A stretch of DNA of 64,000 bases from Psammoneis japonica (lineage: Eukaryota): positions 1 to 64,000 of the forward strand of contig QPGO01000164.1 in the NCBI GenBank assembly GCA_008632985.1, written 5' to 3'. A model generated the notes under the pieces. The model saw only the letters and a list, made by a program, of their open reading frames with translations, was not told the origin of the DNA and did not search any database. Numbering within the stretch: position 1 is the first letter of the stretch; each line of letters starts with the position of its first letter. This document shows positions 1-64,000 of this stretch, in pieces. Position numbers and translations under genes: made by a program.

Positions 1-208
1 TTATTCAGAGCTTTGCTCTAGTTAAATGTCCGTTGTTCATTCAGAGCTTTGCTCTAATTAAATGGAGATTCCATGGGCATCCAAACATTATTCAGAGTCG
101 TGCTCTGATTGAATGGACACAATCACAGCAGCGCTCTGAATGTCAGCACAATGCTCTAATTTACAAATTAATGCTCTGGATGCAATGAAGAGAATCTCAT
201 CTGCAGTG
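1..208. repeat. Short subterminal-type repeats (ATTCAGAGCTTTGCTCTA-like units) ending in ...CTGCAGTG; possible right end of a CACTA/CMC-like DNA transposon
   Basis: The unit ttcagagctttgctcta(g/a)ttaaatg recurs at 4, 40 and about 91, with further gctct(a/g) cores to about 180. The terminus reads CACTG on the minus strand. The partner end is not in the window. Confidence 0.35.
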
Positions 209-980
209 GGGGTTAGAGAGTTGGGATTGTAGTTTGGTGGAGTAGCGGGTCAATTGGTCAGCGATTGATTTGGTTATGGCAAGGCATCATGGTACAAAAT
301 TGCAGCACCGCATGTTGACCAGAGGATCCCTTGAGGTCGCGTTTCTCGCAGTCATCCGCTGCATCCACTCGTGATCGGGACCAATTCACTGCTACTAGCT
401 ACCGTAGTAGAGAGAGTCCCGTGTGACTCGTGTGTCACGACAGGAACATTCTGGCTTCTTACGACTCGGTTTCGCTCCATCGATACAAAGGAGAAGGACG
501 AAGCGCTACGACGACGAGCTGGAAATCCTCGAGGCGAGATGTTGCATACAATGCTGCGTCACAAACGCTGCCACTTGACAAGACGAGAAACAGCTGCAAC
601 TTGACAGTCTACCTATGTAGTCTTTGAACAAACAGTACGCTTTGAACATGATGCGTGAAGTAGGGTCGGCGCAATGCTAGAGTGTGCCGTGTGCGGGAAT
701 GCTTCTAGCTAGAATTCATCCGTTCGCCGTTCCTTTCTCTTCTCCTTACTCTTTTTCTTCTTCCTTTTCTTCTCCAAGTAATCCCATGGCCCTCCCAATG
801 CCTCTGGCCATGCGTCTCACAAATTTCTTAACTTTCTTTTTATTCCCAGCGCATGCTAAGTACGCAAGGCTTCCAAGGAAAACTCCCATCAAGAGTGCCA
901 GTCGAAATAATTCGAAACGGTACAGCAACTGCTTTTCCAAATTTGTGCCTGGTAAACATTCAGCATGCAGCACACCAAGA

Positions 981-2108
981 TCAACGCTTCTTTTTGTTTT
1001 GATCAGTCTTTGTCTTTGGCATCATAAGCAAACTTTCTGCCCACGCTTCCTCCTCTGGGCCAAGTATTCGTGACTGACCCGGGGCCAAGTCGCCCAATGA
1101 AATTTCACCTTGTCGCAATCGCTTCAGCTCAATCACACAGTGACCACAATTGGCAAGTACGCGTCGAACCATGCGATGCTTTCCTTCGGAAACAATCAGT
1201 TGAACGCGAGACAGTTCCTTGACGGTTTCCTCAGAGGATAGATAGCCCCGTAGTTTCAAGTCAGTCACATTATATTCTGGAGGCAGAGCTTGAATCATGG
1301 TTTGGAAAATGACCGGCACATGGTTGGGATCAATCTCCTCCACCTTTACCAATTGAGCCGTGTGTGTCCCCTCAGTTGTTTTTACTCCATCCTTTAGCTG
1401 TTGGTCCAGCTCGTCAAAGATAACTCGTCCCTCCACTATCGCCTGGTATTCCTTTTGCACGTGATGGTTTGGATGCAAGAGCCGCTGTGTTAGCTTTCCA
1501 TTGGATGAAAACAATAAAAGGCCTGACGTGTCATAATCCAGTCGACCAACAGGGTGGAGAATCTTGTTCATATTTTCTTCAAGGACGTTTGCTACGGTTG
1601 GTCGTCCAATACGATCATGCATGACGGACAAGACCCACTTTGGCTTGTGATAAGCCATAAGCAATGGCGGGGGAATGATGGCTTCTCCATTGACGTATAG
1701 AGTGTCCTTGGCAGAGATTCTTTCAGATGGTCCACGGATTTTCGTCAGTTCTTTATTGTCTCCCATGCGTTCAACACGACCCTGCTTCACCAGCAGCTGG
1801 CATTCAGAACGACTCCCTACACCGCGGTTCGACAAGGCACGGTCCACTCGAACAAGCTTGTCTTTTTTAGCTAAACTTTTCTTTCTTGCTTTCTTTTTTG
1901 GTTTAGTCTGTTTTAGATCTGCATTGCTGTTCTTAGAAGTAAACAGGCGCGTGGTTGTGGCTCGCGTTCCGGCAAAGTACCGACAATGATGCTGCAACCT
2001 TTTCATGCCACGGTCAGCGTTTATAAAATTTGTTAGACCAACAGAGAATCCAGTGCTAGCTTGGCGCAGCACGTAAAGGAGGATAGCAAATGCCATTGTG
2101 GCTTTCAT
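981..2108 (-). CDS. RsuA/RluB/E/F-family rRNA pseudouridine synthase, probably plastid-targeted
   Basis: S4-like region (RVDRALSNRGVGSRSEC), catalytic motif PVGRLDYDTSGLLL, C-terminal EGKHRMVRRV...LKRLRQG. N-terminal signal peptide followed by STG-F. Confidence 0.9.
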   Translation of the reverse strand: MKATMAFAILLYVLRQASTGFSVGLTNFINADRGMKRLQHHCRYFAGTRATTTRLFTSKNSNADLKQTKPKKKARKKSLAKKDKLVRVDRALSNRGVGSRSECQLLVKQGRVERMGDNKELTKIRGPSERISAKDTLYVNGEAIIPPPLLMAYHKPKWVLSVMHDRIGRPTVANVLEENMNKILHPVGRLDYDTSGLLLFSSNGKLTQRLLHPNHHVQKEYQAIVEGRVIFDELDQQLKDGVKTTEGTHTAQLVKVEEIDPNHVPVIFQTMIQALPPEYNVTDLKLRGYLSSEETVKELSRVQLIVSEGKHRMVRRVLANCGHCVIELKRLRQGEISLGDLAPGQSRILGPEEEAWAESLLMMPKTKTDQNKKKR

Positions 2109-2388
2109 TCTAAAAATAAAGAGGAGTCAGTCGTCGCTGTTGCAACCGATCAAAGGCAGCAACAGAACCAATGTCCGTACTCCGTACTGCCAACAAGATA
2201 TAAAAAATTCAATGGCTTGCTGCATGAACGGCTAGCGAGAAGAGGCGAGCAGTGTAGCCCTAGTGTATGGTAGTAGAGTAGAACAAACACAACGCGGCCC
2301 TCTGGTACGCCATGGTCGTGGCAGCGACACTGAACACAACCACAAAAGCGGTGCCGTCCACTTTTCTATGTTTTTTTTTACGAAAAAC

Positions 2389-3010
2389 AGAGAAATTGTC
2401 CGTTTTGTCGAAAACCCATCGAAACGGATAGAAACTCGCCAACAACGACACTGAACACTCACCATGATGGGCTCGTGCTGTCCCTGTTGGTCTGGTCTGA
2501 CGGAGGTGGCCAGTGTGGACATTGACGCTCCTTCTTAAATTGTGTGGCAAGTCATTTTGGATCTGGATGCCTCTCCATCCTTTCTCTCTTCTGTCGAAAC
2601 TTTGGAACGATCCGGCGGGCCACAGGATGTCGTTTGACATGTGGGAACCAAGTGGAAAGAGTGTCGAGTTTGTCACGGGGACGAGGTCATTTTGAGCAAG
2701 ACTGCAACCAAAATCAACCATGCTGGAGATTCATCTTATGAGGTTCACATTCACAAACATTTTGATGAGGGGTCAACAGCGGCAGACATTGCAAACATGA
2801 GCGCACATTGATGGTGGAGACCCCACCGGCTCTGAATCTTGTCGGCTTGCTTGTTGGAACCTTTGCAATTGCCACTTCTTCAACATGGAACAAGTTGTTG
2901 GAGTGTTTTGGAATGAAGTCAGCTCAAAGAGCTTTTCAAGAAGAACTGTGAGATTGTGAAAAAGAATCTTTGAAATGATGCCAAAAGGATTCATCATCAA
3001 GTGCTGAATC
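2389..3010 (+). pseudogene. Hypermutated inverted copy of the SRPBCC gene at 60309-60868
   Basis: Colinear with the reverse complement of about 60320-60960. Differences are dominated by TA->TG/CA and CG->TG/CA, with stops and indels. Confidence 0.9.
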
Positions 3011-3640
3011 ACAATGACTTGAAAGAAAGAGAGTCAGCCAGGATGTGCATCACATCATGATTTGTCATGCAGCAGCCAATGCAGCACCCACATTGCTGCA
3101 TCTGCACCTGCAATGACACACACACAACTGCAATCACAACAAATCACAAGCTGGGCTGTTTTGTTCATTAAGACAAAATGCATGCTCACAGAGAGTGCCC
3201 TCAATGCCGGCTGCAACCAAGAACAACTCACCTTTTTAGCTGCAGCACTCATGTGGGATGTCCTGAATGTACAAGTGCTTGAACAGGATGTGACACTGGC
3301 ACTGTCATTTGACATGGCATGTGTTGCAGCACACAATCTCAAGAGATGATTGTGTCACCTTTTTCAAGAAAAATGCAAGAGAGCATTTCAGACATTGACA
3401 AGCTTGCCATGATCGACTTTCTCAACAAGGTGTGAGAAAAGGTTTTTAAGCAGCATTTGGGGGGGGAGGGAAGTGGTTGGTGCTGGACCTCCCTGAAATT
3501 GCAACAAGCAAGGAGTGGTGGAAATTCTCTCTAGTTTTGCAGATGCATGAAATTCTGTCCACCAGAAAAGAAATTTAAAAGCGGCGATGATGGAATGGCA
3601 TTTTGTTCCACAACAACGGTGAAGACACTGGCCACTCCTG
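3010..3640. repeat. Hypermutated inverted copy of the intergenic segment at about 57620-58240
   Basis: gacttgaaagaaagagagtcagcc (3016) matches revcomp gactcgaaagaaagagaatcagcc (about 58240). aaattctctctagttttgcagatgcatg (3522) matches revcomp aaattctctctagttctacagatgcgtg (about 57730). Confidence 0.8.
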
Positions 3641-4226
3641 CATCAAACATTGCTGGGCACAGGGGCGTGTGAAATGTGCAAGGGAAAATTGATTGGAAGC
3701 AGCATTCCAACTCTTCTGAATGCACAAGAAATGTGTTTGTTGCAGTTGGGGGCCACGAATCAATTGCCGGCATGTTTTTTTCTGTGTGAAACATGCTGTT
3801 TTGTGTGCCATCTTGCAGAGTCAGTGCCAGGTTCCACCGCAGCCAGAAATGGCATGTTTGCTGTCATGCCATCTGTGCAGATGGCCACACTGGAGAGCAG
3901 CACCACCTCTCACTGAATTTGAGGACACTGTGGGTGTTGCCACTTTGCAAAGAGAATCACATTGGTGGTTGGTCTGCACAATTGTTTCTGCACATGTTTT
4001 GCACTGTCATCCATCCCCACCACCTCCAGCCCAATCCTGACCAGCCTGACTCAAATTTCATTGGGTTTGAGCAGGTGGCAGGAATGGATGATGACAATGC
4101 AAAATGTGCACAGGCGCCAGAAACTGTCACACAGACAGACTGCCACTGCGATTCTCCTTGCAAGTGGCAACACCCAATTGTGCAAGATGGCAGCCACAGA
4201 ACAGTTTCAAGTTGTTGCTTCTGCTG

Positions 4227-5110
4227 GCAATGTCATGTGGTGTGCAGCTGATGCTGTTGTTGTGACAGCAAACAGCGCACCAACTGCCATTGATGACTGG
4301 TGGAGGAGCCAGCAGCACAAAAAACACAATTTTGCAAAGGAAAAAAAAAAAAGCATCAGCATGACAAACATCAACAAAAAGAGAACTTGGAGCTGCAAAA
4401 AAACACCAATCATTGCCATCTTCACAGTTGTTTGGGATTTTTGTTTGTGTGCACAGTTGCCATGTTTCCGGCAATTCCATGGCTGCCAGGTTGTCAGACG
4501 ACAAGGCAAGGTGCAACACTTGGTGCAGCAACATGGACAAGGACAGCAGCACCCCAAAACAATTTGACAGCAACAACAAGCAACATCACTTTGCCTCATC
4601 TCCATGAATGTTGCCGGTCTCCAACCTTCCATGGTTGCTCCAGAAATGTTGGCATTGAGCGACCAGCTCCAGGTGGTTGTGAGACAATTGCTTGCTTCAG
4701 ATCCTCGCATCATTGCACTTCAAGAGTGCCCCTCTGCAGATTGGGCATTGCAAGCAGCAGCCTTTGACAATGACCACGTTCTTTTAATTAGATCTGAAGT
4801 GTTGCGGGTGGGTTGTGTCATCTTGTTTGTCAAGAAGGAGCTTGTTTTGGAATGAGTTGTTGAGCTGCAAGAGAAGAGACACCAGCCATCATGGCAAAAG
4901 CAACACACACTCTCCAACAACTGCAACATCCATGTTGCATCTGTGCACTTGGAACCATTTGTGCAAGGTTCTTTTCTTTGGTGAGACAAAATGCAACAGT
5001 TGCAAAGTGTTTCTAAAACAACATCAATGCCAATGACTTTTTGGGCAGTGCAAATGTGAGAGATGCAGAAGATGTTCCTCAATGCTTGGAAGGAACTTGG
5101 CGCCTTGGAC
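4227..5110 (+). pseudogene. Hypermutated copy 1 of the TDP2-like EEP gene at 56052-57067
   Basis: Residual translation MNVAGLQPSMVAPE...LLASDPRIIALQECPSADWALQ matches the intact gene. Stops and frameshifts present. Confidence 0.9.
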
Positions 5111-5144
5111 AAATCCCCAGAACAATCAATTGCCAATTCAATTG

Positions 5145-5563
5145 ACTGCAATTAAGGGGAGTCATCATTTGCCACTTTTTTGACTTAAATTTGACCAAAC
5201 AGCTTGTGATTTGTGTGATTTTTCTTGAATTTCACTGTGCTTCTTAGTGGTGAAAACATCAAGCCACAAGTCTGCGAAGGAGGTGGTCTGTCTGTCAACT
5301 CTTGTCAGTTTTATGTCCGTTGTGTGTCAAAGGTCACACACCATGAATCAAATGTTTGTGGACGGACCACTGCATTTTGGAGCCATGCCGACATTGCTGC
5401 CATTGCCATGTTTTGATCATGGCACCTGAAGTTCTTGTTTTTGTGCACAGTCGGAGGTGAATGCAAACAATTTTTGCACTCAAAAACAAACACTGCAAAC
5501 ACTCTTGCTCAAATGCCATGGCAATTCTGGATAAATGCGGGGATGACCCCCCTCAATTGCAGT
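5145..5563. mobile_element. MITE-like element with about 22-bp inverted ends
   Basis: 5145-5166 actgcaattaaggggagtcatc vs revcomp of 5542-5563 actgcaattgaggggggtcatc (20/22 match). No coding capacity. Confidence 0.5.
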
Positions 5564-7205
5564 TGTCAATCAATTGCAGCACACCCACCCATTCCCCAAT
5601 GCAAAGAAATGTGCAACTTGTTCAAAGTGCAACAATGGCGAAGGAGACACACCACCACACGAGTGTCCTCGAAATCATTTTGGCAAGGAAAAAATGTGAA
5701 CGGAAGATGGCCAGACCACTGTCATTCTCTCAACAACATTGGACACTGTCAATGATCCACGTGCATCCAGCATTGCACCTTTTTGGAGTTTTGTGGGGGT
5801 CTTCATGAAATCAACAAACTCCTGCAGACAATGTTTCTAGCCAACAGCAGGAAAGCGGCAACAAACAGAACATCAAACAGCAAGCCAAGTGTGGGCAAAC
5901 CTGGAAAACTTTTCAAGATCATCAAGGTGTTGGCACTCCAACTTGGAACAGTGTCAAGAATTTCAGTTTGACAGAGGGCATTGAAAACATCACCCTGCTT
6001 GCTTGGATGGGATGAGTGCACCCAAGGCTGAGTTCTGCAGCTGTGTGGCCCCTCTCCTGCCATTTCTTTCTCCAGCAGATTTCTCGAGGAGGAAGAGGGC
6101 TGGTCAGCAAGCTCGTTGATCATCATTTGTTTGTCCACTTTCTCAATGGCTGCAATCAAGCTCACAGTGGAGACAAAACCACAGCAAGGCCTTGGAAGAG
6201 CTGGAGTGGGTCATCCTTGGATTGGCCATCCTGCAAATCAGAGAGAGGATTTGACTGTTTTTGCATCTCTCTCTTTTCACCCCTGTCAACAACAAGAAGC
6301 TTGGACATTGCAACAAACATGCTTTCTTGTTTTGAAGCATGGACAAAACAAAAGCGAGACCACCCAGGTGAAGGGGGCTGCACCAGCAACAATGACCCCA
6401 CATTCAGAGTTTTTCTGCGAGCATGAGTTTTAACAAATGTGTGTGTTTTTTGTTTTTTCTGTTGCAGCATGCACACAAAAGAGCAACAGATTTGCAAAAC
6501 TCTTGGCGCAGCAACCTGTGTGGCCATCTGAGCAAACACTTGATGAGCAGCCCTGTTGACAACACAAGTCATGAGTTGGCAAAGTTTCAAGAGCCAGAGC
6601 TCTGTCATGTCAAACAACTTTGATGGGTCAAACAATGGGTTGGGCGAGTTGAGGAGATTTGTTTGCTGTTTGTTGTTGATTGTGATGGAAACAGAGAGAG
6701 AGAGAGAGAGAGACAATTGTGACAACAGCCAGAATGAAAATGAGAAGGAAGCTCCTGCTCCTCATTGTCACAACATGAGCAGCTGCACGACTCTTGCTGA
6801 TGTTTCTGCACACTTGCAAAAGAAGCTTGGCGCCAAAGCAATGTGCAGGAAAACCCAGTGTCCACCATTGGCCCTGCCAACTGTGGCCAACAAGGACCCT
6901 GTAATGTGGTTGCGAATGTGGGTTTGACTGTGCTAGCCTTAACGGCAGATGGCCATCACAGCATTGAGAACAGGACAGTGCTGTAGATAGATAAAAGAAT
7001 AGAACACTCTAGCTAGTGGTGGGTAGAGAGCAATGGAGAGTAGATAGAACCACACCTCGTCCCGCGTCTGTCCATTTGTCCGCTCTCCACTGGTGTTCCC
7101 CTGCTCGCTGACTCAATCCAAGAAATTCCAATTTCGTAACTTTCCGCTTTTTGCTTGTGACAATGAGTTCTTCAGGGAAAACACTCTCACCATAGAGACC
7201 GTCAT

Positions 7206-8192
7206 ATGAACATGGGCACTGGCTTTCACTTTCTGATCAAAATGGAGTTGTTCGTTGTGATAATAGTCCTTGCCTTTTGTTGCACTCGAGTGCATGCTTT
7301 CTCCACCACGACAACAGCACATGGCCGCGTGGCGTTTCCAAATTTGGACGAATCCAGTTTTCGGCATTCGCTAGATCGTGATTTGACGTCTCTGGTCCGC
7401 TCGGCACCCTTTTCCAATGTGGCACAAGAAGGGATTCGACGATTCTTGACAATTGTCGAACAAGGCGTACGATTGGATCTCTTGTCCACGTCCGTCAAGG
7501 TATCGGACGAGCAACTCCCAGATCTTTACAATTCCTTGTTGGAGGCGTGCCGTATTTTGGATCTGCCCACGGATAATCCACCAAATCTCTTTGTTCAATC
7601 CAGTCCTCAAGCCAACGCCTACACGCTGGCCTTGCAAGGCACAGACGACAAGGCACCCATTATTGTAGTCACGTCGGCGTTGTTGGATCAGTGCTCCGAG
7701 GCTGAAGTGCAAGCTATTCTAGGACACGAGCTTGGGCACTTAAAATGTGAGCATTCCATTTACTTGACACTAGGAAGCCTAGCCTCGACTCCACTCCAAA
7801 ACTTGCCGTTTGTAGGTCGGTCTACTCAACAATTATTGGAGAGGTGGCGATTGGCGGCCGAGTATACTTGTGATCGAGCAGCGCTACTAGTGGCTCAAGA
7901 CGCCAAGGTTGTCAATGGAGCCATGCTCAAATTGGTTTCGGGGACTGCCAAAACGACAAGCACGGAAGCCTTTGTAGACCAGTGTTTGGAATATGACAAG
8001 TTGTTGAAAAGTGCCAATCCCCTGGTGAGGGCTTCTATTGAAATGCAGCAACGGACACATCCCCTACCTGTACGAAGGGTCGCTGAATTGCAAGACTGGT
8101 CCGAGTCAGATGGCTTTCAACAACTCTTGGCAAGTGGCACTAGTCTGGACAAATACATGAAGGAACCGGTTATGGCAAACGCCGATCTGTAA
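7206..8192 (+). CDS. M48-family (HtpX/Ste24-like) zinc metallopeptidase, probably plastid-targeted; true start likely the Met at 7242
   Basis: HELGH zinc motif, AEYTCDRAA, THP..VRR. Signal peptide ending VHA-F. Confidence 0.9.
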   Translation: MNMGTGFHFLIKMELFVVIIVLAFCCTRVHAFSTTTTAHGRVAFPNLDESSFRHSLDRDLTSLVRSAPFSNVAQEGIRRFLTIVEQGVRLDLLSTSVKVSDEQLPDLYNSLLEACRILDLPTDNPPNLFVQSSPQANAYTLALQGTDDKAPIIVVTSALLDQCSEAEVQAILGHELGHLKCEHSIYLTLGSLASTPLQNLPFVGRSTQQLLERWRLAAEYTCDRAALLVAQDAKVVNGAMLKLVSGTAKTTSTEAFVDQCLEYDKLLKSANPLVRASIEMQQRTHPLPVRRVAELQDWSESDGFQQLLASGTSLDKYMKEPVMANADL

Positions 8193-9197
8193 TGGAAAAA
8201 TAATGTGACAGGTTAAGATGGATAGTAGCTTTCGTTCGCAATGAATATTATCTAGTTCAGAGATACTCTTTGTAATAGCGCTCAGCAATTCTTTGATGGA
8301 GCTCATTGTAACTGAAACATTCCAGCTCTCGCTTGAATTCGCTTGAATTCGAGAGTGAAAAAGGACGTTGCACAGTTTCTTCAAGACGCAGTCACCTACT
8401 GTAGAGTAACAACCTCGTGAGTCACAAAGCGTAGTAGACTACTTAGTAGCTGCAGAATAGGTCTTGTGCAATGTCAGACAACGCAACCGCACGATGCTTC
8501 CTTCCGTCATCCGCACAACATGACATTACACCTTCGAACGGCGACAGACTTTCTGGCGGGAAACCGTGCGTGGCGTGCCGGTCGTGAGCATACCGGAGGT
8601 ATGTGAATAGTAGCGAACTTTTTTTCAGGATCGCCTCACAGACCCCAAGACCCATATATCGGGCGGTGGAAAGCTCTCGACGAGCTGAACAAGGTCAAAC
8701 GCATGTTGTATCGGTCGGAGTGAGCGGAAAGCGAATGTTTGTCGTTGAAAATTTGGTATTTATTTAAAGAAAAATAACGGTTATATTCGCCTTTTTCTAA
8801 TTGATTTTTATATTTATATCCAAACATTAATCGTATCATAAATTTGACATTTAATCCGGAGTTCCGAAATCTCATCCAGGATTGTATACTATATAAATTA
8901 CTTATGGGACACCTTGTTTCTATACTTTGCTCTTGCTCTACAGCTCTTACAACTGAAGATATCGAAAAAAGGCTTTCGTCAGTCGCTGCAACTGGGTGTG
9001 TTTTAGTGACTGACGAAAGCCGATTTTCGACAAGTATTTTTGGTGTCGAGATTTTTCAACAGCAAAAATAACTTCGCTACCATTTACATACCTCCGGTAC
9101 GCACCGAGCGCGATCATCGCGATCATCTTGAATCTTGACGACGACGACTTTTGACGCTTGACACTCTGATGTCACATCATCATTCTTTGATCTCACC

Positions 9198-10313
9198 ATG
9201 TTTAATAGCGGTTCCTCAGCAAGTTTCCCTCTTTTTAGGTCTCTTCGGAGACACGAGCCTCAGTTGGGTGTTTCGGTTCAAAAAGAATTAAAGCGCTTAC
9301 CCAAGGTTCTTGTGCTGTTTTGCGGTGGGACGCTAATCATGCAGAAAAATGAGCATGGCGCTCTTGTGGTACAAAAAAAGGACGAGGCTATTGATTTGTT
9401 GCTCAACTTGGAACCACGGATTCAGGAAGATATCGCAGAGCTCGACGTTGAATTTGTGGATAACATTGATAGCACCAACATGAATCCTGCGTTATGGGAT
9501 AAGATTGGAAGCATCATTCAACTCCATTACGGCGACTATGACGGCTTTGTTATCACTCATGGCACGGATACCATGGCGTATACAGCGAGTGCGCTATCCT
9601 TTTCCTTGGGTGATTTGGGAAAGCCAGTGTGCATCACGGGTGCACAAATTCCGGGATCCGAACTTGAAAGCGATGCTCGACGTAATTTTGTCAATTCCGT
9701 GCGTGTTGCAACCTTTGACAAGGCGGGAGTTTTGCTTGTTTTTGATGAAGACGTTATTCTTGGTGCACGGGCCTCCAAGGTATCCGAGTCCAAGCTCGAG
9801 GGCTTTGCGACAGTGAATTGGGGACTCATGGGTGAATTGCGCATTGATGCTCGATTCAGCGAGGATTGCAAGGATCGCCATGATAGACCCCTCCAGTTCC
9901 TTCCTGGATTCGAGCACCGTGTAGCTGTTTTTACTTTGTTTCCCGGATTTCCGGCATGTCACATGATTGAAGCCGCTGCAAAAAATAAGGATCTGCGAGG
10001 AATTATTCTTCGTGGTTATGGTTCAGGAAATATTAGTTATGAATACATGGAGGCCATCCAGCTTGCTCACGATAACGATGTTGCCGTGGTGGTGGGTACT
10101 CAGTGTTTGGAGGGTGCCACCATGATGCACATCTATGACGTGGGCAAGAAAGCCTTGGATCTTGGTGTTATTCAAGCGTATGACATGAGCCTCGAATGCA
10201 CAATCACAAAACTCATGTGGGCTCTCAACCATACCGAGACTCGTGACGAACTATGCAACGTTATGCACACCAACTTTACCGGCGAAATCAACAAGGAGGG
10301 TAAACTATACTAG
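9198..10313 (+). CDS. Type I L-asparaginase (AnsA-like)
   Basis: CGGTL, NIDSTNM, HGTDTMAY, TGAQIP, GARASK and GYGSGN motifs; single exon. Confidence 0.92.
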   Translation: MFNSGSSASFPLFRSLRRHEPQLGVSVQKELKRLPKVLVLFCGGTLIMQKNEHGALVVQKKDEAIDLLLNLEPRIQEDIAELDVEFVDNIDSTNMNPALWDKIGSIIQLHYGDYDGFVITHGTDTMAYTASALSFSLGDLGKPVCITGAQIPGSELESDARRNFVNSVRVATFDKAGVLLVFDEDVILGARASKVSESKLEGFATVNWGLMGELRIDARFSEDCKDRHDRPLQFLPGFEHRVAVFTLFPGFPACHMIEAAAKNKDLRGIILRGYGSGNISYEYMEAIQLAHDNDVAVVVGTQCLEGATMMHIYDVGKKALDLGVIQAYDMSLECTITKLMWALNHTETRDELCNVMHTNFTGEINKEGKLY

Positions 10314-10979
10314 ATGTGCGAGAAACAAGTGCCAGATTGTTTGAGTTTCAACACTGCAATGCCTTATTTGCACACATGTGCTAATGCACGGTTCATCTTC
10401 ACGTTGTCTCATACCAAACAAAATACTCACAGGCGTTTTTGAAATACTTCAGGTCGCCTCTCGCGATCTACACAATAAATCACAGCACCATGCCAACCTT
10501 GCATGCCGGCGGATTGGTCTATCATCAAGGACAGCCTCATGTCCTTATTCCTGTAACAACGGCCAAATTGTATGAGTGTTTGACGCCGAGACGGGTCTCT
10601 ATCACGTCAATCAAGACGACGAAAATCGCTTTTTTGGGCATCGGTACATCGTCGTGAGAATCCCAGTACGAGGTTCTAACCGTGCCATCCTTTTTTACCG
10701 TGCAATCCCACCTTGGAAATGATGGTTGTAGGAACCTATGCACGTTGTTCCGACAGCATCTTGGGCGGGTCATGACGATTCGTCGGAGTGTCGGTCTTGA
10801 TTAGAGAATCGATTGGCATGGAAACGGAACGCTGGAGCTAATGATTCACCATGGACCTAGCGTACACCATACTTTTCTGAAATGCAACATGCCATCAACA
10901 GACAAGAGTGAGCAGTGAGATCAAAAGCAAGATGGAGAATGCATGTTGCCTTTGATGCAATTTGACAGCACAAAACCCA

Positions 10980-11445
10980 TGAAGAGTGCCATTTGCAAAA
11001 TGTCAGATCAAGAACTGTGGGAGCACAGTTGAGCCAAAGGAGTTGCTTTCAAAGGACATCATTGATGGCCGTGTGACACCGAAAATGAAGCCAAAGGCGG
11101 TCAAGCAGATGCGGCCTGGACACGAGCCGCATCCGCTTCAAAACTTTGGGTCCAACTTGAGAAGCCTCAGAAAAATTTTTAAAGACTCATCAAGACCGGG
11201 CTGATGTGGACAGTGCAGCACTTGCTCATGACCATTGCTTGCATCCAATTGCTGCAACATCATCGCATGGCTGCCCCAGGTGGGAGGGATCAGAGGCCGA
11301 GAAGTTCGTCCAGCAAGACATTGAGGATGACAGCATTTTGGATGTGAAACCCGTGACACTTTGCCAAACCAGACCAGAATGTCAAGCTTTTCCTCTTCGT
11401 ACATTCCAAGACCACACTCATCAAGCAAAATGGGCAAAATGACTT
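10980..11445 (+). pseudogene. Degenerate two-repeat ORF of unknown function, possibly transposon-associated
   Basis: Two internally similar segments (KDIIDG...RPGHEPHPLQNF and QDIEDD...LCQTRPECQAFPLRTF) interrupted by a stop/frameshift. His/Cys occupy positions consistent with former Tyr. Confidence 0.4.
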
Positions 11446-12639
11446 GGTTGCATTGGCTTAATTGCTACAAAAAGAAAAAGCAGGCAAAGTGGAACGGGCA
11501 CAGGTGATTTGCATTGGTTGTCATCTCTGGATGTCAATTGTTTAGATTGGCTCAAATCTTGAACAAAACACTTGCCATGCAGCACAATGGCCAGCACCAG
11601 TCATTCTGTCCTTGGCTTGCTTGTCGCTCATTTTAGATCTCACCAACAAGTTGCACCTTGATCGTTGCCGTTTGTTCTGCACTGTCACCATGCCATGCAG
11701 CCAGTGTGATGCAGTGCACTGTTGAGCCAATTGATTGATTGTTTGAGACCACACGCAGTGTTGTCACAATTGTGCCCACAACACCACGACAATTTTGCAG
11801 GTTTTGGCAATTGCTGAAACATGGCAGGTTTCAGCAGAATCTGGCAAAACACGCAGCAGGTTTCAGCAATTGCTCAAACATGCATTTTTGGTGATGCACG
11901 GCTGGAAGGTGCTGTTAAATGTCAGGGGTCTGTGGTGATGAAGGGGTGGGTTGGCAGGAATGTGTGGTGAGAGGGTGGTGCAGAGTGTGCTGAGTGATGG
12001 AGAGAAAAAAGACCGGCCAAGGGTTTTGACAGATGGTCAAGAGGAGGAGTTGTCATTGACAATTGGCTTGGCGTGCAGAGAGGTGGTTGGAGAGAGTGAT
12101 GCCAAAGTCAAGGTTGAAGATTTGTGAGGTGCGCAAAGAAGTTAGGGTGTTGCGGCATGATGGTGGGAGGTGCCAAAGTGGTTTGGTGACACTTGTTGCT
12201 TCCAGGCATTGCTTGAGTGGGTGAGGAAGTTGAAGGGGAGCAGGAGTGAGTTTTTGAAGGCAGAGAAGGAAGCTCAGGAGTTGGAGAGGGAAAATCAACC
12301 AGCCCAAGGTGGTTTGGGAGGAAGAAGAGAGGGATGGAGGAGGATGTTGTGGCGGAGACACCAAAAAAGAAAACGTGGAAGTGGCGTGGATGCCACCCAG
12401 GCAATTGAAGACAAAAGGAGGAGGAAAGTCATGCTTGATTGACAGTGTTGACAATGTTGGAGCAGCAGGCGGATGACACAGTTTGGCCAAGGAGCCAGGA
12501 GGTGGGGGAGCTGGTGGTGTTGTTTGATGTCTGAAGAACATGCCCAGGCAAACTAGAAATTGTGATGCATTTCAAGTGTGGAGGAGGAGACACATTCACC
12601 AAATTGCCTCTTTCTGATGTTGGCAATCACTCACATGTT

Positions 12640-15310
12640 CATGGCCTGAGAATTTGCTGTGGAGCTTGAACATGGAGTTCTGCAGGAGGCCCAATGTTGC
12701 ACACAGTCATGAGGGGGGCGGAATGCATCACAAAGAAGAAAAGAAGTGTGAGTCTTTGTCATTGTCAAACAGCAAGGATGATGACCTCAACAATGTTTTT
12801 GTAAAATTCAAGGTGCACAAAGGTGTCTGCAATTGCAATGGGGTGGCTAACACAGATCTGGGAGATGAGCTCCTGACCAAGAGTAAAAAGAAAAAGGCAG
12901 TGCAAGCTGATGGTGTGGAGAGCCTCAAGGACACCAACAACAAGGGCAAGAAGTTGTGCCAGTTGCTCACAAAATCCTTCACCAAGTTGATCTGAGCCCT
13001 GCCTGACAATGTGCACAAATGTGATCAAGTCATGCAAGAACAAAAAAGTGGGTCAAGGATTTTGGTGCACAAGATCAAGAGCACCTGAAGCACTGCTCTG
13101 AACAGAGTGAGTGGATGACTGCCAAATGCACTTCAAGAAGAGCTGAACTGGAGCCAGGTGGCTTTAAGAAAGCTTTGTTTCACTTCAATGAGCCAGAAAA
13201 TTTCAACACCAAAATTTGGACAGATTGATGACATTCATCACCTGGATGAGTTGCAGTTGACAATGTGTGTGTGTGTGAAAAGGTCCCCGATAATGAAAAA
13301 TGGAAGGCTTTCAAGTTTGAGTGTGCCACAAGGATGACACCACAGAGAACATGTTGCACAGTGCCTTCAAGCAGCACTGTTAGAAGAAGTGGGAGACAAG
13401 TGTGGGAAGTGCAGCCAGAAGGGATGCAAGGTGCTGCAGTTTGGTCTGAACAAAAAGACTGCCATGTCAAAAAAACTCAAAGGCAACTGTTGGCATTGCA
13501 ACAAGCCTAGACACCAGGCAAGAAAAAGACAAAGGAGAACAAGGATGACAAGGAAGCCAGTGATGTCACCACAGCAGCAGTGCTTGACTTTCTCAACTTG
13601 GTCAAGGAATGCAAAGGCTTGCTTGTAGTCTCCTTCCAGGCAAGAAAAAGACAAAGGAGAACAAGGATGACAAGAAAGCCAGTGATGTCACCCCAGCAGC
13701 AGTGCTTGACTTTCTCAACTTGGTCAAGGAATGCAAAGACTTGCTTGCAGTCTCCTTCTTTGACAAGCTAGAGGACAATGATGAAGAACCCAAGAAGAAA
13801 CTGAACAGGCTCTTTGTCCTTGTGCAAGTAGAGCAAGATGTCAGACAACAAAGATGGTGGTGGCATGAGCAAGGTCCTTGTGGGCTGATGTGGGAAGAAG
13901 AGGACAGTGCCCCACCTCAGGCAATTTGATGTGACTCAAATGGCAAATCAGAAGACAAGTCTGATGATGACTTGGTCAACAAGTTCTGTGAGATGCAGAA
14001 GTTGCATGACAAGGACAACAACAATGGTGCCAATGCTGATCCATTGCCAGAAGGGTAAGTGTGTGTCCAAGGTGGTGACAAAAAAGACAGTGCCCAAAAT
14101 TTGAATTGTCATTTTGACTCAGAAAGCAAGTTAGAAGACATGTGTGGCAACCCAATGACAGATTTGAGGAAATGCTGACATGTCAGGCAGTTGGAACAAG
14201 ACAGCATCAAGCTGCTTCTGCACTCTGGATCAACAGCACATGCAAGCCAACAGGACTTCTAAAGGCATGAGGAACCTTGAGGAAGTCAACAAGACTGTGA
14301 AGGACATGCACATCGGGACTTCAGTGGCACAATTTGAAAGTGTTCATTCTTTTGAGTGTTGAGAAGTGGATGGGGCAGTGGCTGTCATGGAGATGTGTGA
14401 CCAGCCATTTTCCCCCTGCAACACAGCAAGTCTCACAAAGTTGGTTGAGAAAAATTGCACCCTGAGAGTGCCAAGGCAGACCCCAAATGTGCCATCATTC
14501 TGAGCGTCCTGATGGCACAAAATTGATTTTTGAAAAATCTGTAAAGACAGCCTCTTTCACATGGAGGTGAAGTGTTTGAGGCATGCTGTGGAAACAAGTG
14601 TGGGTGTGTCAACCAGATGGAAAGAGGTGCACAAAAGGACTTGTCAAAGAAAGTCCATGTGAGTTGCACGCACATTTCATTGAACCACATGGGTGAGTGC
14701 ACAATGAAAATGGCGGCAGCAGATTTTGGTTGGAAATTGAAAGGAGTGCTGCTGAAGACCTGCAAGTGAGTTTTGCATTGGAACAAAGGCTGCAGCAAAG
14801 GGAATGGCAAAGACCAGCAAAAAAGAAAGCAGCAAGACTTAGCCAATGGCTTCTGCTTGGACATGACAAGGCTGTTGGAATTTCATGGGTCAACCACCAA
14901 TCTGCATCAATCTCACCAACTCCAAAACTCACCAAATGGATCACAAACACATCAATGCTGTTGCTGCATCACCATGTCATTCTGGTGCAGAAGCTAAAAA
15001 GTGAGCACAAAACACACATTCATGGAGAATTTGCAAACAGCTTCTTTTTTGTGTGTTTTCAAAAACAGCACATGGTTGTGGAAGCTGGATGTGATTCAAA
15101 TTTTTCAAGCACAGTTGTGTTCAAACAAGAGGTTGCCAGCAATGGCAACAGCATGTTTTGGCAGAGAAAGAGTGTTGCACCCACCAAAAAGACAAAAGAG
15201 CAGCTGTTTTGCAAAACAAGTGCAGGGACACAGTCCTTGCAGAATGGGGAGAGCAAAGCAAAATTCATGAGCTTTCAGAGCATGATGTCAAAAAGACAGG
15301 CAAGCTAAGA
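12640..15310 (+). mobile_element. Degenerate Ty1/copia LTR retrotransposon (gag knuckle, protease, pre-integrase/integrase relics)
   Basis: Zinc knuckle GNCWHCNKPRH (about 13482-13515), protease-like LLLHSGSTAH (about 14212-14241, cf. LLDSGST.H), and GAG-pre-integrase-like H...NHMGE...A..FGWKLKG...TC (14670-14765), in copia order. No intact ORF and no confirmed LTR pair. Confidence 0.65.
13515..13760 (+). repeat. Direct duplication of about 121 bp inside the copia relic
   Basis: ccaggcaagaaaaagacaaaggagaacaaggatgacaa...gcaaag.cttgcttg.agtctccttc occurs at about 13515 and 13636. Confidence 0.9.
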
Positions 15311-16458
15311 CAGCTGGCAGCATGCATTGGATCGACAGGAAGTGAGAAGTGAGAGGGAAAGAGAAAGTGTGTGTGACCACTTTTGGACTCCCTCAACTAA
15401 ATGTGCATTGGTGCATGCCTGTCTGTCTCACTGGGTGTGAGTTTGCCCCACACCTCAACAGGCAGGCGCCTCTCCAGCTCCAGCCAATCCAAACCCTGCC
15501 CCCGCCTGTTGGAATTCACCCTTCCAGTGACCACTTCAGAGCCACTTCAGTCCTCTGAGGTCTGATCATGAGGGCAAAATAAACAAGCTTGTTGTCACAA
15601 TGCTTTCTAAGAGTTGAAAAAGAACAGCAATGATGGCGCTTCTCCGGCAGCCCCCACATCGTGCTTCGTGCAGAGCACATGAGTGCTGATGCATGAGTCT
15701 TCTTTGCACCATTGCATTTGGGCACTTGAGCTTTTAATCTTTTTTTGAACACATTTGCCTGCTCCTGCTGACCAATGATTTGATGCTTCTCTGGACGGCT
15801 GTGTCTGTGTGAAAACAGGCAGATGAAGACAACAGAATTGATTTTCTCGCCACATTGGCCCATTGTCACTGCCACAGCAATTCTGGCTATCTTCAGACTG
15901 TGCACTCCTCAACTTTTGTGTGAGCTTGAGTCTGCAAACGATTTGGAAGTCACCAAATGCAATTGGAGGTTTCAGAGTCGTCCCTGATTTTGATGTCGTC
16001 GCTCTTTTGGATTCACTCTGTTCCTCTCCAGACTTGTCTTTGGATTCCACCATTTTCTCTGGCGCAAGGATCGTGAAGATTCAAGATGATCCACCTTGAG
16101 GACAACCTTCAAAAGCAGCCATGGTTGAGGCTAAGGTCAATCTTCCGACTCGTCAGTGGCGCATCAGGCAGATTTGGGCGATGCATGCCACTGCAGGATT
16201 GGCGATGCGAGCTCTCGCTCCGGCATCTTTCATGCAGGCCTAACTCCAACCCCATGCAAAGCTGCCTCTGCAATGATGTAGCTCATAACCCATCTAAACA
16301 AACAAGCAAAAATCCAACAACAAATTTCGCGACCGACCGCCGATGGCCGACCCGCACCTCTCATCACAACCAGGCTCCTTCTCTCGAACCAAGCCATCTC
16401 TCTCTATCCTGAAGAAGACGTGACGCATGTATAAAAGCTGCTTTGGCATGGCGCAGAG

Positions 16459-19400
16459 ATGGCGCCACTGCCGCTGTCTGATGAGGAAGAAGGTGTGAAC
16501 GTGTTGGAGCTCGGCGGGGAGATCCGTCCGCATCGTGGTCTCGCCACCCTCAGAGAGATCTTTGCACGGACAGCAAGATGAGTGCCCGACAACGTAGCCC
16601 TTGAAGATGCGACGGGAAAGCAGAAGCTCTCCTGCGGCGAACTTGATTGTCTCGCCGACTCGTTGGCCGCCAGGCTGCGATCGCGTTACGGCGTCGGACC
16701 CGAATCCCCCCTCGTCGGCTTGGCCGCCGAACGGACGATCGGCTGTTTGGCATCTCTGCTGGCCGTTCTAAAAGCCGGCGGGGCCTACGTCCCTCTCGGT
16801 TTGCGACTTCCCGATGCTCGCATCCGAACCGTGCTGGAAGATGTTTCGCCGTCGGTGGTTCTGTGCAGCAAGGCCTGTGCCGAGCGTTTTTCCAAACTGG
16901 GTGTTGAACAGCTGTGTGGTCGATGACGACGATCTCATCCTCCGCCGTGATTCGCCGACAGTAGAGATAGAGGAAACGGTCGTAGGAGACAACCTTGCTT
17001 GCGTGATTTTTACATCGGGCACTGCCGGCAAGCCCAAGGGCGTCATGGTTCCAAACTTGGCTGTGGCCCATTACATCGATTCGATGCGGGCCATCCTCAA
17101 CCCTGGGCCCGACGAGCGGGTCATCCAAATCATGGAGCTTGCCTTTGATTCCTGCATTTTTGACATTTGGATGGCGTGGGCATTTGGTGGGACGGCGGTT
17201 CTTTGTGAGAAGTGGACGGCCCTTGAAGGCTTTGGCGAGTTTATTCGCAAACGCAACATTGCAACCCTTGGATGCACTCCGACACAGCTTGGCGCAGTGT
17301 CACCTCAGGATGTTCCCAATTTGCGCGTGGTCGCCATTGGTGGTGAGGCCGTCCCTCCCCCGTTGATCAGAGAATGGGCACAGCACCCTTGCTGTCACAT
17401 CTACAATCAATGTGGACCTGCAGAAGCAACGGCAACTGTGACATCTATCCAATGTGCTCCTGACATGAAACATCCAAAGTCAATTGGGTTTGCAAATCCT
17501 GGCAGGGCAAAGCTTTACATCCTTGATTCCGATGGGGAACCTGTGAAACCCAGTGTTCCGGGCGAGCTCTGCACAGCGGGCCCACAGGTGGCCCGTGGGT
17601 GTTTCAACTTGCCAGATCTTACGGCAAAGAAATTCGTTAGAAACAGATTCTCAAATTCAGCCGAAATGCCAGTCCTCTACAAGACCGGCGACCGCTGCCG
17701 CTGGCTTCCTGATGGCAGCATTGAGCATCTTGGAAGGCTGGATGCACAGGTGAAACTGCAAGGGTTTCGGATTGAGCTGGGTGAAATTGAAACAAAGTCA
17801 CTCGAAAGGAGGGATGTTCGAGCTTGTGCTGTTGCTCTTCGCCACCGAAAGGAAGGCTCTCCATTTCTTTGTGCATGCTTGGTCCCAGAGAGAACGGGCA
17901 CAAGGCTAGATGCGGGCAGTCTGCGATCCCATCTGGCATCTTCTCTTCCGGATTACATGGTCCCTGCTGCATTTGTAGAGCTTGTTACGATGCCGATCGA
18001 CTCCTCTGGCAAAACAGACAGATCTCGCCTCCCAGATCACTCCTTGGCTTCGACGGTTGGGTCACATGATCCAAAGAATCATCAGTCACCGCTTTACAAG
18101 AAACTGCTGCAGATTTTTGCTGATGTGCTGCATCTCGAGCCGCAAGATGTTGGGCAGGATGCTGACTTTTTCATGCTTGGAGGTCAATCTCTTTCAGCCG
18201 CGAGGCTCCTCGGCAAAGTGAGACAAGAATTTGCGACCCGGGTCCGGTTTGCTGAGTTTTTTGCTGATCCCACTCTCAGTGATGTTTTGTCATGCATCGT
18301 GGATGCTGGAGCGACAGACAACATGGACATTGAGGTCTGCCCACGCAGTCAGAGAGTTGGAAAACAGCTTCCTCTCTCCTCGGCACAAGCACGAATGTAT
18401 TTCCTCCATCTGCTTGATCCCAGTTCACCGGTTTACCATGCATCCGCAGTTTTTGATCTGGGAAATGGTGTCGTGAATCATTCTCGCCTTGAAAACGCAT
18501 TCCGAACCGTCATCAGTCGCCATGAGATCCTCCGCTCTTCTTATGGTCATTCTTCAGAAGGAACCTTTCAAGTTGTCCAAGATGACTTTTTGTTTCCCCT
18601 TCGTCAGCTTGACGTGCGCAACATGGAACACGGTGACAGGCAGCTGCGCATGCAGAAAGCCATGACAGACATCACTTCAGCTCCTTTCCACCTCGAAGAT
18701 TCAAGTGCTTTGCCCATCCGAGCACTGCTTATTTGGCTTGAAGAGCAACGCTCGCAGCTTGTCATTGCTGCACACCACATTGCCATCGACGGTCTGTCAT
18801 GGGACATTTTACACACGGAGCTGTCAGCTGCCTGTGCAAATCAACGCTTGCCACTTCTCACAATTCAATTTGGCGACTTCTGCCTTTGGGAGGCGAAGTG
18901 TCGGTGGAGTGCGGCCTGCCGAGAACTGCTAGATTGCTGGAGGGAGGAGCTTGGGGAGAATCCCGAACCTCTGCGCCTTCCCACTGACAGGCCCAGACCT
19001 GGTCTCCACTCGAGTGAAGGTGGGAGCTTCACGAAACATTTTCATGGGATTGCGTCTCCACTCCGTGCAGCTGCAGCTGCACATGCGACGACTCCTTTCT
19101 CCATCTTGCTCTCTGCATGTTTCATTTTGCTCCATCGCCTCACCGGCCAAAAAGAAATCATTGCAGGTGTCCTGTCATCAGGACGATCTCACCCGAAAAC
19201 AGAATCCCTCATTGGCATGTTTGTCAACACGCTGCCAATCAAAGCACAACTCGGCACGAATCTCACATTTTCGGAGCTCGTTGCGAAGGTGAAATGGGTG
19301 ACTGCCATGGCATTTGATCATCAAGATGTCGCGTTGGAGGATCTTGTGAAGAGGCTGATTCATTCAAGATTGCGGGGACAGACCCCACTTGTTCAAACGA

Positions 19401-22400
19401 TGCTGACTTTCGACGAATGTGATGAAAACGGTGCTCCAGGCCCAGTGTTTGATGGGCTGAAAGTGGCGGAGCTCGAAGTGGAGGAGACCAAGACAGCGAT
19501 GTTTGATTTTTCGATCGGCTTCAGTCTGAGATCTGGTGATCACTTGCTCGTTGAAGCCGAGTTTGCCACAGATCTGCTCGATCGTTCAACAGTTGGGCGG
19601 GCGATTGATCAACTTGAAAGCATCCTGCGGGATGCGATCCTTGCAGAATCGAGCATCATTGGAAAGCGTGAGGAACTGGAATTGGTTCAAAGAGATTGTC
19701 CGGGTCGCAACAGCATCACTGTATTCCAAAGATCTGCCGAGGATTTTTTGGAACCCAGGACAACCGAGGAAGTCAGGCTAGCAGCGATGTTCTGCAAACT
19801 GCTGGACCTCCCACGGGTGGACATGCGGGACAGTTTCTTTGCACTGGGAGGAGACTCACTCCTAAGCTTTCAGCTGGTTGCCTTGCCCGGAGCCTTGGGT
19901 GCTGTCTTAATGTGACTTCTGTGATGGAATTTGAGACAGTGGAGAAGCTCGCTTCCTTTCTGCTTTCTGCAGCCTCTTTTGGGCCTGATGTGGAACCACC
20001 TGCACAAAGGGCCAAATGTCGGCTGGTTGACCTGACCCCAATCCAGAGATGGTTTTTCGGTGAGCACTTTCCAGCGCCTTCACACTGCAACCAGTCAAGG
20101 ATGTTTCTGGTTCGGAATGATGTCGATGAGGCAGCTCTCCAGGCTACACTCCTGTCACTTGTCATCCATCATGACGCTCTGCGCTTCTCTCATGAAATAA
20201 AAGGTCGTCACGCGAGGCAGATCCAGCATGCTGATGATCTGGCGTCAAGTTTTCTCACATTCCGCATCGAAGACAATTTAAAGGAAAGCTTTGAAGGGCC
20301 GCTGATTGAAATCGAACGCGAAACCGAACGAGATCAATCATCGCTTGATTTGGAGAACGGACCCACAATGGCAGCAACACTGTTCATGAGGCCATCACCT
20401 GATCCACCCCCACTCTCGATCGTTGTTCATCACCTTGTCATTGATGGGTCAGCTGGAGAGTGATTGTGGATGACCTCAACATGGCCTGCTCCCAACTTGC
20501 GGCCGGGGGACCGGCGAGCCTCCCGGCAAAATCGCACTCCTTTGCACAGTGGACATCTGCGCCACAGAAGCATTCGAAATCCTGTTCCTTGTCAAATGAG
20601 CTTGCGCGCTGGCACTGCGCAGAGGCATCTCCTTTTAAGTTGCCTTTGCGAGCTTCGCGGGACAGGCACAAGAGGATCGAGCCCAGAGAGGATTGGATGT
20701 CATCTTTGGTCGAATGTGCGAACATCGAAGGGCTGCTGTCGACCACAGCCGTCAAAGATCTAGTGGTCGCGGCGCTTGCCTGGAGTCTGGTGGAGCCATC
20801 TCGTGAAAGCAGAGATGTTTGCATCATCGTTGAAGGTCGTGGCCAAGAATCGGGCATCATCGCCTCTGGGTTCGACCTCACTGGGACTGTTGGTTGGTTC
20901 ACGTCCATCTTTCCTGCACGCTTTCAGTTTGATGGGGTCACAGACGCTGGAAATGTGTTCCGCACAGCCTTGGAACAGCTTCGAGAAATTCCAAACAATG
21001 GCATCGGCTGTGGAATTTTCAAGCATCCGCGCTGTGGATGTTCCTCTCTTTCCAATCATCATGCTTCTCAGGTTGCCCTCAATTATCTGGGGCGCTCCTG
21101 GACCCAGGCTAGTGCATTGGATGGCATGGACTTGACGACGCTGGATTCTTTAGACTCCTCAGACCTCATGCTTTCCTCATTGGATGGCATTCCCACCTCA
21201 GATTGGGATCCACGCAACCAGTCGGACGATTCGATTCTCGATGTATCATGTCACATGATGGGATCACGTCTCGAGATGAGTTGGCAGTTTCGTTCTGACC
21301 TGCTCTCCCGTTGTTACGTGAACGAGCTCGCCGAACGCTTTTCCACCAACGTCACCGCCATGATCGCGGCGGTCTCCAATGGCGGACCCCGAGCGCCGGG
21401 AATTTTTGTAGCGAGATTTGGAAAGAAGATTGAAGACGCAATCAACGCCGTCTGGGCAAAGCACCGCCACCACGATAACTTCCACGGATTGTCCGTCAGC
21501 GCCGTTGTTGATGGTGAGATCGTGTTTGCTGGAGGCCATGGCTTCCGTGACGCTGAGCGCAGAGTCCCAATTGATCCGCACACTGTATTTTCACTCGGAT
21601 CGGCGGGGAAGCCCTTCGTTTCTCTTCTGGGGGCCATCTTGGTTGACGAAGGAGTCGTCGACTTGGACGCTCCTCTTGAACCGACGCTGTCCGAAGCAAA
21701 GATATCACTTCCGGAGATCTATGGACAGATGACGCTCCGCCAACTGTTTTCCATGACAGCCGGGATTCCCTATGTAGAAACTCATGTTGAAGAAACCATG
21801 GACGATCCATTCGAAATTTGCAGGTCAGCTATTGAAATTGTTCACAAGCCCGGATCCTGTTACTTTTATAGCAATTTCAGCTACGCTCTTGCGGGTTATA
21901 TCCTTACGTTGGCAGCTGGGTGTGAAGAGGATTCTATCTGTTTTGAAAACCTCCCCGAACAATTTCTTGGGTTGCTCGAAGAAAAGGTTTTCACCGCAGT
22001 GGGAATGGAAGATGCCAAACCCGAGGGATTTCAGTTTCTCTCCAAGAATGGTGCAATGTTGGGATCTGATCACGTGAGAGGTGCGGTAGGCAGCGCTGCC
22101 ATGCTGCCGTCAGGTCCAGTAAAGGCAAGCGTAACCGATACAGCTCGTTTTCTCATCACCGAGTTCCAACGAGGACTTTCACCGGCAGGGTGTCGCGTCG
22201 CTTCGGCAAGTCGCGTCTCTGAACGCTTCAATGTCTCCCAGAGTCAGGGGTCCGACTGGGGAATGGGATGGTTTCGTGACAGGCATCACGGCTTCCTTTA
22301 CATTTCAGGCCAGTGGGCGGATACAGTTAGCGGGCTCAAAGTAGATCCTGTCAGTGGGTTTGGCTTGTCCTATGCTGTTTCCGTTTGCGACAGTACGCAG

Positions 22401-22493
22401 ATACAGTTCATAGAGCTGGACATGGACCGGCTATTTATTGACCTCCTAGGGGAGGTGCGGCGTCAAACTCCAAACTCCAGATGTGGCAATTAG
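16459..22493 (+). pseudogene. Non-ribosomal peptide synthetase A-T-C-T-E-serine beta-lactamase/PBP-like; partly hypermutated, probably inactive
   Basis: A domain (LKAGGAYVPL, FTSGTAGKPKGV, YKTGD, GFRIELGEIE, LPDYMVP); T (FFMLGGQSL); C (HHIAIDG); T (FFALGGDSL); E (LTPIQRWF, HHLVIDG[V]SW, EGRGQE, TVGWFT); serine hydrolase (GSAGK = SxxK, YSN). In-frame TGA at 16579-16581; frame breaks near 16915, 19885 and 20447. Confidence 0.88.
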
Positions 22494-22824
22494 AGAGTCT
22501 GCAAATCACGGCAAATTCTGATTACATGATCACACTGTTTAGCATTCCGGCAGCGACACTGAAAAATGCAATAACGGACGAGTAAATGGCCGATAGGCGA
22601 CGGATTTCGAGTCTTGTTCTTTCAAAACTCTACCTTTTTGTCATCACCATTAACTGTTATGGATTTGTTGGTCGAGGTCTTCAATCTTTGAGTAAACTTC
22701 TTGTATCTCTCTGTATATCGGTGTAACATCTTGACCAAGCTCACGCGCCAACTTTGCCACTTCCTTTTTACATTCAAGTCTTTTCTAAAACAGATTTAGT
22801 TCCTTTTCAAGACTAGTAGACCTT

Positions 22825-23617
22825 TTGCTTTCTGGCAACACATTTCGGTCCAAAGAAAACGAGGACCCTGATTTGCAGGCTTGCCGCGACTCCGTGACGA
22901 CCAAACCCAGTCGGAATATTTACGGTGCATGGACCTTTTGTGAGAGTGTTGTGCGTGATGGTCGCCCCTCTATCATCTCGTTTGGTACTGGCACAAATAT
23001 GGATTGGGAGATGATCATGATTGAAGAGTATAGTGCGACGATATGCACACGATCCAACACCCAAGTCGATTGCTTATGTTGATACTCAAAAGCAAAAATA
23101 CAAAGCTCTATCAACGGACCGGTTTGTGTTCAATAGCGTGGGGATTGCTTATGTTGAGACTCAAAAGCAAAAATACAAAGCTCTATCAACGGACCGGTTT
23201 GTGTTCAATAGCGTGGGGATTGGTGCAATCGACAATGACTATGTCACCATGAATCTACCGAAAAACACAAACTTTGTATCTGGACGAGGTGGCTCGAGGG
23301 AGGCGGGGAGTACGGGAAGCATTCAGATCAAACTGGTGACGTTGCCGGCCACACTGAAGCTACACAGTTTGGATGCTGTAGACATTATCAAGTGGGATGT
23401 GGAAGGCGTCGAGTTTGATGTTCTTGATATTCTTTTGGATTCCGGATTTGGTGTAACGGCGAGACTATTTTTGGTGGAATGGCATGGTCCATTTTTTGAT
23501 AACGAGAGTCTCCAGCAAAAAGCCATGCAAAAGCTCGAAGCTGCTGGTTTTGTCAAAATTCATACCTCCGACAAGGCGGAGGAAATGTTTTTCAATACCC
23601 GTTTCAACATAAAATAA
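22825..23617 (+). CDS. FkbM/Methyltransf_22-like SAM-dependent methyltransferase (frame break near 23043; 5' exon uncertain)
   Basis: IISFGTGTNMDWE, A(H)DPTP, VDIIKWDVEGVEFDVL and LVEWHG are typical of this family. Confidence 0.7.
23068..23222 (+). repeat. In-frame 75-bp tandem duplication (IAYV[D/E]TQKQKYKALSTDRFVFNSVG x2)
   Basis: Copies start at 23068 and 23143; one mismatch seen. Confidence 0.95.
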
Positions 23618-24289
23618 AGTGGCATCATAAAGTACTCTGGGATTTTCTGCTGTTCAACTACGAGCAGTTTACAGACACACAAAAAAAACCTCCGGTCTCA
23701 TGAATCATGAAACCAAAGCCTCGCTTGGCCTGGTCGCCTCACCTTTTAGTCTCGTGTACCCTCAAGTGACGGGTTGAGGATTGAGGATCAACATAAAACA
23801 AGACGAGGATTGTCTCCTTTCAGAGCACATCGATCCGTTCATTACCGGTACTACAGTATCACTGTTCTCGGCATATCATGGCAATCGGTGTTTCTTTCTG
23901 CTCCCTCCATGTGGTTGCATTGGCCGTTTAGGATCTCAATCCTAGTTGCCTGCAAATGTCAGTTAACGATCGTCACTTGAATCATTTGGGCGACGACACA
24001 GACTTAATCACCATGACAGTAGTATGAGAACGCTGCAAATTCAGACTAGTTGAACGCAGCTCTAAATGTTAATTCTTAAGTGCGAAGTCATTCCTTAAGA
24101 TGAGTGTGTGTGCAGTGTAATGCACTGTTGTCTTGAGCCATTGTGTGCCAATGCATCAGGCACATGGCCAAAACCAAAACTACAGCAAGAGCATCACCTT
24201 CATGCTGTCAAATTCAACTGCCTCTTCCACATCATTAATTCAAGGTTACCACTTGAACTTGCATGAGAGCCAAGAAACCAACAGCAATG

Positions 24290-25860
24290 CAGGGGGCACA
24301 ACGGTGGTTGCCTTGAGTGTGCAAGTTTGTTGGGACATCCCAGGGCCCGTCCCCATGATGCATGGTGTTTTTTGTCCACTTGAGGGAAAACACCTTTGTG
24401 GCAGCAGGAGGTGTGGGCAATGCTGGGAGGGGGAGAGACCTTGGATCTTGGCAGGTCCTGGGGAACCTTGTGAAGGAGCGATGTCATGATGGCAGGTGTG
24501 GTTCTTGCTAAAAGGATGGCAATCCTTTGAGTGTGTGAGTTTGTTGGGCATTGGGGGTTTTGGAGTCATGCAGCAATTGGCTTGTTCACATGATGCATGG
24601 TGGTTTTTGTCCACTTTGAGGAGAAGCACCTTTTGCTTTTATGGCAGCAGGTGTTGGCAACGCTGTGAGGGGAGACCTTGGCAGGTCCGGCGGAGCCTTG
24701 TGAAGGAGCAATGTCATGAGGGTGGTGGGTGCAGTTGCACAAAAGGGTGGTGATCCTTGCCCAAAATCAAAAATCTTTTTCAAAAATTGTCATGCTGCGA
24801 ACAGGACACTGAGACTTTGACATGCTTCTCACCATTGAAAATCTCAAGCATGAAAATGTGAGTGCATTGGAGTGCACATCACAACAAAGGCATTAAAAGC
24901 CATGAAAAGCACAAACTTGCCTTTCCCAAATGGTTGGTTCATGGATCTTCTGGGTCACAAACATGTGGTTGCACACACACACACACAAAGTGGAACAACC
25001 TCTGTGGGTGTGCACTCTTCAAGATTTCAACCAAGGTTCTTTCTTCTTGTCATCATTCTTTCTTCTTTCCTTTTGATTGAGGAGAGGACAGGAAATGACA
25101 AAATTTACTGCCTGGAACTGTGTCAAAGCCAAGACTGGCAACATCACTTTGAATTGTCATTGTCCACCACCAAGGACCTTCTCTTCTGCTTCTTGCCTGG
25201 CTTCTTTGAGAAACCTTGCCGGATTTCTCTTGTCCATCAGCCCCACACATCATTCCCAACCATGCAATGCACAATGGTGTCTGGCCCCTTTGCCAGCTGA
25301 TTCTTTCATGTGGTTTTGTGTTGAGGAGCAAATGATTTGGGAAAAGGGACCAGAGGAGCAGCAGTGCTCTCATCCTGCTTGGCATCATCAGATTTTGGCA
25401 CTCCTTCTTGATCATCAGCTGGGGGCAATGGTGTTTCACCACAAGAAATGTGCACATCAAGGCTCATGCTGAGATCCAAGAAGGAATCTTGGTCTGCAGC
25501 ATCACATTCTGGCAAGGTCAACCAGCAATGCTTCAAAAAATGAGCTCCTTGAAGAACATGTCATGCAACTCAATTGTCATCAGATGGACAATGTGCCCCT
25601 TTGGATTGCATCACATGACATTTGCAAAAATGAGCTTTTGGCATTCACCATCAAATCACCAAGGGTGCTGCACTTGCCAAGAAGACAACAAGAGCATGCA
25701 GTGCCTGAGTCCATTGGGTGAGCAAAGTGGAACAACCTCTGTGGTTGTGGCACTCTTCTGGATTTCAACCAAGGTTCTTTCTTCTTGTCATCATTCACTC
25801 TTCTTTCCTTTGGATTGGGGAGAGGACAGGAAATGACAAAATGCATTGTCTGGGAATGTG
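24290..25860. repeat. Degenerate dispersed direct repeats
   Basis: About 24355-24530 resembles about 24590-24760. About 24985-25110 resembles about 25722-25850 (caaagtggaacaacctctgtgg...gagaggacaggaaatgacaaaat). Confidence 0.75.
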
Positions 25861-26384
25861 TGGCTTAGATGCTTCAAATTTTTTGAGCTTCTACCCTCCA
25901 CAATTGTGGGACACTCATCTTTGCTTCTTCTTGCTGCACACTGTCGCAAATGTCCACATCTGCAGTGCCTTCCACCTTCCATGGCCATTTTGATGACTGT
26001 CACTTCTTTCTTTTGTCCCAAGCAATGACACCAGTTTTAAAGCTCCTGCAAGCTGTTTTCAGGGTTGTCCAATGCACTGACAGCCTTCAGCCTGACAGCA
26101 ATCTGTCAAGAGTTGAATTGAGCAGTTTGCTGGTTGATGCAAATGAACGTCTCTGTGGCAAAAGTCAACTGGAGCATTGCTGATTTCGGCATGTGATGAC
26201 AGGAAACATGTGATGTGGGGCAAGTTCATGTTGTTCATGTTCCTTCAGACCCACACCTTTCAGCAAGTCAGACGGACAGAAGTGAAAGGGGCAAGTTGTT
26301 GTTGCAATGTTTAAAACAAGCCCTGGGGGAGGGGGGGGGGGGGGGGGGCACTGACCACATGTTGTGCTGGGTTTTGTGCTTGCC

Positions 26385-28625
26385 AGGTGGTCAGTGAGTG
26401 CCAGCTTGGGTGGTTGATGCAAGGTTGGGATGGCCCCACATGTCAAGATGTGAGGACACAAATGAACTGGGCAGCAGGTCAGGAGGTGCACATGCACATG
26501 AGACAAACAAGCCATCCAGAAATGAGATGCAAATGAAACAGCAGTTGACGTGTGCACCATTGCCTCATGGCACTCATGCATGGAGGATTGCATTGTGTTG
26601 TGGCAGCCAGAGCAGAAACAGCAGTTAACGTGTGTGCTGTTGCCTTGCAGCGCTCATTGCTCATGCATGGAGGATTGCATGACATTGTGGCAACCAGTGC
26701 AAAGTTTTGTCCTTTCTGCTCAAGAGCCATTGCACAAGGTCCCCCACAGCCTGAGAACACACAAACAAGTTGCTCCCAGATTTGCTGGGCACAGTCACAT
26801 GCAAACTCCAAACCCAACCCGGGGGTCCCCCAAAAAGCACACATGTCATTGCAAACAAACTTGAAGCTGCTCACACTCTCACAAGCAAAAATGTCCAGAC
26901 TGCAACATTTGCAACCTTCTTGCATTCAGTGGGTGGTCAGTGAGTGTGGCTTGGGGGGTTGACATGAGGTGAGGATGGCCACACATGTTTTCAGAAATGA
27001 GGACACAAACAAACTGAAGGGAGTTGGTCAGGTGCGAGCGCATGTGAGACAAATGAAACATGCAGAAATGCTGACACAAGTGAAACAGCAGTTGTTGTGT
27101 GCACCATTGCTGTTGCCACACAGTGCTTCTCATGCCGGTGGCATGGAAAATTAACCACAAAATTTGTGGTCAACCAACACAAAATGAGAAACAGCTGGTG
27201 TTTGTGCGCAGCAATGCCAGCAGCAATGAGGTCTGGTCATTGTTGCTTGCACGCATGTTGGGGGCAGGTCCAATCTGTCCAATGACTGCCCACCGACCAA
27301 CAAGATTGTCCACTGCCACACAACCCGACTCATCCCAACTGCTGCGTGCACTGCCAACACATCAGCTTGAAGACAGAGATCACATTTTGCGGTGCAAACA
27401 TGATGAGTCTTGGCGGCGCACTCTTCTCCAGGGCTTGCAGAAGAAGTGTGACGACACACACACACACACACAAATCTCCATCACTCTGGAATCTGTTGCT
27501 GCATGCTCTTGAGGGATGGTTTCATTGTGAGTTGCTTTGTTCTATGAACATCCATCAGAGTGCTGTGGTGGTGCTTCAAGCTCAAAACGAAATTGGTTGG
27601 AGACACATTTTCAATGGGCGTTTCTCCTTGTTGTGGAGTGAAGCTCAAGCACCACACTTGTTGTCTGCAGGTTTGCATCACTCCTTGTTGGACAAGGAAA
27701 GGCGCTTAGATTGGGCTGCCACAATTGGCAGTTTTGTGTGGTCTCAGTGGTGGGAACTCTGGGACAGTCTCACAACGACGCCGTGCATGGGCACGATTCG
27801 GAAACAAGAAAGTCCTCAAAGCACCAAGATGCTGAGGCAAAAGTGCAAGCTATCCATTCAAAAGCATGTGACTGTTTGGCTTGCAATCGATCTGAGTTGC
27901 TTGATTCAGTGTAGGAGCATCTCACTCATTTGACCTGTGGATTGCGCAATTGGTTGGCTGTGGTCAGGCCAATGTTCAAGTGTCCAGCATCCACGAAGCC
28001 CAGCGTCTAGCAGTGAGGGGCACTTGCACCATTGCAAGTTATCTTGGTGTGGCATCACCTCAGGGCAATGCCAATTCAGGCCAGTTGTTGTGTGCTCCTG
28101 CCGCACCCAGTGCACTGGGAGTGTGGGTTAGCTTGTTGCTGGAGTTGCAGGGTGGAAGCGCAGCAGCACTTAAAATTAGACTTTTGGTTTTGTTTTGTCC
28201 AATGACCACCCAAAGCAGAAAAAATTCATTTGCACTTGCCACACGCAAACACAAAAAAGTGGCCAACATGCCGTTGTGGTCAACATTCTGTGCCACTGGC
28301 ATGTGTGGAGGATTGCACAACATTTTGATGGTGGCTGGTGCAAAGTTTTGTCGCTTTCTTCCACACAAGAGTCATTGCACAAGGTCCCAACCCCCTGATG
28401 ACACACAAACAAGTCAACATCAAGTTCAAGGCATGCAGTCACTTGCAAACTCCACACCCAACCCGGGTGTTGCACAAAAAGAACGTGTTCCCCTGCGAAG
28501 CAACACACAAAGCTGCTCACACACTTGCGCACACTCACAAGCAAAAATGTCCAGACCACAACATTTGAAACCTTCATTGAAACCTTCATAAAACTTTTAT
28601 GTCACTTGACCCGGGTGGTCAGTGA
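26385..28625. repeat. Tandem units of about 545 bp starting GGTGGTCAGTGA; second unit interrupted by a LINE fragment
   Basis: Unit starts at about 26386, 26932 and 28613. 26660-26920 aligns to 28305-28575, and 26386-26570 aligns to 26932-27110. Confidence 0.75.
27150..28260 (+). mobile_element. Degenerate 3' fragment of a non-LTR retrotransposon (Ambal-like)
   Basis: Cys/His motif relic (..EDRDHILRC) and QNEIGWRHIFNGRFS.LW..AQ...W....WELW..HNDAVHG, resembling diatom LINE C-termini as I recall them. A-rich end near 28250. Confidence 0.55.
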
Positions 28626-28888
28626 TTGACAATGGTGAGGAGACACAATAGTTGCATTGTTGTTTGTTTGTGGGATAAAAAAAGGAGGAGTCGAGTGGCA
28701 AGTTTTCAGAAGAACTTCGTCTGGCCATCTTCCATGCATGATGGCCCGCGCCCCGCGCGATCGATCGCTGATTGCTGATCTCATACTTCCTAGCCCTCTA
28801 GGGCCTACAGCACATAGCCCTACAGTGCCATACTACCTACTACTACCCTCTACTAGCTAGGAGTAAAGAGAGGAGTAGTAGAGAGTGA

Positions 28889-31582
28889 TTGCGCAATACC
28901 GGTATGAAGTCAACCATGATGAATGAGGACGATGATTCATCCTCGGTGTCTGACAATCCAAGTCTCGCGGTGGCGGAAGCCATGGTGGTTGCTCGTGGCG
29001 ATAGAGAAATGAGTTCCATGGCGAAGATAAGTTGTTGGACGGGATCCTACAACAAGGACGGCTTCCAGAACGAAAAGGAGGTATTTTGGAGACGCCGGCT
29101 TGCAATGCAGGAAGACAAAGAGCAGACGAAGAAACCGCATGATTCAAACAACGATGGAGATGCAAAATCAAAAGAATTGACGGATTCTGACAGTACGCTG
29201 AATGAAAATGAAAAGAACGGAAGCAAGAATGCGGCGTCGGAGCTGAGACTTGCTTCAACGGCTGCAGAAGAAGAAGATGTTCACGAATTCCCTTCTGGAG
29301 ACGGTGACGATGAAGATGGTGGAAACAATGACAACATGGTTCCTCTCTCTCCAAAAGAGAAGAGAGCGTCACCGGAGGAGACTGTGGAAGAAACGGACGA
29401 GATGCAGAAGCAAGATCAAGAGCAGCGTCGGCCGCCAGAACCCACTTCTCTTGTTGATGGTAAAGAAAATGAAAGTTCCGTGGAAAACGATTTGAGGGAC
29501 ACGGAAGAATTGGTAACACCACTCAGTGATCCAGAAGAGGAGGGGCACGAAAAAGAAGAAGAAGAAGAAGAGAAAGACAATGAAGAAATCGTTGCTCTGA
29601 AAGCTCGTATTGATTCACTAGAAGGGATTCGAGAGGAGTTGCAAAAGCGCATTGAGCTACAAAACGATCAAATTGAGAAACTGACTCAATCCAATGAGGA
29701 AATGGAATCAAGGATGTTGCAGGAAAAGGAGCTTCATCGGGAAGACCTGGAGCAAACAAGACAAGAACTGTTGGAAGGGGCGAAACGTCGGATTGACGAT
29801 ATGGAGGCACAGATGGCACAGCGTATTGCGGATGCAGAGAAACGGGCCAGAAAGGAAGAAAGGAAGCAAACCGACGACGATGATTCATCAGTGGACACGC
29901 ACAATTTCAAGACTCCAGAGTCTCATCAGGTATCTCTAAAGCCGATAAGCAGAAAGAAGAAAAGGAAAGAAACGGAACCGCACAAGACACCAACCAAGAA
30001 GATGTTCTCTCCTGAGGAAGACGTTCGCCGTGCTCATCGCACCCGATTCCCACCGTTGGAATGTGGGAAAAACGAGCATCCCGTGTTCGAAGCTAGTGAC
30101 GAAGAGGGAGACTTGAGTGAAGCCATTGATGAGACAGAGGCACAAATGGCACATCGCTTTCCGGAGGCAGAGGAACGGGTCAGAGAGGAAGCAAGGAAGC
30201 AAACCGACGACGACGATTCAACAGTGGGCACGCACGATCTGAAGACTGCAGAGTCTCATCAGGCATCTCTAAAGCCGAAAAGTAGAAAGAAGAAAAGGAA
30301 AAAAATGGCACCACGCAAGACACCAACCAAGAAGATGTTCTCTCCTGAGGAAGGCGTTCGCTGTTCTCGTCGCACCCGATGTCCACCAGTGGAGTATTGG
30401 AAAAATGAGCGTCCCGTGTTCGAAGCTAATGACGAAGAGGGAGAGCTGGGTGAAGCCATTGACGAGACAGAGGCACAAATGGCACATCGCTTTCCGGAGG
30501 CAGAGGAACTGGTCAGAGAGGAAGCAAGGAAGCAAACCGACGACGATGATTCATCAGTGGGCACGCACGATTTGAAGACTGCAGAGTCTCATCAGATATC
30601 TCTAAAGCCGAAAAGCAGAAAGAGGAAAAGGAAAAAAATGGCACCACACAAGACACCAACCAAGAAGATGTTCTCTCCTGAGGAAGGCGTTCGCTGTTCT
30701 CGTCGCACCCGATGTCCACCGGTGGAGTATTGGAAAAATGAGCGTCCCGTGTTCGAAGCTAATGACGAAGAGGGAGAGCTGGGTGAAGCCATTGACGAGA
30801 CGGAAGCACAAATGGCACATCGCTTTCCGGAGGCAGAGGAACGGGCCAGAGAGGAAGCGAGGAATCAAACCGACGACGACGATTCAACAGTGGGCACGCA
30901 CGATCTGAAGACTGCAGAGTCTCATCAGATATCTCTAAAGCCGAAAAGCAGAAAGAGGAAAAGGAAAAAAATGGCACCACACAAGACACCAACCAAGAAG
31001 ATGTTCTCTCCTGAGGAAGGCGTTCGCTGTTCTCGTCGCACCCGATGTCCACCGGTGGAGTATTGGAAGAATGAGCGTCCCGTGTTCGAAGCTAATGACG
31101 AAGAGGGAGAGCTGGGTGAGGCCATTGACGACACAGTGCCACAAATGGTACAGCGTATTGCGGATGCAGAGAAACGGGCCAGAAAGGGAGCGAGGAATCA
31201 AACTGACGATGGTGAGTTATCAGTGGACACGCACGATTTGAAGATTCCAGAGTCTCCATCTCCAAAGCCAAAAAGCAGAAAGAAGAAAAGGAAAGAAACG
31301 GAACGTCACAAGACACCAACCAAAAAGAGGACGGCTTCAGGTTCGTTATCATCACCTCCTGGATTTCACGTGGTTAAAGTCTTCCCCGTCCCGGAACACG
31401 TTCTAATCTCTCCTGAGGAAGGGGTTCGTCAATCTCGTCGCGTCCGATTCCCACCGTTGAAGTATTGGGAAAATGAGCATCTCGTGTTCGAAGCTAATGA
31501 CGAAGAGGGAGAGTTGGGTAAAGCCATGGGTAACATGCCCGTGGTGCGTGGTGTAATGTATCGGCAAGAAAAGACAAAGTGA
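28889..31582 (+). CDS. Acidic/coiled-coil protein with five tandem units each carrying a CENP-C-motif-like sequence; start probably the Met at 28903
   Basis: Open 897-aa frame with normal TpA/CpG. Motif GVR.SRR.R.PP..YW.NE..VF occurs five times (first copy degenerate). No cupin domain seen. Confidence 0.75.
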   Translation: MRNTGMKSTMMNEDDDSSSVSDNPSLAVAEAMVVARGDREMSSMAKISCWTGSYNKDGFQNEKEVFWRRRLAMQEDKEQTKKPHDSNNDGDAKSKELTDSDSTLNENEKNGSKNAASELRLASTAAEEEDVHEFPSGDGDDEDGGNNDNMVPLSPKEKRASPEETVEETDEMQKQDQEQRRPPEPTSLVDGKENESSVENDLRDTEELVTPLSDPEEEGHEKEEEEEEKDNEEIVALKARIDSLEGIREELQKRIELQNDQIEKLTQSNEEMESRMLQEKELHREDLEQTRQELLEGAKRRIDDMEAQMAQRIADAEKRARKEERKQTDDDDSSVDTHNFKTPESHQVSLKPISRKKKRKETEPHKTPTKKMFSPEEDVRRAHRTRFPPLECGKNEHPVFEASDEEGDLSEAIDETEAQMAHRFPEAEERVREEARKQTDDDDSTVGTHDLKTAESHQASLKPKSRKKKRKKMAPRKTPTKKMFSPEEGVRCSRRTRCPPVEYWKNERPVFEANDEEGELGEAIDETEAQMAHRFPEAEELVREEARKQTDDDDSSVGTHDLKTAESHQISLKPKSRKRKRKKMAPHKTPTKKMFSPEEGVRCSRRTRCPPVEYWKNERPVFEANDEEGELGEAIDETEAQMAHRFPEAEERAREEARNQTDDDDSTVGTHDLKTAESHQISLKPKSRKRKRKKMAPHKTPTKKMFSPEEGVRCSRRTRCPPVEYWKNERPVFEANDEEGELGEAIDDTVPQMVQRIADAEKRARKGARNQTDDGELSVDTHDLKIPESPSPKPKSRKKKRKETERHKTPTKKRTASGSLSSPPGFHVVKVFPVPEHVLISPEEGVRQSRRVRFPPLKYWENEHLVFEANDEEGELGKAMGNMPVVRGVMYRQEKTK
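29800..31525 (+). repeat. 333-bp (111-aa) coding tandem repeat, 5 units
   Basis: gcacaaatggcacatcgctttccggaggcagagga recurs at about 30140, 30473 and 30806. Units 1 and 5 are more divergent; unit 5 has an insertion. Confidence 0.95.
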
Positions 31583-31975
31583 CCAACGTTTGGTGCTGTG
31601 TAGGCGGTGTTTGGCTCCATACCGTAGATGTGTAGTAGTTCTTATCATATTCAATTGCACAGATTTGAATATCTTCTTGTGCACATTATACGCACGCGGG
31701 AGCGGAGAAGGGTACTTGAGCTTAATAGAACGGTACGAAGACAAATGTTCAGTTGCTTTGTGTTCTGGGAGGCATTGGAAAAGGCACGGTGTATGAAATA
31801 GAAATTGAGGCAAAGATTGAGGGCTACGTAGGGACTCGAGTTTCCACACGAGAACAGGCTAGCTCAGTACATCTAGCAACCAACGCTTCGACAAGCGAAG
31901 AATCAGAGAAAACATTAAAGAACCGCAGCTATTTTAGTTGCCACCAACCTTTCGTAGCAGTTACTACATCACTTT

Positions 31976-33412
31976 TCAATACACTGCAACATCTCCCGGA
32001 AAGAAAATAACTTGGATCGTCTTGCTGTACAATGCCGATGCGCCATGTATTCCAATCGGATTCCCAACCATGATGAGTACCTTTAGTGTTGCATTCTTGT
32101 CTCGCAGTGCTTCTCCCAAAGCCACGGCTCCGGGATATGCAATGTCATTGTATCGCAAATCCAACTCGTGCAAAAAGAGCCCTTTACTCAGCCCTTGTGC
32201 ACCCTCATTCCCAATGGCATTGCCATAGAGATGCAATTCCTTGAGTCGACAGTATGACGTGGTGTATGCTAGTGATGCCAAAGCGGACCCAAACGCCGCA
32301 GCTCCGTCGTTCCCAATCTGATTCTCGCCAAGATCCAGCATTTCAATACTGGACCATCTCGAATGAACCAGAGCCTTCTCCAGAGACAGCGCTAATGTCT
32401 GCGAACCCTCCGGACCAAGCTTGTTGCATGGCAAAAACAAACGCTTCAACTGGGCCGGTTGCGTCGATTCCAACCATGCCGCAAGCGCCTCTGCACCCTT
32501 TTCGGAAATATCGTTCCCATCCAACCAAAGCGACTCGCACCATGACAAGACACCCGGTAACAAGAGCAACTTCAGTCCCTCATCTCCAATACGACAATCC
32601 GAAAGAACAATCTTTTTAATGAACTTTGCCTTTTTTATTGCCGCCGTCAATTGTTGAACCTGCGACAAGGATAGCACCTGACGGCGCAAATCAATGTGTT
32701 GAATATACAAATTCTTGTTACCCAACAACGAAAGCGTCCTGTCCAGTGGTGGCTGCAATGGCGGCGGTAGAGCTGTGGCAGCTGTGGGAGCTGTAACTGG
32801 TGGCACAGCAGAAGCAACACTAGCAGTTGCTACTTGAGGAGTTGTAGTGCTAGCAGCCGGTTTCTCAGTAGAATCCATCTCTTGCTTGGATTCTTCTGGA
32901 ACCGCAGCGACTTCTGCCTGAGTGGATTCTTCCAGTACAGAAACAGCTTTTGACTGACTAGACATTTTGTCATTTTCTGTAGAGGTGCTTTCTTTGTTTT
33001 GAGTAAGAATTGTATCTTCCTTTGCTGATTTGCTCTGGTTCGAGTCTTTGCTTTCTTCGTGCAGTTCTTCTTGAGGCAATTCACTCTCCGCCTCTTTTCT
33101 TCTCGAAGAAACCCTCTTGCTTGTTCCTTCGGGACTTTTATGTGATGTATCAATAACCCGTTTTCCAACCATGGAGCTCTTTTTCTTTGGAGATTTCTTT
33201 GGAGATTTCCTTGCATTATTATTATCCGTTTCTGGACTGTATCTGTCGGTTGCCCGACGAGTTCGTCGTGTCGGAGATGCAGCAGTTTCTTCCGAACGCT
33301 CGCGTTTTCCTCTTACTGCTGTGCTTTCTTGGGTCTTTGAAGAATCATCAGCCTCAGACCTGTACTTTTCTGGTGGTCGAACATTGCGGCGTGTGTTTGA
33401 AGATCGCGTCAT
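31976..33412 (-). CDS. Ribonuclease-inhibitor-type (NLRC3-like) leucine-rich repeat protein with low-complexity N-terminus
   Basis: Repeated LxLxxNxIGxxGAxAL units (LWLDGNDISEKGAEALA, LDLGENQIGNDGAAAFG, LHLYGNAIGNEGAQGL). Confidence 0.88.
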   Translation of the reverse strand: MTRSSNTRRNVRPPEKYRSEADDSSKTQESTAVRGKRERSEETAASPTRRTRRATDRYSPETDNNNARKSPKKSPKKKSSMVGKRVIDTSHKSPEGTSKRVSSRRKEAESELPQEELHEESKDSNQSKSAKEDTILTQNKESTSTENDKMSSQSKAVSVLEESTQAEVAAVPEESKQEMDSTEKPAASTTTPQVATASVASAVPPVTAPTAATALPPPLQPPLDRTLSLLGNKNLYIQHIDLRRQVLSLSQVQQLTAAIKKAKFIKKIVLSDCRIGDEGLKLLLLPGVLSWCESLWLDGNDISEKGAEALAAWLESTQPAQLKRLFLPCNKLGPEGSQTLALSLEKALVHSRWSSIEMLDLGENQIGNDGAAAFGSALASLAYTTSYCRLKELHLYGNAIGNEGAQGLSKGLFLHELDLRYNDIAYPGAVALGEALRDKNATLKVLIMVGNPIGIHGASALYSKTIQVIFFPGDVAVY

Positions 33413-33484
33413 GGCGGCGAGACATCGTTATATCGCTCTAGGTATCGTACTCGTAAATGTAATGGTACATGGCGGCAGCGCAGC

Positions 33485-34941
33485 TATGGGTCCCAACGCC
33501 ACACTTCCACGTGTAATCACAAACCCCAAACCCCCCATTTTTTACCAATCCCGATGACTTTTGGGGCATTCAGCAATCCACCCATTCTTGACAAGCAAAT
33601 GTTGCAGCAATGGTGAAGGTGTTGGACAACTTATGCTGCTTTGCCCTTGATGCTGTGCATGCCATTCTTGAGTCGATTGAAGTTTCTTTCAAGGGGGCTC
33701 TTGTTTGAGTCTCTGCATCGCTCTCACAGTCTCCACATCGCTCACCTTCTGCAAATCATCTGACTTGATCAAGCCAGTCAATCAGCAGTTCATTGTCAGA
33801 AGGTTTGAAATGTTCCTGGGTTGCCACAAATTCACCACAAACAATCTCAATGATCTGTCTGGAGGCCCGAAGCTCGAAAGTGGACACAGTCTCGAGAGAC
33901 TGGAGATGGCATTGGACGATGGCCCAAATCCCCAAGTCTTGCGTGCCTCCACGATCGCCGCAGTGTCTCCAATGCTGTCACTCTGGTCTGTTGAAAGCAA
34001 AGCAAACTCCAGTTCTGCAAAAGCACTCAGGCTGCTCTTTGCCAGCTGCTGCAGTGGCACCTTGAGCCTTGGGCCATGGATTTGTGTTTGAGTCTGGCTC
34101 AAGCAGCACATTGCCATCCCTCAAAATTGTCTGAAGCTCGTCTGCAACACCTTCCATGTCGTCAGGGAGGTAAAAAAAATCGAAGAAAGCTTCCGCCATC
34201 ATCGGCAGATCTTTTTCCTGAAATTGAGCGGCTTCTGTGGTGGACAAGTTTTTGCAATGGGGTCATTGATCCACCGACTGCGACCATGAGCATGCTCACA
34301 TGTGGAGTGCTGAGTCCCAGCTGGAGTTGGACTCTTCCCAATTTGGAAACACCTGGGTCTGGCTTTGATGGTCTTTCCACTTGCATTCACAAAGTTCTTT
34401 TTTGACCCACACTGTTGCTCCAACCATGAAAATGTTGGAAACATGTCTCCTGTGTTGCCCGCAGGACTGCTCCCAGCCGCTCCCACACTGTCTTCTCTGC
34501 GGTGCTTCCCCACACCAATTTCACGAACCAGCACAAGCTCGTGCACCCACCATTTTTGATTTGTGTTTTTTGGCTTTTTTACAACCACCAGCTTTGGCTC
34601 AGCGGGTGTTGAAAATCTGACGAATGAGTGGTTGATGAAGACTCGGCACGTGACATGGCGTCACGAACGACTGAATCGGCGTGTTTGTCAACGGCTCGCC
34701 ACAAAATCAAAATCGTGGAGAACGCATTTAGACACCTGTCCAACAGATGCCAGTTGATCACATGCCAAATGCGTTCTTGCAGAATCAAAGGTTTGGACAA
34801 CTTTCGCAGTGTCGCAATCATCACCATCGTCGGTGCGAGATTTGATCAAATTCCCCGCGACAGCACCGCGGTGATGGTCTGTACGCTCATCAGGAGAGCG
34901 CGCCTGCCACGCCAAATCGGATTTAAGGGATGGGACCCATA
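33485..34941. mobile_element. Non-autonomous TIR DNA element, 11-bp TIR TATGGGTCCCA, apparent 5-bp TSD GCAGC
   Basis: 33485-33495 tatgggtccca and 34931-34941 tgggacccata; gcagc at 33480-33484 and 34942-34946. Interior is degenerate coding-like sequence on the minus strand. Confidence 0.65.
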
Positions 34942-35680
34942 GCAGCCACATACAGTAAGGCGCCAGCGTTTCACAATCCGTCCTTCGTACGCACATTTGA
35001 GCGAGGACACGGTGCAACAAGAAGCGTTGACGACTCTACTCTGTACTCTAGTAGCTACTAGAGAGAGAGTAGCTAGTAGCTAGCTAGCTCTAGAGTAGCT
35101 AGTAGTGGCTCTAGCTAGCTAGCTCTAGAGAGTAGAGTGTATGAATGCTCTACAGTGTCCATGCTCGTACTACTCGTAGTAGGGCTCTAGAGCTAATAGA
35201 AGTTACTCTCTAAAAGCAGCTAGTCTTAGAGTGCTACTCTCTTGAGCTGGAGAGGTACAGTCTGACGGCAAACGCGCTTTGGATTTTCATTTTAAAACAG
35301 TTCTACTGTGTTTGTGTGCTTTTATTGGGAAGGGGAGGAAAAGAGGCCAGACTGAGTGTACATTGAAAGCCAAGACCAGCAAGACGTGCCATTTCATGTC
35401 CAAATCAGCATGGATCTAGAACTGTCTAAGTGAAACTCATGTTGTTCATCCTATGATGCTGCACTCTTGAACAAAACTTCTGCTAAGAGCTCTGGGTACC
35501 TCTTTTGGTTACTCCAGTGATGCTAACTGATCACAAGTGGTCTAGCTGCCATTCCATCTAGAATTCCAGATCTGTTTTCCTGATCTGACCTTATCTGCTC
35601 CTTCTCTATAATATCCCCACCCCCAGAACAAGACACTGCTGTTGCCTTTTTGGTTAGGAAGTGTGATGTCAATTCTAAAG

Positions 35681-37242
35681 CTATTGCTGATCGATTTTCA
35701 AGAGTGCCTTGATCGATTCGACCTGCTGAGCAAGCCGTTTGCGGTCGCTACAGAATGACGCTCGACCAAAATCGATAATTTTGGCACAGTTTGGATCGCT
35801 CTTGCACACGACGAGATTTCGCAGATCAATGTCGCTGTGGAGGACGTCCGCTTCGCTTAGCACTTCAACAGCTCGGACGGCAGACAGCCTGAGCTCATGA
35901 GACAAATTCTCCATCCCAACATCGGCAAAATCATCAAGCTCTTTTTCGACACACGTCATAGCTACACCAAGATGGGTGCTGTACCCACGAAAACAGGGTA
36001 TAACCTCCTTGGCGGCTTTATTTCCTTCAAGGACCTCGTATATTGCCGCTTCGTTTGCCATCTCATCTGCAACATGTCTCTTCCGTGGGTCACTTTGCAG
36101 CTTCACTATGACGGATGGATCTTTTGTCGTTGTGAGCAAAAGGGTATGGTCAGTGTAATCGTAGACATCACACTCCCAAGGGTACAGTGATGCCGCCAGA
36201 TTCTTTTTGCCAACTGCACTCCCGGTCCCTCTTCCACCTTTCCCAGCAGCACTAGTTACGGCCCTCCCTTCATCATGCGAGGGAGAAAACAGTGGCGTGT
36301 TCGAGTCTCTACCTCTCCGTTTTTTCGTTTTTCGTGGAACTTTTGATCCCGACTGCGGATGAAGCAACACATGCTCAAGAATATGATCATCGAAGCCCAC
36401 CATGGTCTTTATTGCCTGCAAAACGGATGGAGACGTCATCTCTTTTTCGAAGACGTGAGAGATTTTCAAAATACCCTGTGGAGTTCGTTTACAAAAGAAA
36501 CAGCGTTCGTACGTGTGAATGATACCGTATCGACGCTTGTCCGCGACCATCTGCCCATAGAACTGGCGTACGAGATGGAAACTTTCTTCTTTTTGACTGG
36601 CCATGATTCTGGAAGGGGTACTTGGTCTTGCATCTTGGCAGCATCAAAACCGTCCGGAATCTCCCACTCGTCAATTATGTCTGCTTCGGTTTCTAAGAAA
36701 GAGAACTTCCAAACTGGCTTGGTTTCGAAAGGCATGAGGTACAATGACACGAGGAGCTCCGTGTTTTCACGACGAACTTGAGTTCTTTTTCCAGGCGGAA
36801 GATATGCGTACTCAGTTATAGGTCCAACCCCAAGTCCGGCATTGTCTATCACTTGAGCAATAAGGTCCGGTTTTCCAACAATCTGTTGATTCTTGAGGAA
36901 ATTGTATGCCACCCGAAAGATCCCATTTCACATAAGAGACTCGTGACAATAAAATCTGTAGGCAATTGGTAACGTCTTCCTCTCTAGACACGGGAGTTAG
37001 GAACTCGGCTGCATTTGCCAGCTGCAGCGCAAATCAAGATCCAGAGTTCGACGGTTTCGAGGGTTTTGCCCTTCGGCTGTCACCAAGTCGACGAAATCAT
37101 CCCACAGCTCCAGCCCAACAGGAGTGTGCGAGTGTGCAGCCCATTCTGTTGATCCCTTACCCTGGCCTGAAGTTGTTACATTCTGGTAGTCCAGCTGAGG
37201 CAGAGGCACATCAATGTGTTGCCAAACCGTTTGCACAGGCAT
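35681..37242 (-). CDS. PD-(D/E)xK nuclease-like domain fused to an atypical protein kinase (Crinkler-like REase-kinase); frame breaks, 5' end uncertain
   Basis: GKPDLIA...PFETKP, RQFYGQM...RYGIIHTYE, then VIVKL, ANEAAIYEVL, VLHSDIDLRNL, IIDFGRA. One added T near 36580 joins the last two ORFs. Confidence 0.6.
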
Positions 37243-38379
37243 GACACCTTACTGTGATGCTGGAGACCGGAGAGAAATCGTCGCACCCGCTTTTCTTCGA
37301 CCATGGAGATGATGTGCGCGCGAGACGATTGGGAGATTGGGAGACACAACACACAATGGGGGACGATTGACAGACTTCCAGCACAAACAATGCTGCACGC
37401 ACATGATTTTTTGAACAGCAGCTGCCCAGACATGCCCCCCAACGTGATGTGTGGCAACACTGCTCCACCCTCTGCCCCCCTGCAATTTTTTGTGGAGGTG
37501 TGTCAGCACCACCATTGCATGTCAGTGCAAGCAGATTCTGGCAGTGTGGCGGGACAGAAGTGTGTGGTGTCAACGTGTGGGCAGCAGATGCCAGCATGTG
37601 AAATTGTTGCTTGCAAGCATCCTGTTCAGCTCAGGATTGAGAAAACAGGGCAAAGGTGCTGTGGCTGGCTCCACATCACTGTTCTCTGCTTCATTGGAGC
37701 TGTTGCAGGTGGCTGAGCACTGGGCATGATCTGAGCATGTTGGAGTGGTCACGGCATTGGCTTGAAGGCAAGCGACATGTGCTGCTGCTCATTGTTTCCA
37801 AGGGATCAGCCACAGAAAGAGCTCTGGGTTTTTGTGTGTGCATGCATCACAAACAACATCACAAAAAGAAAATTTGCAAGTTCACAATTCAGCATGAGTG
37901 GCAGATGTGCTGAACACTGCAGTGTGGAGCAGTCTGCCAAGGGTGTGGGCACTCACTTTGACAGACAAAACAGCATTGGGGTGGCCTCCAAGAGCCAGTT
38001 GGCCATGTGAACCTGTGGCCATGGTGCAGAGACTGGCATTCAAGTCTCCTGTTTTGCCTGACATGCATTTCTCACCTGTTTTGTTGTTTGATTTTGTGTT
38101 GCAGAGGCGCGGCAGTCCCAGCTCAGGCTCTGTCAGCATCGGCACTTCACAGTTGATGTCAACAATGCACTGCAGACACGTGGCACATTGTTGGCCTTTG
38201 TGCCAGTCTGGTGGTGTGTGACAATGGGTTTGCAACTTTGGAGAGCACAGCCATCATGGCAGAAGGAGACAAAATGTGCAGAGCAGGTTGGCAAGCTGCG
38301 CCTGATGGCAGAGCTGTCATTCGGAGACACTGTTCAGACAAAACATTTGAAAGCTTTGGCATGGTGGCTGTGCAATCAT

Positions 38380-38950
38380 CTCAGAAACATGACCTTGGAC
38401 TGATGTGATTGAACTGGACACAAAAGTCAGTGAACTGCCAGCATTCAAACAAGAGGACTTTGACATGATGAAGGGTGCACTCTTGAATGCCTTGGCACAG
38501 AAGATCAGCATGTTGAAGGAGCCATTGCGACATGTGACAGGGCCAGCAGTGGCGCTGGTTGTCTTTGTGAGTGACATTGAGGGTTGAGGAGTGGTGTGTT
38601 GAAAGAGAGATTGCAACATGTGACGGGGCTGGCAGAGACACTGGTTGTCTTTGTGAGCAAAACATTGTTGAGTTTGAATGGGCCAGTTTTCAACTTGGAC
38701 AATTGTGCTGTTTGTCATTCATTCAAAGAAAGCTTGACAAATGTGTGGTGGGATGAACTTGCATCAAGTGGCACAATGCCACAGAGAGTGGGAGAGATGC
38801 ATTTTTGGGGCATGGGTGGGTGACCATTGTTGCAGTGGTCAGGGAGAGCTTGGCAAGTGCACTCAACTTGCATTGGCAAATGTCAGGACCCTGCTGCACC
38901 ACGAGAACAAGACAACCTTGGAGAAAAACAAGGATGAGCAAAGAGGAAGA
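38380..38950 (+). mobile_element. Degenerate diatom-type copia gag-like fragment
   Basis: Relic motifs PL.HV, F.LDN.AVC, W......GRDAF, HC.GQGE resemble diatom copia gag with Tyr replaced by His/Cys; many stops. Confidence 0.4.
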
Positions 38951-39114
38951 TGTTGAATGAGGGTTTGTGCAGAAGTGCCATGGATGTGTCTCTTGACACA
39001 TGATGTGTTCATGCACATTCATGTGTGCTTTGTTCTGCCTGTTTTTCTCCAACAACAACTGCTCTGTTGTTCCCCATTGTTGTTTTTGGCACCACATTGT
39101 ATCTGGTCATTGGC

Positions 39115-39480
39115 ATGATGTGGCAGGCATTTTGGAAAGAAATGGCAAACAAGCAAGGAGCATTGGAATGCTCTCTGGTTCCAAAGATGTGCGAAATGCC
39201 TTCCACCATCTGTGAAATGTGCAACAGTGGCAATGGTGGAACACAGCATCTTGTTCCACAATGCTGGTGAAGAGAAAAAACACCATGTGATTCCCACCAA
39301 CAAGTGTGGATCAGTTTTTGGGCATTGCTCTTTGTGTGGGCAACAAAAAGTGCCAAGGCAAAGATCTGTGATCTTTTGATGCAAAAACTGTTCTCAAACA
39401 TTGCAAAGGAACCAAGGGCTTGTCCTGAGTCCACTGTGACCAGAGTCACCATGGTGTGGCGTGTTAAAACACCCAGTGGC
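39115..39480. repeat. Second hypermutated inverted copy of the segment at about 57420-57790
   Basis: ggcaaacaagcaagg, ccaccatc..tgaaatgt, ggcaacaa.aagtgccaaggc and ttgatgc.aaaactg are colinear with the reverse complement. Confidence 0.75.
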
Positions 39481-40279
39481 AGAGAATGCAGGTGAGTGGT
39501 CCACACAAGAGGGGCACTTGCAAAGAGCCAAAAGAAGGTTCACAAAGATCAAAAATTCTTTGCTCTTCATGGGGAGATGTTTTGACTTGGTGGTCAACTC
39601 CAGCTTCTTCTCCTTTGGTTGCACCACACAAAAAAGGCTGCAAGCTCAAATCTCTCACCAAGAGTTCTTTGTTCCTTCTTGTCTTGAGAGGAACAACCAA
39701 AGAACTTGATGTGAGTCAGTCAACAACGGCTCAAAAACAACATGTGTGTGCACATGCATGACTGGTGCAGCACACAAACATCTCCCCAGCTGACACACAA
39801 TGACAGCTTTCACCATGAGAGTGCAGTCAATGTGCAACAAGGGCACATCTTGGACACATGCAATTCCTTGGGGTTTCTTGCATGTTTGCTGACAACTCCA
39901 CACACAAAGAAATGCCCATGCACATGATGCACCATGATGACCCATGCTGCACGTGCAATGTGCAGTGTTGGAACACTCAGTTGCAGAAAAATGTGGATGA
40001 ACAACCTGTGAAAGGGGTGCTCACAAAGAGCCAAAACAAGGTTTACAAAAAGATTGGCTCAATGGTCAATTTCAATTTTTTTCACACAGCAATGCTGCTT
40101 TGCATTTTTTGTCAGCCTCAAAGCCACGCAGAAAAGGAAAACAACCACAGTGGACAGATGATGAGCAAAAACATTTCCAAAAACACAAGCACCTCTTTCT
40201 GGGAGAGAAGTGGCAAGAAGGGATGAGCAACAGCAACAGTTGCTGGCAACATCTTGATGTGCTCCTTGTGTGTGTTGTT

Positions 40280-40364
40280 GTTGCAGCAGCAATGTGCCGA
40301 CTGCCATTGGTGTCTGGAGGAGCTGGCAGCAGCACAAGAAAGCACAACAAATGCCAACAAGAGC

Positions 40365-40398
<34 letters not shown>

Positions 40399-40950
40399 AC
40401 AACAAGAGAAATCAGAGTTACAAAAAGCACCAGTCATCATCAAAATGGTTGTTTGGGCCTCTTTTTTGTGTGTGCTGTTGCCACATTGCTGACAACTCTG
40501 TGGCTGTTGAATCATCAGGTGACAAGGCAAGGCATGACACTTTGCACAGCAATGTTGAGGCAAGGACATCATGGTGACAACTCATCACAATCTGATGACA
40601 TCAGTGGCAAAAGTTTGCCTCTTCTCTGTGAATGTCTCTGGTCTCCAACCTTCCGTGGTTGCTCCAGAAATGTGGACATTGAGCAACCAGCGGCGCTTGA
40701 GGTGGTCATGGCTGAGAGAATTGCTTGCCTTGGATCCTCATGTTGTGGCACTCCAAGAATGCCCATCTGCAGATTGGGCCTTGCAATTGGCAGCCTTCAA
40801 TGATTGCATGCATCCCGTGCTGGTCATGTTGTCTCTTGTTGTCAAGAAGAATGAGCTCATTTCAGAATGAGCTGTCATTGAGCTGTTGCAGGAGACACCC
40901 ACTGTCATCGTGGCCAAAGTGACACTCTCCAATCACAACTGCATCATCCA
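40280..40950 (+). pseudogene. Hypermutated copy 2 of the TDP2-like EEP gene, with a (CAA)n expansion at about 40364-40400
   Basis: TTREIRVTKSTSHHQNGCLG and VNVSGLQPSVVAPEMWTLS...ELLALDPHVVALQECPSADWA match 56052-57067; 3' truncated. Confidence 0.9.
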
Positions 40951-41331
40951 TGTTTCCCCAGACAGCACCCACCCCACAGTTTGGCAAGGACCATTCTTGC
41001 TCATCTCTTTGGCTGAGAACAGACAGTTGCACTCAAAAATCAGCCCAGCTGGCTGCCGTGGTGCTTGAAGTGCAGAGTGCTCAACCCTGGAGCTCTTCAC
41101 CCTGCAAAGCTCGCAACCTTGTCCTTTCCAACTGTTTTGGTGGTGAAGTCCTTGCCATCAGCCACCGCAGCAACTTTCTCAAACCCCAGTCATTTGCATG
41201 ATGCCAGCTCTGTCTCAGATGAGGAGCCCCTTGTCTGCCAAGTTGGGGAGCTGGCTCATGTGCAATCCCACTTCCCTTGAGTTAAAGGTGTCCACACTCT
41301 GCATTGATGTGTGAATCATTGGAATTTGCCA

Positions 41332-41461
41332 TTGCCTGTTGTTTGTTTGCTCTACAGAGAAAAAGCCGAAGAGAAGATGACATTACAAATAATTTATTGC
41401 CTGTTGTTTGTTTGCTCTTCAGAGAAAAAGCCCAAGAGAAGATGACATTACAAATAATTTA
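41332..41461. repeat. 65-bp tandem duplication downstream of STT3
   Basis: ttgcctgttgtttgtttgctct.cagagaaaaagcc.aagagaagatgacattacaaataattta occurs twice. Confidence 0.9.
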
Positions 41462-41528
41462 TCTAGATGAATTACATGCCGACATGACTATCGCAAACTC
41501 TCAACTACGCTGCGCCAGAAAAAAAGCC

Positions 41529-44500
41529 TTAGCCTTCCAAAACATCGACGGGTGTTTTTCCATTGGCATCTCGATCCATGTGTGGGACGCCAAGCTTCAT
41601 GAGGATCTTGACAATCTCTTGATTACGACTTTCAAACGCCCACCACATCTGTAAACAACGCGACATTTTGAAAACTTTGAGCAACAAACAGAGCAAAAAA
41701 GAAAAGATTAAAACCATCATTGCAGTAGAGACACTCACCGGTCCGCGACCATCTTTGCTTCGAACAAAGGCAAGTGAAGCATCTTCCTCCAGCACTGTCT
41801 TGAGTTCCTCAATTGCATTGGCAGAAATCAACCTCCACATGAGTGTAGTGTCCTCTGTATCTTCCCATCTGCTGTAAAGCTCATCCGTCACAAGAGTCGG
41901 GGGAGCGGAAGGGTCTCCTCCTCCGCCTTGATCACTTGCCCGTTCTTTTTCCATGGCACGTGCCCTCGCCCTTGCGAGTTCGGGATTGTTTAGCGCCTCA
42001 AAGTACTGTTTCTGGTAATCCTCATCACTTTCGCCTCGATTAAAGTCCTCGAGTTGAGCAAAGTCTCTCTTTCGAGCCAAAATGGTGGAGAGGCCGGGCG
42101 GGTACTGGCCAGGGCAAAACCAACTTCCGGGAACATCACACACACGATTCTCTGGCCGAGCCACCCACTCCTTACTTTCCTCCGAGACTCCGAGAATCTT
42201 GAATATCCGAACCTTGCCATACTGGGAACGGAACACTTCTTGAAACTTTTCAGGATCAGCCTCCACGCCCGGCTTTATCTTGTGCCCGTGCAACTTGTAC
42301 AAGAAACTGCGCTCCATCATTTTCGAGGGTGTGCCTCGTCGATCCTGTGATTGTTTCGAATGGATATACAATATAGAAAAAGACGAGTGAGCAAAAACGA
42401 TTTTCATCAAAGACAACAAAGATACATACAACACGATGATTTCGTCGTTTCCTTACAATAAATCCAAACGCACGGCACGTGGGATCTCCGGGACAATGAT
42501 CACGATAGACACTGTTGGCGATACGAGCCAAATGCGGACTCTTGGCAAGGTCGTCTCCGCCACCACCACCCCACACCAAGACGTAGTCGGCCAAGTGGCG
42601 GGCAATCTCGTACCCCTCATCGACATGAGTCGTCAGAGCCTTGCCCAAAAGAGCAATGTGTTCGTGATTCCACGTGTTGCCATCGGCAATGGTGGTACGA
42701 TTGGCAATCGCCGTGATCTGATAACCATAATCCCACCACGCCATGATTCTGGAATCTTCCGGAGTGTTGTCTCGAAGCCACCAGTATGCTTCGCGGTAAT
42801 CATCCACTTGAATGATTTTACCCTCCCTCGTACGTCCCTTCATGATGATCGTGGGATTGGACAACTCGGGCCCGAGTCTCCAGCAGTAGGCAGAGAATTT
42901 CTGCCAAGCAAAGTAAAACCCGACAAGCATGGCAACTGCCAAGACGCGCTTCGTCACAATACCCTCCTTGGAAGCCGACGCTTGATCAAAGGCTTCCTTG
43001 AGAACTTTGAGTCCCTCAAAACTAGATGGACCCGACGATGCTGCGGCTGGCTGCTTCTTTTGCTTTTTCTTTTTCGACTCACTCTTGGTCGCCTTACCAT
43101 TCGTAGCAACGGGCTTGGCGGTTGGAATGTTACTACTACTAGCCTTTTTAGTTTCGTCCTCTTCATTATCCCACAGCTGGCGAATACACCACGCAAAGAT
43201 CCTTCCAACGGCGATTCCGGCCAGCGCACAACCAATGGGAGCCGTCAAGAGAACGAGACGCACCATTTTGTGACTGAAAAAGTACGCCGCAAGGGCCCAG
43301 CACGCGAGAAAACTTGAGGAGTCGCTCAATTGACACAAGACAAAAATAAATCCCACCGGAGCAAGCCAACAGACATTGTGCAGGTACTGAAAATAGGCAC
43401 GGCTCGACGCGGGTTGGTGCTCGGCCACACTATCCACGAGCGGATTGCCCGTTTTGGTGTGTTTGACAAAGAGTCCACGCACCCGAGACGAAATGGGACC
43501 AAAGTATCCGGATGGTGCAGCAAAGTAAATGAGTGCCACCAAGACGACTAGTGCGCCCAACGACACGCGGACGCGAAGCTTCCACGCCTCGGCGCGGCTC
43601 AAGTTTTGACGGCGCTTAATCACTTCACAAAACTGCAAGATCTGGTAACCCAAAAAGACAGCGCAGGGTCCCAATTGCTCAATCGACTTGAGCGGAGCCC
43701 AACCCACAACCGGAACTTGAATGGCCAGTGCCGTACCAATCGTGTAAAAGAGCGTGTAGGACAGATACACCTTGTTGGAAAAGCGTCCAAGCATCACCAA
43801 GACTGCTGCATGAACGCCCACCATGTTGATTACAAAGACATAGCCACCCCACGCGGCCACCATGTAAAAGTAGGCAACTCCCGCAAAATGCTGTAAAGAA
43901 AGGCATACTTGGAATTGTTGCGAAGCGATCGCATCCAAAGATAAAAGGTCAACGTCATGGCCGACACGGCAACCGACTCATTGTCATAGCCACCACCGAC
44001 ACTTCGCATCAAATGCGCCGGCACAATCGCCATCATGCCCATGGCAAACACACCACACTCCACGGCGGGTGACGTTAATCCCATCATGACCTTGCGTACC
44101 ACCGGAGTCGGATTGGTCCGTTGTCCCTGGACGGCATCGACAATAAACCGCAAGAGATTGGAATTGGCATTTTCCGGCACGACGGCTTCGTAGGCAATGA
44201 GTCCCACCATGATGCTGGCCAAACAACCAAACCACGATGGCATGTAGCAGCACACATCGTTGAGGGACATTTTCGTAAAGACGTGATTCTTCAAAAAGAC
44301 AGCCGTAAATTGCATTCCAGGATAAATGGTGGAACCCACCGGACGACCGAGGGGATACCAAACCATGTAATCAAACCAAGTAAAGAATTTTTGAGCGCCG
44401 TGTTCGTAGAGATACTAAAGATGTTGGATGGAGAGAAAGAGGTTGGAAGAGGTGAGTTGAATAAGAGAAATATTGAAATTTTGAATACGAAAATTTAGGA

Positions 44501-44792
44501 TTGAATATAGAATTCAATCGAATCCAATAGAAAGATACGCTCGCAAAAAAGTCGTTTTGCTGTTGCAACCATGACACATTTACACTTCCACGCTCCACGC
44601 ACTCACCTCGGTCGCACGATAGTTGAAATAGGGATCAAACTCATGAATCACCGGACCAACATCTTTGATTGCAAAGAGACGAATCTGATAAGCTGAAATC
44701 AAAAACGTTGCAAACGCATAGAGTGCCGCTCCCAACCACACCAAACCAAACAAGAATTTGGATTCCTCCTTGGAAGAAGGAGTAGCAGCCAT
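41529..44792 (-). CDS. STT3: Oligosaccharyltransferase catalytic subunit STT3 with C-terminal ankyrin-like extension; 4 exons
   Basis: IHEFDPYFNYRAT, GGYDNE, SVAEHQP, WWDYG, ADGNTWN. GT-AG introns at 44606-44415, 42456-42345 and 41738-41649; 1-bp frame break near 43885. Confidence 0.95.
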
Positions 44793-45305
44793 GGCGGTGA
44801 ATTTGTCAATGACTGTGTTGTCGTTGTTGTTGCTTTGTTGTTTACTTGCAGCAGAGCGACGGCGACGAATGACTTGAGAAGGAGCGCAATTGGATGCGAT
44901 CGATGCGACGAAAGACAACACCCACACAACGGCATTGTTATTGCGGTCATTTTTGGCGGCCGTACATTCTACGCATGATTTGTACCAGAAAAGTCACTGC
45001 TAGCTCCGTGTGTGGAAGATGTACCGGAGACTACATGCGCAAGATATTGTACATTTTTTCACGTGGCACATGATCCGGTTATGAGCTCGCGGTGAGCAGC
45101 GCGACTCCGATGACGACAGACGGACGACACGCGTTGAAACACGAAAACGTAAACACGACAGACGAAAAAAAAACGACGATGGTGATGAATCTCATTGCGT
45201 TGTGCGTTGTTGCGTTGTGAACAACGAAAATAGGAAGACACAACTACGGTACCTCATTGCTTCTCCACTCATAGGTTTTCGATACAACCCTTCTCTACGA
45301 TCACC

Positions 45306-45869
45306 ATGTCCTCGTCTTCTTCTTTTGAAATGAATCCAGCCGATCAAAAGGTCATCAAGGCATTGCCGGGCAACACTACGTGCGCCGATTGCGACACACC
45401 ACGTCCCACATGGGCCTCGGTCACACACGGCATTTTGCTTTGCATTGAGCATTCCGGCGTACACCGAAGTTTGGGCACTCACATTTCTTTTGTACGGAGT
45501 TTGGAAATGGATTCATGGAGTGATCAGCAGATTCAAGCCATGAAATTGGGTGGGAACGACAAGTGCAATGAATACCTCCAACAACATGGAATTGATGTCA
45601 AGGGTGATGTACGGAAAAAGTATTCTTCGAAACAGGCACAATTGTACAAGGAAATTTTAAAAGCACGTGTTGAGAATAGACCGGAACCAACGTGTCTGCC
45701 AGAAGAAGCAAATACAACAAAAGCCGATAAAGGACGAAAAAAGATGGAGGGACTCGGTTCATCGCCGCCGCCTACCAACAAAAAGTGGTGGGCCAAGAGG
45801 CCAACCAAAATTGTCGTGGGAGGCGTGGCGGCCGTTGTGGCAATTGTACTCTGTGTCAAGAAGAGATGA
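45306..45869 (+). CDS. Small ArfGAP-domain protein with C-terminal hydrophobic tail
   Basis: LPGNTTCADC...WASV..GILLCIEHSGVHRSLGTHISFVRS, MKLGGN, KYSSK.A..YK. Confidence 0.92.
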   Translation: MSSSSSFEMNPADQKVIKALPGNTTCADCDTPRPTWASVTHGILLCIEHSGVHRSLGTHISFVRSLEMDSWSDQQIQAMKLGGNDKCNEYLQQHGIDVKGDVRKKYSSKQAQLYKEILKARVENRPEPTCLPEEANTTKADKGRKKMEGLGSSPPPTNKKWWAKRPTKIVVGGVAAVVAIVLCVKKR

Positions 45870-46439
45870 TGAAACAAATTCAAGATGAGCTTGACGGACA
45901 GGGTGGGACAAATCATACAAATCTTAGAGTATTAATTGTAGGTTCTTTACATGAATATCTCCACGGACAGTTTTCTCCAATTTCGAATCCATCATGGAAT
46001 GGGGGGTTTGCTTTTTTTCAACAAAAAAAGAAAAAGAAATGCTTGCCGTATGCATCACAAAAGGCCAGGGCATGGGCATTCATGACATTTTGGATCATGG
46101 CGCTTGCCTTTCATACACAATGTGCAAAGTCGAGCCAACATCTTTCCAAACTAGGTACACACCCTCATCCCGATGCAAGCGTTTCCACACATGTTCAGCA
46201 TTATACTCACAAGTCAAAACACTCGGTTTCAAAAATCTGAAAAACGACTTTTTCAATTCAATCTTAAAATTTACACATCTTCATAATGTCAACGGCCATA
46301 TACAAAAAAGCTTGGTCACGCCTGGTTTTCCCTCTTTCAATCCACAACCATGGATGGGGTCATAGAATGTCACTTCACAAAACAATGCAAACATAAAGTT
46401 GCGAGGAAAAAGACACCAGCAGAATCCTGCATGTGTCAC

Positions 46440-49140
46440 CACCCCTGTGGAAGATTTTCAGTCATTGTGTCTGGCGAGACAGCGTCTTGCAGTCACTGCT
46501 GCCATCAACCAATGACATTTGAAGTCTGCATTTTTAGCTTGAATGGTCTCCATCAATGCATCCATCAAGACTGCAGTTGACCATGAGTCTTGATTCCAAA
46601 GTTTTTAACTTTGCCACTAACATTTGGCACACCCACCACATGTCCCATGCTGTGTTCCAAACACACTCTGTGTTCTGGCACTCTTGTGCACCCAAGAAAT
46701 TTGCAGCATCATGCCTCTTTGTTGTGCTGCTGCTGCCCACTCAATTGCTGGGTGTGTCCTTGTGTCAAGGAGCTCTCCTCAAAAGACACTTGTGTTGCTG
46801 TGAAAGCAGCTTGTGTGCATGGAAAATTGGACCAAGGGGTGAGGACAGGAGGTTGAGGACTGGATGTGTGAGTTAACCCACCAACCACTTCTCAACATTG
46901 TCTTTTTTCTTGGACTCTGCAATTCCTGCCTGGGTCAAACAAGCACCGCACCACAGCAGCACATGATCAGTGCCTCTTTCTTCTTCACTGCAGCCTGCAG
47001 CATCTTGAACATGCCAGGTTCTCAAGTTTTTCCATCAACAAAAAGGTTGTGGTTGGTTGGAACAAAGCTGGCACTCCATCATGGTTGCTCAATTTGTTGG
47101 AATGCAGGACACGTCATTGTGCAGCTCTGCCCGCTGCCTCTCCCAGTCAATGGCCGTGTGCGCCAGTTCCATGCTCAACTTTTCAGACCAGTGCGATGTT
47201 CTTGTTCAACAAGTGGGGGCTTTGCACACACAATCTAGTGCTGTCTGGGGTTGTGCTGCAAGAAGTCACAGGCTCTCCTTGGAGCTCAGCCACCCAGCTC
47301 TTTTTTGGACTTTCACAAGAGACACCGCCCCCTGTTCATTGGTCAAAGCCTCCCAGTGCACCTTTGTGAGTTGGCCCATTTTTTAACATGCTGCTCAACT
47401 GTTTCAGGTGCAACAGTTCCTGGAGTGTTGCACACCACTTGTCTTTCTGTGCTTGGGCTGCTTCTGGGGCTGCAGCAACAGAGATTGCCTCAAAGATCTC
47501 AGCTGGCAAGTTTTGGGATGAGGGCATCATCATGTGCCACACTGCAAAAACATGTGTGTGCAAGCTTGCACCACAGTGACATGTCAGGGCTGCTTTTTGT
47601 CATTTCTGATGTTGAAGTGCCAGCACATTTTCTGAATGAACACCGCTGGCCCAAAAATGCCGCCCAGTGCTCTCTCCCATGCATGTGAAGATGAGCCCCC
47701 CTCCTTCTTTGCTGGTGGGCAGATCATTTTTTTAGGCCTGACATGCCAACAATGAGCTGCTTGGAAACCATGGCCCAAATGCTTCAGAATCTTTGCTGCT
47801 GCAACGTCAAGTGCAATGGATGTCACAGACTCTGCAGCCAAGACCATGACAAATCACAAGCAAAAACTCGCTCTGACGCCATTTGTCTTTTTGTTCAGTG
47901 CATGCATGCAAATGCTGCACCGCATTGCTGCAGGCAGGAAGGCTTGTTGTTGTGGTGCTGGTGCCGGGTGGGTGGACCCTTCCTGACAGGTGGTCAGAAC
48001 GGCCGTCTTTCTTCCACGCGCGTGCGCCGGCCACCGGACCCCTCAAAGACAGCAACACAAGCGAACACAATGATGCTCTGATCCATTGTCAACGCAGTTG
48101 CTGCACTTCCACACGACGGATGCAGGGCTGCTCCATGAATGTATCAGTTCTCGAGGTTTGGCGCGGGAGCATTGGTTGGGATTTGAGACTTCGACAACAA
48201 CTGGTTGCGATGACACGGCATCTGCAACACAACGAGCTCATTGACGACTGTTCCGAGAAGCAATCTTTCTTCAAAGAGGAGCGGCAAGTGTCCACGCAAG
48301 TTGATTGGCGATTTCGTAAATCGTCAACCCAATGAGTTGCTGATTTTTTATCAGGATCAAGACAACCAGGACTTGCTGGTGATGAACATTCAACATGGGT
48401 GCATGGTGCTCAGGATCTCATGCTGATGCAATTGTTGAGCAGTTCACGAATGCTGTGATCCAGTGCCCCGCTTCTGTTCCTGTGGCCGAAGATGATTCCA
48501 CGGAACAAAACCATGCTGGCAGTTGGCAAATCAGAATGCTGCAGCAGCTGGTGATCAGGTTGGAAAAGAATTTGCTTTGAAAGAAGGCAGCAACAGCATT
48601 TCGAAAATGGGCAGTGACATGTCCTTCCTCACCAGCAAAAAACCAAGCGTTCGAGCTCAATGCAAGCAAGGAGAGGAGGATTCATTCACAGCAGAACTCA
48701 CCAGTGGCCGCAATCCTGTGCAAAATGGGAGCCCAGCAGAGGATGAATCTGGTGAAAATTCCAGGTTGCGCAGGAGCCTTGAAGTCATGGCGGATGAGAT
48801 GCCAACACCAACGCAGTCTGTGCACACTTTGAACCCCACTCCAGCTCGAAATCACAATGAAGTCAAAGGCTGCACTGTGTCTTCAGAAGATGCATCGCAC
48901 ACTGTGAAAAAAGGAAGAGCTAGAGATGGTTGGACACCTCTGGTGTTTGAGGGGGGCATCACTCACAATCACTCACAATCAACATTGGTGCTGAGCAACA
49001 GGCGACGTTCTTTCGATGAAGCACTGTTTTGTCCCAATCGCAGAGCATCCGCGGCTTTCTCTGAATGAACACAAAGTTCCATTGTGTTCCCATGTCCTGT
49101 GGCATAGATTCCGCACTGACTGTAGACTTGTCACTGCCGA
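46440..49140 (+). repeat. Direct duplicate of about 53250-55760, hypermutated along its whole length
   Basis: cctgtggaaga.tttcagtcattgtgtc at 46444 and 53251; continuous similarity of 48080-49140 to 54680-55760. Confidence 0.9.
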
Positions 49141-49259
49141 ACATTTTTGCAACAGCATGAAGCCCACAGATGAATTGTCGCGCTTTGCCAAACATCCTTG
49201 TGCAGTGCGAAAGGATTTTTTGTCGCACCGCTGCTCTCCAGTGGCAGATGTGATGGTGT

Positions 49260-49950
49260 GGAGTTGCAATGGTGCCCACATCGTTGACATCATCAGTGGT
49301 GCATTTTTTGGTGTTCTGTGTTGTTGTCAGAAAATCCAAGTGCACAAACAAATCTTTGGACAGTTTGCACATGGTTTGATGCAAATGGAAATTGGCAGTC
49401 GTTGAGTCCCAATGACGCGAGCATGAAACCAAGTGTCTGGACCCACTTTTGGGGTGTGCGACGTGACTTTTTTGATTCTGCCTTGTGCAAGCAATTTGCC
49501 AAGAAAATGGCCTTTTGTGCTTGCCTTTGCAGCACTGAAGAGCAACGACGGCATGGTCATTGTTGACAAATGACAGTGCGAATGACATTTGGCATCTGCC
49601 CGCACGTGGCATCAAATTTTTTCAATTGGGTGTCCAGTGTCATGTGTGGGTCGACAGCCGAGAAGTGATCAAACTTGATGATGACAAAGTCATTGTGCCC
49701 TCAACACCCCACACAAATGGCCAAGCTTTGTGGAACATTCTGCCCAATTGCTGTCATGGGAAGAGTGCCTTTGACTCTTGGACTGCAACATGGGCTGGGA
49801 CCCACATGCAACGGCAACCACAAAGCAAAGGTTCAAGAGAAGATTTTGACATTGCAATGTGGTCTTGCAGTGGTTGAGATTTTCCCACAAGAGTTGCAGG
49901 CACAGGCAACCACTTCATTGGTGCATGAGCATGTGCTCATTGTGCAAAAC
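49260..49950 (+). pseudogene. Hypermutated, internally deleted copy of the glycosyltransferase locus (about 51165-51220 joined to about 52155-52830)
   Basis: WFDANGNWQSLSPNDASMKPSVWTHFWGVRRDFFDSALCKQFAKKMAFCACLCST vs intact WFDANGYWQSLSPNGGMRPSVWTHFWGVRRDFFDSALYKQFAEKMAFYTYLYRT. Confidence 0.92.
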
Positions 49951-51393
49951 TGTCGCTGACTGTCTGCTGCTGATTTGTGTCATTCCAACACTGCTTGTGC
50001 CATGCTCAAAACAATTTCAGCCAGAGCAAATCAGCAAATGATGATGCAGCTCTTTGTCACAATGGAATCATCTCCACAGAAAGAAATGACAAAGTGTCTG
50101 CTGTTTCAGAAGCTGTCTCTCTCTCTCTCTCTCTCAAAAGAGCCTGCCCAGGCACAGAAGCCACCCTGGCCCAGTCAAGAAATCCGTGGACTTTGCTCTG
50201 ACAAACTGACTGCCAGCACTGCAACTTCTCAAGCAGCTCTGCCAGCTGTGCTCTCATGCTGCCACTGTTGCAGCAGCTGCTGGACAGGGCACTTTTGCCA
50301 TTGGACAACAAGAATTTGTGCACCCGGCACATTGATCTCCATGATCAGGAGGTTTTGCTGTCCTTGTGCCGCTGCTTTGACCATTGACAATGCACCAAAA
50401 AAGGCAAAGCATGCCAAAAAAGGTTGCTTTTTCTGATTGTTGAAGCAGAAATGGGGAGGGCAGGCAAACTGGTGTCTTGGCACAAGTTGCTTTTGGTTGG
50501 ATGACAGCAACATTTCTGAAAAGGGTGCAGAGGTGCTTCTGTGGCAGGGTTGAAATCAACACAACTGGCACAGTCAAAGCACTTGCTGTTGTCATGCAGC
50601 AAGCTTGGTTTGACAGGCTTGCAAACACTGTCCATGCTGTCTCCAGGAACAAATGATGCCTCTGCTTGCACTTGGGTCTGCTTTGGCACTCTTGTTGGCA
50701 TCCACTGTTGACCCAGCCAAGGTGCTGCATCTCTGCAGAAATGCTGCTGGCACAATGAGGGCACACAAGGGCTGAACAAGGGACTCTTTTTTGCATGAAG
50801 CAGATCTGCAATGCAATGACATTGCACATCCTGGAGCTGGGGCAATGGGAGAAGCACTGTGAGACAAGAGTGCAGTGCTGAAGGTCCTCACAACATGGCT
50901 GGGAATCTAGCTGGAGTGCACGGCAGCAGATCGGCGCTGCAGAGTTGAAAATTGATGGGGCAACTGGGAAGGGTTGATGGCAATGCTGTTGAGAAAATTG
51001 TCGTCAACCCATGTCGTGACTCCACCTCCACAAAATTGACATCTGGATGGACCAACACCACCCATGGTCGACTTGTTGTGCAAGCAAAGAGAAGATTCAG
51101 CCCTTGTGCAGCGGAGCCTTTTTCAATTCAACACCAAACGATTTTTTGTCTCACCTCTGCTCGTAATGGTGCCCACATCTTTGACAGGTGCATTTTTTGG
51201 TTTTCTTTTGTGTTTTTCTCGATGTGATTCGGCGCTCGACAAAAAAAAAGGTTTTTGCCGATGCGAGCTTTTTGACGTTTTTCGAAAAGTCTGCATTACC
51301 GGCAAGAACGCAACACCGCACAAGAAAAGAGTTCATTAGGATGGCAACTATCTTGCGGAGAAGAAGTGAATCGTATAAAACATAGAAACTGCG

Positions 51394-52661
51394 ATGAGAA
51401 ACCCCACGAGCATCCCCAGGAGAAAAGCGAAGCGGAAAAGCAATTCATTTTCCACTGTGATTGTGATTGGTTTGTTGCTGTTGGCATTCAACATCATCGC
51501 TTTCAGGTCGGTGAGGAGTCGTCCTCGCAGCGATGAAGAATGGACCACCAGTTGTCGCACGACGCCCCCCTCTTCATCACGGCAAGAATCATCACCACCC
51601 ATTAAAGGGGTTTTTGTCATCAAGGCGGCAAAGGCAGAGCACGTCGCTAAAACCTTGTGCAGTTTGACCCACTTTTTCAACGCCCGTTACCCGGTACGCA
51701 TTTTTGTCGATACAGTCGATGTGGATGACGACGTGTTGAAAACCTTGCAAACGTTTGCAGGGAATGGAACGGATCTCAAAGTGATTCCCGATCCAACACA
51801 AAAATGGACCCGACTCCCCTCTCATTTCAATGCCACCCAACGAAAGCTCGTGCTCCAACAGTGTCAAGAGTTTGACACTCATCCCGAACGGGCACGGTGT
51901 ACCACCATGAAGTTCCCTCTCGGTTACGTTTATATGAACTATTGGAACTATGCCATTATGCCGTACGAACCAGAATTACAACAATTTGACTACATTTTGA
52001 GCTTGGATGCCGATGCCTTTTTGACACAGCCGTGGAGTAGTGTGGATCCGTTTGAACTCATGGATCGTCACCGATTGACCGGAGTCTATGACATTCAAGC
52101 ATTTCAAAGTGGCGACATTGCCATGGGCATTCAAGAATCGGTCTCGGAGCTGTTCGAGAAATCCAAGCGTAGAAACAAATCTTTGGATATTTGCCGTGGT
52201 TTGATGCAAATGGATATTGGCAGTCGTTGAGCCCCAACGGAGGCATGCGGCCGAGTGTCTGGACCCACTTTTGGGGTGTGCGACGAGACTTTTTTGATTC
52301 CGCCTTGTACAAGCAATTTGCCGAGAAAATGGCCTTTTATACCTACCTTTACCGCACCGACGAGCAACCAGTTATTGGGGCGGCATGGGCATTGTTGGCA
52401 AACGACAGCGCAAACGACATTTGGTATCTTCCCGCACGTGGCATTCAATTGGGTGTCTATCATCATGGGTGGGTGGATAATCGAGAAGTGATCAAACTAG
52501 ACAAAAAGGAAGACGATGAAAGACATTATGCCGTCAATACTCTACACGAATGGCCGCGCTTTACGGAACATCCTACCCAATTACTGTCGTGGGAAGAGTA
52601 CCTTCGACTCTCAGGCAACGACGTGGGTTGGGACCTGTGTGCGACGGCAACCACAAAGTAA
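51394..52661 (+). CDS. Type II membrane glycosyltransferase, GT15/Kre2 mannosyltransferase-like (1-bp frame break near 52188)
   Basis: N-terminal TM helix, GYVYMNYW, PELQQFDYILSLDADAF (DxD), RRDFF.S..Y..F, YR.DEQ. Confidence 0.7.
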
Positions 52662-54735
52662 GGGTCTTATCATACGGTAATATAACAGCATCCACATTGC
52701 ATTACAGCCTACTGAGAGGAGTTTGATATATTGCAATGTGGTCTTTTGCGGCGGTTGAGATTAACTTTCCCAAGAGTCGCAGACACAGGCAACCGCTTCT
52801 CGTGCAAGCATGCACTCATTGTGCAAAACTATTACTCTGGAGTGCTGTACTATTACCTGTAGTTGAAGCTTGCGTGTCCGCGGAGGTCCGAGTGACTTCC
52901 TAACCTGTCGGTTGGATGTCCAGTCAACACCAACACCTCACACAGAATGCGAGTAGATAGTACCCACTGACTAGTACTATCGAGTATTCAGTCTACAGTC
53001 TTCACAAAACCACTAGTGACCAAATTATAAGCTACCCAAAACTGAATCTCGTGAATGCCAAAATAGAGAGTTTCCCGTGCACTTGTACTAGGAGATGGTA
53101 CAAGTCTCAGGGTAACACTCAAACAAACAATCAACCAAATGCTGCTGAAGTAAACCATGACAGTTCCAACACATAGCCATTGCCTGCCGGTATGATATCC
53201 AAAGCGATGGGTCTATGATCTCCAAAGCAACGAGTTCAGAAAGTGGGCAACCTGTGGAAGAATTTCAGTCATTGTGTCAAGTGAGACAGTGGCTTCTTTT
53301 GCAGCTGCTGCTGCCTCCAGCCAATGACATTTGCTTGAAGTCCATGTTTTCAGCTTGAATGATCTCCATCAATGCACCCATCAATGATGTGGTTGACAGC
53401 TGGTCTTGATTCTGAAGTTTCCAACTCTTTCACTCACACTGTGTTGTTCCAGAGTTGTCATCAGTCCAGAAACCCACTGCAATCTGAGTCTCTCCTTGCA
53501 TCCAAGAAATGCGCAGCACACTTGTTGCGCTGCTTCCTGCTCAATTGCCGGGTGTCCTTGTGCCAAGGAGCTTTCCTCCAAAGACACTTTGCCATGAAAG
53601 CAGCCTGTGTGTGGGCAATTAGACCAAGGGGTGAGAACAGGAGGTTGTTTCATGCCACTTCCATTTCATTTGGTTCATCCAAAAGTCAAGGTTTGGGTGT
53701 GTGAGTTGCGCCCATTGACCACTTCTCAAGATTCTCTTTTTTCTTGGACCCAGCAGTTGCCAAGGTTGTGGTTGGTTGGAACAAAGCTGGCACTCCATCA
53801 TGGCACATCATTGCACAGCTCTGCCTGTTGCCTCTCCCAGTCCCCCGGTCAATGGCCACATGTGCTGGCTCCATGCCCAACTTCTTGTGCCAGCATTCTG
53901 CACTCGACCCAGTGCTGTCTGGGGTTGCTGCAAGAGGTCACAGTCTTTCCTTGGAGCTCAGTGGCTGCTGCTTTGCCATTTCTGATGTCACAGTGCTGGC
54001 AGACATTTTGAATGAATGCAGCTGGCCCAAAGATGCCACCCAGGGCTCCCCTCTGCATGGTGCTGAGTCTTCCTCCTTGAAGCCGCTGCTCCTCCTGGCT
54101 GGAGAGGAGCAGCTTGGCTCTCTCCTCTGCAGCATCTCTGTGGTGGGTGGATCATTGTTTTTTAGGCCTGACAGACCAATGGAAAAATGTGGAAACTGCA
54201 ACCCAAGCACTTCAAAACCTTTGTTGCTGCAACATCAAACATGACAGACCTCTCTGACTCCTCAGCCCAGATCACGACAAATCAGCACACGATCGACACA
54301 CAAGCAAAGCAATGCTCCAACACGACAATGACAATGACCGCCACAATGGCATTGAATTTCCACCTCATGGCAGTGAAAATAACACCATTAGAATCACAGC
54401 ACTTTATTTAGTCTATGTGCCATTTATCTTTTTGTACAGTGCGTGCAAATGCTGCACCGCATTGACAGCAGGAAGGCTTGTTGACGAGCCCGCGTCTATG
54501 GTGCCCTACCTGACAGGTGGTCAGAACGTCGTGTTTCTTCCGCGCGCCGCGCCTCGCTCTATCTCCGCCGAAAAAATGCGCAAGTCCATAGACATACGGT
54601 ACATACTATTGTAGCCCTACGATGTTCTGACGGCCGCGAGAGACACCATTAGCATTAACACAATGATGCACAAGGCTCTCTGATCCCTCGTCAACGCAGT
54701 CGCTGCACTACACACGACGTATACAGGACTGCTCC

Positions 54736-55532
54736 ATGAATGTCATCAGTTCTCGAGGCTTGGCGCGGGAGCAGTGGTTAGGGTTTGAGAATTCGACAAC
54801 ATCTGGTTGCGACGACACGGCATCTGTAATCACAACGAGCTCATCGACGACCGTTCCGAGCAGCAACCTATCTTCAAAGAGGAGCGGCAAGTATCCATGC
54901 AAGTCGATTGGCGATTTTGTAAATCGTCAACCCAATGATTTTCTAGTTATTTATCAGGATCAAGACAATCAGGACTTGCTGGTGACGAGCATTCAACATA
55001 TGGTGCATGGTGCTCAGGATCTCAGCCGTGAGGCAATTGTTGAGCAGTTCACGAACGCTGTGATCCAGTGCCCCGCTTCTATTCCTGCGGCCGAAGATGA
55101 TTCCACGGAACAAACCATGCTGGCCGCTCGGAAAATCAGAATGCTGCAGCAGCTGGTGATCAGGTTGGAAAAGAATTTGCTTTGAAAGAAGACAGCGACA
55201 GCATTTCGAAAATGGGCAGTGACATGTCCTCGTCCTCAACAGCAAATAAACCAAGTGTTCGAGCTCAATACAAGCAAGGAGAGGAGGATTTATCCATAGT
55301 AGAACTCCCCAGTGGCCGCAATCCTGTGCAAAACGGGAGCCCAGCAGAGGATGGATCTAGTGAAAATTCCAGGTTGCGCAGGAGTCTTGAAGTAATGGCG
55401 GACGGGATACCAACACCATCGGGGTCTGTGCAAACTTTGAACCCCATTGAAGTTCGAAACCCCAATGAAGTTGAAGGGTGCACTGTGTCTTCAGAAGATG
55501 CATCGCACACTGCGAAAAAAAGGAAGAGTTAG
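54736..55532 (+). pseudogene. Unknown Ser-rich ORF in two frames; less-mutated partner of 48130-48950
   Basis: Two abutting ORFs (149 and 116 aa); the break at about 55183 is shared with the duplicate. No recognised motif. Confidence 0.35.
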
Positions 55533-56051
55533 AGATGGTTGGTCGGAAGTGGACACCTGTTGTTGGAAGGGGTGTTGGAGGGAGCATCACTCACAATCGA
55601 CATTGGCATTGAGCAACGGACGAGGACTTGGTTCGAAGAAGCTGTTTTGTCCCAATGACAGAGTGTCCGCGGCTTTCTCTGAATGAAACACAAAGTTCTG
55701 TTGTGTTCCCATATCCTGTAGCATAGATTCAGCACTAACTATAGACTTGTCAATGCTGAACATATCCTTACAACAGTATGAATCCTACTTGAATGGTCCT
55801 ACCCCACCTGTCTACTAATTTATATTGCCGTTATGATTGAGACTCTTGTCTGCGCTTCCACTTTCTGAACGACGTGCCAAAGCTCATGTTTACTCGTACA
55901 CAAAATTTGGCGTCTCACAATCACAATAAAGTCCTTGTTGCTACCACTCTGTATTATGGAAGCGAGAAGACCTTTTGCAATGATTTGCCCTTTGTGATTT
56001 TGTAGAGTGCAAGTTGTGTCAGTTTTCATGCTCCAGCGCTCGAACATTGTT

Positions 56052-57067
56052 TTATCCAATTTGAAACGTGACTGCAATCCCAAAATGATCGCTTAAAAAA
56101 TGATTTCTGGAAGGAGGTATTGGGTGATTGGCAACCAAGCAAAAGTCTGCAGGTCTTAAGACATCATCAAAGTTAGCAGTAGAGTAGTAGACTCGATCAT
56201 AGCGGCGTTGTTTTTGTAGCGTGGATGGTCCATAATACTCATTGTAATAGCTTCCGTCATCATGATGATCCATTGTGTCCCAGGAATAGCGAGTCAATTC
56301 CGAGGCACCAAGCTGTTTCCAAGCATCACGGAATAAAGACTCTTTTTCATAATATGTATCTTCTGTATCTCTCATGTTTGTATCGCCCAAAACAATCAAT
56401 GGCGTTGCATTAGATGCTTTTAGCAATTGTTGCATTTCGTCTCGACGAACAAACGAACCTTGTGTAAATGGTTCCAAGTGTATGGATGCGACATGGATAT
56501 TGTAATTGTTGGAGAGTGTCAATTTCGCCATGACGGCTGGTGTCTCCAGCTCAACAACTCGTTCCGAAACGAGCTCCTTCTTGACCAACAAGACGACATG
56601 ACCCGCATGGGATGCTACAGATCCAATCAAAACATAGTCGTCCAAGGCTGCTACTTGCGAGGCCCAATCCGCAGAAGGACACTCTTGGAGTGCAAGAACA
56701 TGAGATCCGAGGCGAGCAATTCTCTCGTGACCGCCTCGAGCTGGTCGCTCATCGTCCATGTTTCTGGAGCAACCATGGAAGGTTGGAGACCGGCGATATT
56801 CATAGAGACGAGGCGAAATGATGTTGATGTTGTTGTCAGATTGTTTCGAGGCTCATCCACTGCTGTTCTTATTGTTGCTGCTGTACGAAGTCTCGTGCCT
56901 TGCCTTGTCGACTGATGCTCCAACAGCCATAGAATTGCCGGCAAGACGGCGACTGCGCACATGAACAAAAATCCCAAACAACCGTAATGATGATATTGAT
57001 TGGTGCTTTTTGCAATTCTAATTTCTCTTGTTGTTGTTGACGGCGTTTGTCGCGCTGATGATTTCAT
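56052..57067 (-). CDS. TDP2-like exonuclease/endonuclease/phosphatase (EEP) family protein with N-terminal hydrophobic segment (1-bp frame break near 56705)
   Basis: SMNIAG, ALQEC, SIHLE, LGDTN, RYDRVY, SDHFG. Both degenerate paralogues have gatcctc where this copy has gatctc. Confidence 0.85.
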
Positions 57068-58509
57068 CTTTTCGAAATCGTGCTTCTTGTACTACTAGCC
57101 TCTGCAGTCGTCAATGGCAGTTGGTACATTGCTGCTATTACAACATCAGCAGCAACAACATATCATGACATTCTAGCTACTTCTACTCTCTAGTAGTAGC
57201 GAGAAGCTGTCATCGCTGGTCGTTGTCTCTGGTCTCGCTCGCATCTCTTTGTCGCCCGCCGCGACCAGCGCGATCGACCCGCCGCCGCGCGCGATCGACG
57301 ATCCAGAAATCGAAAACATTCGGATTTACGGTAAAAGGCGCTTGTGCTTTTAAAAACGGTTTTCTCGTCGCCCGTCCGCCGTTCAACAACCCCGTGCTTT
57401 CGAAATATATTAGAAGTAGTAACAGCGTCCACCATGGTGATTCTGGTTTTGACGGACGCGATGTAACAAACCTCATGGTTCCTTTGCAACGGTCAAGTGC
57501 AGTTTTCGCATCAAGCGATCCCATGATTTCCCGCCTTGGCACCTTATTGTTGCCTGCACAAAAAGAACAGCGCATCAACAATCGATCTGCACATAGTTGA
57601 TGGGAATCTTCTGCTTTCTCCACTGGCATGTGTCTTCACCGTCGTCATGGACCAAGATGCTATTCCGTCACTGTTACATTTCATTGATGGTGGAGGGAAT
57701 TTCACGCATCTGTAGAACTAGAGAGAATTTCCGCCGCGCCTTGCTTGTTTGCCTAAGCACCAAACAATTGTTTTTTCCAAAAATGCCGCTCGAAAAAACA
57801 CGTTTCTCAAACCTCGCATTGAGAAATCGATCGTGGCAAGCTTGTCGACGCCTCTCTCTTGTTCACTCGCACTTTGTTCATTCTTGACAAAGACGACACA
57901 ATACTATCTTGAGATATTGCTTGCTACAATACATATATATACCATGTCGAACGACAATGCCAGTGTCACGTCCTATTCAAGCGCTCGTACGGTCAAAACA
58001 TCGCACGTGAGTGCCGCAGCCAAAAAGGTGAGTGGTTGTAAATCGGCGTGGAGGGCGCTCTTTGTGAGTATGCGTTTCGTCTTTGGCGTCGAACAAAAAA
58101 GTCCAGCGTGGGATTTGTGCGCAATATTTGTTGTGTGTGTGCATATTGCGGGTAGATAATGTGGATGCTGTATTAGCCGCTGCACACCGAACCATGATGT
58201 GATGTGATGCCTATCCGGGCTGATTCTCTTTCTTTCGAGTCGTCGTCATGAGCTCTGGATGTGGTTTCGTCAACCTACCGCTTTGAGAGACAGCCGTTGC
58301 AGTTTAGCAATGAGCCGTTGCCTTGGTCCCATGCTGCCGTTACTGAGTTTCGGATCGCAGGCTTTGATACAAATTCTACGTTACGGCTGTTTTCACGGAG
58401 AAGAACGCAAGTCCAATCCATTTCTTCTCATTTCCTTCATTGCGTCGTTGTTTGTATCTCTATTTTGGGTCAGAAAGCAAAGAAGGCCAAGTCTCGAAGA
58501 AAGAGCATT

Positions 58510-59831
58510 ATGGCGTCTGGAAAAGATGGATCTGTTGCTGCAATGGGTATGTGTCAGGACATCGTTGTTTGTATCGGTCGTTTTCTTTCCGCATCTCCAG
58601 TAAACCATTGTTGACGCCTATTCTTGTTAATTGATGTTACAATCACGCAGGAATCGTCAAGATCATGACAGAGGCCTCGCAGATGATTGCCGAGCTCCAA
58701 AAGGTCGATTCATGCGATGACGAGAAGCACACTCAGTGCGTCGAACGCTGCAAAACGCTCCTCGCACGTCTCCCTCGAGAGCTACAGGTTTCATTTCATG
58801 ATCAACTCTCAGCCAATATGTGTCATCGCTTTCGTTTGATGGATGCTGATCACTTCAAGGAAGAAGCTCACGACAGTAAAGTCTACATCAAAGAACTCGA
58901 AGAAGAGCTGCTGGAACAGCGAGCACAGAACCGGGAACTACGAGCACAAAGCCAAGAACTCGGAGAAAAAAACCATGAACTCGAAGACAAGAAGCAGGAT
59001 CTTGAAGCACGAAAGCAGGAACTTGAAGACAAGAACCATAAGCTTGAAGCACGAACAAAGGAACTTGGAGACAAGAACCATAAACTTGAAGCACGAAACC
59101 AGGATCTTGCAGCACAAAAGCAGGAACTTGAGGACAAGAACCAGGAGTTACAGACGCTTATTGGCGATGCGTTTGAGAAGGACATCGAGGACCGTGCTGG
59201 CATAATTGATGGCCTTTCCATCGTTCGAGATGATGCGTACGAGGAGCTCCAAGCGAGTCGAAAGCAACGCAATGCAAATAGGCTTAAAGCAGAGGGTCTC
59301 GCTCAACCAGCCTCTCCCGTTATCTGCTCACCTAGTACTTCAACATCCTCAAGTGCGGGAAATGTTGACAACAGCTCCTCAGATGACCAAAATTCTTTTT
59401 CGATCTCCGATTCAGTCACGGAGAATCTTGATCGTTTGGTGGAGAATGCGCCAGAGAATTTGGCAGAGCTCCTCAATATGGAGGTCAACGTTGATGTAGC
59501 CGCCGCTGACGAAGAAAGTACTGCATCTCTCTCGGATTCGGTCAAGGAGCGGATTGAAGAGCTTGCCAAGCTTGTGAACGACCTAAAAGGACAGAATCAA
59601 GATCTTGGGAGGACTCTTTGCGAGTCCTCCAAGAAGAAACTGGAGTTCCTTTCTTCACTGGTTACACGCCTCGACGGTCTTCGAAAGCAGGCTCACGAGG
59701 AACGTCAAGCGAGTCGAAAGCGAGCTCGTGAAGTGATGAAGGAGGCTCGGCGTCTAACGCGCCATCAATCGAAGGAGGAAGCAGATGTAGTCTCCCCACG
59801 TGGCAAGAGAATGCGCACCAATGGCAAGTAA
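58510..59831 (+). CDS. Coiled-coil protein of unknown function, 2 exons
   Basis: GT-AG intron 58547-58650 joins MASGKDGSVAAMG in frame to the 388-aa ORF; heptad repeats (ELEDKNH/KLEARKQ). Confidence 0.7.
58915..59150 (+). repeat. 21/42-bp coding tandem repeat (heptads)
   Basis: gaacttg(a/g)agacaagaaccat and cttgaagcacgaa units alternate. Confidence 0.85.
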
Positions 59832-60308
59832 GCTTCAGTAAAGCGTAGGCTCGAGCAGTGCTTGACTTGTGAAGCTTCAGATACCTACCATTTTGCTGAT
59901 GCAGTAGACAAGCTGGGGGATTAGAACATGTAAGATAGTAATATAAGTACCAACAAACATAAAAAGTCGTGATGTCGTGATTAGCAGGGATAGAGGGAGA
60001 GCGCAGCACTCGCCAACACCCAGATGACTTATTGGAAAGTGAGAAAGGGCTGATCATTAATATTTCTGCACTGCAGATAGTTTTCCACAATGACTATACT
60101 TTCCAATGACACCGTGGGGCTGACGGTTCAACTTTCGGGACTCATGTGAGATCAAGTAGTTTGTTATTCGCCTCCCTGAGACGTGTCGGTGAGAGCATTA
60201 TTCTCTCCTCTGTGTTGGTTTCCGTTACGCACTATCTTTTCTGAATGATACTCCTGTAGCATTGTTACGCGAAAGACAACTGATATCTACGTATAGGAGG
60301 TACGTAAC

Positions 60309-60868
60309 CTATCCACCAGATGATTCAGTACTTGATGATGATTCCTTTTGGTATCGTTTCAAGGATTCTTTTTCATAATCTTGTAATTCTGCTTGAAAAG
60401 CCCTTTTTGCTGATTTCATTACAAAACACCCTAATAACTTGATCCATATGGAAGAAGAGGCAATTGCAAAGGTACCAATAAGCCGACAAGATTCAGAACG
60501 GGTAGGCTCCACCATCAATGTACTGGTGTTTGTAATGTCTGCCACTGCAGACCCCTCGTCAAAATGTATATGAATGTGAACCTCATAGGATGGATCTCCA
60601 GTACTGTTGATTTCGGTTATAGTCTTGTTCAAAATCCCCTCGTCACCACGACAAACACGATGCTCTTTCCACTTGGTTCCCACATCAAACAACGTCCCGC
60701 CGGTTATTCGTTCCACAGTTTCGACAGAAGAGAGAAAGGATGGAGAGGCATCCAGATCCGAAATGACTTGCCATACAATGTGAGAAGGAGCATCAATGTC
60801 CACACTGGCCACCGCCGTGAGACCAGACCAACAGGGACAGCAGCGCAGCAGCACGAGCCCATCATCAT
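60309..60868 (-). CDS. SRPBCC/polyketide cyclase-like (START superfamily) protein (frame break near 60845)
   Basis: ASVDIDAPSHIVWQVISDLD..P.F.S.V..VERI...F.VGTKWKE.R. The degenerate copy at 2464 reads MMGSCCPCW in frame. Confidence 0.75.
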
Positions 60869-61539
60869 GGTCGCGTTGTCGTTGTGAGTTTCAATCATTT
60901 TCAATGGAGTTTTGACAAAACGACTCCTTTTTTGTATTTTTCTGCTTTTCGTGAAAAGCGAACGAACGCAGAGACATTGCTCTTGACGTCATAGTGACGT
61001 GATTGGACGTTTCCGTTTTTTTACTGTACTCGATTTACTGTGGAGGTAGACGGAAAGAATACAACTCGGAGTGCAACTGTGTAGGGTCTAGTACTTATCC
61101 TACGGCGTCACCAGGAAAGCACAGACACCGACTTCCGCTACATCAACCTACAGCACCCTCCAAGCGCAGCGGCGAAGACAACAAAAATAAAAAGGAAATG
61201 ATCGTGACAATGGCCTACTTTGCGTTGCCGATATCTACATCTACTTTTGACTTATTTTCCCGTTTCTTTTCATAGTATTCGGAGATTTTATACAAGGAAC
61301 ATGATGGGCCAGTGGCATTGGCGTCGAGTTCATTCCGTCGAGTCGGATTTGTCGCTGAAGGTGCGGTGCACACAGTGAGAATGGATCATCAACATGACGG
61401 ATTTTTGTGATATGCTATTGTATCTTTGGTGCTGTTTCTCACTTCTTGTCATTATTTCGACTTTTGTGCCATGAGATGTCCACAGGGCTTGGGTTTTTTT
61501 GGTGCTGACTTGCTCTTCGGAGCTTGTCGTTGAACAACC

Positions 61540-61927
61540 AAAAATGAGTTTCAACTGGAATTTATGGTCAAGAGTTGGCGGCGGTGATATCTCAACATCT
61601 CTTTGGCAGATTTTCGCGATTCTTGTTTCATTTTCAATGGAAATTGCACAAGGAATCCAACAGGCTTGGTTTTGTTGTTCAAAATTTCATTCTACAGATG
61701 GATTCATCCCAAATGATGCTTCAATTGGAACGGACACTCCAGCAATGTCATCGATTGAAAAAGGAAGACTACAAGCTGCGATTCTGCCTTGTTGTCAGAA
61801 GAATGAGGTCGTGGAAGCACTGTCGAGCCATGACATTTGTAAAGACGTGATCCCAATGGAAATGGGCGGGACGTGCAAACATTGTCACTCAGAATGGATG
61901 AAGAATGTTGCGGTAAAGCTAAAGTAA
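61540..61927 (+). pseudogene. Possible CRAL-TRIO-like C-terminal fragment
   Basis: Ends EVVEALSSHDICKDVIPMEMGGT, reminiscent of L(P)xExGG termini; locally TpA-poor. Confidence 0.25.
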
Positions 61928-62466
61928 AATTAAGATTTCCACTCTTGTGCTGCTCTATGTGGGCCTCTATCGAGCCTCCAGTGACAACTCGCAAGTGGCG
62001 CTGGAGCCCTCCTTTAGATTCATCCACCGCTTGACGTCGCAGGGGGTTGTTTGAAGTGGCCTCTGGTTGGTGAACTCTTGTTCACATTGACAAGTCACCC
62101 CGTCAAGAAATGACATGAGTGCAGTCAAGGTTGGTTTTAGACGGCGCGTTCTCCGTTGTATTGTTGTATAAATCGATCAGAACTGCGACGGACCATGCAA
62201 CAAATCGGTTGTTTCGATGCGGAAAAAATTCCCGTGCTTCCTCCACAAAAGCACGGAAGGTACGGTCGCCGAAGAGGGGTAAGGGTCAGTACAACGTGTA
62301 GAATTCAACGGAGGAATACAACATGGGTTGTATTCCCGGGATAATGTANGTATGAATACGGTATGTATCGCTCCACGCCACATCCACGCTCCACTCCACA
62401 CTGCCATCTATTTTCAACTTCTACCATGGGCCATTCGCCGTTAGGTTCTCCACCACCAGAGAGACC

Positions 62467-63491
62467 ATGGACAACCGACACAATGCTGAAGCACAATACC
62501 AGAACTCTCATAAAACCTCCTCTATAACGGTTCTGTTACTTTGTGGCCTACCAGCTTCGGGTAAATCAACGATGGCGCAGTTTCTCATGCAAGGCAAAAG
62601 CAAAGAATTCTTGGGGTTTGATAATGTTGTGCATGTGGAATACGATGAGCTTGTGGATCAAGAGCTGTTCAATACTATGAATGGCGCTGAAGGATCTGAT
62701 GTCAGTTTTGAAGAGTTTAACGACGAGTCATTGAAAGCATGGAAAACTACTCGTCAAAGAGCTTTGCAGAGCCTTGACGTTATACTTGACAAGTTCCGTA
62801 TAGACGACGAAAACCGCCGAGACCTTGTTATAATGGACGATAACTTTTATCTACGATCCATGAGACGAAATGTATACTCATTGTGTCAGAAGCACAGTGC
62901 TAAATCACTGTGTACTACGCCACCATTTGGGTGGATCGAACCGTGAAATCCTGTCTCGAGCTAAACACAACGAGAACAGGATCGCGATGCATACCCAACG
63001 AGGTGATTGAGAAAATGAATGATGCAATGGAACCGCCTGATACCAAGAAAGCGTCGTGGGAAACATGCTCGTTGCAAATTAATGCAACATTGGTGCCTAC
63101 TGCTGGTCTCGACAGTGATGATTTGGTTTTGAAACAAACTCAAGACTTGGTGTCACGAGCCGCGCAACACCCGGTGCAACCCGTGAATACGGTTGACTTG
63201 GAATTGTTGCAACAAGAGAGACAAGCAACACTAGATTCACGATTGCACTCGTACGATGGTTTGCTGCGTTCTTGGGTCGGTTTGGTTGCGCAACGAGACA
63301 AAACCAAAGCCTCGTTAGCGAATACCGCACGAAAGGAAATCATGCAGAAACTCAGACTTGAGCCACAAACGGAACCCAAAAAAGTCATGGCTTGGTTCTT
63401 GGACGCAATGAAAGGTTCATGGCGTGATGATTCAGCTCAAGCAGAACTTGCTCTTGACTTGGAAAAGAGTTTGGAGGGGACAAATCTATGA
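62467..63491 (+). CDS. PSTK: L-seryl-tRNA(Sec) kinase-like P-loop kinase (frame break near 62910)
   Basis: LCGLPASGKST, HVEYDE, VIMDDNFYLRSMR, CLELN..R, IPNEVIEKM...MEPP...SWE. Confidence 0.8.
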
Positions 63492-64000
63492 GCGTACTAC
63501 ACGGAGCAGGAGTTTTGCGATATTATACGATTTGCGAGGCTGGTCCAAATGTCGCTCCAGGGACTCGCAATGTCGCAAGCCCGCGGCTTTGTATGTCTAT
63601 CCAGCCTTTATGTTTGTGTGATTTCTCCCGAGGATACTTGCAGTGTTGTCTGATTTTCTCCCATAGTCATCGGTGAGGAAGCACCATCACGACGAATCCA
63701 ACAAGTGCCAGCCACGTTTTCCCATGTAATCCACATTCAAGTTGAAATGGGACAGTTTTGAAAGATTGTTAAAATTTACCTGTCTCAATAACTCGCTCAT
63801 TCGAACTAGGAGGGTTCTCTCTTTCTATAGTTAATTGAAAAGAAAGAAAGAACAGTGGCGCTAATTAGTATTCTCTTTCTTGTGCCACTTTACCACGTCG
63901 TCGTATTTCATATCTCCACCAAAGCAGTCGAGCGCGCTTCCAATCGTTAGGTCCACCTTGCCACCACCTAGTTTGTTCACCTGGTCCATATCCTCCATGG

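Follow-up and report, generated by a model that had tools for sequence, protein, structure and literature searches.

What process strips certain stretches of a diatom contig of nearly every TpA step while the genes between them keep theirs? The question is raised by positions 1 to 64,000 of contig QPGO01000164.1 (GCA_008632985.1) of Psammoneis japonica, the whole of our study material, to which we refer as the window. A first-pass annotation of this DNA had described seven blocks poor in TpA and rich in TpG and CpA, and had ascribed them to hypermutation restricted to duplicated and mobile DNA, a candidate genome defence that might employ a TadA-derived adenine deaminase or repair by a Pol eta/iota-type polymerase.

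Seven blocks depleted of TpA

In order to call the blocks, we computed observed/expected (o/e) dinucleotide ratios in 500-bp windows and applied a TpA-based segmentation. This yielded seven blocks of 1.2-5.8 kb with a TpA o/e of 0.03-0.11 and a CpG o/e of 0.17-0.61, inside which TG and CA were enriched (o/e 1.55-1.97). Their coordinates agree with the earlier ones within about 100-700 bp, and both 18-mer pairs quoted in the first-pass annotation read letter for letter as given. The blocks are:

2381-6940, no strand assigned: block 1, purged of TpA and CpG; TA 0.06 (21 TpA in 4560 bp), CG 0.26
10861-16580, no strand assigned: block 2, purged of TpA and CpG; TA 0.11, CG 0.28 (computed on 10861-16680)
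24201-28640, no strand assigned: block 3, purged of TpA and CpG; TA 0.08, CG 0.19
33521-34940, no strand assigned: block 4, purged of TpA; TA 0.08, CG 0.61
37181-41380, no strand assigned: block 5, purged of TpA and CpG; TA 0.03 (8 TpA in 4200 bp), CG 0.17
46321-51300, no strand assigned: block 6, purged of TpA and CpG; TA 0.08, CG 0.42 (computed on 46321-51920)
53201-54400, no strand assigned: block 7, purged of TpA and CpG; TA 0.07, CG 0.19

In the intervening genes, 500-bp windows gave a TA of about 0.4-0.9 (typically ~0.5) and a CG of about 0.8-1.4 (~1.0), so that the depletion is limited to domains, as had been claimed. The blocks have sharp TpA borders, to within about 50 bp. They lie at 2379/2429 (left) and 6902-6940 (right) for block 1, at 10870, where TpA ends, on the left of block 2, at 24247 and 28589 for block 3, at 46394 on the left of block 6, and at 53214 and 54380 for block 7. 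The right ~280 bp of block 4 are CpG-dense yet TpA-free: CpG is dense from 34603, and TpA is back only at 34882-34924. The blocks extend over entire inter-gene spaces, including portions for which no partner was detected in the window.

The blocks contain decayed copies of nearby DNA

Duplicates were sought by BLASTN of the 64-kb window against itself, and domains were assigned by Pfam profile matches. The following features serve as partners:

56358-60922, no strand assigned: unpurged reference partner; TA 0.35-0.73, CG 0.79-1.5 (500-bp windows)
56052-56852, minus strand: Exo_endo_phos ORF (Pfam match), overlapping the reference partner region
60309-60854, minus strand: Polyketide_cyc2 gene (Pfam match), in the reference partner region
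31976-33412, minus strand: intact LRR gene (LRR_6, E = 4.4e-23), counterpart of the decayed 50021-50907 copy
54669-55798, no strand assigned: largely unpurged partner of 48066-49179; youngest pair, 86.6% identity

Positions 2401-5073 of block 1 match 60922-56358 (BLASTN identity 71-81%) as a decayed copy, inverted but colinear; this source spans the Polyketide_cyc2 gene, a spacer and the Exo_endo_phos ORF. A second decayed copy, of 57753-56491, occupies 39144-40953 in block 5 (71-72%). Block 6 is a mosaic in which decayed copies of 53251-55798 and 52159-52830 are joined by an inverted one of the LRR gene (32059-33038), at 65-87% identity. Normal TpA is retained in the partners 56358-60922, 32059-33038, 52159-52830 and 54669-55798. 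Block 7 is homologous to 46444-47856, and this pair (46444-47856 / 53251-54284) is the only one within the window in which both members are purged; its alignment has a mean column identity of 81% and, counted by eye, about nine sites with TG in one copy and CA in the other. Block 3 contains diverged direct repeats (73-90% identity) with no partner elsewhere in the window, block 4 has no partner within the 64-kb window, and block 2 has neither a partner there nor a Pfam match. Each purged segment with an identifiable partner in this search is a duplicate. When contigs of the public sequencing run X1 were mapped to window positions 1-20000, 787 of them fell there, 545 less than 95% alike, and the summed depth reached about 1000 as against 55-77 in single-copy bins.

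The BLASTN partners thus bear out the earlier description of the DNA as duplicated. Its description as mobile found no such backing, as 138 stop-to-stop ORFs of >=90 aa in the blocks gave 0 matches to reverse transcriptase, integrase or transposase families, and 20 ORFs in the partner regions likewise gave 0.

Taken as a whole, we consider it reasonably probable that the blocks are non-functional duplicated diatom DNA, made up of decayed copies of nearby genes and members of multi-copy families, and that a locally confined, context-specific hypermutation by transitions has acted on this DNA. Our literature searches found no description of a comparable locally targeted A:T-to-G:C process.

TpA and CpG are both converted to TpG or CpA

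Substitutions were counted in 10 alignments of a decayed copy with its intact partner, at 65-87% identity and hence with part of the columns misaligned; the counts are comparisons and not all unique sites, because intact 56358-57753 was aligned to two decayed copies. Among 152 intact TpA sites, 117 were converted (65 to TG and 52 to CA) and 10 were kept. At CpG, conversion affected 168 of 255 sites (94 to TG, 74 to CA), with 59 kept. The remaining 14 dinucleotides were retained at 0.60-0.82, CpA at 0.82. The near-equal numbers of TG and CA at TpA agree with the earlier proposal that both strands are hit about equally.

The first-pass annotation had staked its claim on A>G being more frequent at TpA than in other NpA contexts. 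This was indeed the case, with 116/299 (0.39) at TpA, 79/801 (0.10) at ApA, 67/831 (0.08) at CpA and 41/693 (0.06) at GpA. At TpA the rate also depended on the 3' base (TAC 0.51, TAT 0.44, TAG 0.34, TAA 0.13), and AAC and AAT (0.15-0.16) exceeded the other non-TpA contexts.

C>T occurred at 169 of 490 C in CpG (0.345) and at 35-57 of 476-843 elsewhere (about 0.07), far above other C and on both strands. The CpG half of the pattern is thus probably due to 5-methylcytosine (5mC) deamination, and we infer that 5mC caused the CpG loss in the blocks. As in the CpG decay of vertebrate genomes and methylated repeats, a self-complementary dinucleotide gives way to TpG/CpA at individual sites and on both strands of presumably silent repeats. 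However, CpG decay cannot give A:T>G:C at TpA, and here TpA decays faster, also where CpG is normal. The signature of fungal repeat-induced point mutation (RIP), C:G>T:A at CpA with an excess of TpA, was rejected on the 10/152 TpA kept and the block TA of 0.03-0.11. The earlier argument that neither 5mC deamination nor RIP explains the A:T>G:C part therefore stands, since RIP creates the TpA that is destroyed here.

Sites are resolved one by one

In a three-copy alignment that includes the block 5 copy, 20 intact TpA sites were converted in both decayed copies, 10 with the same and 10 with the opposite outcome (at CpG sites, 19 and 15). By three-copy parsimony, two decayed copies that resolve the same TpA differently fix the direction as TpA to TG/CA, in line with the first-pass annotation. 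Along the copies, TG and CA outcomes formed no runs (62 runs vs 63.1 +/- 4.7 in shuffles). Because they are intermixed, the events are independent at each site and are not a strand-specific read artefact.

Modified heterochromatin bases (5mC, 6mA, 5hmU or base J) misread in sequencing or assembly might be thought to mimic such a pattern, as both changes are transitions at sites able to carry symmetric modifications. A misread base would, however, make each molecule all-TG or all-CA, and fine mixing was observed instead; the two decayed copies disagree at identical sites; and the differences between copies and intact partners include 321 transversions among 928 substitutions, plus indels. Run X1 contigs (depth 55-70) reproduce block sequence to within 1-3 differences, for instance 11187-13543 of block 2 with 2 differences and 13709-15612 with 1; these k-mer contigs, one of them matching 2.3 kb with 2 differences, are unlike noisy reads. 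Run X1 is possibly the assembly's own data, with a library type not on record. Weighing these points, we regard an artefact as very unlikely.

A-to-I hyperediting of the ADAR/ADAT type, fixed in DNA, would show a 5' U/T preference, and A>G does have one here (0.39 at TpA vs 0.06-0.10). It would also leave strand-coherent clusters and involve copying through RNA; the run counts reveal no such clusters, and what was copied are colinear stretches of DNA that take in several genes with their spacers.

TpA loss outpaces CpG loss

The three youngest pairs, with a background divergence of 0.077-0.084, kept 6 of 71 TpA and 51 of 105 CpG; about 92% of TpA had thus been lost when background divergence was only about 8%. 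The youngest pair of all, 54669-55798 / 48066-49179, kept 5/30 TpA and 31/48 CpG at 7.7% background divergence. A further case lies next to block 2:

16582-22493, plus strand: bacterial-type NRPS pseudogene, A-T-C-C-beta-lactamase fold (Pfam), read in four frames

Its frame changes are seen where ORFs 16582-16926 and 16772-19915 overlap, and where the Condensation profile passes from positions 6-145 in ORF 19696-20463 to 150-435 in ORF 20460-22493. Over 17021-21700 its TA is 0.14 and its CG 0.78, a TpA-poor but near-normal CpG composition that we take to mark the purge at an early stage. All codon phases are low in TpA, and Tyr makes up 0.9% of residues. At four positions in core motifs of the A domain, Cys (TGC/TGT codons) stands where bacterial homologues have Tyr; this Tyr-to-Cys change through TGY codons supports the direction TpA to TpG. 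Run X1 depth over the NRPS bins is about twice single-copy, hinting at a second copy.

TpA loss therefore runs ahead of CpG loss and can be separated from it, and this, together with the per-site nature of events that form no strand-coherent tracts, goes beyond the first-pass annotation. Since TpA is purged at normal CpG in the NRPS pseudogene and at block edges, ahead of CpG loss, it is independent of 5mC deamination events. The same observation weighs on error-prone repair, in which deaminated 5mC (T:G) or other lesions would recruit a polymerase of the Pol eta kind, which would place G opposite T at WA motifs by mistake, as happens in the A:T phase of somatic hypermutation. Such repair would suit the W-A preference of A>G (TpA, then ApA, CpA and GpA), the raised AAC and AAT rates and the fact that most blocks show CpG decay as well. 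At about tenfold, however, the excess of TpA over ApA is far steeper than the WA hotspot, and with TpA lost before or without CpG we find this explanation unlikely.

Intact genes are spared the purge

Could TpA>TpG/CpA simply be the neutral spectrum of the species, with purifying selection keeping TpA in genes and promoters? The blocks do coincide with non-functional DNA, their borders lie 100-600 bp away from adjacent ORFs, and ordinary genes are already low in TpA (about 0.5). But intact genes have abundant TpA at codon junctions, where selection is weak (26 in the asparaginase, 23 in the LRR gene and 23 in STT3), some intergenic 500-bp windows reach a TpA o/e of 0.85-1.17, and TpA-dense promoter or simple sequence immediately adjoins blocks at 28784-28903 and 35037-35235. 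Moreover, a process running at the implied rate of 15 times background or more would leave genes stripped of synonymous TpA. In the available portion of a mutation-accumulation study of Phaeodactylum, the mutagenic contexts are CG/CC/TG with a GC-to-AT bias, and not TpA loss (PMC6604790). An untargeted spectrum is accordingly quite improbable, and the process appears to be linked to the DNA being silent or duplicated and not to the genome-wide mutation spectrum. Counting against our main reading, a tandem 333-bp repeat in an open gene (29792-31328) is normal in CpG and no more than moderately poor in TpA.

Joint suppression of CpG and UpA with an excess of CpA/UpG is known from RNA viruses and some mRNAs, and selection against both steps in the blocks would resemble it, for example if a nuclease, a transposase targeting TA or the decay of RNA at UpA/CpG had to be evaded. 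Yet the blocks consist of broken gene copies in which Pfam recognises no function, the NRPS Tyr>Cys changes hit catalytic motifs, and the depletion is strand-symmetric and, at 0.03-0.1, much beyond the cases of selected avoidance familiar to us. We give such selection almost no credence.

Within the main reading, a sub-variant with another trigger and tempo is a RIP-like burst, in which duplicates are detected (e.g. before meiosis) and their TpA (and CpG) mutated in one or a few episodes. RIP, which in ascomycetes depends on RID/DNMT4 and DIM-2 and acts premeiotically, is likewise a dinucleotide-specific transition hypermutation that ruins gene copies; it is confined to duplicated DNA, with sharp edges near duplication ends. 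In the 46444.../53251... pair the TpA-free zone begins within about 50 bp of the homology start in both copies. The duplicate nature of all purged segments with an identifiable partner, the loss of so much TpA at so little background divergence and the doubled NRPS depth also favour a burst, as does the occurrence in many diatoms of DNMT4 enzymes related to fungal RID and of unknown function, according to the available part of PMC9998398. Against it, purging of the 53251... copy ends at 54380 while homology continues to 55798, the blocks occupy whole inter-gene spaces, partly without a partner detected in the window (blocks 2-4 have none), and strand-coherent tracts are absent. RIP mutates all copies, whereas here the intact partners 56358-60922, the LRR gene and 54669-55798 keep TpA and one pair is doubly purged; a strict homology trigger would thus need rescue by selection. 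RIP also acts by C>T at CpA and makes TpA, whereas here TpA is lost through A:T>G:C and 0.82 of CpA survives. Overall, a burst seems to us possible but rather doubtful.

A model for the purge

Under our main reading, the process removes both self-complementary pyrimidine-purine steps to give TpG/CpA through two components. The first, faster component turns TpA into TpG or CpA by A:T>G:C on either strand, acting best on the A in T-A-Y; the second turns CpG into TpG or CpA, the ordinary result of 5mC deamination. Sites are resolved one by one, and active genes, promoters and codon-junction TpA escape. The alignments and composition show the pattern with its direction and context, the independence of sites, the sharp borders and the separation from CpG loss; that silenced or duplicated chromatin is the target, and that an enzyme acts there, we infer. 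As for the chemistry at TpA, our first guess is that an enzyme deaminates adenine on either strand, giving inosine, which is read as G; a modified or oxidised thymine pairing with G would be our second.

Known systems share parts of this scheme. TadA and ADAT2-3, which are tRNA adenosine deaminases, and TadA-derived base editors convert A to I with a strong 5' U/T preference, TadA also favouring a 3' C; TAC is the most mutable context here. In nature these enzymes work on RNA, however, and a natural enzyme with adenine in chromosomal DNA as its substrate is not known to us. The A:T phase of immunoglobulin somatic hypermutation, with MSH2/6, Pol eta and WA hotspots, is also locally targeted and gives A>G at A after T or A, but it needs AID-made U:G lesions and transcription, is strand-biased and favours TA only modestly over AA, unlike the steep TpA excess and the TG/CA balance of the purge. 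Vsr T:G repair in E. coli, reportedly proposed by Bhagwat and McClelland in 1992 to deplete CTAG in favour of CCAG/CTGG, likewise turns a TA-containing word into CA/TG words in a process linked to cytosine methylation. Vsr, though, acts on specific 4-5-mers, genome-wide and mildly, in bacteria, whereas the purge takes every TpA in a domain at a very high rate, independently of CpG loss.

We tentatively raise the possibility, which we would not call likely, of a natural diatom pathway that edits chromosomal A:T pairs, in which TpA of silenced or duplicated DNA would be the target of an adenine deaminase or of an enzyme that modifies thymine. If it exists, TpA would be erased in short evolutionary time, ahead of and independently from cytosine methylation, and gene copies would be inactivated through Tyr>Cys/His changes and the loss of TATA-like signals. 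Such a pathway would mirror fungal RIP, might be coupled to the diatoms' orphan, RID-like DNMT4, and would offer a natural source of A-to-G DNA editors.

TpA is depleted in seven sharply bounded blocks

Across the whole window, observed/expected (o/e) ratios were 0.32 for TpA, 0.65 for CpG, 1.44 for TpG and 1.46 for CpA. TpA-based segmentation called seven blocks of 1.2-5.8 kb with TpA o/e of 0.03-0.11, CpG of 0.17-0.61 and TpG/CpA of 1.55-1.97, the strongest TpA depletion lying at 37181-41380 (8 TpA in 4200 bp). In the genes and promoters that separate the blocks, TpA o/e was 0.4-1.2 and CpG 0.8-1.4. The TpA borders were sharp to about 50 bp, at 2379/2429, 6902, 10870, 24247, 28589 and 33543 in the first half and at 34882, 37187-37250, 41283-41353, 46394, 53214 and 54380 in the second. 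Segmentation, o/e values and sharp borders confirm as real the TpA-poor blocks that the first-pass annotation had claimed, and its two exemplary 18-mer pairs (52335-52352 with 49513-49530, and 60609-60626 with 2698-2715) are exact.

This DNA is nuclear and comes from a diatom. The STT3 product shares 66-70% identity with its best named matches, from Seminavis and Cylindrotheca, and 64-67% with the next, from Nitzschia, Thalassiosira and Cyclotella; typical eukaryotic genes in the window encode a pseudouridine synthase, M48 peptidase, asparaginase, LRR protein, kinase, STT3 and ArfGAP. A search for Rfam families and tRNAs across the window found none, a search with positions 1501-11500 listed no RNA data set that contains them, and the assembly has one N, at 62349. 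The blocks hold 138 ORFs of at least 90 aa, long and overlapping in all six frames, none of them with a credible Pfam match. These ORFs are spurious, and owe their length to the near absence of TAA and TAG; such TpA-free DNA without TAA/TAG stops is a gene-prediction hazard in this genome.

The blocks are diverged duplicates

By self-BLASTN, the blocks are diverged copies: their intact counterparts lie at other places in the window and match them at 65-87% identity.

Decayed copies (self-BLASTN) and two further features
2401-5073: decayed copy, inverted, colinear with 60922-56358 (Polyketide_cyc2 gene, spacer, Exo_endo_phos ORF)
39144-40953: decayed, second copy of 57753-56491
50021-50907: decayed, partial copy of the LRR gene
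46444-49951: decayed copies of 53251-55798 and 52159-52830
56052-56852 (-): Exo_endo_phos ORF, stand-alone; decayed copies in the blocks at 2381-6940 and 37181-41380
16582-22493 (+): bacterial-type NRPS with partial A, PCP, C, second C and C-terminal beta-lactamase-fold domain

Of 787 public-run contigs placed on positions 1-20000, 545 were less than 95% alike, and summed contig depth locally rose to about 1000 within the blocks at 2381-6940 and 10861-16580, versus 55-77 in single-copy bins; the sequences in the blocks are thus members of multi-copy families. The DNA had been described as duplicated and mobile. The copies and the contig depth bear out the first word; as to the second, no RT, integrase or transposase domain was matched in the 138 block ORFs or in 20 partner-region ORFs, which lends a transposon origin no support. 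The region of the Exo_endo_phos ORF is the most multi-copy among the aligned contigs. No RT domain that would point to a LINE origin adjoins this ORF, and its Exo_endo_phos_2 match has an E-value of only 0.032.

Bins 8005-9338 and 1-667 had a summed depth of about 300-965, yet showed no TpA depletion (TpA 0.85 and CpG 1.43 at 8501-9000, with a 4-base length variant at 8660); they are probably a simple or dispersed short repeat. An open 897-aa ORF at 28889-31582 (+), with a weak GCM-domain match (E = 9.6e-07), contains at 29792-31328 4.6 tandem copies of a 333-bp unit with 91% matches. TpA is moderately low (0.23) and CpG normal (0.97) in this repeat, which is not purged.

The blocks are not a sequencing artefact of misread modified bases. 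A misread base would convert one strand per molecule and yield all-TG or all-CA versions, whereas a fine mixture was observed, and many transversions and indels separate the copies as well. Moreover, contigs of k-mer depth 55-70 from the public run, whose library type is unrecorded and which may be the assembly's own data, match 11187-13543, 13709-15612 and 6095-6988 with 2, 1 and 3 differences, respectively.

Substitutions concentrate at TpA and CpG

We derived the substitution spectrum from 10 copy-versus-intact alignments covering about 5250 aligned bases; intact 56358-57753 was aligned to two copies, so that counts are comparisons and not all unique sites. Among 152 TpA of the intact partners, 65 had become TG and 52 CA, and 10 were kept; among 255 CpG, the corresponding numbers were 94, 74 and 59. 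Each remaining dinucleotide had a kept fraction of 0.60-0.82, and the alignments held 607 transitions and 321 transversions in total. In folded trinucleotides, A>G occurred at 116 of 299 sites after T (0.39), versus 0.099 after A, 0.081 after C and 0.059 after G, and the proposed excess of A>G at TpA over other NpA contexts thus stands. gBGC was rejected because A>G outside TpA is at background level. C>T occurred at 169 of 490 sites before G (0.345), versus 0.066-0.074 before other bases. Within TpA, A>G also varied with the 3' base (TAC 0.51, TAT 0.44, TAG 0.34, TAA 0.13); in keeping with this effect, TTAC became TTGC 11 times and TCAC once.

Two independent lines uphold the direction from TpA to TG/CA. 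The first is a three-way alignment of an intact sequence with two decayed copies, in which TpA sites that are TG or CA in both copies had the same outcome 10 times and opposite outcomes 10 times (19 and 15 for CpG sites). Opposite outcomes mean that the copies were hit independently, and they are most simply read as an ancestral TpA changed by one step per lineage.

The second line comes from the NRPS, where four positions carry Cys (TGC/TGT codons) and bacterial homologues have Tyr, as read from alignments (three against LgrA, the fourth against P0122). In terms of core motifs, these residues would be the Tyr of A1, A3, A5 and A6. Tyr content is 0.9%, versus 1.8-4.1% in most neighbouring genes, and the shortage of TpA extends to every codon phase, with an o/e of 0.14 for TpA and 0.78 for CpG. 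The reading frame has at least three breaks and is spread over four frames: ORF 16772-19915 overlaps ORF 16582-16926 in another frame, and the Condensation profile stops at position 145 ahead of the frame change at 20452/20463 and resumes at 150 behind it. All 120 homologues among the matches listed are bacterial or unnamed, at 28-35% identity. Given these homologues and the broken frames, this is probably a decaying horizontally acquired gene in the diatom nucleus. The listed homologues offer no outgroup orthologue, and a search of metagenomes found no relative. Judged by its sequence, the NRPS is a young pseudogene from which most TpA has gone ahead of CpG, and the locus is the clearest intermediate of the purge. 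This order means that the TpA process does not need 5mC deamination events.

TpA decays faster than CpG, locally and on random strands

In the three youngest pairs (divergence outside TpA/CpG of 0.077-0.084), 6 of 71 TpA and 51 of 105 CpG were kept. By our own arithmetic on these pairs, decay per dinucleotide amounts to about 2.5 units for TpA and 0.7 for CpG, with about 0.08 for a background site. At block edges 2400-2840 and 34600-34880, the TpA-free stretch reaches past the CpG-poor stretch.

TpA loss is not the genome-wide neutral spectrum: a process that ran throughout the genome at 15 or more times the background rate would have erased TpA from genes, intergenic DNA and promoters. TpA at codon junctions is instead plentiful in intact genes (raw counts of 26 in asparaginase, 23 in LRR and 23 in STT3), several intergenic 500-bp windows have TpA o/e of 0.85-1.17, and blocks are directly flanked by promoter or simple sequence dense in TpA, at 28784-28903 and 35037-35235. 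The latter, a simple sequence with about 35 TpA per 200 bp spaced 3-10 bp apart, begins about 100 bp beyond the right border of the block at 33521-34940, so TpA loss is very local.

TG and CA outcomes were interspersed as in shuffles, with 62 runs for TpA (shuffles 63.1 +/- 4.7), 84 for CpG (82.1 +/- 5.6) and 128 for both combined (137.8 +/- 7.5). Strand-coherent tracts, as RIP, APOBEC or ADAR leave on one strand, were therefore rejected; each palindromic site is resolved on a random strand, as in CpG decay.

Trigger and candidate mechanisms

The data fit either a silent-chromatin domain or homology as the trigger. In favour of homology, all purged pieces whose partner is known are duplicates. 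The 46444/53251 pair turns TpA-free in both copies within about 50 bp of the homology start, its part purged in both (73% identity) shows about double the divergence of the adjoining part purged in one copy (87%), and about nine TG-versus-CA discordances were counted by eye. However, the intact partners are untouched, and the purge of the copy at 53251-55798 ends at 54380, inside the homologous segment; both points count against a strict RIP-like rule. Selection for a functional copy could reconcile a homology trigger with the spared partners.

CpG to TpG/CpA change by 5mC deamination is established chemistry, and would account for the CpG half in DNA that we infer to be methylated. PMC9998398 states that in diatoms repeats are methylated at CpG. 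For the TpA half, one strand or the other of the palindromic step must undergo A>G or T>C, and double-stranded data without strand asymmetry make A-directed and T-directed chemistry indistinguishable. One candidate is conversion of adenine to inosine by a putative deaminase preferring 5'-T and 3'-Y; the TadA/ADAT anticodon-loop context resembles the T-A-C optimum seen here. Alternatively, thymine may be oxidised or modified (5hmU or 5fU, by a TET/JBP-type enzyme) and mispair with G, or symmetric 6mA at TpA may be mutable. Pol eta-like patch synthesis is a further candidate, but the W-A preference is weak here and independence from CpG loss counts against it.

Relation to known systems and significance

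To our knowledge, repeat- or domain-directed DNA hypermutation (RIP, CpG decay, AID/APOBEC) all begins at cytosine. RIP and methyl-CpG decay share with the present process the logic of dinucleotide-specific transition decay of silent duplicated DNA; neither RIP's defining chemistry nor its "all copies" feature was found here. A full-text literature search, with subscription journals outside its coverage, found no account, from diatoms or any other organism, of domain hypermutation of the TpA>TpG/CpA type. We rate the process as hypermutation associated with repeats or silencing whose TpA-specific A:T>G:C chemistry has no earlier description. In a Phaeodactylum mutation-accumulation study, mutations favour CG, CC and TG contexts with a GC-to-AT bias (PMC6604790). 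Hoguin et al. describe the RID-related DNMT4 as an enzyme of unknown role that occurs widely among diatoms but is missing from Phaeodactylum (PMC9998398), a connection that is a lead and not evidence.

Domain-restricted A:T to G:C change at TpA that outpaces methyl-CpG decay would add a new mutational force to the evolution of eukaryotic genomes. If enzymatic, it could represent a naturally occurring DNA editor that acts on adenine or thymine and is of interest to biotechnology. It also bears on the quick death of diatom gene duplicates and on the role of diatom DNMT4.

Follow-up and report, generated by a model that had tools for sequence, protein, structure and literature searches.

Why should the few TpA steps left in a heavily eroded repeat of the diatom Psammoneis japonica nearly all lie between a 5' pyrimidine and a 3' purine? 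The question arises at positions 3160-5320 of the window (the whole stretch of DNA analyzed, 64,000 nucleotides of contig QPGO01000164.1). A first-pass annotation had noted there that the remaining TpA were mostly YTAR, and had proposed that the mutated base was the A of 5'-TAY-3', an enzyme-like target. Most TA steps in the transposons and repeats of this diatom have been rewritten to TG or CA. Targeted repeat hypermutation has so far been a C>T story (RIP, APOBEC); the TpA-specific A>G version is described, without an enzyme, in the main text of one preprint on a rhizarian alga, which is unrelated to diatoms.

The locus and its surviving TpA sites

Features were derived from an HMM segmentation, a site list, block statistics and self-BLAST (o/e, observed/expected; no strand is given where none applies).

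2401-3011, + strand: mutated copy, 81% identical to 60321-60922 (reverse; self-BLAST)
2436-6900: TpA- and CpG-erased block containing the finding, a mosaic of decayed repeats (TpA o/e ca. 0.06 and CpG o/e ca. 0.20 in 2688-6900)
2995-3634, + strand: mutated copy, 71% identical to TpA-normal 57624-58261 (reverse; self-BLAST)
3160-5320: finding interval, 13 TpA, 11 of them YTAR
3270-3271: GTAC exception; the intact paralogue has TA here, and a second short-read contig (allele or paralogue) has TG
4229-5073, + strand: mutated copy, 74% identical to TpA-normal 56358-57172 (reverse; self-BLAST)
5152-5556: dispersed repeat of ca. 400 bp with more than 30 genomic matches among those listed, mostly 74-81% identical
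11136-15935: second erased block, 31 TpA, 20 of them YTAR
16500-21690, + strand: NRPS-like region, depleted in TpA (0.16) but with most CpG retained (0.84)
24253-28586: third erased block, 19 TpA, 12 of them YTAR
37371-41351: large block with the strongest depletion (TpA o/e 0.02); with 2 YTAR among 5 TpA, an exception to the YTAR excess
46399-51296: erased block that includes a decayed duplicate of the LRR gene (31976-33412); all 8 TpA of its CpG-poor parts are YTAR
56052-60922, - strand: TpA-normal paralogous segments (self-BLAST), used as stand-ins for the ancestral state

Base composition predicts 158.5 TpA in the finding interval rather than 13. The 11 YTAR exceed the fraction expected from local xT and Ay frequencies (0.31; binomial p = 1.1e-4) and that in the TpA-normal DNA of the window (0.153; p = 6e-8). 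All survivors named in the first-pass annotation were located, with offsets of a few bases: YTAR sites at 3169, 3237, 3447, 3532, 3576, 4785, 4789 and 5014, and the two exceptions, GTAC at 3270 and TTAT at 5312. Across 2480-6930 there are 19 TpA (14 YTAR, 2 YTAY, 2 RTAR and 1 RTAY).

Erasure was limited to repeats and decayed copies, with neighboring genes spared, among the annotated blocks. The NRPS-like region is read as an earlier stage of erasure. The segment 56358-57172 overlaps an exo/endonuclease/phosphatase ORF (PF03372), and 4229-5073 is probably of LINE-type origin. Some genomic matches of the 5152-5556 repeat are adjacent inverted pairs.

Seven survivors of the interval could be aligned to the intact paralogue, which has TA at four of them and TG at three; because of these three, some survivors may be newly gained TpA. 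The GTAC at 3270, judged by the states of the paralogue and the other contig, is a fast-class site that by chance stayed unmutated in this copy. The three TG sites are one point in favor of regarding the YTAR excess as an artifact (of composition, of codon or stop-codon constraint in the ancestors, of new TpA or of long-read assembly error), an explanation given very little credence here. Against assembly error, short-read contigs match the block: those of one DNA run cover 30 of 30 bins of 2400-7000, and 51 of the 75 contigs placed there are at least 99% identical (the run, possibly of the source sample, is not independent). Composition and constraint are addressed below.

Flank classes across the window

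Erased blocks were delimited solely from their CpG loss, without regard to TpA (7 blocks, 19,852 bp, 150 bp trimmed per edge). One more CpG-poor segment, the eighth (35034-35687), is rich in TpA and entered neither the erased set nor the intact comparison DNA (28,299 bp of the window). In intact DNA, YTAR is rarer than any other class (o/e 0.304, vs. 0.60 for RTAR/YTAY and 0.74 for RTAY), whereas in erased blocks it is the commonest (0.123, vs. 0.039 and 0.028). The comparison of NTAN tetramers suggested in the first-pass annotation thus gave unequal survival after normalization for composition, with YTAR highest, and the rarity of YTAR in intact DNA speaks against an artifact. In the same erased blocks, the four NCGN classes, as a control, were level (0.14-0.16); the TAY > TAR bias is specific to TpA and not an effect of composition. 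Overall o/e in intact DNA was 0.55 for TpA and 0.97 for CpG, and CpA/TpG was enriched in erased blocks (1.84). ApT, described earlier as not visibly depleted, is in fact mildly lower in erased (0.78) than in intact DNA (0.94), a drop of about the amount that loss of TAT/ATA would remove; that ApT is not the target holds.

In paralogue pairs within the window (70-87% identity), changes were found at 46/92 TAC, 39/91 TAT, 20/64 TAG and 6/44 TAA, so that the per-context conversion proposed for such alignments ranks the contexts as the young families do. These pairs are noisy and near saturation, and rates were therefore taken from young copia families. The rates fitted there predict the rank of survivors over the 10 tetramer classes of the window (rho = -0.79, p = 0.006), among which TTAA is the top survivor.

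Rates in young copia copies

Rates were measured directly at the TpA sites of reference copies in young copia families A, C and D/E. The family A fit comprised 155 sites in 17 copies, taken from 27 mapped non-reference copies, with a site bootstrap. Copies C37 and C92 (fallback C90) served as agreement filters and were not in the fit; C140, C293 and C2 were left out as too diverged, C118, C444 and C16 as almost free of mutations, and C334 for its common descent with C27 (22/22 same alleles). The D/E set had 347 sites and the family C set 79 (with wide intervals). A further copia family (RVT_2 matches, profile positions 3-243) lay outside the context analysis.

Per-strand relative rates in the best family were 1 for TAC, 0.9 for TAT, 0.5 for TAG and 0.2 for TAA. 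Bootstrap intervals in family A were 0.15-0.27 for TAA/TAY and 0.38-0.72 for TAG/TAY; the respective ratios were 0.31 and 0.31 in D/E and 0.30 and 0.38 in family C. Relative to TAY, the rate across the sets was thus 0.3-0.5 for TAG and 0.2-0.3 for TAA, and TAR as a whole reached about one-third of TAY in all three independent element sets. Family A had TAA slower than TAG (rate ratio 0.25-0.56), a difference that did not hold in D/E (0.62-1.56) or C (0.29-1.79). The direction of change, a test independent of survival, agreed: RTAR sites went to CA rather than TG (278 vs. 103 in family A, 61 vs. 20 in D/E), and YTAY sites to TG rather than CA (57 vs. 15 and 64 vs. 22). The two strands of a TpA are thus changed independently, each at a rate set by the base 3' of its own A: highest, and about the same, for C and T, lower for G, and for A as low as for G or lower still. 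YTAR is erased last because it is the slow context on both strands. It does mutate, as the first-pass annotation had remarked (89/353 site-copies in family A, 54/76 in D/E). What stands of the proposed TAY target is therefore a roughly threefold preference set by the 3' base, not an exclusive motif; YTAR is slow, not immune.

Nor is the trinucleotide the sole cause of survival. Farther flanks lower the rate strand-symmetrically (T at -3, 0.62; T at -4, 0.73; A at +2, 0.78), and part of the survival is symmetric A/T-tract protection beyond the trinucleotide; whether the 5' base is R or Y brought no gain in model fit. Such symmetry, together with the near absence of mutation at TAAA (0.02) and the top rank of TTAA, is what would be expected if the mutator needed TpA only and the flank effect were DNA physics, with A/T tracts resisting opening or flipping, or positioning nucleosomes. 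As a full account this is improbable: the +1 effect is strand-specific (0.43 for A at +1, 0.90 for its mirror, T at -2) and also decides which strand is mutated, TAG is slow though it forms no A tract, and CpG decay lacks such flank classes.

The bias is moreover prospective, at TpA sites of real references, and free of synonymous skew (303/1598 vs. 500/2768, no bias found); these prospective rates in young families largely refute the artifact reading. A sense-strand bias in family C (TG/CA 391/185), which may reflect selection and shared descent, is left on its side.

Specificity, timing and strands

Changes at TpA comprised 940 single transitions, 5 double changes and 13 transversions (13/958). 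Copies varied from 0 to more than 90% of TpA mutated; in copy C119, TpA was changed at 114/153 sites, with 6 CpG changes, 8 other transitions and 0 transversions in 3,998 positions. Per 1000 sites, A>G reached 82-299 at TAN and 1-17 at other NAN. The values for TAC (299) and TAT (276), set beside AAT (17), CAT (7) and GAT (7), bear out the earlier argument against 6mA-ApT decay, since the NAT contexts are unequal and TAC is not spared. Off-motif A>G was higher in 6 heavily mutated copies (39/11778) than in 9 light ones (26/20085; p = 2.5e-4) and, in the heavy copies, fell mostly before a pyrimidine (33/5376 vs. 6/6402, p = 8e-7); the light copies had no such bias (14/9216 vs. 12/10869). Neither non-CpG C>T (p = 0.40) nor transversions were raised in heavy copies.

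If silenced repeats were copied by an error-prone enzyme, a Pol eta- or Pol iota-like polymerase that placed G opposite template T at TpA, it would have to leave this spectrum. The genome has five Y-family loci (6 PF00817 matches), Pol eta is reported to be error-prone at template TW and to make WA hotspots (PMC6423074), and scattered changes on both strands without runs would suit repeated small patches. WA includes AA, yet AAN changed at 5-17 per 1000; transversions were rare at TpA; and a quarter of Pol eta errors in vitro are reported at C/G (PMC6423074), whereas heavy copies had no corresponding rise. A polymerase is accordingly regarded as a poor candidate.

Across 17 elements, the paired LTRs differed at 133 TpA, 41 CpG, 50 other transitions and 11 transversions (of 19 pairs, C92 had no second LTR in its stretch and C334 duplicates C27). 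Because the LTR pairs differ in this way, the TpA>TpG/CpA change arises after insertion, in chromosomal DNA. RNA editing before reverse transcription, which would give A>G in the sense only, was rejected: TG and CA were near equal on the sense strand in families A (465 and 475), D (108/106) and E (80/69), with family C as the exception. Same-strand runs were not found (445 observed, 447 expected, p = 0.57).

That the mutated base is A, as first proposed, does not follow from the sequence: what is A>G at TAY on one strand is T>C at RTA on the other, and no consistent strand asymmetry separated the two in four families (sense/antisense factors 0.74, 0.98, 1.13 and 1.65). Every count therefore fits equally a lesion on the T of 5'-RTA-3', where an oxidized or alkylated T pairs with G, or where a T:G repair enzyme whose normal role is to counter 5mC deamination over-corrects replication mismatches at TpA. 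E. coli Vsr over-corrects in this way at CTAG. Along the copies, TpA mutations co-vary with CpG decay (rho = 0.50 over 83 bins, which are not independent), as would suit a methylation-linked system; in family A, the sense strand has more T>C (factor 0.74, 0.61-0.90); and 5hmU is reported to be tied to transposon silencing in dinoflagellates (PMC11572971). The family A bias was not replicated in families D, E and C, however, and a T:G glycosylase tuned to CpG should favor TG->CG over TA->CA, yet CAN>CGN was at 4-13 per 1000. The thymine-dioxygenase-like domain that was detected forms a fusion protein with a guanine-deaminase-like domain and is similar to small-molecule enzymes, and a search of the genome for Tet_JBP, run without a positive control, gave no match. 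A T lesion is on balance unlikely.

Proposed mechanism and candidate enzymes

The conversion of TpA with its flank bias is close to certain. A repeat-directed mutator would turn the T:A and A:T pairs of TpA into C:G and G:C in inserted chromosomal copies. For the mechanism, targeting of silenced repeats by an adenine deaminase is favored with a probability of roughly 0.55; no enzyme has been linked to it. Targeting would run through silenced, methylated chromatin; a TadA/ADAT-type or editase-fold enzyme, with a 5'-T requirement of at least 30-fold and a weaker preference for a 3' pyrimidine, would deaminate dA to dI, which replication would then fix as G. In old blocks such as 2436-6900, CpG has also been lost by ordinary 5mC decay; both routes end in CA/TG. 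The TpA change far outpaces CpG decay and often strikes the 5' LTR first.

Genes for TadA and ADAT2 are present in the genome, along with two editase-domain genes, one ADAT1-like and one stand-alone (G000:C79:344558-345390) with relatives across diatoms; no ADAT3 was identified in it. With 9 PF00383 matches, and 4 PF02137 matches at 2 loci, the deaminase complement looks ordinary and unexpanded. Against a deaminase stand this unexpanded set, the occurrence across diatoms of relatives of the two unusual members searched, the lack of the same-strand runs that a processive single-strand enzyme would be expected to leave, and the Asp retained by the diatom TadA at its D108-equivalent position, where Asn is reported to be required for DNA activity (PMC10354150). 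Pfam detected no dsRNA-binding domain in the stand-alone editase protein in three frames scanned. Among other candidates, the deaminase-dioxygenase fusion (L097), which is conserved across diatoms, was set aside because it probably serves nucleobase salvage, L101 resembles RibD by eye, and no solved-structure relative of L100 was found.

More speculatively, diatoms and perhaps chlorarachniophytes might possess a dedicated "reverse RIP" defense. A natural adenine deaminase of chromosomal DNA would act on silenced, methylated repeats, often starting at the 5' LTR promoter, and attack T-A-pyrimidine in duplex DNA, whichever strand carries it; the catalyst might be ADAT2 or the stand-alone editase-fold protein. 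Were this tentative proposal true, it would amount to a natural genome-wide adenine base editor.

Comparison with known systems

The sole description of TpA hypermutation found, in a literature that excluded most subscription journals, is a preprint on Bigelowiella natans (bioRxiv 10.64898/2026.01.13.699255), which reports it in integrated NCLDV and virophage DNA; no earlier description in a diatom was found within the same scope. As reported there, the change is likewise a nearly pure T:A>C:G transition at TpA to TpG/CpA, limited to foreign or repeated DNA integrated in the chromosome, and TpA-poor, CpA/TpG-rich clusters are enriched in transposon domains, as here. The preprint gives a de novo rate raised ca. 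1000-fold, active in some lines only, and proposes ADAT2 without proof. Here, instead, the host is a diatom, and the targets are copia elements along with other repeats and decayed copies of genes; depletion is near-complete (o/e 0.02-0.09, vs. 0.45 in the NCLDV region); CpG decays jointly with TpA; and a ranking of 3' flanks was measured, together with weak activity off the motif. The main text of the preprint holds no flank analysis, and the words flanking, trinucleotide, context, diatom and CpG are absent from it.

Ascomycete RIP is similar in being a repeat-confined, dinucleotide-specific transition hypermutation after insertion. It makes TpA, however, where TpA is destroyed here; same-strand runs are absent here and ORFs stay open; and RIP-type C>T, mainly CpA>TpA, was not found (NCA>NTA 0.7-4.7 per 1000). 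The B. natans NCLDV target differs from those of RIP in being single-copy, according to the preprint. The DNMT4 enzymes of diatoms are reported as possible relatives of RID (PMC9998398), and the genome contains 27 PF00145 matches.

Comparison was also made with TadA/ABE and Pol eta spectra, as advised at the outset. ABE7.10 is reported to prefer YAY and disfavor AAA (PMC10188366), and RNA edits by ABEmax to prefer UACG (PMC8052359). The A>G change, favored 5' T, preference for YAY over YAR and avoidance of AAA are thus shared with ABE7.10 and ABE8e-YA. These are engineered single-strand editors, though, and accept a 5' C (YA), whereas CA here lies at least 20-fold below TA in the same 3' context (CAC 13 vs. 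TAC 299 per 1000), and both chromosomal strands are changed without runs. Amphioxus ADAT2, a natural DNA editor, is reported to prefer GAA, which does not fit. ADAR deaminase domains edit DNA in DNA/RNA hybrids, and ADAR1 did best at TAG among six reported sites, none of them TAC or TAT (PMC5389660). The best 5' neighbor (T), a duplex substrate and the stand-alone editase-domain gene are points of likeness, but TAG is slow here. Hotspots of somatic hypermutation by Pol eta include TA (PMC6423074); AA is no hotspot here, and the mixed changes of that enzyme (transversions, changes at C/G) are not raised.

That a diatom provides a second case points to a defense of wider occurrence. The signature (5' T nearly obligatory, 3' pyrimidine favored ca. 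threefold, near-pure transitions, both strands, no runs) offers a direct test for candidate enzymes and for a shared mutator in the two algae. Long ORFs are found in TpA-poor copia, and they stay open because TA>TG/CA cannot turn a sense codon into a stop. Since missense changes pile up without stops, transposon ages, codon usage and pseudogene calls are distorted in such genomes. No TpA depletion was seen at eight metagenome loci with similarity to the copia RT (o/e 0.63-0.86), a result of little weight for the breadth of the process, since the search favors intact copies.

Surviving TpA in the erased blocks

The window carries normal genes (pseudouridine synthase, M48 peptidase, asparaginase, STT3) interspersed with kilobase-sized erased blocks, in which TpA and CpG are both depleted and CpA and TpG are raised. 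All surviving TpA sites cited in the first-pass annotation were present. Positions 3160-5320 contain 13 TpA (158.5 expected), and 11 of these are YTAR, the flank class that is neither TAY nor its complement RTA (p = 1.1e-4 against local dinucleotide frequencies). The predominance of YTAR that the annotation described is real and strong.

Because a TpA-based definition would be circular, erased blocks were called from CpG loss only (7 blocks, 19,852 bp; one CpG-poor, TpA-rich segment was excluded). Observed/expected ratios in these blocks were 0.123 for YTAR, 0.039 for RTAR/YTAY and 0.028 for RTAY, so survival differed among the flank classes after normalization. Intact DNA (28,299 bp) had the opposite ranking (0.304, 0.60 and 0.74, respectively). 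Ratios for the NCGN classes of the erased blocks were flat (0.14-0.16). ApT, initially described as not visibly depleted, was in fact slightly reduced (0.78 vs. 0.94 in intact DNA). At three of the seven aligned survivors the intact paralogue reads TG; these may be newly arisen TpA. Survivors in the window ranked TTAA > CTAA > CTAG.

Other segments of the window were recorded as follows.
3271-3319: a short-read contig differs by TA>TG at 3271 and by CA/TG swaps at 3300-3301 and 3306-3307; it is an allele or paralogue, and its counterparts of these ancestral sites seem to have been resolved on the opposite strand.
16814-22493: NRPS-like gene with a beta-lactamase-family domain at its end; TpA lost (0.16), CpG kept (0.84); the commonest survivors are YTAY (20), above YTAR (12), perhaps owing to codon constraints.
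28889-31582: 897-aa ORF that contains tandem repeats of 333 bp and matches the GCM motif (E = 1e-6); CpG normal, TpA low.
35001-35500: TpA-rich (1.17 observed/expected; YTAR 20 of 44 TpA) and CpG-poor, the reverse of the adjoining blocks.
61035-61100: sequence of ca. 65 bp with >20 genomic matches, several spaced at ca. 1.3 kb; possibly the ends of a small element.

Direct rates by 3' flank

Survivor counts at saturation are indirect, and young elements were therefore sought. An RVT_2 search yielded a copia family (family A) whose youngest copies are ca. 99% identical; a DNA search added older copies, to 78%. Hits were scored against a real reference copy and restricted to sites identical in three real copies. 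Hit levels ranged from none to nearly complete erasure. Over 3,998 positions, the copy on contig C119 had 114 of 153 TpA changed; it also carried 6 CpG changes and 8 further transitions, and transversions were absent.

Rates were obtained from a competing-risk model featuring a separate hazard for each strand. For family A (17 copies, 155 sites, 2,349 site-copies), they were TAC 1, TAT 0.91, TAG 0.50 and TAA 0.20, with site-bootstrap intervals of 0.15-0.27 for TAA/TAY and 0.38-0.72 for TAG/TAY. Two unrelated families (347 sites) gave 0.31 for both ratios, and survival there was 22/76 for YTAR, 9/90 for RTAR, 6/92 for YTAY and 3/145 for RTAY. A third family (79 sites; copies likely sharing descent) gave 0.30 and 0.38 with wide intervals. 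Strand choice in family A, a test independent of survival, favored CA at RTAR sites (278, vs. 103 TG) and TG at YTAY sites (57, vs. 15 CA). The fitted rates predicted tetramer survival ranks in the window (rho = -0.79, p = 0.006). That TAY is hit about threefold faster than TAR is solid; the annotation, which proposed the A of 5'-TAY-3' as the target, had the direction right and overstated it as a motif. The slower rate of TAA relative to TAG was found in family A and in the window survivor order, and was absent from the other families fitted.

Action after insertion

Comparison of the paired LTRs in 17 elements showed differences at 133 TpA and 41 CpG, plus 50 further transitions and 11 transversions; the process therefore operates post-insertion. 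These differences, together with the strand symmetry seen in three of the four families, exclude RNA editing before reverse transcription. TpA counts were lower in the 5' LTR in 12 of 17 elements and higher in 2 (p = 0.016).

Family A copies with the usual layout (5' LTR more TpA-erased than the 3' LTR) include:
C21:570501-577070, and copies on C244, C173 and C388.

The copies on C103 and C5 have the opposite layout, with a half-erased interior and both LTRs almost spared. CpG decay and TpA hits co-vary along copies (rho = 0.50, 83 non-independent bins), TpA loss being well ahead. Several copia families (loci L192-L211 and L064-L092) have copies 95-98% identical, with TpA near 0.2 observed/expected, CpG at normal levels and long open frames, reaching ca. 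2,250 aa; they may be lineages still spreading once most TpA targets were gone.

Mutation spectrum and neighboring bases

Changes at TpA were almost exclusively transitions, comprising 940 single transitions, 5 double transitions and 13 transversions. Rates per 1000 were 1-17 at non-TA adenines, 82-299 at TAN and 21-44 at CpG. Decay of 6mA at ApT was excluded because TAC matched TAT in hit rate and the remaining NAT contexts did not. Neither synonymous bias (303/1598 vs. 500/2768) nor same-strand clustering (445 vs. 447, p = 0.57) was detected.

Private A>G outside TpA was raised in six heavily hit copies (39/11778 vs. 26/20085, p = 2.5e-4); non-CpG C>T and transversions showed no rise in them. 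This excess sits 5' of pyrimidines (33/5376 vs. 6/6402, p = 8e-7), a bias absent from off-motif A>G in lightly hit copies. The 3'-pyrimidine preference thus belongs to the mutator and is separable from the 5'-T requirement. The +1 effect is strand-specific; outside it, mild and symmetric protection came from T at -3 or -4 and from A at +2, resembling an effect of A tracts on the site as a whole.

Comparison with known systems and mechanism

The closest known case is the TpA-restricted hypermutation of integrated viruses reported in Bigelowiella natans (bioRxiv 10.64898/2026.01.13.699255), all of whose features testable here were found in the diatom. The main text of that preprint presents no flank analysis and mentions neither diatoms nor CpG; our literature search found no diatom report of TpA hypermutation. 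RIP works similarly, but the diatom process fails its defining polarity. We file the process as the same kind as that of B. natans with an added signature. The present analysis contributes rates from unsaturated copies, the off-motif 3'-pyrimidine bias, the lack of strand runs and the 5'-LTR asymmetry.

Sequence cannot distinguish A>G at TAY from T>C at RTA, the two being a single event, and the sense/antisense factor, being inconsistent across four families (0.74 [0.61-0.90], 0.98, 1.13 and 1.65 [1.15-2.36]), does not identify which base is damaged. The annotation's choice of A was a sensible guess, not a deduction. A lesion on the thymine side, the main rival, is considered improbable; a Tet_JBP search of the assembly, run with no positive control, was blank. 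Adenine deamination fits best, though imperfectly. When the spectra were compared, as the annotation had suggested, the YAY preference of adenine base editors agreed: reported data have ABE7.10 favoring YAY and disfavoring AAA (PMC10188366), ABE8e-YA ranking YAY above YAR (PMC12528748) and ABEmax favoring UACG in RNA (PMC8052359). These TadA-derived editors accept CA, however, which does not match the diatom process. Also counting against a deaminase are the reported preference of amphioxus ADAT2 for GAA (PMC10354150) and the report that, among six sites tested, ADAR1 acted best on TAG (PMC5389660). Pol eta is an unlikely mutator, since its WA motif also covers AA, and C/G positions reportedly account for one fourth of the errors it makes in vitro (PMC6423074). 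The mutator would be steered to its targets by silenced chromatin, as suggested by the CpG co-variation and by the reported DNMT5-dependent methylation of young Phaeodactylum transposons (PMC9998398).

Candidate enzymes

The eukaryotic assembly (91.4 Mb) encodes a bacterial-type TadA (Asp at the D108 equivalent), ADAT2 (Asn at that position, taken from the second exon), dCMP deaminases, a fusion gene and two editase-domain genes, one ADAT1-like (C40). The fusion and the other editase-domain gene lie at:
L097:313-1785 (match C79:88506-88676), minus strand: guanine-deaminase-like domain fused to a thymine-dioxygenase-like 2OG-Fe(II) oxygenase.
L221:1172-2888 (C79:344558-345390): the second, stand-alone editase-domain (PF02137) gene.

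The fusion is conserved across diatoms (ca. 55-60% identity) and is probably a nucleobase salvage enzyme. The stand-alone gene, in which Pfam detected no dsRNA-binding domain, has relatives in Attheya, Skeletonema, Cylindrotheca, Seminavis and other diatoms; it is a candidate mutator. None of these deaminase or editase candidates is expanded. Twenty-seven PF00145 (C5-methyltransferase domain) matches were also recorded (L172-L191); several of them contain internal stops and form clusters on C297 and C10. Silicon-transporter matches, which identify the genome as that of a diatom, number 24 (best ca. 697 bits), and at C38:226311-230342 this domain is triplicated within one 1,511-aa frame.

Follow-up and report, generated by a model that had tools for sequence, protein, structure and literature searches.

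Evidence for a partial, directional TpA>TpG/CpA footprint in an NRPS gene of Psammoneis japonica

We analysed a 64,000-nucleotide stretch of Psammoneis japonica DNA (contig QPGO01000164.1, hereafter referred to as the window), which contains an NRPS gene lying between two blocks that have lost both TpA and CpG (Table 1). The gene has adenylation (A), thiolation (T) and condensation (C) domains in the module order of an NRPS, with Pfam matches to AMP-binding (E-values 2e-41 and 4e-20), AMP-binding_C, PP-binding (two, 1e-21), Condensation (two, 1e-77) and Beta-lactamase. Four homologues (P0391–P0394) share this domain architecture and are 42–61% identical along the gene (53–59% over the C-terminal 383 residues); beyond these close relatives, its relatives are bacterial NRPSs with 29–35% identity. 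A neighbouring FkbM-type methyltransferase ORF (23021–23617) is not depleted in TpA. Elsewhere in the window, an asparaginase ORF has its best named relatives in Phaeodactylum, Nitzschia and Bacillariaceae.

Table 1 Features of the window discussed in the text
Feature	Position	Strand	Basis
Mutated copy of inverted segmental duplication	2401–5073		normal copy 60922–56358
Upstream block, TpA and CpG both lost	10900–16300		dinucleotide o/e
Segment also present in the same sample as a diverged second copy	16545–21304		contig depth, contig ends
NRPS gene, A-T-C-T-C-beta-lactamase	16582–22493	+	Pfam domains; homologues of same architecture
Four NRPS reading frames	16582–16926, 16772–19915, 19672–20463, 20445–22493	+	ORFs with Pfam domains
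Third frame change, frame 1 to frame 2	16895–16925	+	ORF alignment to P0392
First frame break, one base absent from the window	19879–19880	+	contig comparison
Second frame break	20446	+	one contig inserts A behind 20446; contigs break at 20446/20450
Early-stage zone (A domain and first T domain)	16545–18700	+	Tyr 9 kept, 6 changed
Core, near-complete TpA loss (C1, T2, most of C2)	18701–21200	+	no invariant Tyr kept
TpA-poor overhang past duplication end	21305–21700	+	4 TA in 400 bp
Unmutated 3′ part, most of beta-lactamase-like domain	21701–22493	+	TA o/e 0.58–0.82
Downstream block, TpA and CpG both lost	24100–28600		dinucleotide o/e; sharp edge about 24100
Mutated copy, 86.6% identical to normal copy 54669–55798	48066–49179		pair comparison

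The interruptions of the NRPS reading frame were compared with contigs from a public sequencing run of the same organism, which may share the sample of the assembly, so that base calls are not independently proven by it. Behind 19879 a near-identical contig carries one G more than the window, and behind 19880 a diverged copy carries one C more; adding the G brings the local reading in frame. This break and that at 20446 are both probably assembly errors. Once both single bases are inserted, reading from 16772 stays open for 1,907 codons, to about 22491; that the gene is a pseudogene is not established. At the third frame change, ORF1 and ORF2 align to overlapping residues of P0392 (35–138 and 133–1157, respectively), and therefore neither is sequence missing nor is an intron present. 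No indel lies at this position among 12 of the 18 indels between the window and the contigs.

All genes of the window have a background TpA observed/expected ratio (o/e) of about 0.5–0.6. Within the NRPS gene, TpA falls far lower while CpG is kept, as had been noticed from the sequence: positions 18001–19000 contain 7 TA (o/e 0.12) and 46 CG (0.69), 19001–20000 contain 4 TA (0.07) and 47 CG (0.72), and 20001–21000 contain 5 TA (0.09) and 57 CG (0.81), compared with 39 TA (0.59) and 53 CG (0.90) at 22001–23000. The earlier estimate of about three TpA in 18781–19740 is exact (18810, 18930 and 19722), with no TA between 18930 and 19722. Per 300 bp, TA o/e in the core is 0.00–0.20 and CG o/e 0.42–0.91, and the depletion is present in all three codon phases. 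Across the 128 500-bp bins of the window, 41 are low in both TA and CG, 16 are low in TA only and 46 are normal; the reverse type, low in CG with TA kept, occurs in one bin, which is TA-rich (34 TA in 35001–35250, o/e 1.92). TpA loss without CpG loss is therefore supported as general in the window, and CpG loss lags TpA loss.

Depletion is confined to discrete segments, and block edges are sharp, as at about 10900 and about 24100. The fully mutated upstream block, which ends at about 16.0–16.3 kb and abuts the NRPS gene, has TA o/e of 0.04–0.15, CG o/e of 0.00–0.50 and TG and CA o/e of 1.4–2.5. Its earlier identification as copia is unconfirmed: none of its 25 ORFs of at least 80 residues matches any Pfam family, and self-BLAST shows no LTR-like pair. 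Likewise, none of 29 ORFs in the downstream block matches Pfam, and none of 116 ORFs in the mutated blocks of the window reaches the Pfam cutoff, with two weak sub-threshold matches.

Nine pairs of paralogous segments found by self-BLAST within the window, each with one mutated and one normal copy, served to calibrate the process. At 148 TA sites of the normal copies, the mutated copy has TG or CA in 114, TA in 10 and another dinucleotide in 24; the corresponding figures for 255 CG sites are 168 TG or CA, 59 kept and 28 other. The TA changes comprise 64 to TG and 50 to CA, and both strands are thus hit about equally. Counted per strand, A>G occurs at 113 of 291 adenines (0.39) after a 5′ T and at 40–74 of 681–818 (0.06–0.09) after the other bases, with a marked influence of the 3′ neighbour (TAC 46/90, TAT 41/93, TAG 20/62 and TAA 6/46). 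Weaker A>G is also present at non-T AAY and CAY sites. In the 41 fully mutated bins, RTAY is down to 0.00–0.01 and one-sided sites to 0.04–0.08 of their normal frequencies, whereas YTAR sites persist (CTAG 0.25, CTAA 0.41, TTAA 0.76); the target is therefore 5′-TAY-3′. In all nine pairs the partner has normal TA and CG counts; in two more pairs both copies are mutated (4222–4936 with 40241–40954, and 46444–46855 with 53251–53647). In the copy at 48066–49179, most TpA is gone and two-thirds of CpG remain: of 30 TA in its normal partner, 19 are now TG or CA and 5 are kept, and the partner's 48 CG are retained at 31 sites and changed to TG or CA at 16.

The residue changes of the NRPS were assessed against its three closest intact homologues (P0391, P0392 and P0393). 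Because these are only 50–61% identical to it, ancestral states were inferred only at columns invariant among them. Of 987 such columns, the NRPS keeps 785. Tyrosine is the worst-kept residue: at 34 columns with Tyr in all three homologues the NRPS has 15 Tyr, 11 Cys and 5 His, so that 16 of the 19 changes are to Cys or His, and its retention is far below that of all other residues (770/953; Fisher p=3.8e-6), with Trp kept at 17 of 17 columns. As a control, the homologues themselves retain Tyr at 34/36, 34/38 and 34/36 of the columns at which both others carry Tyr. Before position 21300, changes of TA type at homologue-invariant columns number 34 in 245 opportunities, against 28 in 1,043 for other transitions (odds ratio 5.8, p=1e-10), which bears out the predicted TA-context excess; both directions occur (TA>TG 22/144, TA>CA 12/101). 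CG-type changes (15/226) are not above those in the unmutated 3′ part (4/47), in agreement with the proposal that the TpA process can act without CpG decay. Changes unique to the NRPS number 83 and 88 in its mutated parts, compared with 54 and 54 for P0392, and 31 compared with 32 at 21201–22490; the surplus of query-specific changes is thus restricted to the mutated parts. Together, these comparisons support a partial, directional TA>TG/CA footprint in the gene.

Eight of nine motif changes listed in the preliminary description hold against the three homologues: LSY>C; LAY>C with TSGT(T/S)>A; NQY>C with GPT>A; (R/V/L)GY>C; EY>H; YW>CW; HYNQS>HCNQS; and GIGY>C. The ninth, GEL[Y>C], does not, as the homologues also have Cys. 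Two of these places bear on function. The NRPS reads TSGTAGKPKG and NQCGPAE where the homologues have TSGT(T/S)GKPKG and NQYGPTE, and it thus departs from TSGTTGxPKG and NxYGPTE, the A3 and A5 core motifs of an intact A domain. Across 120 bacterial NRPSs, the changed positions are conserved to 88–99%. Judging from these motifs, impairment of the A domain is probable. Because TA>TG/CA changes cannot make a stop codon, the reading frame stays open.

The footprint varies along the gene. Invariant tyrosines are kept and lost at 9 and 6 columns, respectively, in 16.5–18.6 kb and at 6 and 2 beyond 21.3 kb; none of 11 is kept in 18.8–21.1 kb, and none of 10 in the test on 18.7–21.2 kb (p=2.3e-7). The effect had been described as fading toward the 3′ end; it does weaken there, but the 5′ end likewise shows a weaker effect. 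The residual TA sites follow the same order as in the fully mutated bins: the 24 in the early-stage zone comprise 1 RTAY, 20 one-sided and 3 YTAR sites, whereas 9 of the 16 in 18701–21304 are YTAR. Past 21304, the TpA-poor overhang still contains a Y>H change at 21537; dense TA resumes from 21703, and runs of Tyr are preserved at 21720–21897.

The gene has no duplicate within the window by self-BLAST, as had been noted, but in the public-run contigs a second copy about 86% identical to the NRPS extends over about 16.5–21.3 kb (114 differences and 10 gaps in 19602–20446). Summed contig depth is about 100–160 over 16468–21381 and 61.6 and 59 in the flanks (16000–16467 and 21382–22551, respectively), and two diverged contig records have depths of 54 and 42.5; the inference of a duplication rests on these contig depths, which are not copy numbers. 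A single-copy contig stops at 16572; on the other side there is a loose end behind 21304, with clean single contigs resuming at 21148 and 21327. The window differs from the near-identical contigs by at most 2 bases per 700–850; within the NRPS, seven of nine differences are CpG<->TpG/CpA, and the only TA/CA difference is at 16962.

The duplicated segment roughly coincides with the TpA-depleted part of the NRPS. The inverted duplication is the second case in which the edge of TpA loss lies at a duplication edge: homology begins at 2401, TA is dense to 2379 and sparse from 2429, and CpG is dense up to 2843. Depletion limits thus lie near duplication limits in two cases, that of the NRPS by contig depth only. 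TpA loss overshoots the edge of CpG loss or duplication by about 0.4 kb at 2401/2843, 50921/about 51300 and 21304/21700. TpA-poor stretches without a duplicate inside the window also occur, for example at 50908–51300 and 33501–34750.

The comparisons show the substitutions, the context in which they fall, their direction when set against homologues and paralogues, and that a second copy exists and how far it reaches. These observations fit a joint reading to which we assign a probability of roughly 0.6, namely that a TAY-directed process acted on one copy of a diverged NRPS duplication and has been caught part-way. Such a process would convert 5′-TAY-3′ to 5′-TGY-3′ on either strand, read as TA>TG or TA>CA, and would target particular segments, namely repeat blocks and, where a segment is duplicated, one of its copies. 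At about 16.5–21.3 kb, the NRPS would be one such copy in mid-process, with RTAY sites the earliest to be converted, one-sided sites following and YTAR sites spared; the core at 18.7–21.2 kb would be finished, the 5′ third about 40% done, and the effect would end about 0.4 kb past the duplication end. CpG decay, the companion of TpA loss in older blocks, would have barely begun, and the catalytic A3 (TSGTTG) and A5 (NxYGPTE) motifs would be damaged while the frame remains open. The trigger may be duplication, or some feature by which the extra copy is marked; duplication alone cannot be the signal, because only one copy is mutated in the window's nine mutated-versus-normal pairs. The chemistry may be deamination of adenine in DNA, with a TadA/ADAT-like enzyme or another deaminase as the agent; modification of T in RTA would be equivalent.

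Targeting of foreign or silent DNA at any copy number has been proposed for Bigelowiella natans, but such editing of the bacterial-type NRPS, as non-self or as transcriptionally silent DNA, is unlikely here. The bacterial affinities of its remoter relatives would suit such targeting, as would the single-copy viral target and the TpA-poor genes, bacterial or TE-derived, that the main text of a preprint on that alga describes (bioRxiv 10.64898/2026.01.13.699255). However, the last 0.8 kb of the gene and the FkbM-type ORF are not depleted, the depletion stops within the gene, where the duplicated segment ends, and duplicated host-like genes are hit too (a Polyketide_cyc2 copy at 2401–3011 and an LRR copy at 50268–50907). 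Slightly less probable still is leakage, as first proposed, of a process directed at the neighbouring repeats or at silent chromatin over about 5 kb into a single-copy gene. The NRPS does abut a fully mutated block, and TpA loss does overshoot edges elsewhere, but by about 0.4 kb rather than 5 kb. Moreover, the gradient is reversed, with 9 of 15 conserved tyrosines surviving beside the block and 0 of 11 at 2.5–5 kb from it, where TpA loss is complete; the other block edges are sharp, and the 3′ limit matches the end of the second copy. Finally, the absence of any hypermutation is close to refuted: preferences in codon or amino-acid use, normal divergence or errors of assembly could draw on the generally low TpA, the indel errors of the assembly and the one motif with a shared Cys, but not account for the significance of the Tyr loss and TA-type excess, the depletion across codon phases, the Tyr retained by the homologues, the match of the contigs to the window or a context pattern identical to that of the paralogue pairs.

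In fungal RIP, CpA is converted to TpA, creating TpA and stop codons. The TAY-directed process resembles ascomycete RIP in that it brings about transitions at a specific dinucleotide; like RIP, it would hit repeats and duplicated DNA, leak a few hundred bases into unique flanks and inactivate genes caught in duplications. By contrast, its chemistry and direction are opposite, since TpA is lost, TpG and CpA are gained and no stop can arise, and the partner copy is normal in nine of nine mutated-versus-normal pairs, whereas RIP mutates both copies. Diatom DNMT4 is described as RID-like (PMC9998398). Methylation-driven CpG decay of silenced repeats is resembled by the CpG>TpG/CpA changes of older blocks and by the CpG<->TpG/CpA differences between window and contigs, but TpA loss is beyond its reach, and CpG changes in the NRPS are no commoner in the mutated than in the unmutated part. 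ADAR prefers G as the 3′ neighbour. ADAR/ADAT A-to-I editing of RNA carried into retroelement copies would likewise give A>G with a preferred 5′ U/T; unlike such one-stranded editing through an RNA intermediate, both strands are affected here, the gene is not a retrocopy, and the 3′ preference is for a pyrimidine.

The closest counterpart is a TpA-restricted A:T>G:C change in the chlorarachniophyte B. natans, which hypermutates integrated viral DNA, has been measured de novo in mutation-accumulation lines and for which a DNA-level adenine deaminase has been proposed (Mettrop et al., 2026 preprint, bioRxiv 10.64898/2026.01.13.699255). As far as its main text describes, both systems change TpA to TpG/CpA on both strands in particular genomic segments and leave a lasting footprint of low TpA and high TpG and CpA, with TE-type and some bacterial-type genes depleted. 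Here, too, A>G/T>C change is directed at TpA (114/148 in the pairs) and confined to discrete segments. Unlike in that account, the host is diatom-like, a trinucleotide rule applies (TAY hit, YTAR spared), the limits of affected segments appear to coincide with duplication limits rather than the main target being single-copy, the depletion is far deeper (o/e 0.0–0.1, against a Rho of 0.45) and TpA loss is coupled to CpG loss in older blocks. The words 'trinucleotide', 'CpG' and 'diatom' are absent from the main text of the preprint. An A:T-to-G:C TpA hypermutation footprint is so far rare, with one prior report, in an unrelated alga; what the present case would add is a probable diatom host, a trinucleotide motif, limits set by duplication and a loss of TpA that runs ahead of CpG decay.

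In the three kilobases from 18 to 21 kb, the NRPS gene contains only 7, 4 and 5 TA per kb (observed/expected ratio (o/e) of 0.12, 0.07 and 0.09), together with 46, 47 and 57 CG per kb (o/e of 0.69–0.81). TA rises to 39 (o/e of 0.59) at 22–23 kb, and the ordinary genes of the window lie at about 0.5–0.6. The preliminary description had reported about 3 TpA in 18781–19740, which is exact on recount, abundant CpG in the TpA-poor part and a return to normal TpA at the 3′ end, all of which these values bear out. TA is depleted in all three codon phases, which indicates mutation rather than amino-acid choice.

The gene has a single-module-plus organization and occupies four reading frames in the window, as revealed by an ORF and Pfam scan. 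An FkbM-family methyltransferase ORF (23021–23617) lies directly downstream; in its translation, a stretch of about 20 residues in the N-terminal part is directly repeated. The remaining genes of the window (pseudouridine synthase, M48 peptidase, asparaginase, STT3 and ArfGAP) are eukaryotic and contain few introns. The asparaginase ORF shares 63–68% identity with diatom-named proteins from Nitzschia inconspicua, from a Bacillariaceae MAG and from a cluster including a Phaeodactylum tricornutum protein, and on this basis the source was taken to be a diatom or a near relative of diatoms. An initial homologue search, in which a length filter shut out the true relatives, returned only bacterial proteins with 29–35% identity, which were kept as a secondary test, and in a search of representative proteins the best 150 matches, ranked by summed score, were all giant multi-module NRPSs with 28–35% identity. 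Searching longer proteins with the beta-lactamase part yielded four homologues with the same architecture (P0391, P0392, P0393 and P0394), which share 50–61% identity with the gene along its length. In metagenomes, a scan with the C-terminal ORF gave 86 stretches matching the pattern, none of them a relative, and one with P0393 gave 30 loci with 26–37% identity, none of them a close relative, which were left out of the analysis. The comparison with the homologues is one of proteins.

Coordinates of the NRPS gene and of the seven mutated blocks scanned for ORFs
Feature	Coordinates	Strand	Content	Source
NRPS gene	16582–22493	+	AMP-binding, AMP-binding_C, PP-binding, Condensation, PP-binding, Condensation, C-terminal Beta-lactamase-family	Pfam
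Block	2400–7000
Block (upstream block)	10900–16300
Block	24100–28600
Block	33500–34800
Block	37000–41300
Block	46300–51200
Block	53000–54000

Contigs from a public sequencing run of the same coded organism carry extra single bases behind 19879 and behind 20446, at two of the three frame breaks of the gene. With both bases added, the reading frame runs without interruption from 16772 through 1907 codons to the natural stop, so these two breaks are probably assembly errors. An intron as the cause of the frame change near 16900 was ruled out by alignment to a homologue. The assembly also contains a single N, at 62349. The open frame itself says little, because TA>TG/CA changes are unable to create a stop codon; 13 in-frame CGA codons are still intact.

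At 987 positions where the three full-length homologues P0391, P0392 and P0393 agree, the NRPS agrees with them at 785. No other residue is kept nearly as poorly as Tyr, which is retained at 15 of 34 invariant columns (Fisher p=3.8e-6) and replaced elsewhere by Cys (11), His (5) or F, R and S (one each); Trp is unchanged at all 17 of its columns. Between 18.7 and 21.2 kb, Tyr is kept at 0/10 columns versus 301/379 for the other residues (p=2.3e-7), and beyond 21.3 kb at 6/8 (p=0.62). As a control, every homologue retains Tyr at 34 of the 36–38 columns where the other two carry it. A weaker test with 120 bacterial NRPSs points in the same direction, with Cys in the query at four of the eight columns where Tyr reaches 90% conservation or more. 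Eight of the nine motif examples of Cys, His or Ala replacements in the preliminary description hold against the close homologues; the exception is the Y>C change at GELY, where the homologues also carry Cys.

Classification by context against the closest intact homologues, the check that the preliminary description had suggested, revealed a marked TA-type excess. Among mismatches explicable by a single transition at invariant columns before 21300, TA-type changes occur at 34/245 opportunities (odds ratio of 5.8, p=1e-10) and CG-type changes at 15/226 (odds ratio of 2.6, p=0.007), versus 28/1043 for all other transitions. Replacements unique to the query number 83 and 88 in the two mutated parts, versus 54 and 54 for P0392, and 31 versus 32 in the 3′ part; their excess is limited to the mutated parts. 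Conserved A-domain positions have changed (TSGTAG where the homologues have TSGT(T/S)G, and NQCGPAE where they have NQYGPTE), so that, judging from these residues, the enzyme is probably impaired. The NRPS observation is thus confirmed, and the interpretation first placed on it is supported in part.

Self-comparison of the window reveals the process directly, in paralogous stretches that pair a copy of normal composition with a depleted one. In nine such pairs, two of which have one normal partner (57172–56358) in common, TA of the normal copy has become TG (64) or CA (50) at 114 of 148 aligned sites, with 10 kept and 24 otherwise changed; CG has become TG or CA at 168/255 sites, with 59 kept. 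These sums leave out two further pairs, mutated on both sides. The least diverged pairs already show near-complete TpA loss and retain half to two-thirds of their CpG: TA is changed at 16/20 sites and CG kept at 11/21 in the copy at 2401–3011, and at 19/30 and 31/48, respectively, in the copy at 48066–49179. Across the window, 16 of 128 500-bp bins combine low TA with retained CpG, in line with the claim of the preliminary description that the TpA process can act without CpG decay, and the reverse class consists of one TA-rich bin. Together, the bins and the least diverged pairs indicate that TpA loss precedes CpG loss or extends further. The TA-rich bin includes 35001–35250 (34 TA, o/e of 1.92), which adjoins the TpA-free stretch 33750–34750. 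The stretches 2401–5073 and 60922–56358 form an inverted segmental duplication that carries host-like genes, among them Polyketide_cyc2 and Exo_endo_phos ORFs. The left copy alone is mutated; part of the segment recurs at 39144–40954, also mutated.

The changes follow a trinucleotide rule. Counted per strand in the pairs, A>G affects 113 of 291 A's preceded by T and 6–9% of those after other bases, and its frequency depends on the 3′ neighbour (TAC 46/90, TAT 41/93, TAG 20/62 and TAA 6/46). In 41 fully mutated bins, RTAY tetramers (R, purine; Y, pyrimidine) persist at 0.00–0.01 of their normal frequency, one-sided TA sites at 0.04–0.08 and YTAR sites at 0.25 (CTAG), 0.41 (CTAA/TTAG) and 0.76 (TTAA). 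This pattern fits independent hits, on either strand, at 5′-TAY-3′; a description as hits on the thymine in 5′-RTA-3′ would serve equally well. The residual TA sites of the NRPS gene follow the same order, RTAY accounting for 1 of 24 at 16545–18700 (29–36% in normal regions) and YTAR for 9/16 at 18701–21304 (12–14% in normal regions), and the gene thus represents a two-stage snapshot of the process. The flanking bases also influence CpG loss in mutated bins, where ACGA and TCGA persist at 0.11 of their normal frequency, CCGG at 0.29 and GCGC at as much as 0.45; in TA-only bins, ACGT is already at 0.35, with the other CpG contexts at 0.66–1.14. Some mutated blocks show strong G-over-C skew (0.36 at 12001–13000 and 0.23 at 38001–39000), with TG exceeding CA (112 versus 86 and 138 versus 106, respectively). 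The process may favour one strand locally there, or the skew may belong to the element beneath the mutations. An 897-aa purine-rich ORF (28889–31579), with 4.6 tandem copies of a 333-bp unit (91% matches), normal CpG and a weak, sub-significant GCM-motif match, has a TpA o/e of 0.07–0.41; it was not counted as a target, as TG/CA is not raised and its non-repeated part is low in TA too.

Why the process reached this gene is better explained by a second copy, seen in the run contigs, than by leakage from the upstream block. The preliminary description noted no duplicate of the gene in the window, which holds, but the contigs reveal a second, diverged set over about 16.55–21.30 kb. One set matches the window almost exactly (one of its contigs, at a depth of 58.7, shows 2 differences in 845 bases) and the other, at similar depth, differs by about 13% (one contig spans 19602–20446 with 114 differences and 10 gaps at a depth of 53.8, and another is similar). 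The summed depth over 16468–21381 is about 100–160, and the flanks are single clean contigs at 61.6 and 59; a single-copy contig ends at 16572, and another departs from the window sequence behind 21304. A divergent allele could also supply a second set, but each set lies at 54–59 versus 59–62 for the flanks rather than at half that depth, which makes a paralogous copy more likely. The apparently duplicated span roughly coincides with the TpA-poor span, which overhangs the duplication end by 0.4 kb, to about 21700. A second coincidence occurs where the homology of 2.4–5.1 kb to 60.9–56.4 kb begins, at 2401: TA sites are frequent as far as 2379 and scarce from 2429 onwards, and CpG stays frequent for 450 bases more. 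A simple RIP-like rule does not agree with the nine pairs, in each of which the partner copy is normal, nor with some TpA-poor stretches that have no duplicate within the window. Spread from the upstream block, which has lost both TA and CpG, had been proposed earlier and is contradicted by the gradient, as Tyr is kept at 9/15 columns beside the block versus 0/11 at 2.5–5 kb. The label "copia" for this block is likewise unconfirmed, with no Pfam match among its 25 ORFs of at least 80 aa and no LTR pair; for 116 ORFs of the mutated blocks, a Pfam scan found no family above the cutoff and no TE class could be assigned.

The substitution type, its context, its confinement to segments and its strand symmetry (22/144 versus 12/101 opportunities in the gene, and 64 versus 50 in the pairs) are established. 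A retrocopy of an edited mRNA is rejected, since TA>TG and TA>CA are both present. With a retrocopy rejected and changes on both strands, the process would have acted at the DNA level, by either adenine deamination in TAY or thymine modification in RTA, which the sequence fits alike. In the natural tRNA substrate of TadA/ADAT, U precedes the edited A, which makes a TadA/ADAT-like enzyme an attractive candidate agent.

Our literature search found one relevant report of such hypermutation, a 2026 preprint on the chlorarachniophyte Bigelowiella natans, which likewise proposes an ADAT2 homologue as the agent. According to its main text, A>G or T>C made up 230/231 of the de novo mutations found in two integrated viral regions, the GC-biased changes were all on TpA, the main target was single-copy, and TpA-poor genes were enriched in TE-type and some bacterial-type domains (bioRxiv 10.64898/2026.01.13.699255). 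The chemistry is common to both cases, whereas the present one differs in lineage, in the depth of depletion and in the coupled later CpG decay, and also, relative to that main text, in the TAY/YTAR rule and the tie to duplication limits; the words "trinucleotide", "CpG" and "diatom" do not occur there, and a supplementary context table could overlap the TAY rule. Fungal RIP works somewhat alike, but the present case does not share its direction, nor its defining mutation of both copies. The NRPS gene is an unusually informative intermediate of a type of hypermutation that was first described only very recently. CpG decay may be following, as the window and the near-identical contigs differ at nine listed positions in the gene, seven of them CpG<->TpG/CpA and one TA<->CA (at 16962), which hints that this decay is now under way. 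These nine differences, at 16372–20907, suggest present-day CpG hypermutability, perhaps with methylation.

Hardly any cases are known in which nuclear DNA undergoes heritable, context-specific A:T>G:C hypermutation. We tentatively propose, with a probability of roughly 0.35, that diatoms carry a genome defence that edits DNA at 5′-TAY-3′ (A>G) in extra sequence copies, with RIP-like homology bounds and the opposite chemistry. The half-mutated NRPS gene and the pairs set several facts for any mechanism to account for: the TAY/YTAR rule holds, both strands are affected equally, targeting is specific to one copy, the limits lie at duplication ends and overshoot them by about 0.4 kb, and TpA loss comes before CpG decay. 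Mutated DNA holds long ORFs in all six frames (165 of at least 80 aa in the seven blocks scanned), since with TA gone only TGA stops are left, and gene finders could over-predict genes there; affected genes appear intact despite changed catalytic residues. Such a defence would act fast, ahead of methylation-linked CpG decay, and would create no stop codons, leaving decaying copies open in all six frames, and the NRPS gene would record this action as a natural time series. If a second lineage obeys the same dinucleotide rule, a conserved enzyme would become likely, and searchable by comparative genomics; together with Bigelowiella, this would point to an adenine- or RTA-thymine-directed DNA hypermutation defence common to SAR algae.

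Follow-up and report, generated by a model that had tools for sequence, protein, structure and literature searches.

The window analyzed here, a stretch of 64,000 nucleotides of Psammoneis japonica DNA (contig QPGO01000164.1), contains at 16459–22493 of the forward strand an NRPS which the first-pass annotation had described as A-T-C-T-E with a fused terminal PBP-like domain. PBP-type thioesterases are prized peptide cyclases, described as stand-alone bacterial enzymes (PMC11735501). The locus raises the question of whether a fused enzyme of this kind belongs to a diatom, whether this copy is still functional, and what the terminal domain would do. Our reading, held at a probability of about 70%, is that the locus is a nuclear diatom copy of an A-T-C-T-E-PBP-like NRPS killed by a TpA>TpG/CpA mutation process, whose intact kin carry a putative in-cis D-specific release domain.

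Domain organization and relatives of the NRPS

Pfam was run on the four stop-to-stop frame pieces of 16459–22493. The AMP-binding match was divided over two frames (4.1e-20 and 2.1e-41), AMP-binding_C was matched, PP-binding was matched in two stretches, Condensation gave 1.2e-77, a second Condensation-fold domain extended over two pieces (1.4e-18 and 3.3e-10), and Beta-lactamase (PF00144) was found in the last piece (3e-37); all these scores are far above chance level. The frame pieces were colinear with residues 85–2087 of a 2090-aa relative, P0001, and with both results in agreement the claimed order was established as one colinear NRPS, A-T-C-T-E plus the terminal Beta-lactamase domain. 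The start ATG at 16459 and the stop TAG at 22491–22493 both agree with the limits of the locus.

All the following features are on the forward strand. The ATG opens an N-terminal segment of 40 residues (16459–16578) which was aligned to the N-termini of the relatives P0001–P0003. The adenylation domain (AMP-binding and AMP-binding_C; 16585–18013) is divided by a frameshift, J1, and its motifs A3, A5 and A8 are degraded. The first carrier domain, T1 (Pfam PP-binding; 18101–18295), has the motif GGQSL, and the Condensation domain (18365–19642) is of the ordinary elongation type, with HHIAIDG present and the TycC PCP-C structure 2jgp as best PDB match (2.7e-47). The second carrier domain, T2 (Pfam; 19733–19945), whose GGDSL motif reads GGDSLL in the window, lies across the frameshift J2, and the epimerization domain (20029–21368), a Condensation fold in Pfam, lies across J3. 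A PBP/class-C beta-lactamase-fold serine hydrolase domain (21402–22490; Pfam match 21468–22373) reaches to the TAG. A, T and C are therefore present in one polypeptide, as in a modular type I NRPS, with the core motifs found in the relatives and partly in the window. No second copy of the NRPS was found inside the window.

The identification of the second Condensation-fold domain as an epimerization (E) domain was borne out by the PDB matches of its C-terminal 318 residues, 10 of 10 of which were NRPS chains with TycA and GrsA epimerization-domain entries on top (TycA 2xhg, 3.2e-21, leading, and GrsA 5isw also among them). The NCBIfam model TIGR01720 matched at 1.2e-13, under its cutoff. The E-domain motif list and motif names are those of the NRPS literature; the relatives carry the full set (PIQRWFF, HHxxxD, EGHGRE, RTVGWFT and FNYLGR), and the window copy has EGRGQE. 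The domain thus combines a Condensation fold located after a GGDSL carrier, HHxxxD and EGHGRE-type motifs, and solved E domains as its nearest structures.

Environmental assemblies contain intact relatives that share the architecture of the window NRPS and are about 2000 aa long: P0001 (2090 aa), P0002 (2007 aa; its cluster has 43 members) and P0003 (2001 aa), with identities of 54–57%. The closest relative of the window NRPS is P0109, and a related ORF, P0376, is organized as A-T-E-PBP without a C domain. NCBIfam gave nothing beyond generic NRPS models on the full-length relatives. A metagenome scan with P0002 found NRPSs at about 26–37% identity only, two of them (loci L018 and L030) followed by a separate PF00144 ORF, and the PF00144 ORFs near these NRPSs were not specially SurE-like. 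A bacterial NRPS from a Streptosporangiaceae MAG, P0054 (C-A-T-E-like-PF00144), likewise carries PF00144 in cis after T and a Condensation-fold domain. Since its PF00144 domain shows only 24% identity across 185 residues and escapes detection with the family profile, this distantly similar fusion is probably independent. In the literature searched, neither a diatom NRPS with the architecture of the window nor a description of the P0054-type bacterial in-cis fusion was found.

Genomic setting

The NRPS is intronless and bacterial in style, and its GC content (52–55%) differs from that of the flanks (46–47%), as would be expected of bacterial contamination or a chimeric assembly join at the locus. 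Such an origin is nevertheless highly improbable, since the gene lies between diatom genes within the window (STT3, ArfGAP, an asparagine-related gene and others). The best named STT3 matches were all diatoms, and the Atlas look-up of a neighbor gene returned a eukaryote STT3. A chimeric bacterial contig was looked for and none was seen, as independent read contigs cross both gene edges, at 15590–16572 (5′) and 21148–22740 (3′). The gene also bears the TpA/CpG mutation signature of its own genome. When 185,579 prokaryote species genomes were scanned by motif, just six loci emerged, at 25–30% identity, and among 1.84 billion representatives only nine proteins matched the terminal domain at E ≤ 1e-30, for which no names other than generic JGI/IMG labels were obtained. 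The diatom-like setting proposed on first pass is in this way established.

The read contigs agreed with the window at about 99.7% identity, sharing 0.90 of 31-mers. For part of the gene they hold a second version (B), about 13% different, which may be an allele or a paralogue; protein fragments near-identical to a 1047-aa piece, sought for version B, were not found.

Frame breaks and hypermutation of the window copy

Translation of the frame revealed an in-frame TGA at 16579–16581, within the N-terminus of the A domain. The corresponding column is Arg in P0109, which is compatible with a CGA>TGA change, and Arg, Ala or Leu among the relatives. At J1 (16912–16916) two bases are lost in a tgtgtg run, as judged from gapless alignment to P0109 and P0001, and at J2 (19880–19884) and J3 (20446/20447) one base is missing at each. 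Both read-contig versions have one extra base at J2, restoring the frame, and a read contig with an extra A at 20446 restores J3 to give HHLVIDEVSW. No indel at J1 was present among the listed read-contig differences, the contigs being of comparable depth. Introns were rejected as the cause of these breaks, the coding alignment being gapless through J1, J2 and J3 with no room for an intron. Because two of the three frameshifts (J2 and J3) are absent from the read-derived contigs, they are weak evidence of gene death, and the breakage may be overstated by the assembly or strain from which the window comes.

The base composition of the gene and its tyrosines carry a mutation signature that weighs more heavily. 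A TpA-depleted, hypermutated tract in which CpG is largely kept was delimited by TA counts and Tyr>Cys/His sites at 16450–21400 (approximate edges), from A to E. Over 16.6–21.0 kb there are about 1.5 TA per 200 bp against an expected number of about 11, a ratio of about 0.13, and over 17–21 kb the observed/expected ratio of TA is 0.07–0.24, as compared with about 0.5 in neighboring genes; the level resembles that of the silent DNA of the genome and not that of its genes. Among 34 Tyr columns invariant in P0001–P0003, the window kept 15, with Cys in 11, His in five and other residues in three, whereas no invariant Tyr column was Cys or His when each of the three relatives was taken as focal sequence. 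These sites extend from 16633 to 21024, P0109 has Tyr at all three that it covers, and total Tyr amounts to 21 in the window vs 51–57 in the relatives. Since the read contigs are nearly identical to the window, the Tyr losses are real sequence.

The inferred changes had the same signature: A>G followed T in 22.2 of 30.2 cases, T>C preceded A in 13 of 21, and G>A followed C in 14 of 23. Core motifs were damaged (YGPTE>CGPAE, EGHGRE>EGRGQE and GIGYG>GIGCG), with A3, A5, A8, E4 and E6 affected. Conserved columns were changed at 207 of 1008 positions in the window vs 59–141 in the other three full-length sequences; some excess is to be expected, the window being the outgroup of the four, and single TA reversal accounts for only 37 of the 207 changes.

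It could be argued that the gene is intact and functional, that the stop and frameshifts arose as errors of assembly, and that Cys or His in place of Tyr is lineage-specific divergence. In the read contigs the frame is indeed repaired at J2 and J3. No damage is seen in the beta-lactamase motifs, in either carrier serine or in HHxxxDG of the C domain, and CpG is mostly kept (observed/expected 0.7–0.8 in the gene). We consider this quite improbable, however, given that the Tyr losses are genuine, that 16 of 34 invariant Tyr became Cys or His against none in the three controls, that P0109 retains these Tyr where it can be compared, that A and E core motifs are hit, that TA is depleted to the level of silent DNA, and that no correction at J1 is among the listed read-contig differences. 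The uninterrupted frame and conserved catalytic motifs of a functional gene are not found; the frame is broken by the TGA and three frameshifts, two of them contradicted by the read contigs. Comparison of the sequences therefore leads us to regard the window copy as a hypermutated and probably dead gene. Of the earlier proposal to repair the frameshifts, the breaks themselves were confirmed, with J2 and J3 seen in the window and not in the read contigs, but their repair would not restore the gene in view of the Tyr losses and motif damage.

A TpA-restricted hypermutation of integrated foreign DNA has been described in Bigelowiella natans (Mettrop et al., bioRxiv 10.64898/2026.01.13.699255). 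There, T/A>C/G transitions occur only at TpA and particular DNA is targeted, not the whole genome, and the spectrum inferred here agrees with this. B. natans is a chlorarachniophyte, whereas here the organism is a diatom, the target is a biosynthetic gene of cellular type, CpG decay runs alongside, and the spectrum comes from sequence comparison.

The terminal PBP-like domain and its proposed role

The terminal domain had been taken to be fused in cis. In agreement with this, the open frame is continuous from E into the PBP-like domain (20448–22490), and the same fusion occurs in five relatives, so it is not a separate gene. SxxK (S-A-G-K) and YxN (Y-S-N) are retained in the window and conserved in the family, and the third motif is [HY]-x-[ST]-G, the residue directly preceding x-[ST]-G being, as an alignment position only, His in the relatives and Tyr in the window, P0230 and P0231. 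An AF2 model had the beta-lactamase fold with confidence (pLDDT 90.2), and fold, SxxK and YxN together place the domain in the PF00144 superfamily (class C/serine beta-lactamase-like). It is not an AmpC-type resistance enzyme, as all NCBIfam class C beta-lactamase models scored far under their cutoffs. The Atlas look-up returned generic bacterial beta-lactamase clusters only.

SurE-type enzymes are defined as stand-alone and acting in trans, with a lipocalin-like domain at the C-terminus and catalytic Ser, Lys, Asn and His (PMC11735501). SurE, PenA and Ulm16, of actinobacterial NRPS pathways, have the beta-lactamase/PBP fold and the Ser-Lys and Asn motif set in common with the PBP-like domain, and all are tied to assembly lines terminating in T-E, and therefore to an acyl donor with a D-configured C-terminal residue. 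The best VIA structural match was SurE 6ksu (Z 33.0, rmsd 2.3, 303 residues aligned), with Z tied with AmpC, so this model-based comparison does not distinguish the two as nearest. By sequence, SurE (phmmer 2.1e-08) was sixth among the PDB matches, with Pab87, LACTB and Flp nearer. In contrast to SurE, the domain is fused in a eukaryotic setting and lacks the lipocalin-like domain, its model aligning to residues 2–353 of the 442-residue SurE chain. The domain accordingly falls outside the SurE family as so defined.

A D-specific activity is suggested by the family profile, whose PDB matches are D-specific enzymes, namely the R61 DD-peptidase, SurE, D-amino-acid amidase and alkaline D-peptidase. 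R61, the amidase, alkaline D-peptidase, Pab87 and ClbP share the fold and SxxK/YxN; these D-stereospecific enzymes are free, secreted or membrane-anchored and act on peptides or amides, and none of them is a synthetase domain working on a carrier-bound thioester. The domain could have no role in release and be a peptidase or acyltransferase of D-stereospecific type, serving in ClbP-like prodrug cleavage, self-resistance, or D-aminoacyl or peptidyl transfer to a separate acceptor. Its sequence neighbors are indeed peptidases (Pab87, LACTB, Flp, Lip3 DL-peptidase and ClbP), the macrolactin acyltransferase 6kjp, of beta-lactamase fold, is among its fold matches, and P0376, lacking C, would be suited to handing on one D-amino acid or simply releasing it. 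We find this unlikely because the domain occupies the release-domain position, right after T-E, in six of six family members, and in all six scanned with Pfam TE, reductase and terminal C domains are absent. Transfer to an acceptor would, moreover, still be release via the same acyl-enzyme. The family proteins stop about 20 residues past the PBP fold with no membrane-anchor extension; a prodrug peptidase of the ClbP type, periplasmic with C-terminal transmembrane helices, was rejected on this ground, and ClbP (phmmer 1.1e-4) was among the weakest matches.

Substrate, T2 loading, product and the release role are predictions from sequence for the NRPS family. In the intact enzymes, the single A domain would activate an alpha-amino acid and load T1, and probably the A-less T2 as well; the C domain would form dipeptidyl-S-T2, and the E domain would epimerize the thioester-proximal residue. 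The D-configured acyl group would then be moved onto the serine of the terminal hydrolase (SxxK, YxN) and released, either hydrolytically or through head-to-tail aminolysis that yields a diketopiperazine; elsewhere this task falls to TE, R or terminal C domains. In our reading the window copy was struck at about 16.45–21.4 kb by the TpA>TpG/CpA process of its genome together with CpG decay, which turned about half of the conserved tyrosines into Cys or His and degraded core A and E motifs; together with at least one frameshift, it bears the early in-frame TGA.

It is possible, though rather doubtful, that off-loading by an in-cis PBP-fold domain arose within a diatom-lineage NRPS family, independently of the actinobacterial SurE enzymes, and that this locus is being inactivated by a TpA-directed mutator. 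If so, a D-terminated dipeptide or diketopiperazine would be the product, and the A-T-E-PBP form would start from an L-amino acid and release or transfer its D-form. The edges of the hypermutated tract roughly coincide with the portion having version B in the read contigs, and this overlap would then suggest that targeting in diatoms senses duplication (RIP-like) or foreign DNA.

The in-cis fused family, with about 2000 aa, one A domain and intact members P0001–P0003, would offer a new and readily testable release logic and might lead to a small diatom peptide containing a D-residue. With ancestral residues fixed by the intact relatives, the dead copy would provide a site-by-site readout of TpA>TpG/CpA and CpG mutation on a former gene.

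Domain organization of the NRPS gene and its relatives

The reading-frame survey of the window showed four long frame pieces on the forward strand between positions 16459 and 22493. Pfam matches within these pieces began with AMP-binding, divided between two frames, and AMP-binding_C. Next came PP-binding and Condensation (1.2e-77), then PP-binding again with another Condensation-fold domain, likewise divided between two frames, and last Beta-lactamase PF00144 (3e-37). All the NRPS pieces aligned end to end with residues 85–2087 of P0001, a related environmental protein of 2090 aa. The pieces are one former gene with the order A-T-C-T-E followed by a penicillin-binding protein (PBP)-like domain, and the first-pass annotation of this order was borne out by the Pfam matches and the alignment. 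The gene starts with ATG at 16459, giving an N-terminus which resembles that of the relatives, and stops with TAG at 22491–22493. The carrier motifs were GGQSL in the first carrier domain (T1) and GGDSL in the second (T2), in agreement with the GGDS-type motif originally noted before E. The first Condensation domain, for which the best solved relative was the TycC PCP-C structure 2jgp (2.7e-47), looks by its sequence like an ordinary elongation C domain.

The C-terminal 318 residues of the second Condensation-fold domain gave ten PDB matches, all of them NRPS chains, with the TycA E domain (2xhg, 3.2e-21) at the top and GrsA (5isw) among them. A match to TIGR01720 (1.2e-13) was below the cutoff of the model. 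The relatives contain PIQRWFF, HHLVVDEVSW, EGHGRE, RTVGWFT, GIGYG and FNYLGR, which we take to be the classical E motifs. By these sequence criteria the domain is an epimerisation domain, and its earlier assignment was upheld by the PDB matches and the relatives' motifs.

When the E-PBP piece served as query for longer proteins, four close relatives sharing this set of Pfam domains came up, P0001, P0002 (2007 aa), P0003 (2001 aa) and P0004 (1327 aa, beginning inside the C domain), from Logan, ENA and JGI assemblies, with 45–57% identity to the window copy. A 1396-aa ORF, P0376, from a 463-kb NCBI/ENA contig, showed the order A-T-E-PBP without T1-C, its carrier being of the T2 type. A 157-aa fragment, P0136, from a contig also of 463 kb, is mostly identical to P0376 and diverges at the end; the genome carrying P0376 may, judging from this fragment, also hold a broken second copy. 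When the PBP domain was compared with 1.84 billion representatives, 27,246 matches at E ≤ 1e-3 were obtained, only nine of them at E ≤ 1e-30, and the first five were family members or fragments. No NRPS fusion was found in any of the 10 other long relatives scanned. The architecture, for which a search in algae and bacteria had been proposed, was recovered in full in P0001–P0003, and the two most conserved family motifs gave only six loci, at 25–30% identity, in 185,579 prokaryote species genomes. The NRPS family is real and unusual.

The terminal PBP-like domain

Since the last domain shares one open frame with E (20448–22490) and the E-PBP fusion is kept in five relatives, it is not a separate gene, and the claim of a PBP/serine beta-lactamase domain within the same protein holds. 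A confident AlphaFold model of the domain (pLDDT 90.2, pTM 0.91) and structure comparison predicted a class-C beta-lactamase/DD-peptidase fold. The S-x-G-K (FSLGSAGKP) and Y-S-N motifs are conserved across the family, confirming the SxxK/YxN hydrolase described for the terminus; the third motif is [HY]-x-[ST]-G, and the family proteins end about 20 residues past the PBP fold. In the PDB the family profile matched, after Flp (5.4e-14), the D-specific enzymes R61 DD-peptidase (2.5e-7), D-amino-acid amidase (5e-7), SurE, a stand-alone actinobacterial PBP-type thioesterase (1.5e-6), and alkaline D-peptidase (1.7e-6).

With a probability only slightly better than even, as judged from sequence, the PBP-fold domain releases a D-configured acyl group, by hydrolysis or by attack of the peptide's own N-terminus. 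This role is suggested because the domain occupies the site of a release domain and the six family proteins scanned contain neither a TE nor an R nor a terminal C domain (as first annotated for TE and reductase), because its catalytic motifs are conserved, and because the family profile matches D-specific enzymes. The main rival is that the domain acts in transfer or as a peptidase instead. In the proposed mechanism the single A domain, in which the Asp and Lys characteristic of alpha-amino-acid activation are present, would serve both carriers, T2 having no A domain of its own; the C domain would couple two residues on T2, E would invert the thioester-proximal residue, and the serine of the PBP fold would accept the D-configured acyl group and pass it to water or to the peptide's own N-terminus.

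PBP-type thioesterases are described as stand-alone and acting in trans in a 2024 review of macrocyclising thioesterases (PMC11735501). The setting of SurE is alike, as the domain studied here likewise follows T-E, and SurE was the top VIA structural match of the modelled domain (Z 33.0, rmsd 2.3, 303 aligned), tied with AmpC (32.6). By sequence, however, SurE was only the sixth match (2.1e-8), behind Pab87, LACTB and Flp. Moreover, the domain is fused in cis and has no lipocalin domain, and therefore falls outside the SurE family as defined. The domain may still work like a SurE-family enzyme. In a literature search covering mostly listings and abstracts, neither a beta-lactamase-like domain fused in cis to an NRPS nor a diatom NRPS of this type turned up. 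The bacterial NRPS P0054 (Streptosporangiaceae MAG) likewise ends in PF00144 after T and a Condensation-fold domain. Its fusion is probably independent of that in the present family, since the two PF00144 domains share 24% identity over 185 residues and the family profile misses that of P0054.

Genomic setting and broken reading frame

Genes for a pseudouridine synthase, an M48 peptidase, an asparaginase, an LRR protein, a kinase and an ArfGAP are present in the window. The best named relatives of an STT3 exon were all from diatoms, including Seminavis, Cylindrotheca, Nitzschia and Thalassiosira (64–70% identity). Contigs assembled independently from public reads bridged both the 5′ edge (15590–16572) and the 3′ edge (21148–22740) of the NRPS gene, and contamination or a chimeric join, considered at first as a bacterial chimera, was rejected on this ground; together with the STT3 relatives, this upholds the diatom setting.

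Directly downstream of the NRPS gene, with normal TA, lies an ORF at 23021–23614 (+) with an FkbM-type methyltransferase domain (PF05050, 8.2e-07), which may belong to the same pathway or be there by chance. At 22660–22850, just 3′ of the stop, short contigs of run X2 with very high depth (~500–2200) and many differences mark a high-copy repeat adjoining the gene. An 897-aa open frame at 28889–31579 (+) gave a weak GCM-motif match (9.6e-07) in a region of strong purine skew (AT skew 0.23–0.24, GC skew 0.10–0.12).

As assembled, the NRPS frame is interrupted at four places on the forward strand: an in-frame TGA at 16579–16581, where the closest relative, P0109, has Arg; a frameshift, J1, at 16912–16916, where a tgtgtg run is two bases short, the alignment with the relatives being gapless; J2 at 19880–19884, with one base missing in the T2 helix LVALARS; and J3 at 20446/20447, with one base missing in HHLV[IV]DEVSW. 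Introns were rejected as the cause, there being no room at any of the four breaks.

One read sample (runs X1–X3, Logan contigs) shared 0.90 of sampled 31-mers with the stretch, and its contigs were aligned to the window at 80% likeness. They showed a version A, near-identical to the window, and a version B, which differs by about 13%; its record 3 (19602–20446), for instance, carried 114 differences plus 10 gaps, among them indels whose length is no multiple of three. One extra base in both versions restored the frame at J2, and an extra A in one read contig restored it at J3, so these two breaks stem from errors in the assembly or from differences between strains. Among the read-contig indels listed, none fell at J1. 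STT3 itself lies in three ORF pieces (42259–44993, minus strand), which may be due to introns or to assembly frameshifts of the J2 and J3 kind; this affects how much trust the indels of the assembly deserve.

Ten of the 14 substitutions listed between window and read contigs (16372–20907) were CpG↔TpG/CpA, in both directions, and two were TpA↔CpA. These differences have the look of true polymorphism in a locus under decay, not of random error, and those of the CpG type point either to CpG decay still under way in the species or to methylated CpG affecting the base calls. Version B spans roughly 16.5–21.4 kb only, according to summed contig depth, which gives no copy number, and this extent is roughly that of the TpA-depleted tract. 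The overlap would fit a duplication-sensing process. Version B may, however, be either an allele or a paralogue, and no second NRPS copy was found within the 64-kb window.

Mutation spectrum of the window copy

The TA observed/expected ratio in the four 1-kb bins between 17 and 21 kb was 0.24, 0.12, 0.07 and 0.09, as compared with about 0.5–0.6 in the neighbouring genes, and CpG stayed at 0.7–0.8 in the same bins. On a 200-bp scale, the mean TA count at 16600–21000 was about 1.5 against about 11 expected; it climbed to 2–4 until 21800 and was normal past that point. Elsewhere in the window, tracts with observed/expected ratios below about 0.1 for TA and mostly below 0.3 for CpG (3000–7000, 11000–16000, 24000–28000, 37000–41000, 46000–51000 and 53000–54000) contrast sharply with the gene islands.

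The window pieces, with X at every break, were aligned with P0001–P0003. At the 34 columns with Tyr in all three relatives, the window copy had Tyr at 15, Cys at 11, His at five and another residue at three, whereas no Tyr to Cys or His change was seen when each relative in turn was taken as the focal sequence. In total, 21 Tyr were counted in the window copy and 51–57 in the relatives. The Cys/His sites spanned 16633–21024, with one more at 21537, a site where P0004 has His as well; five of the six Tyr from 21720 onward were kept. P0109 (71% identity) had Tyr at all three Cys/His sites which it covers.

At 207 conserved columns the window copy was changed, and 161 of these were restorable by a one-base change. 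Among the latter, the inferred spectrum showed A>G after T at 22.2/30.2, T>C before A at 13/21, G>A after C at 14/23 and C>T before G at 5/9.3, a sequence-derived pattern of TpA>TpG/CpA plus CpG decay. Against hypermutation, some excess change is to be expected in the window copy, as it is the outgroup of the four full-length sequences, and single TA reversals explain only 37 of the 207 changes.

Damaged motifs were A3 (TSGTTG>TSGTAG), A5 (NQYGPTE>NQCGPAE), A8 (LRGFRIEL>LQGFRIEL), E4 (EGHGRE>EGRGQE) and E6 (GIGYG>GIGCG); the PBP motifs, both carrier serines and HHxxxDG of the C domain are intact. The locus is a hypermutated, most likely dead copy of the NRPS family. Its mutation signature matches the TpA-restricted hypermutation on foreign DNA described for Bigelowiella natans in a preprint (bioRxiv 10.64898/2026.01.13.699255), and the locus gives a protein-anchored case of the TpA process in a former gene.
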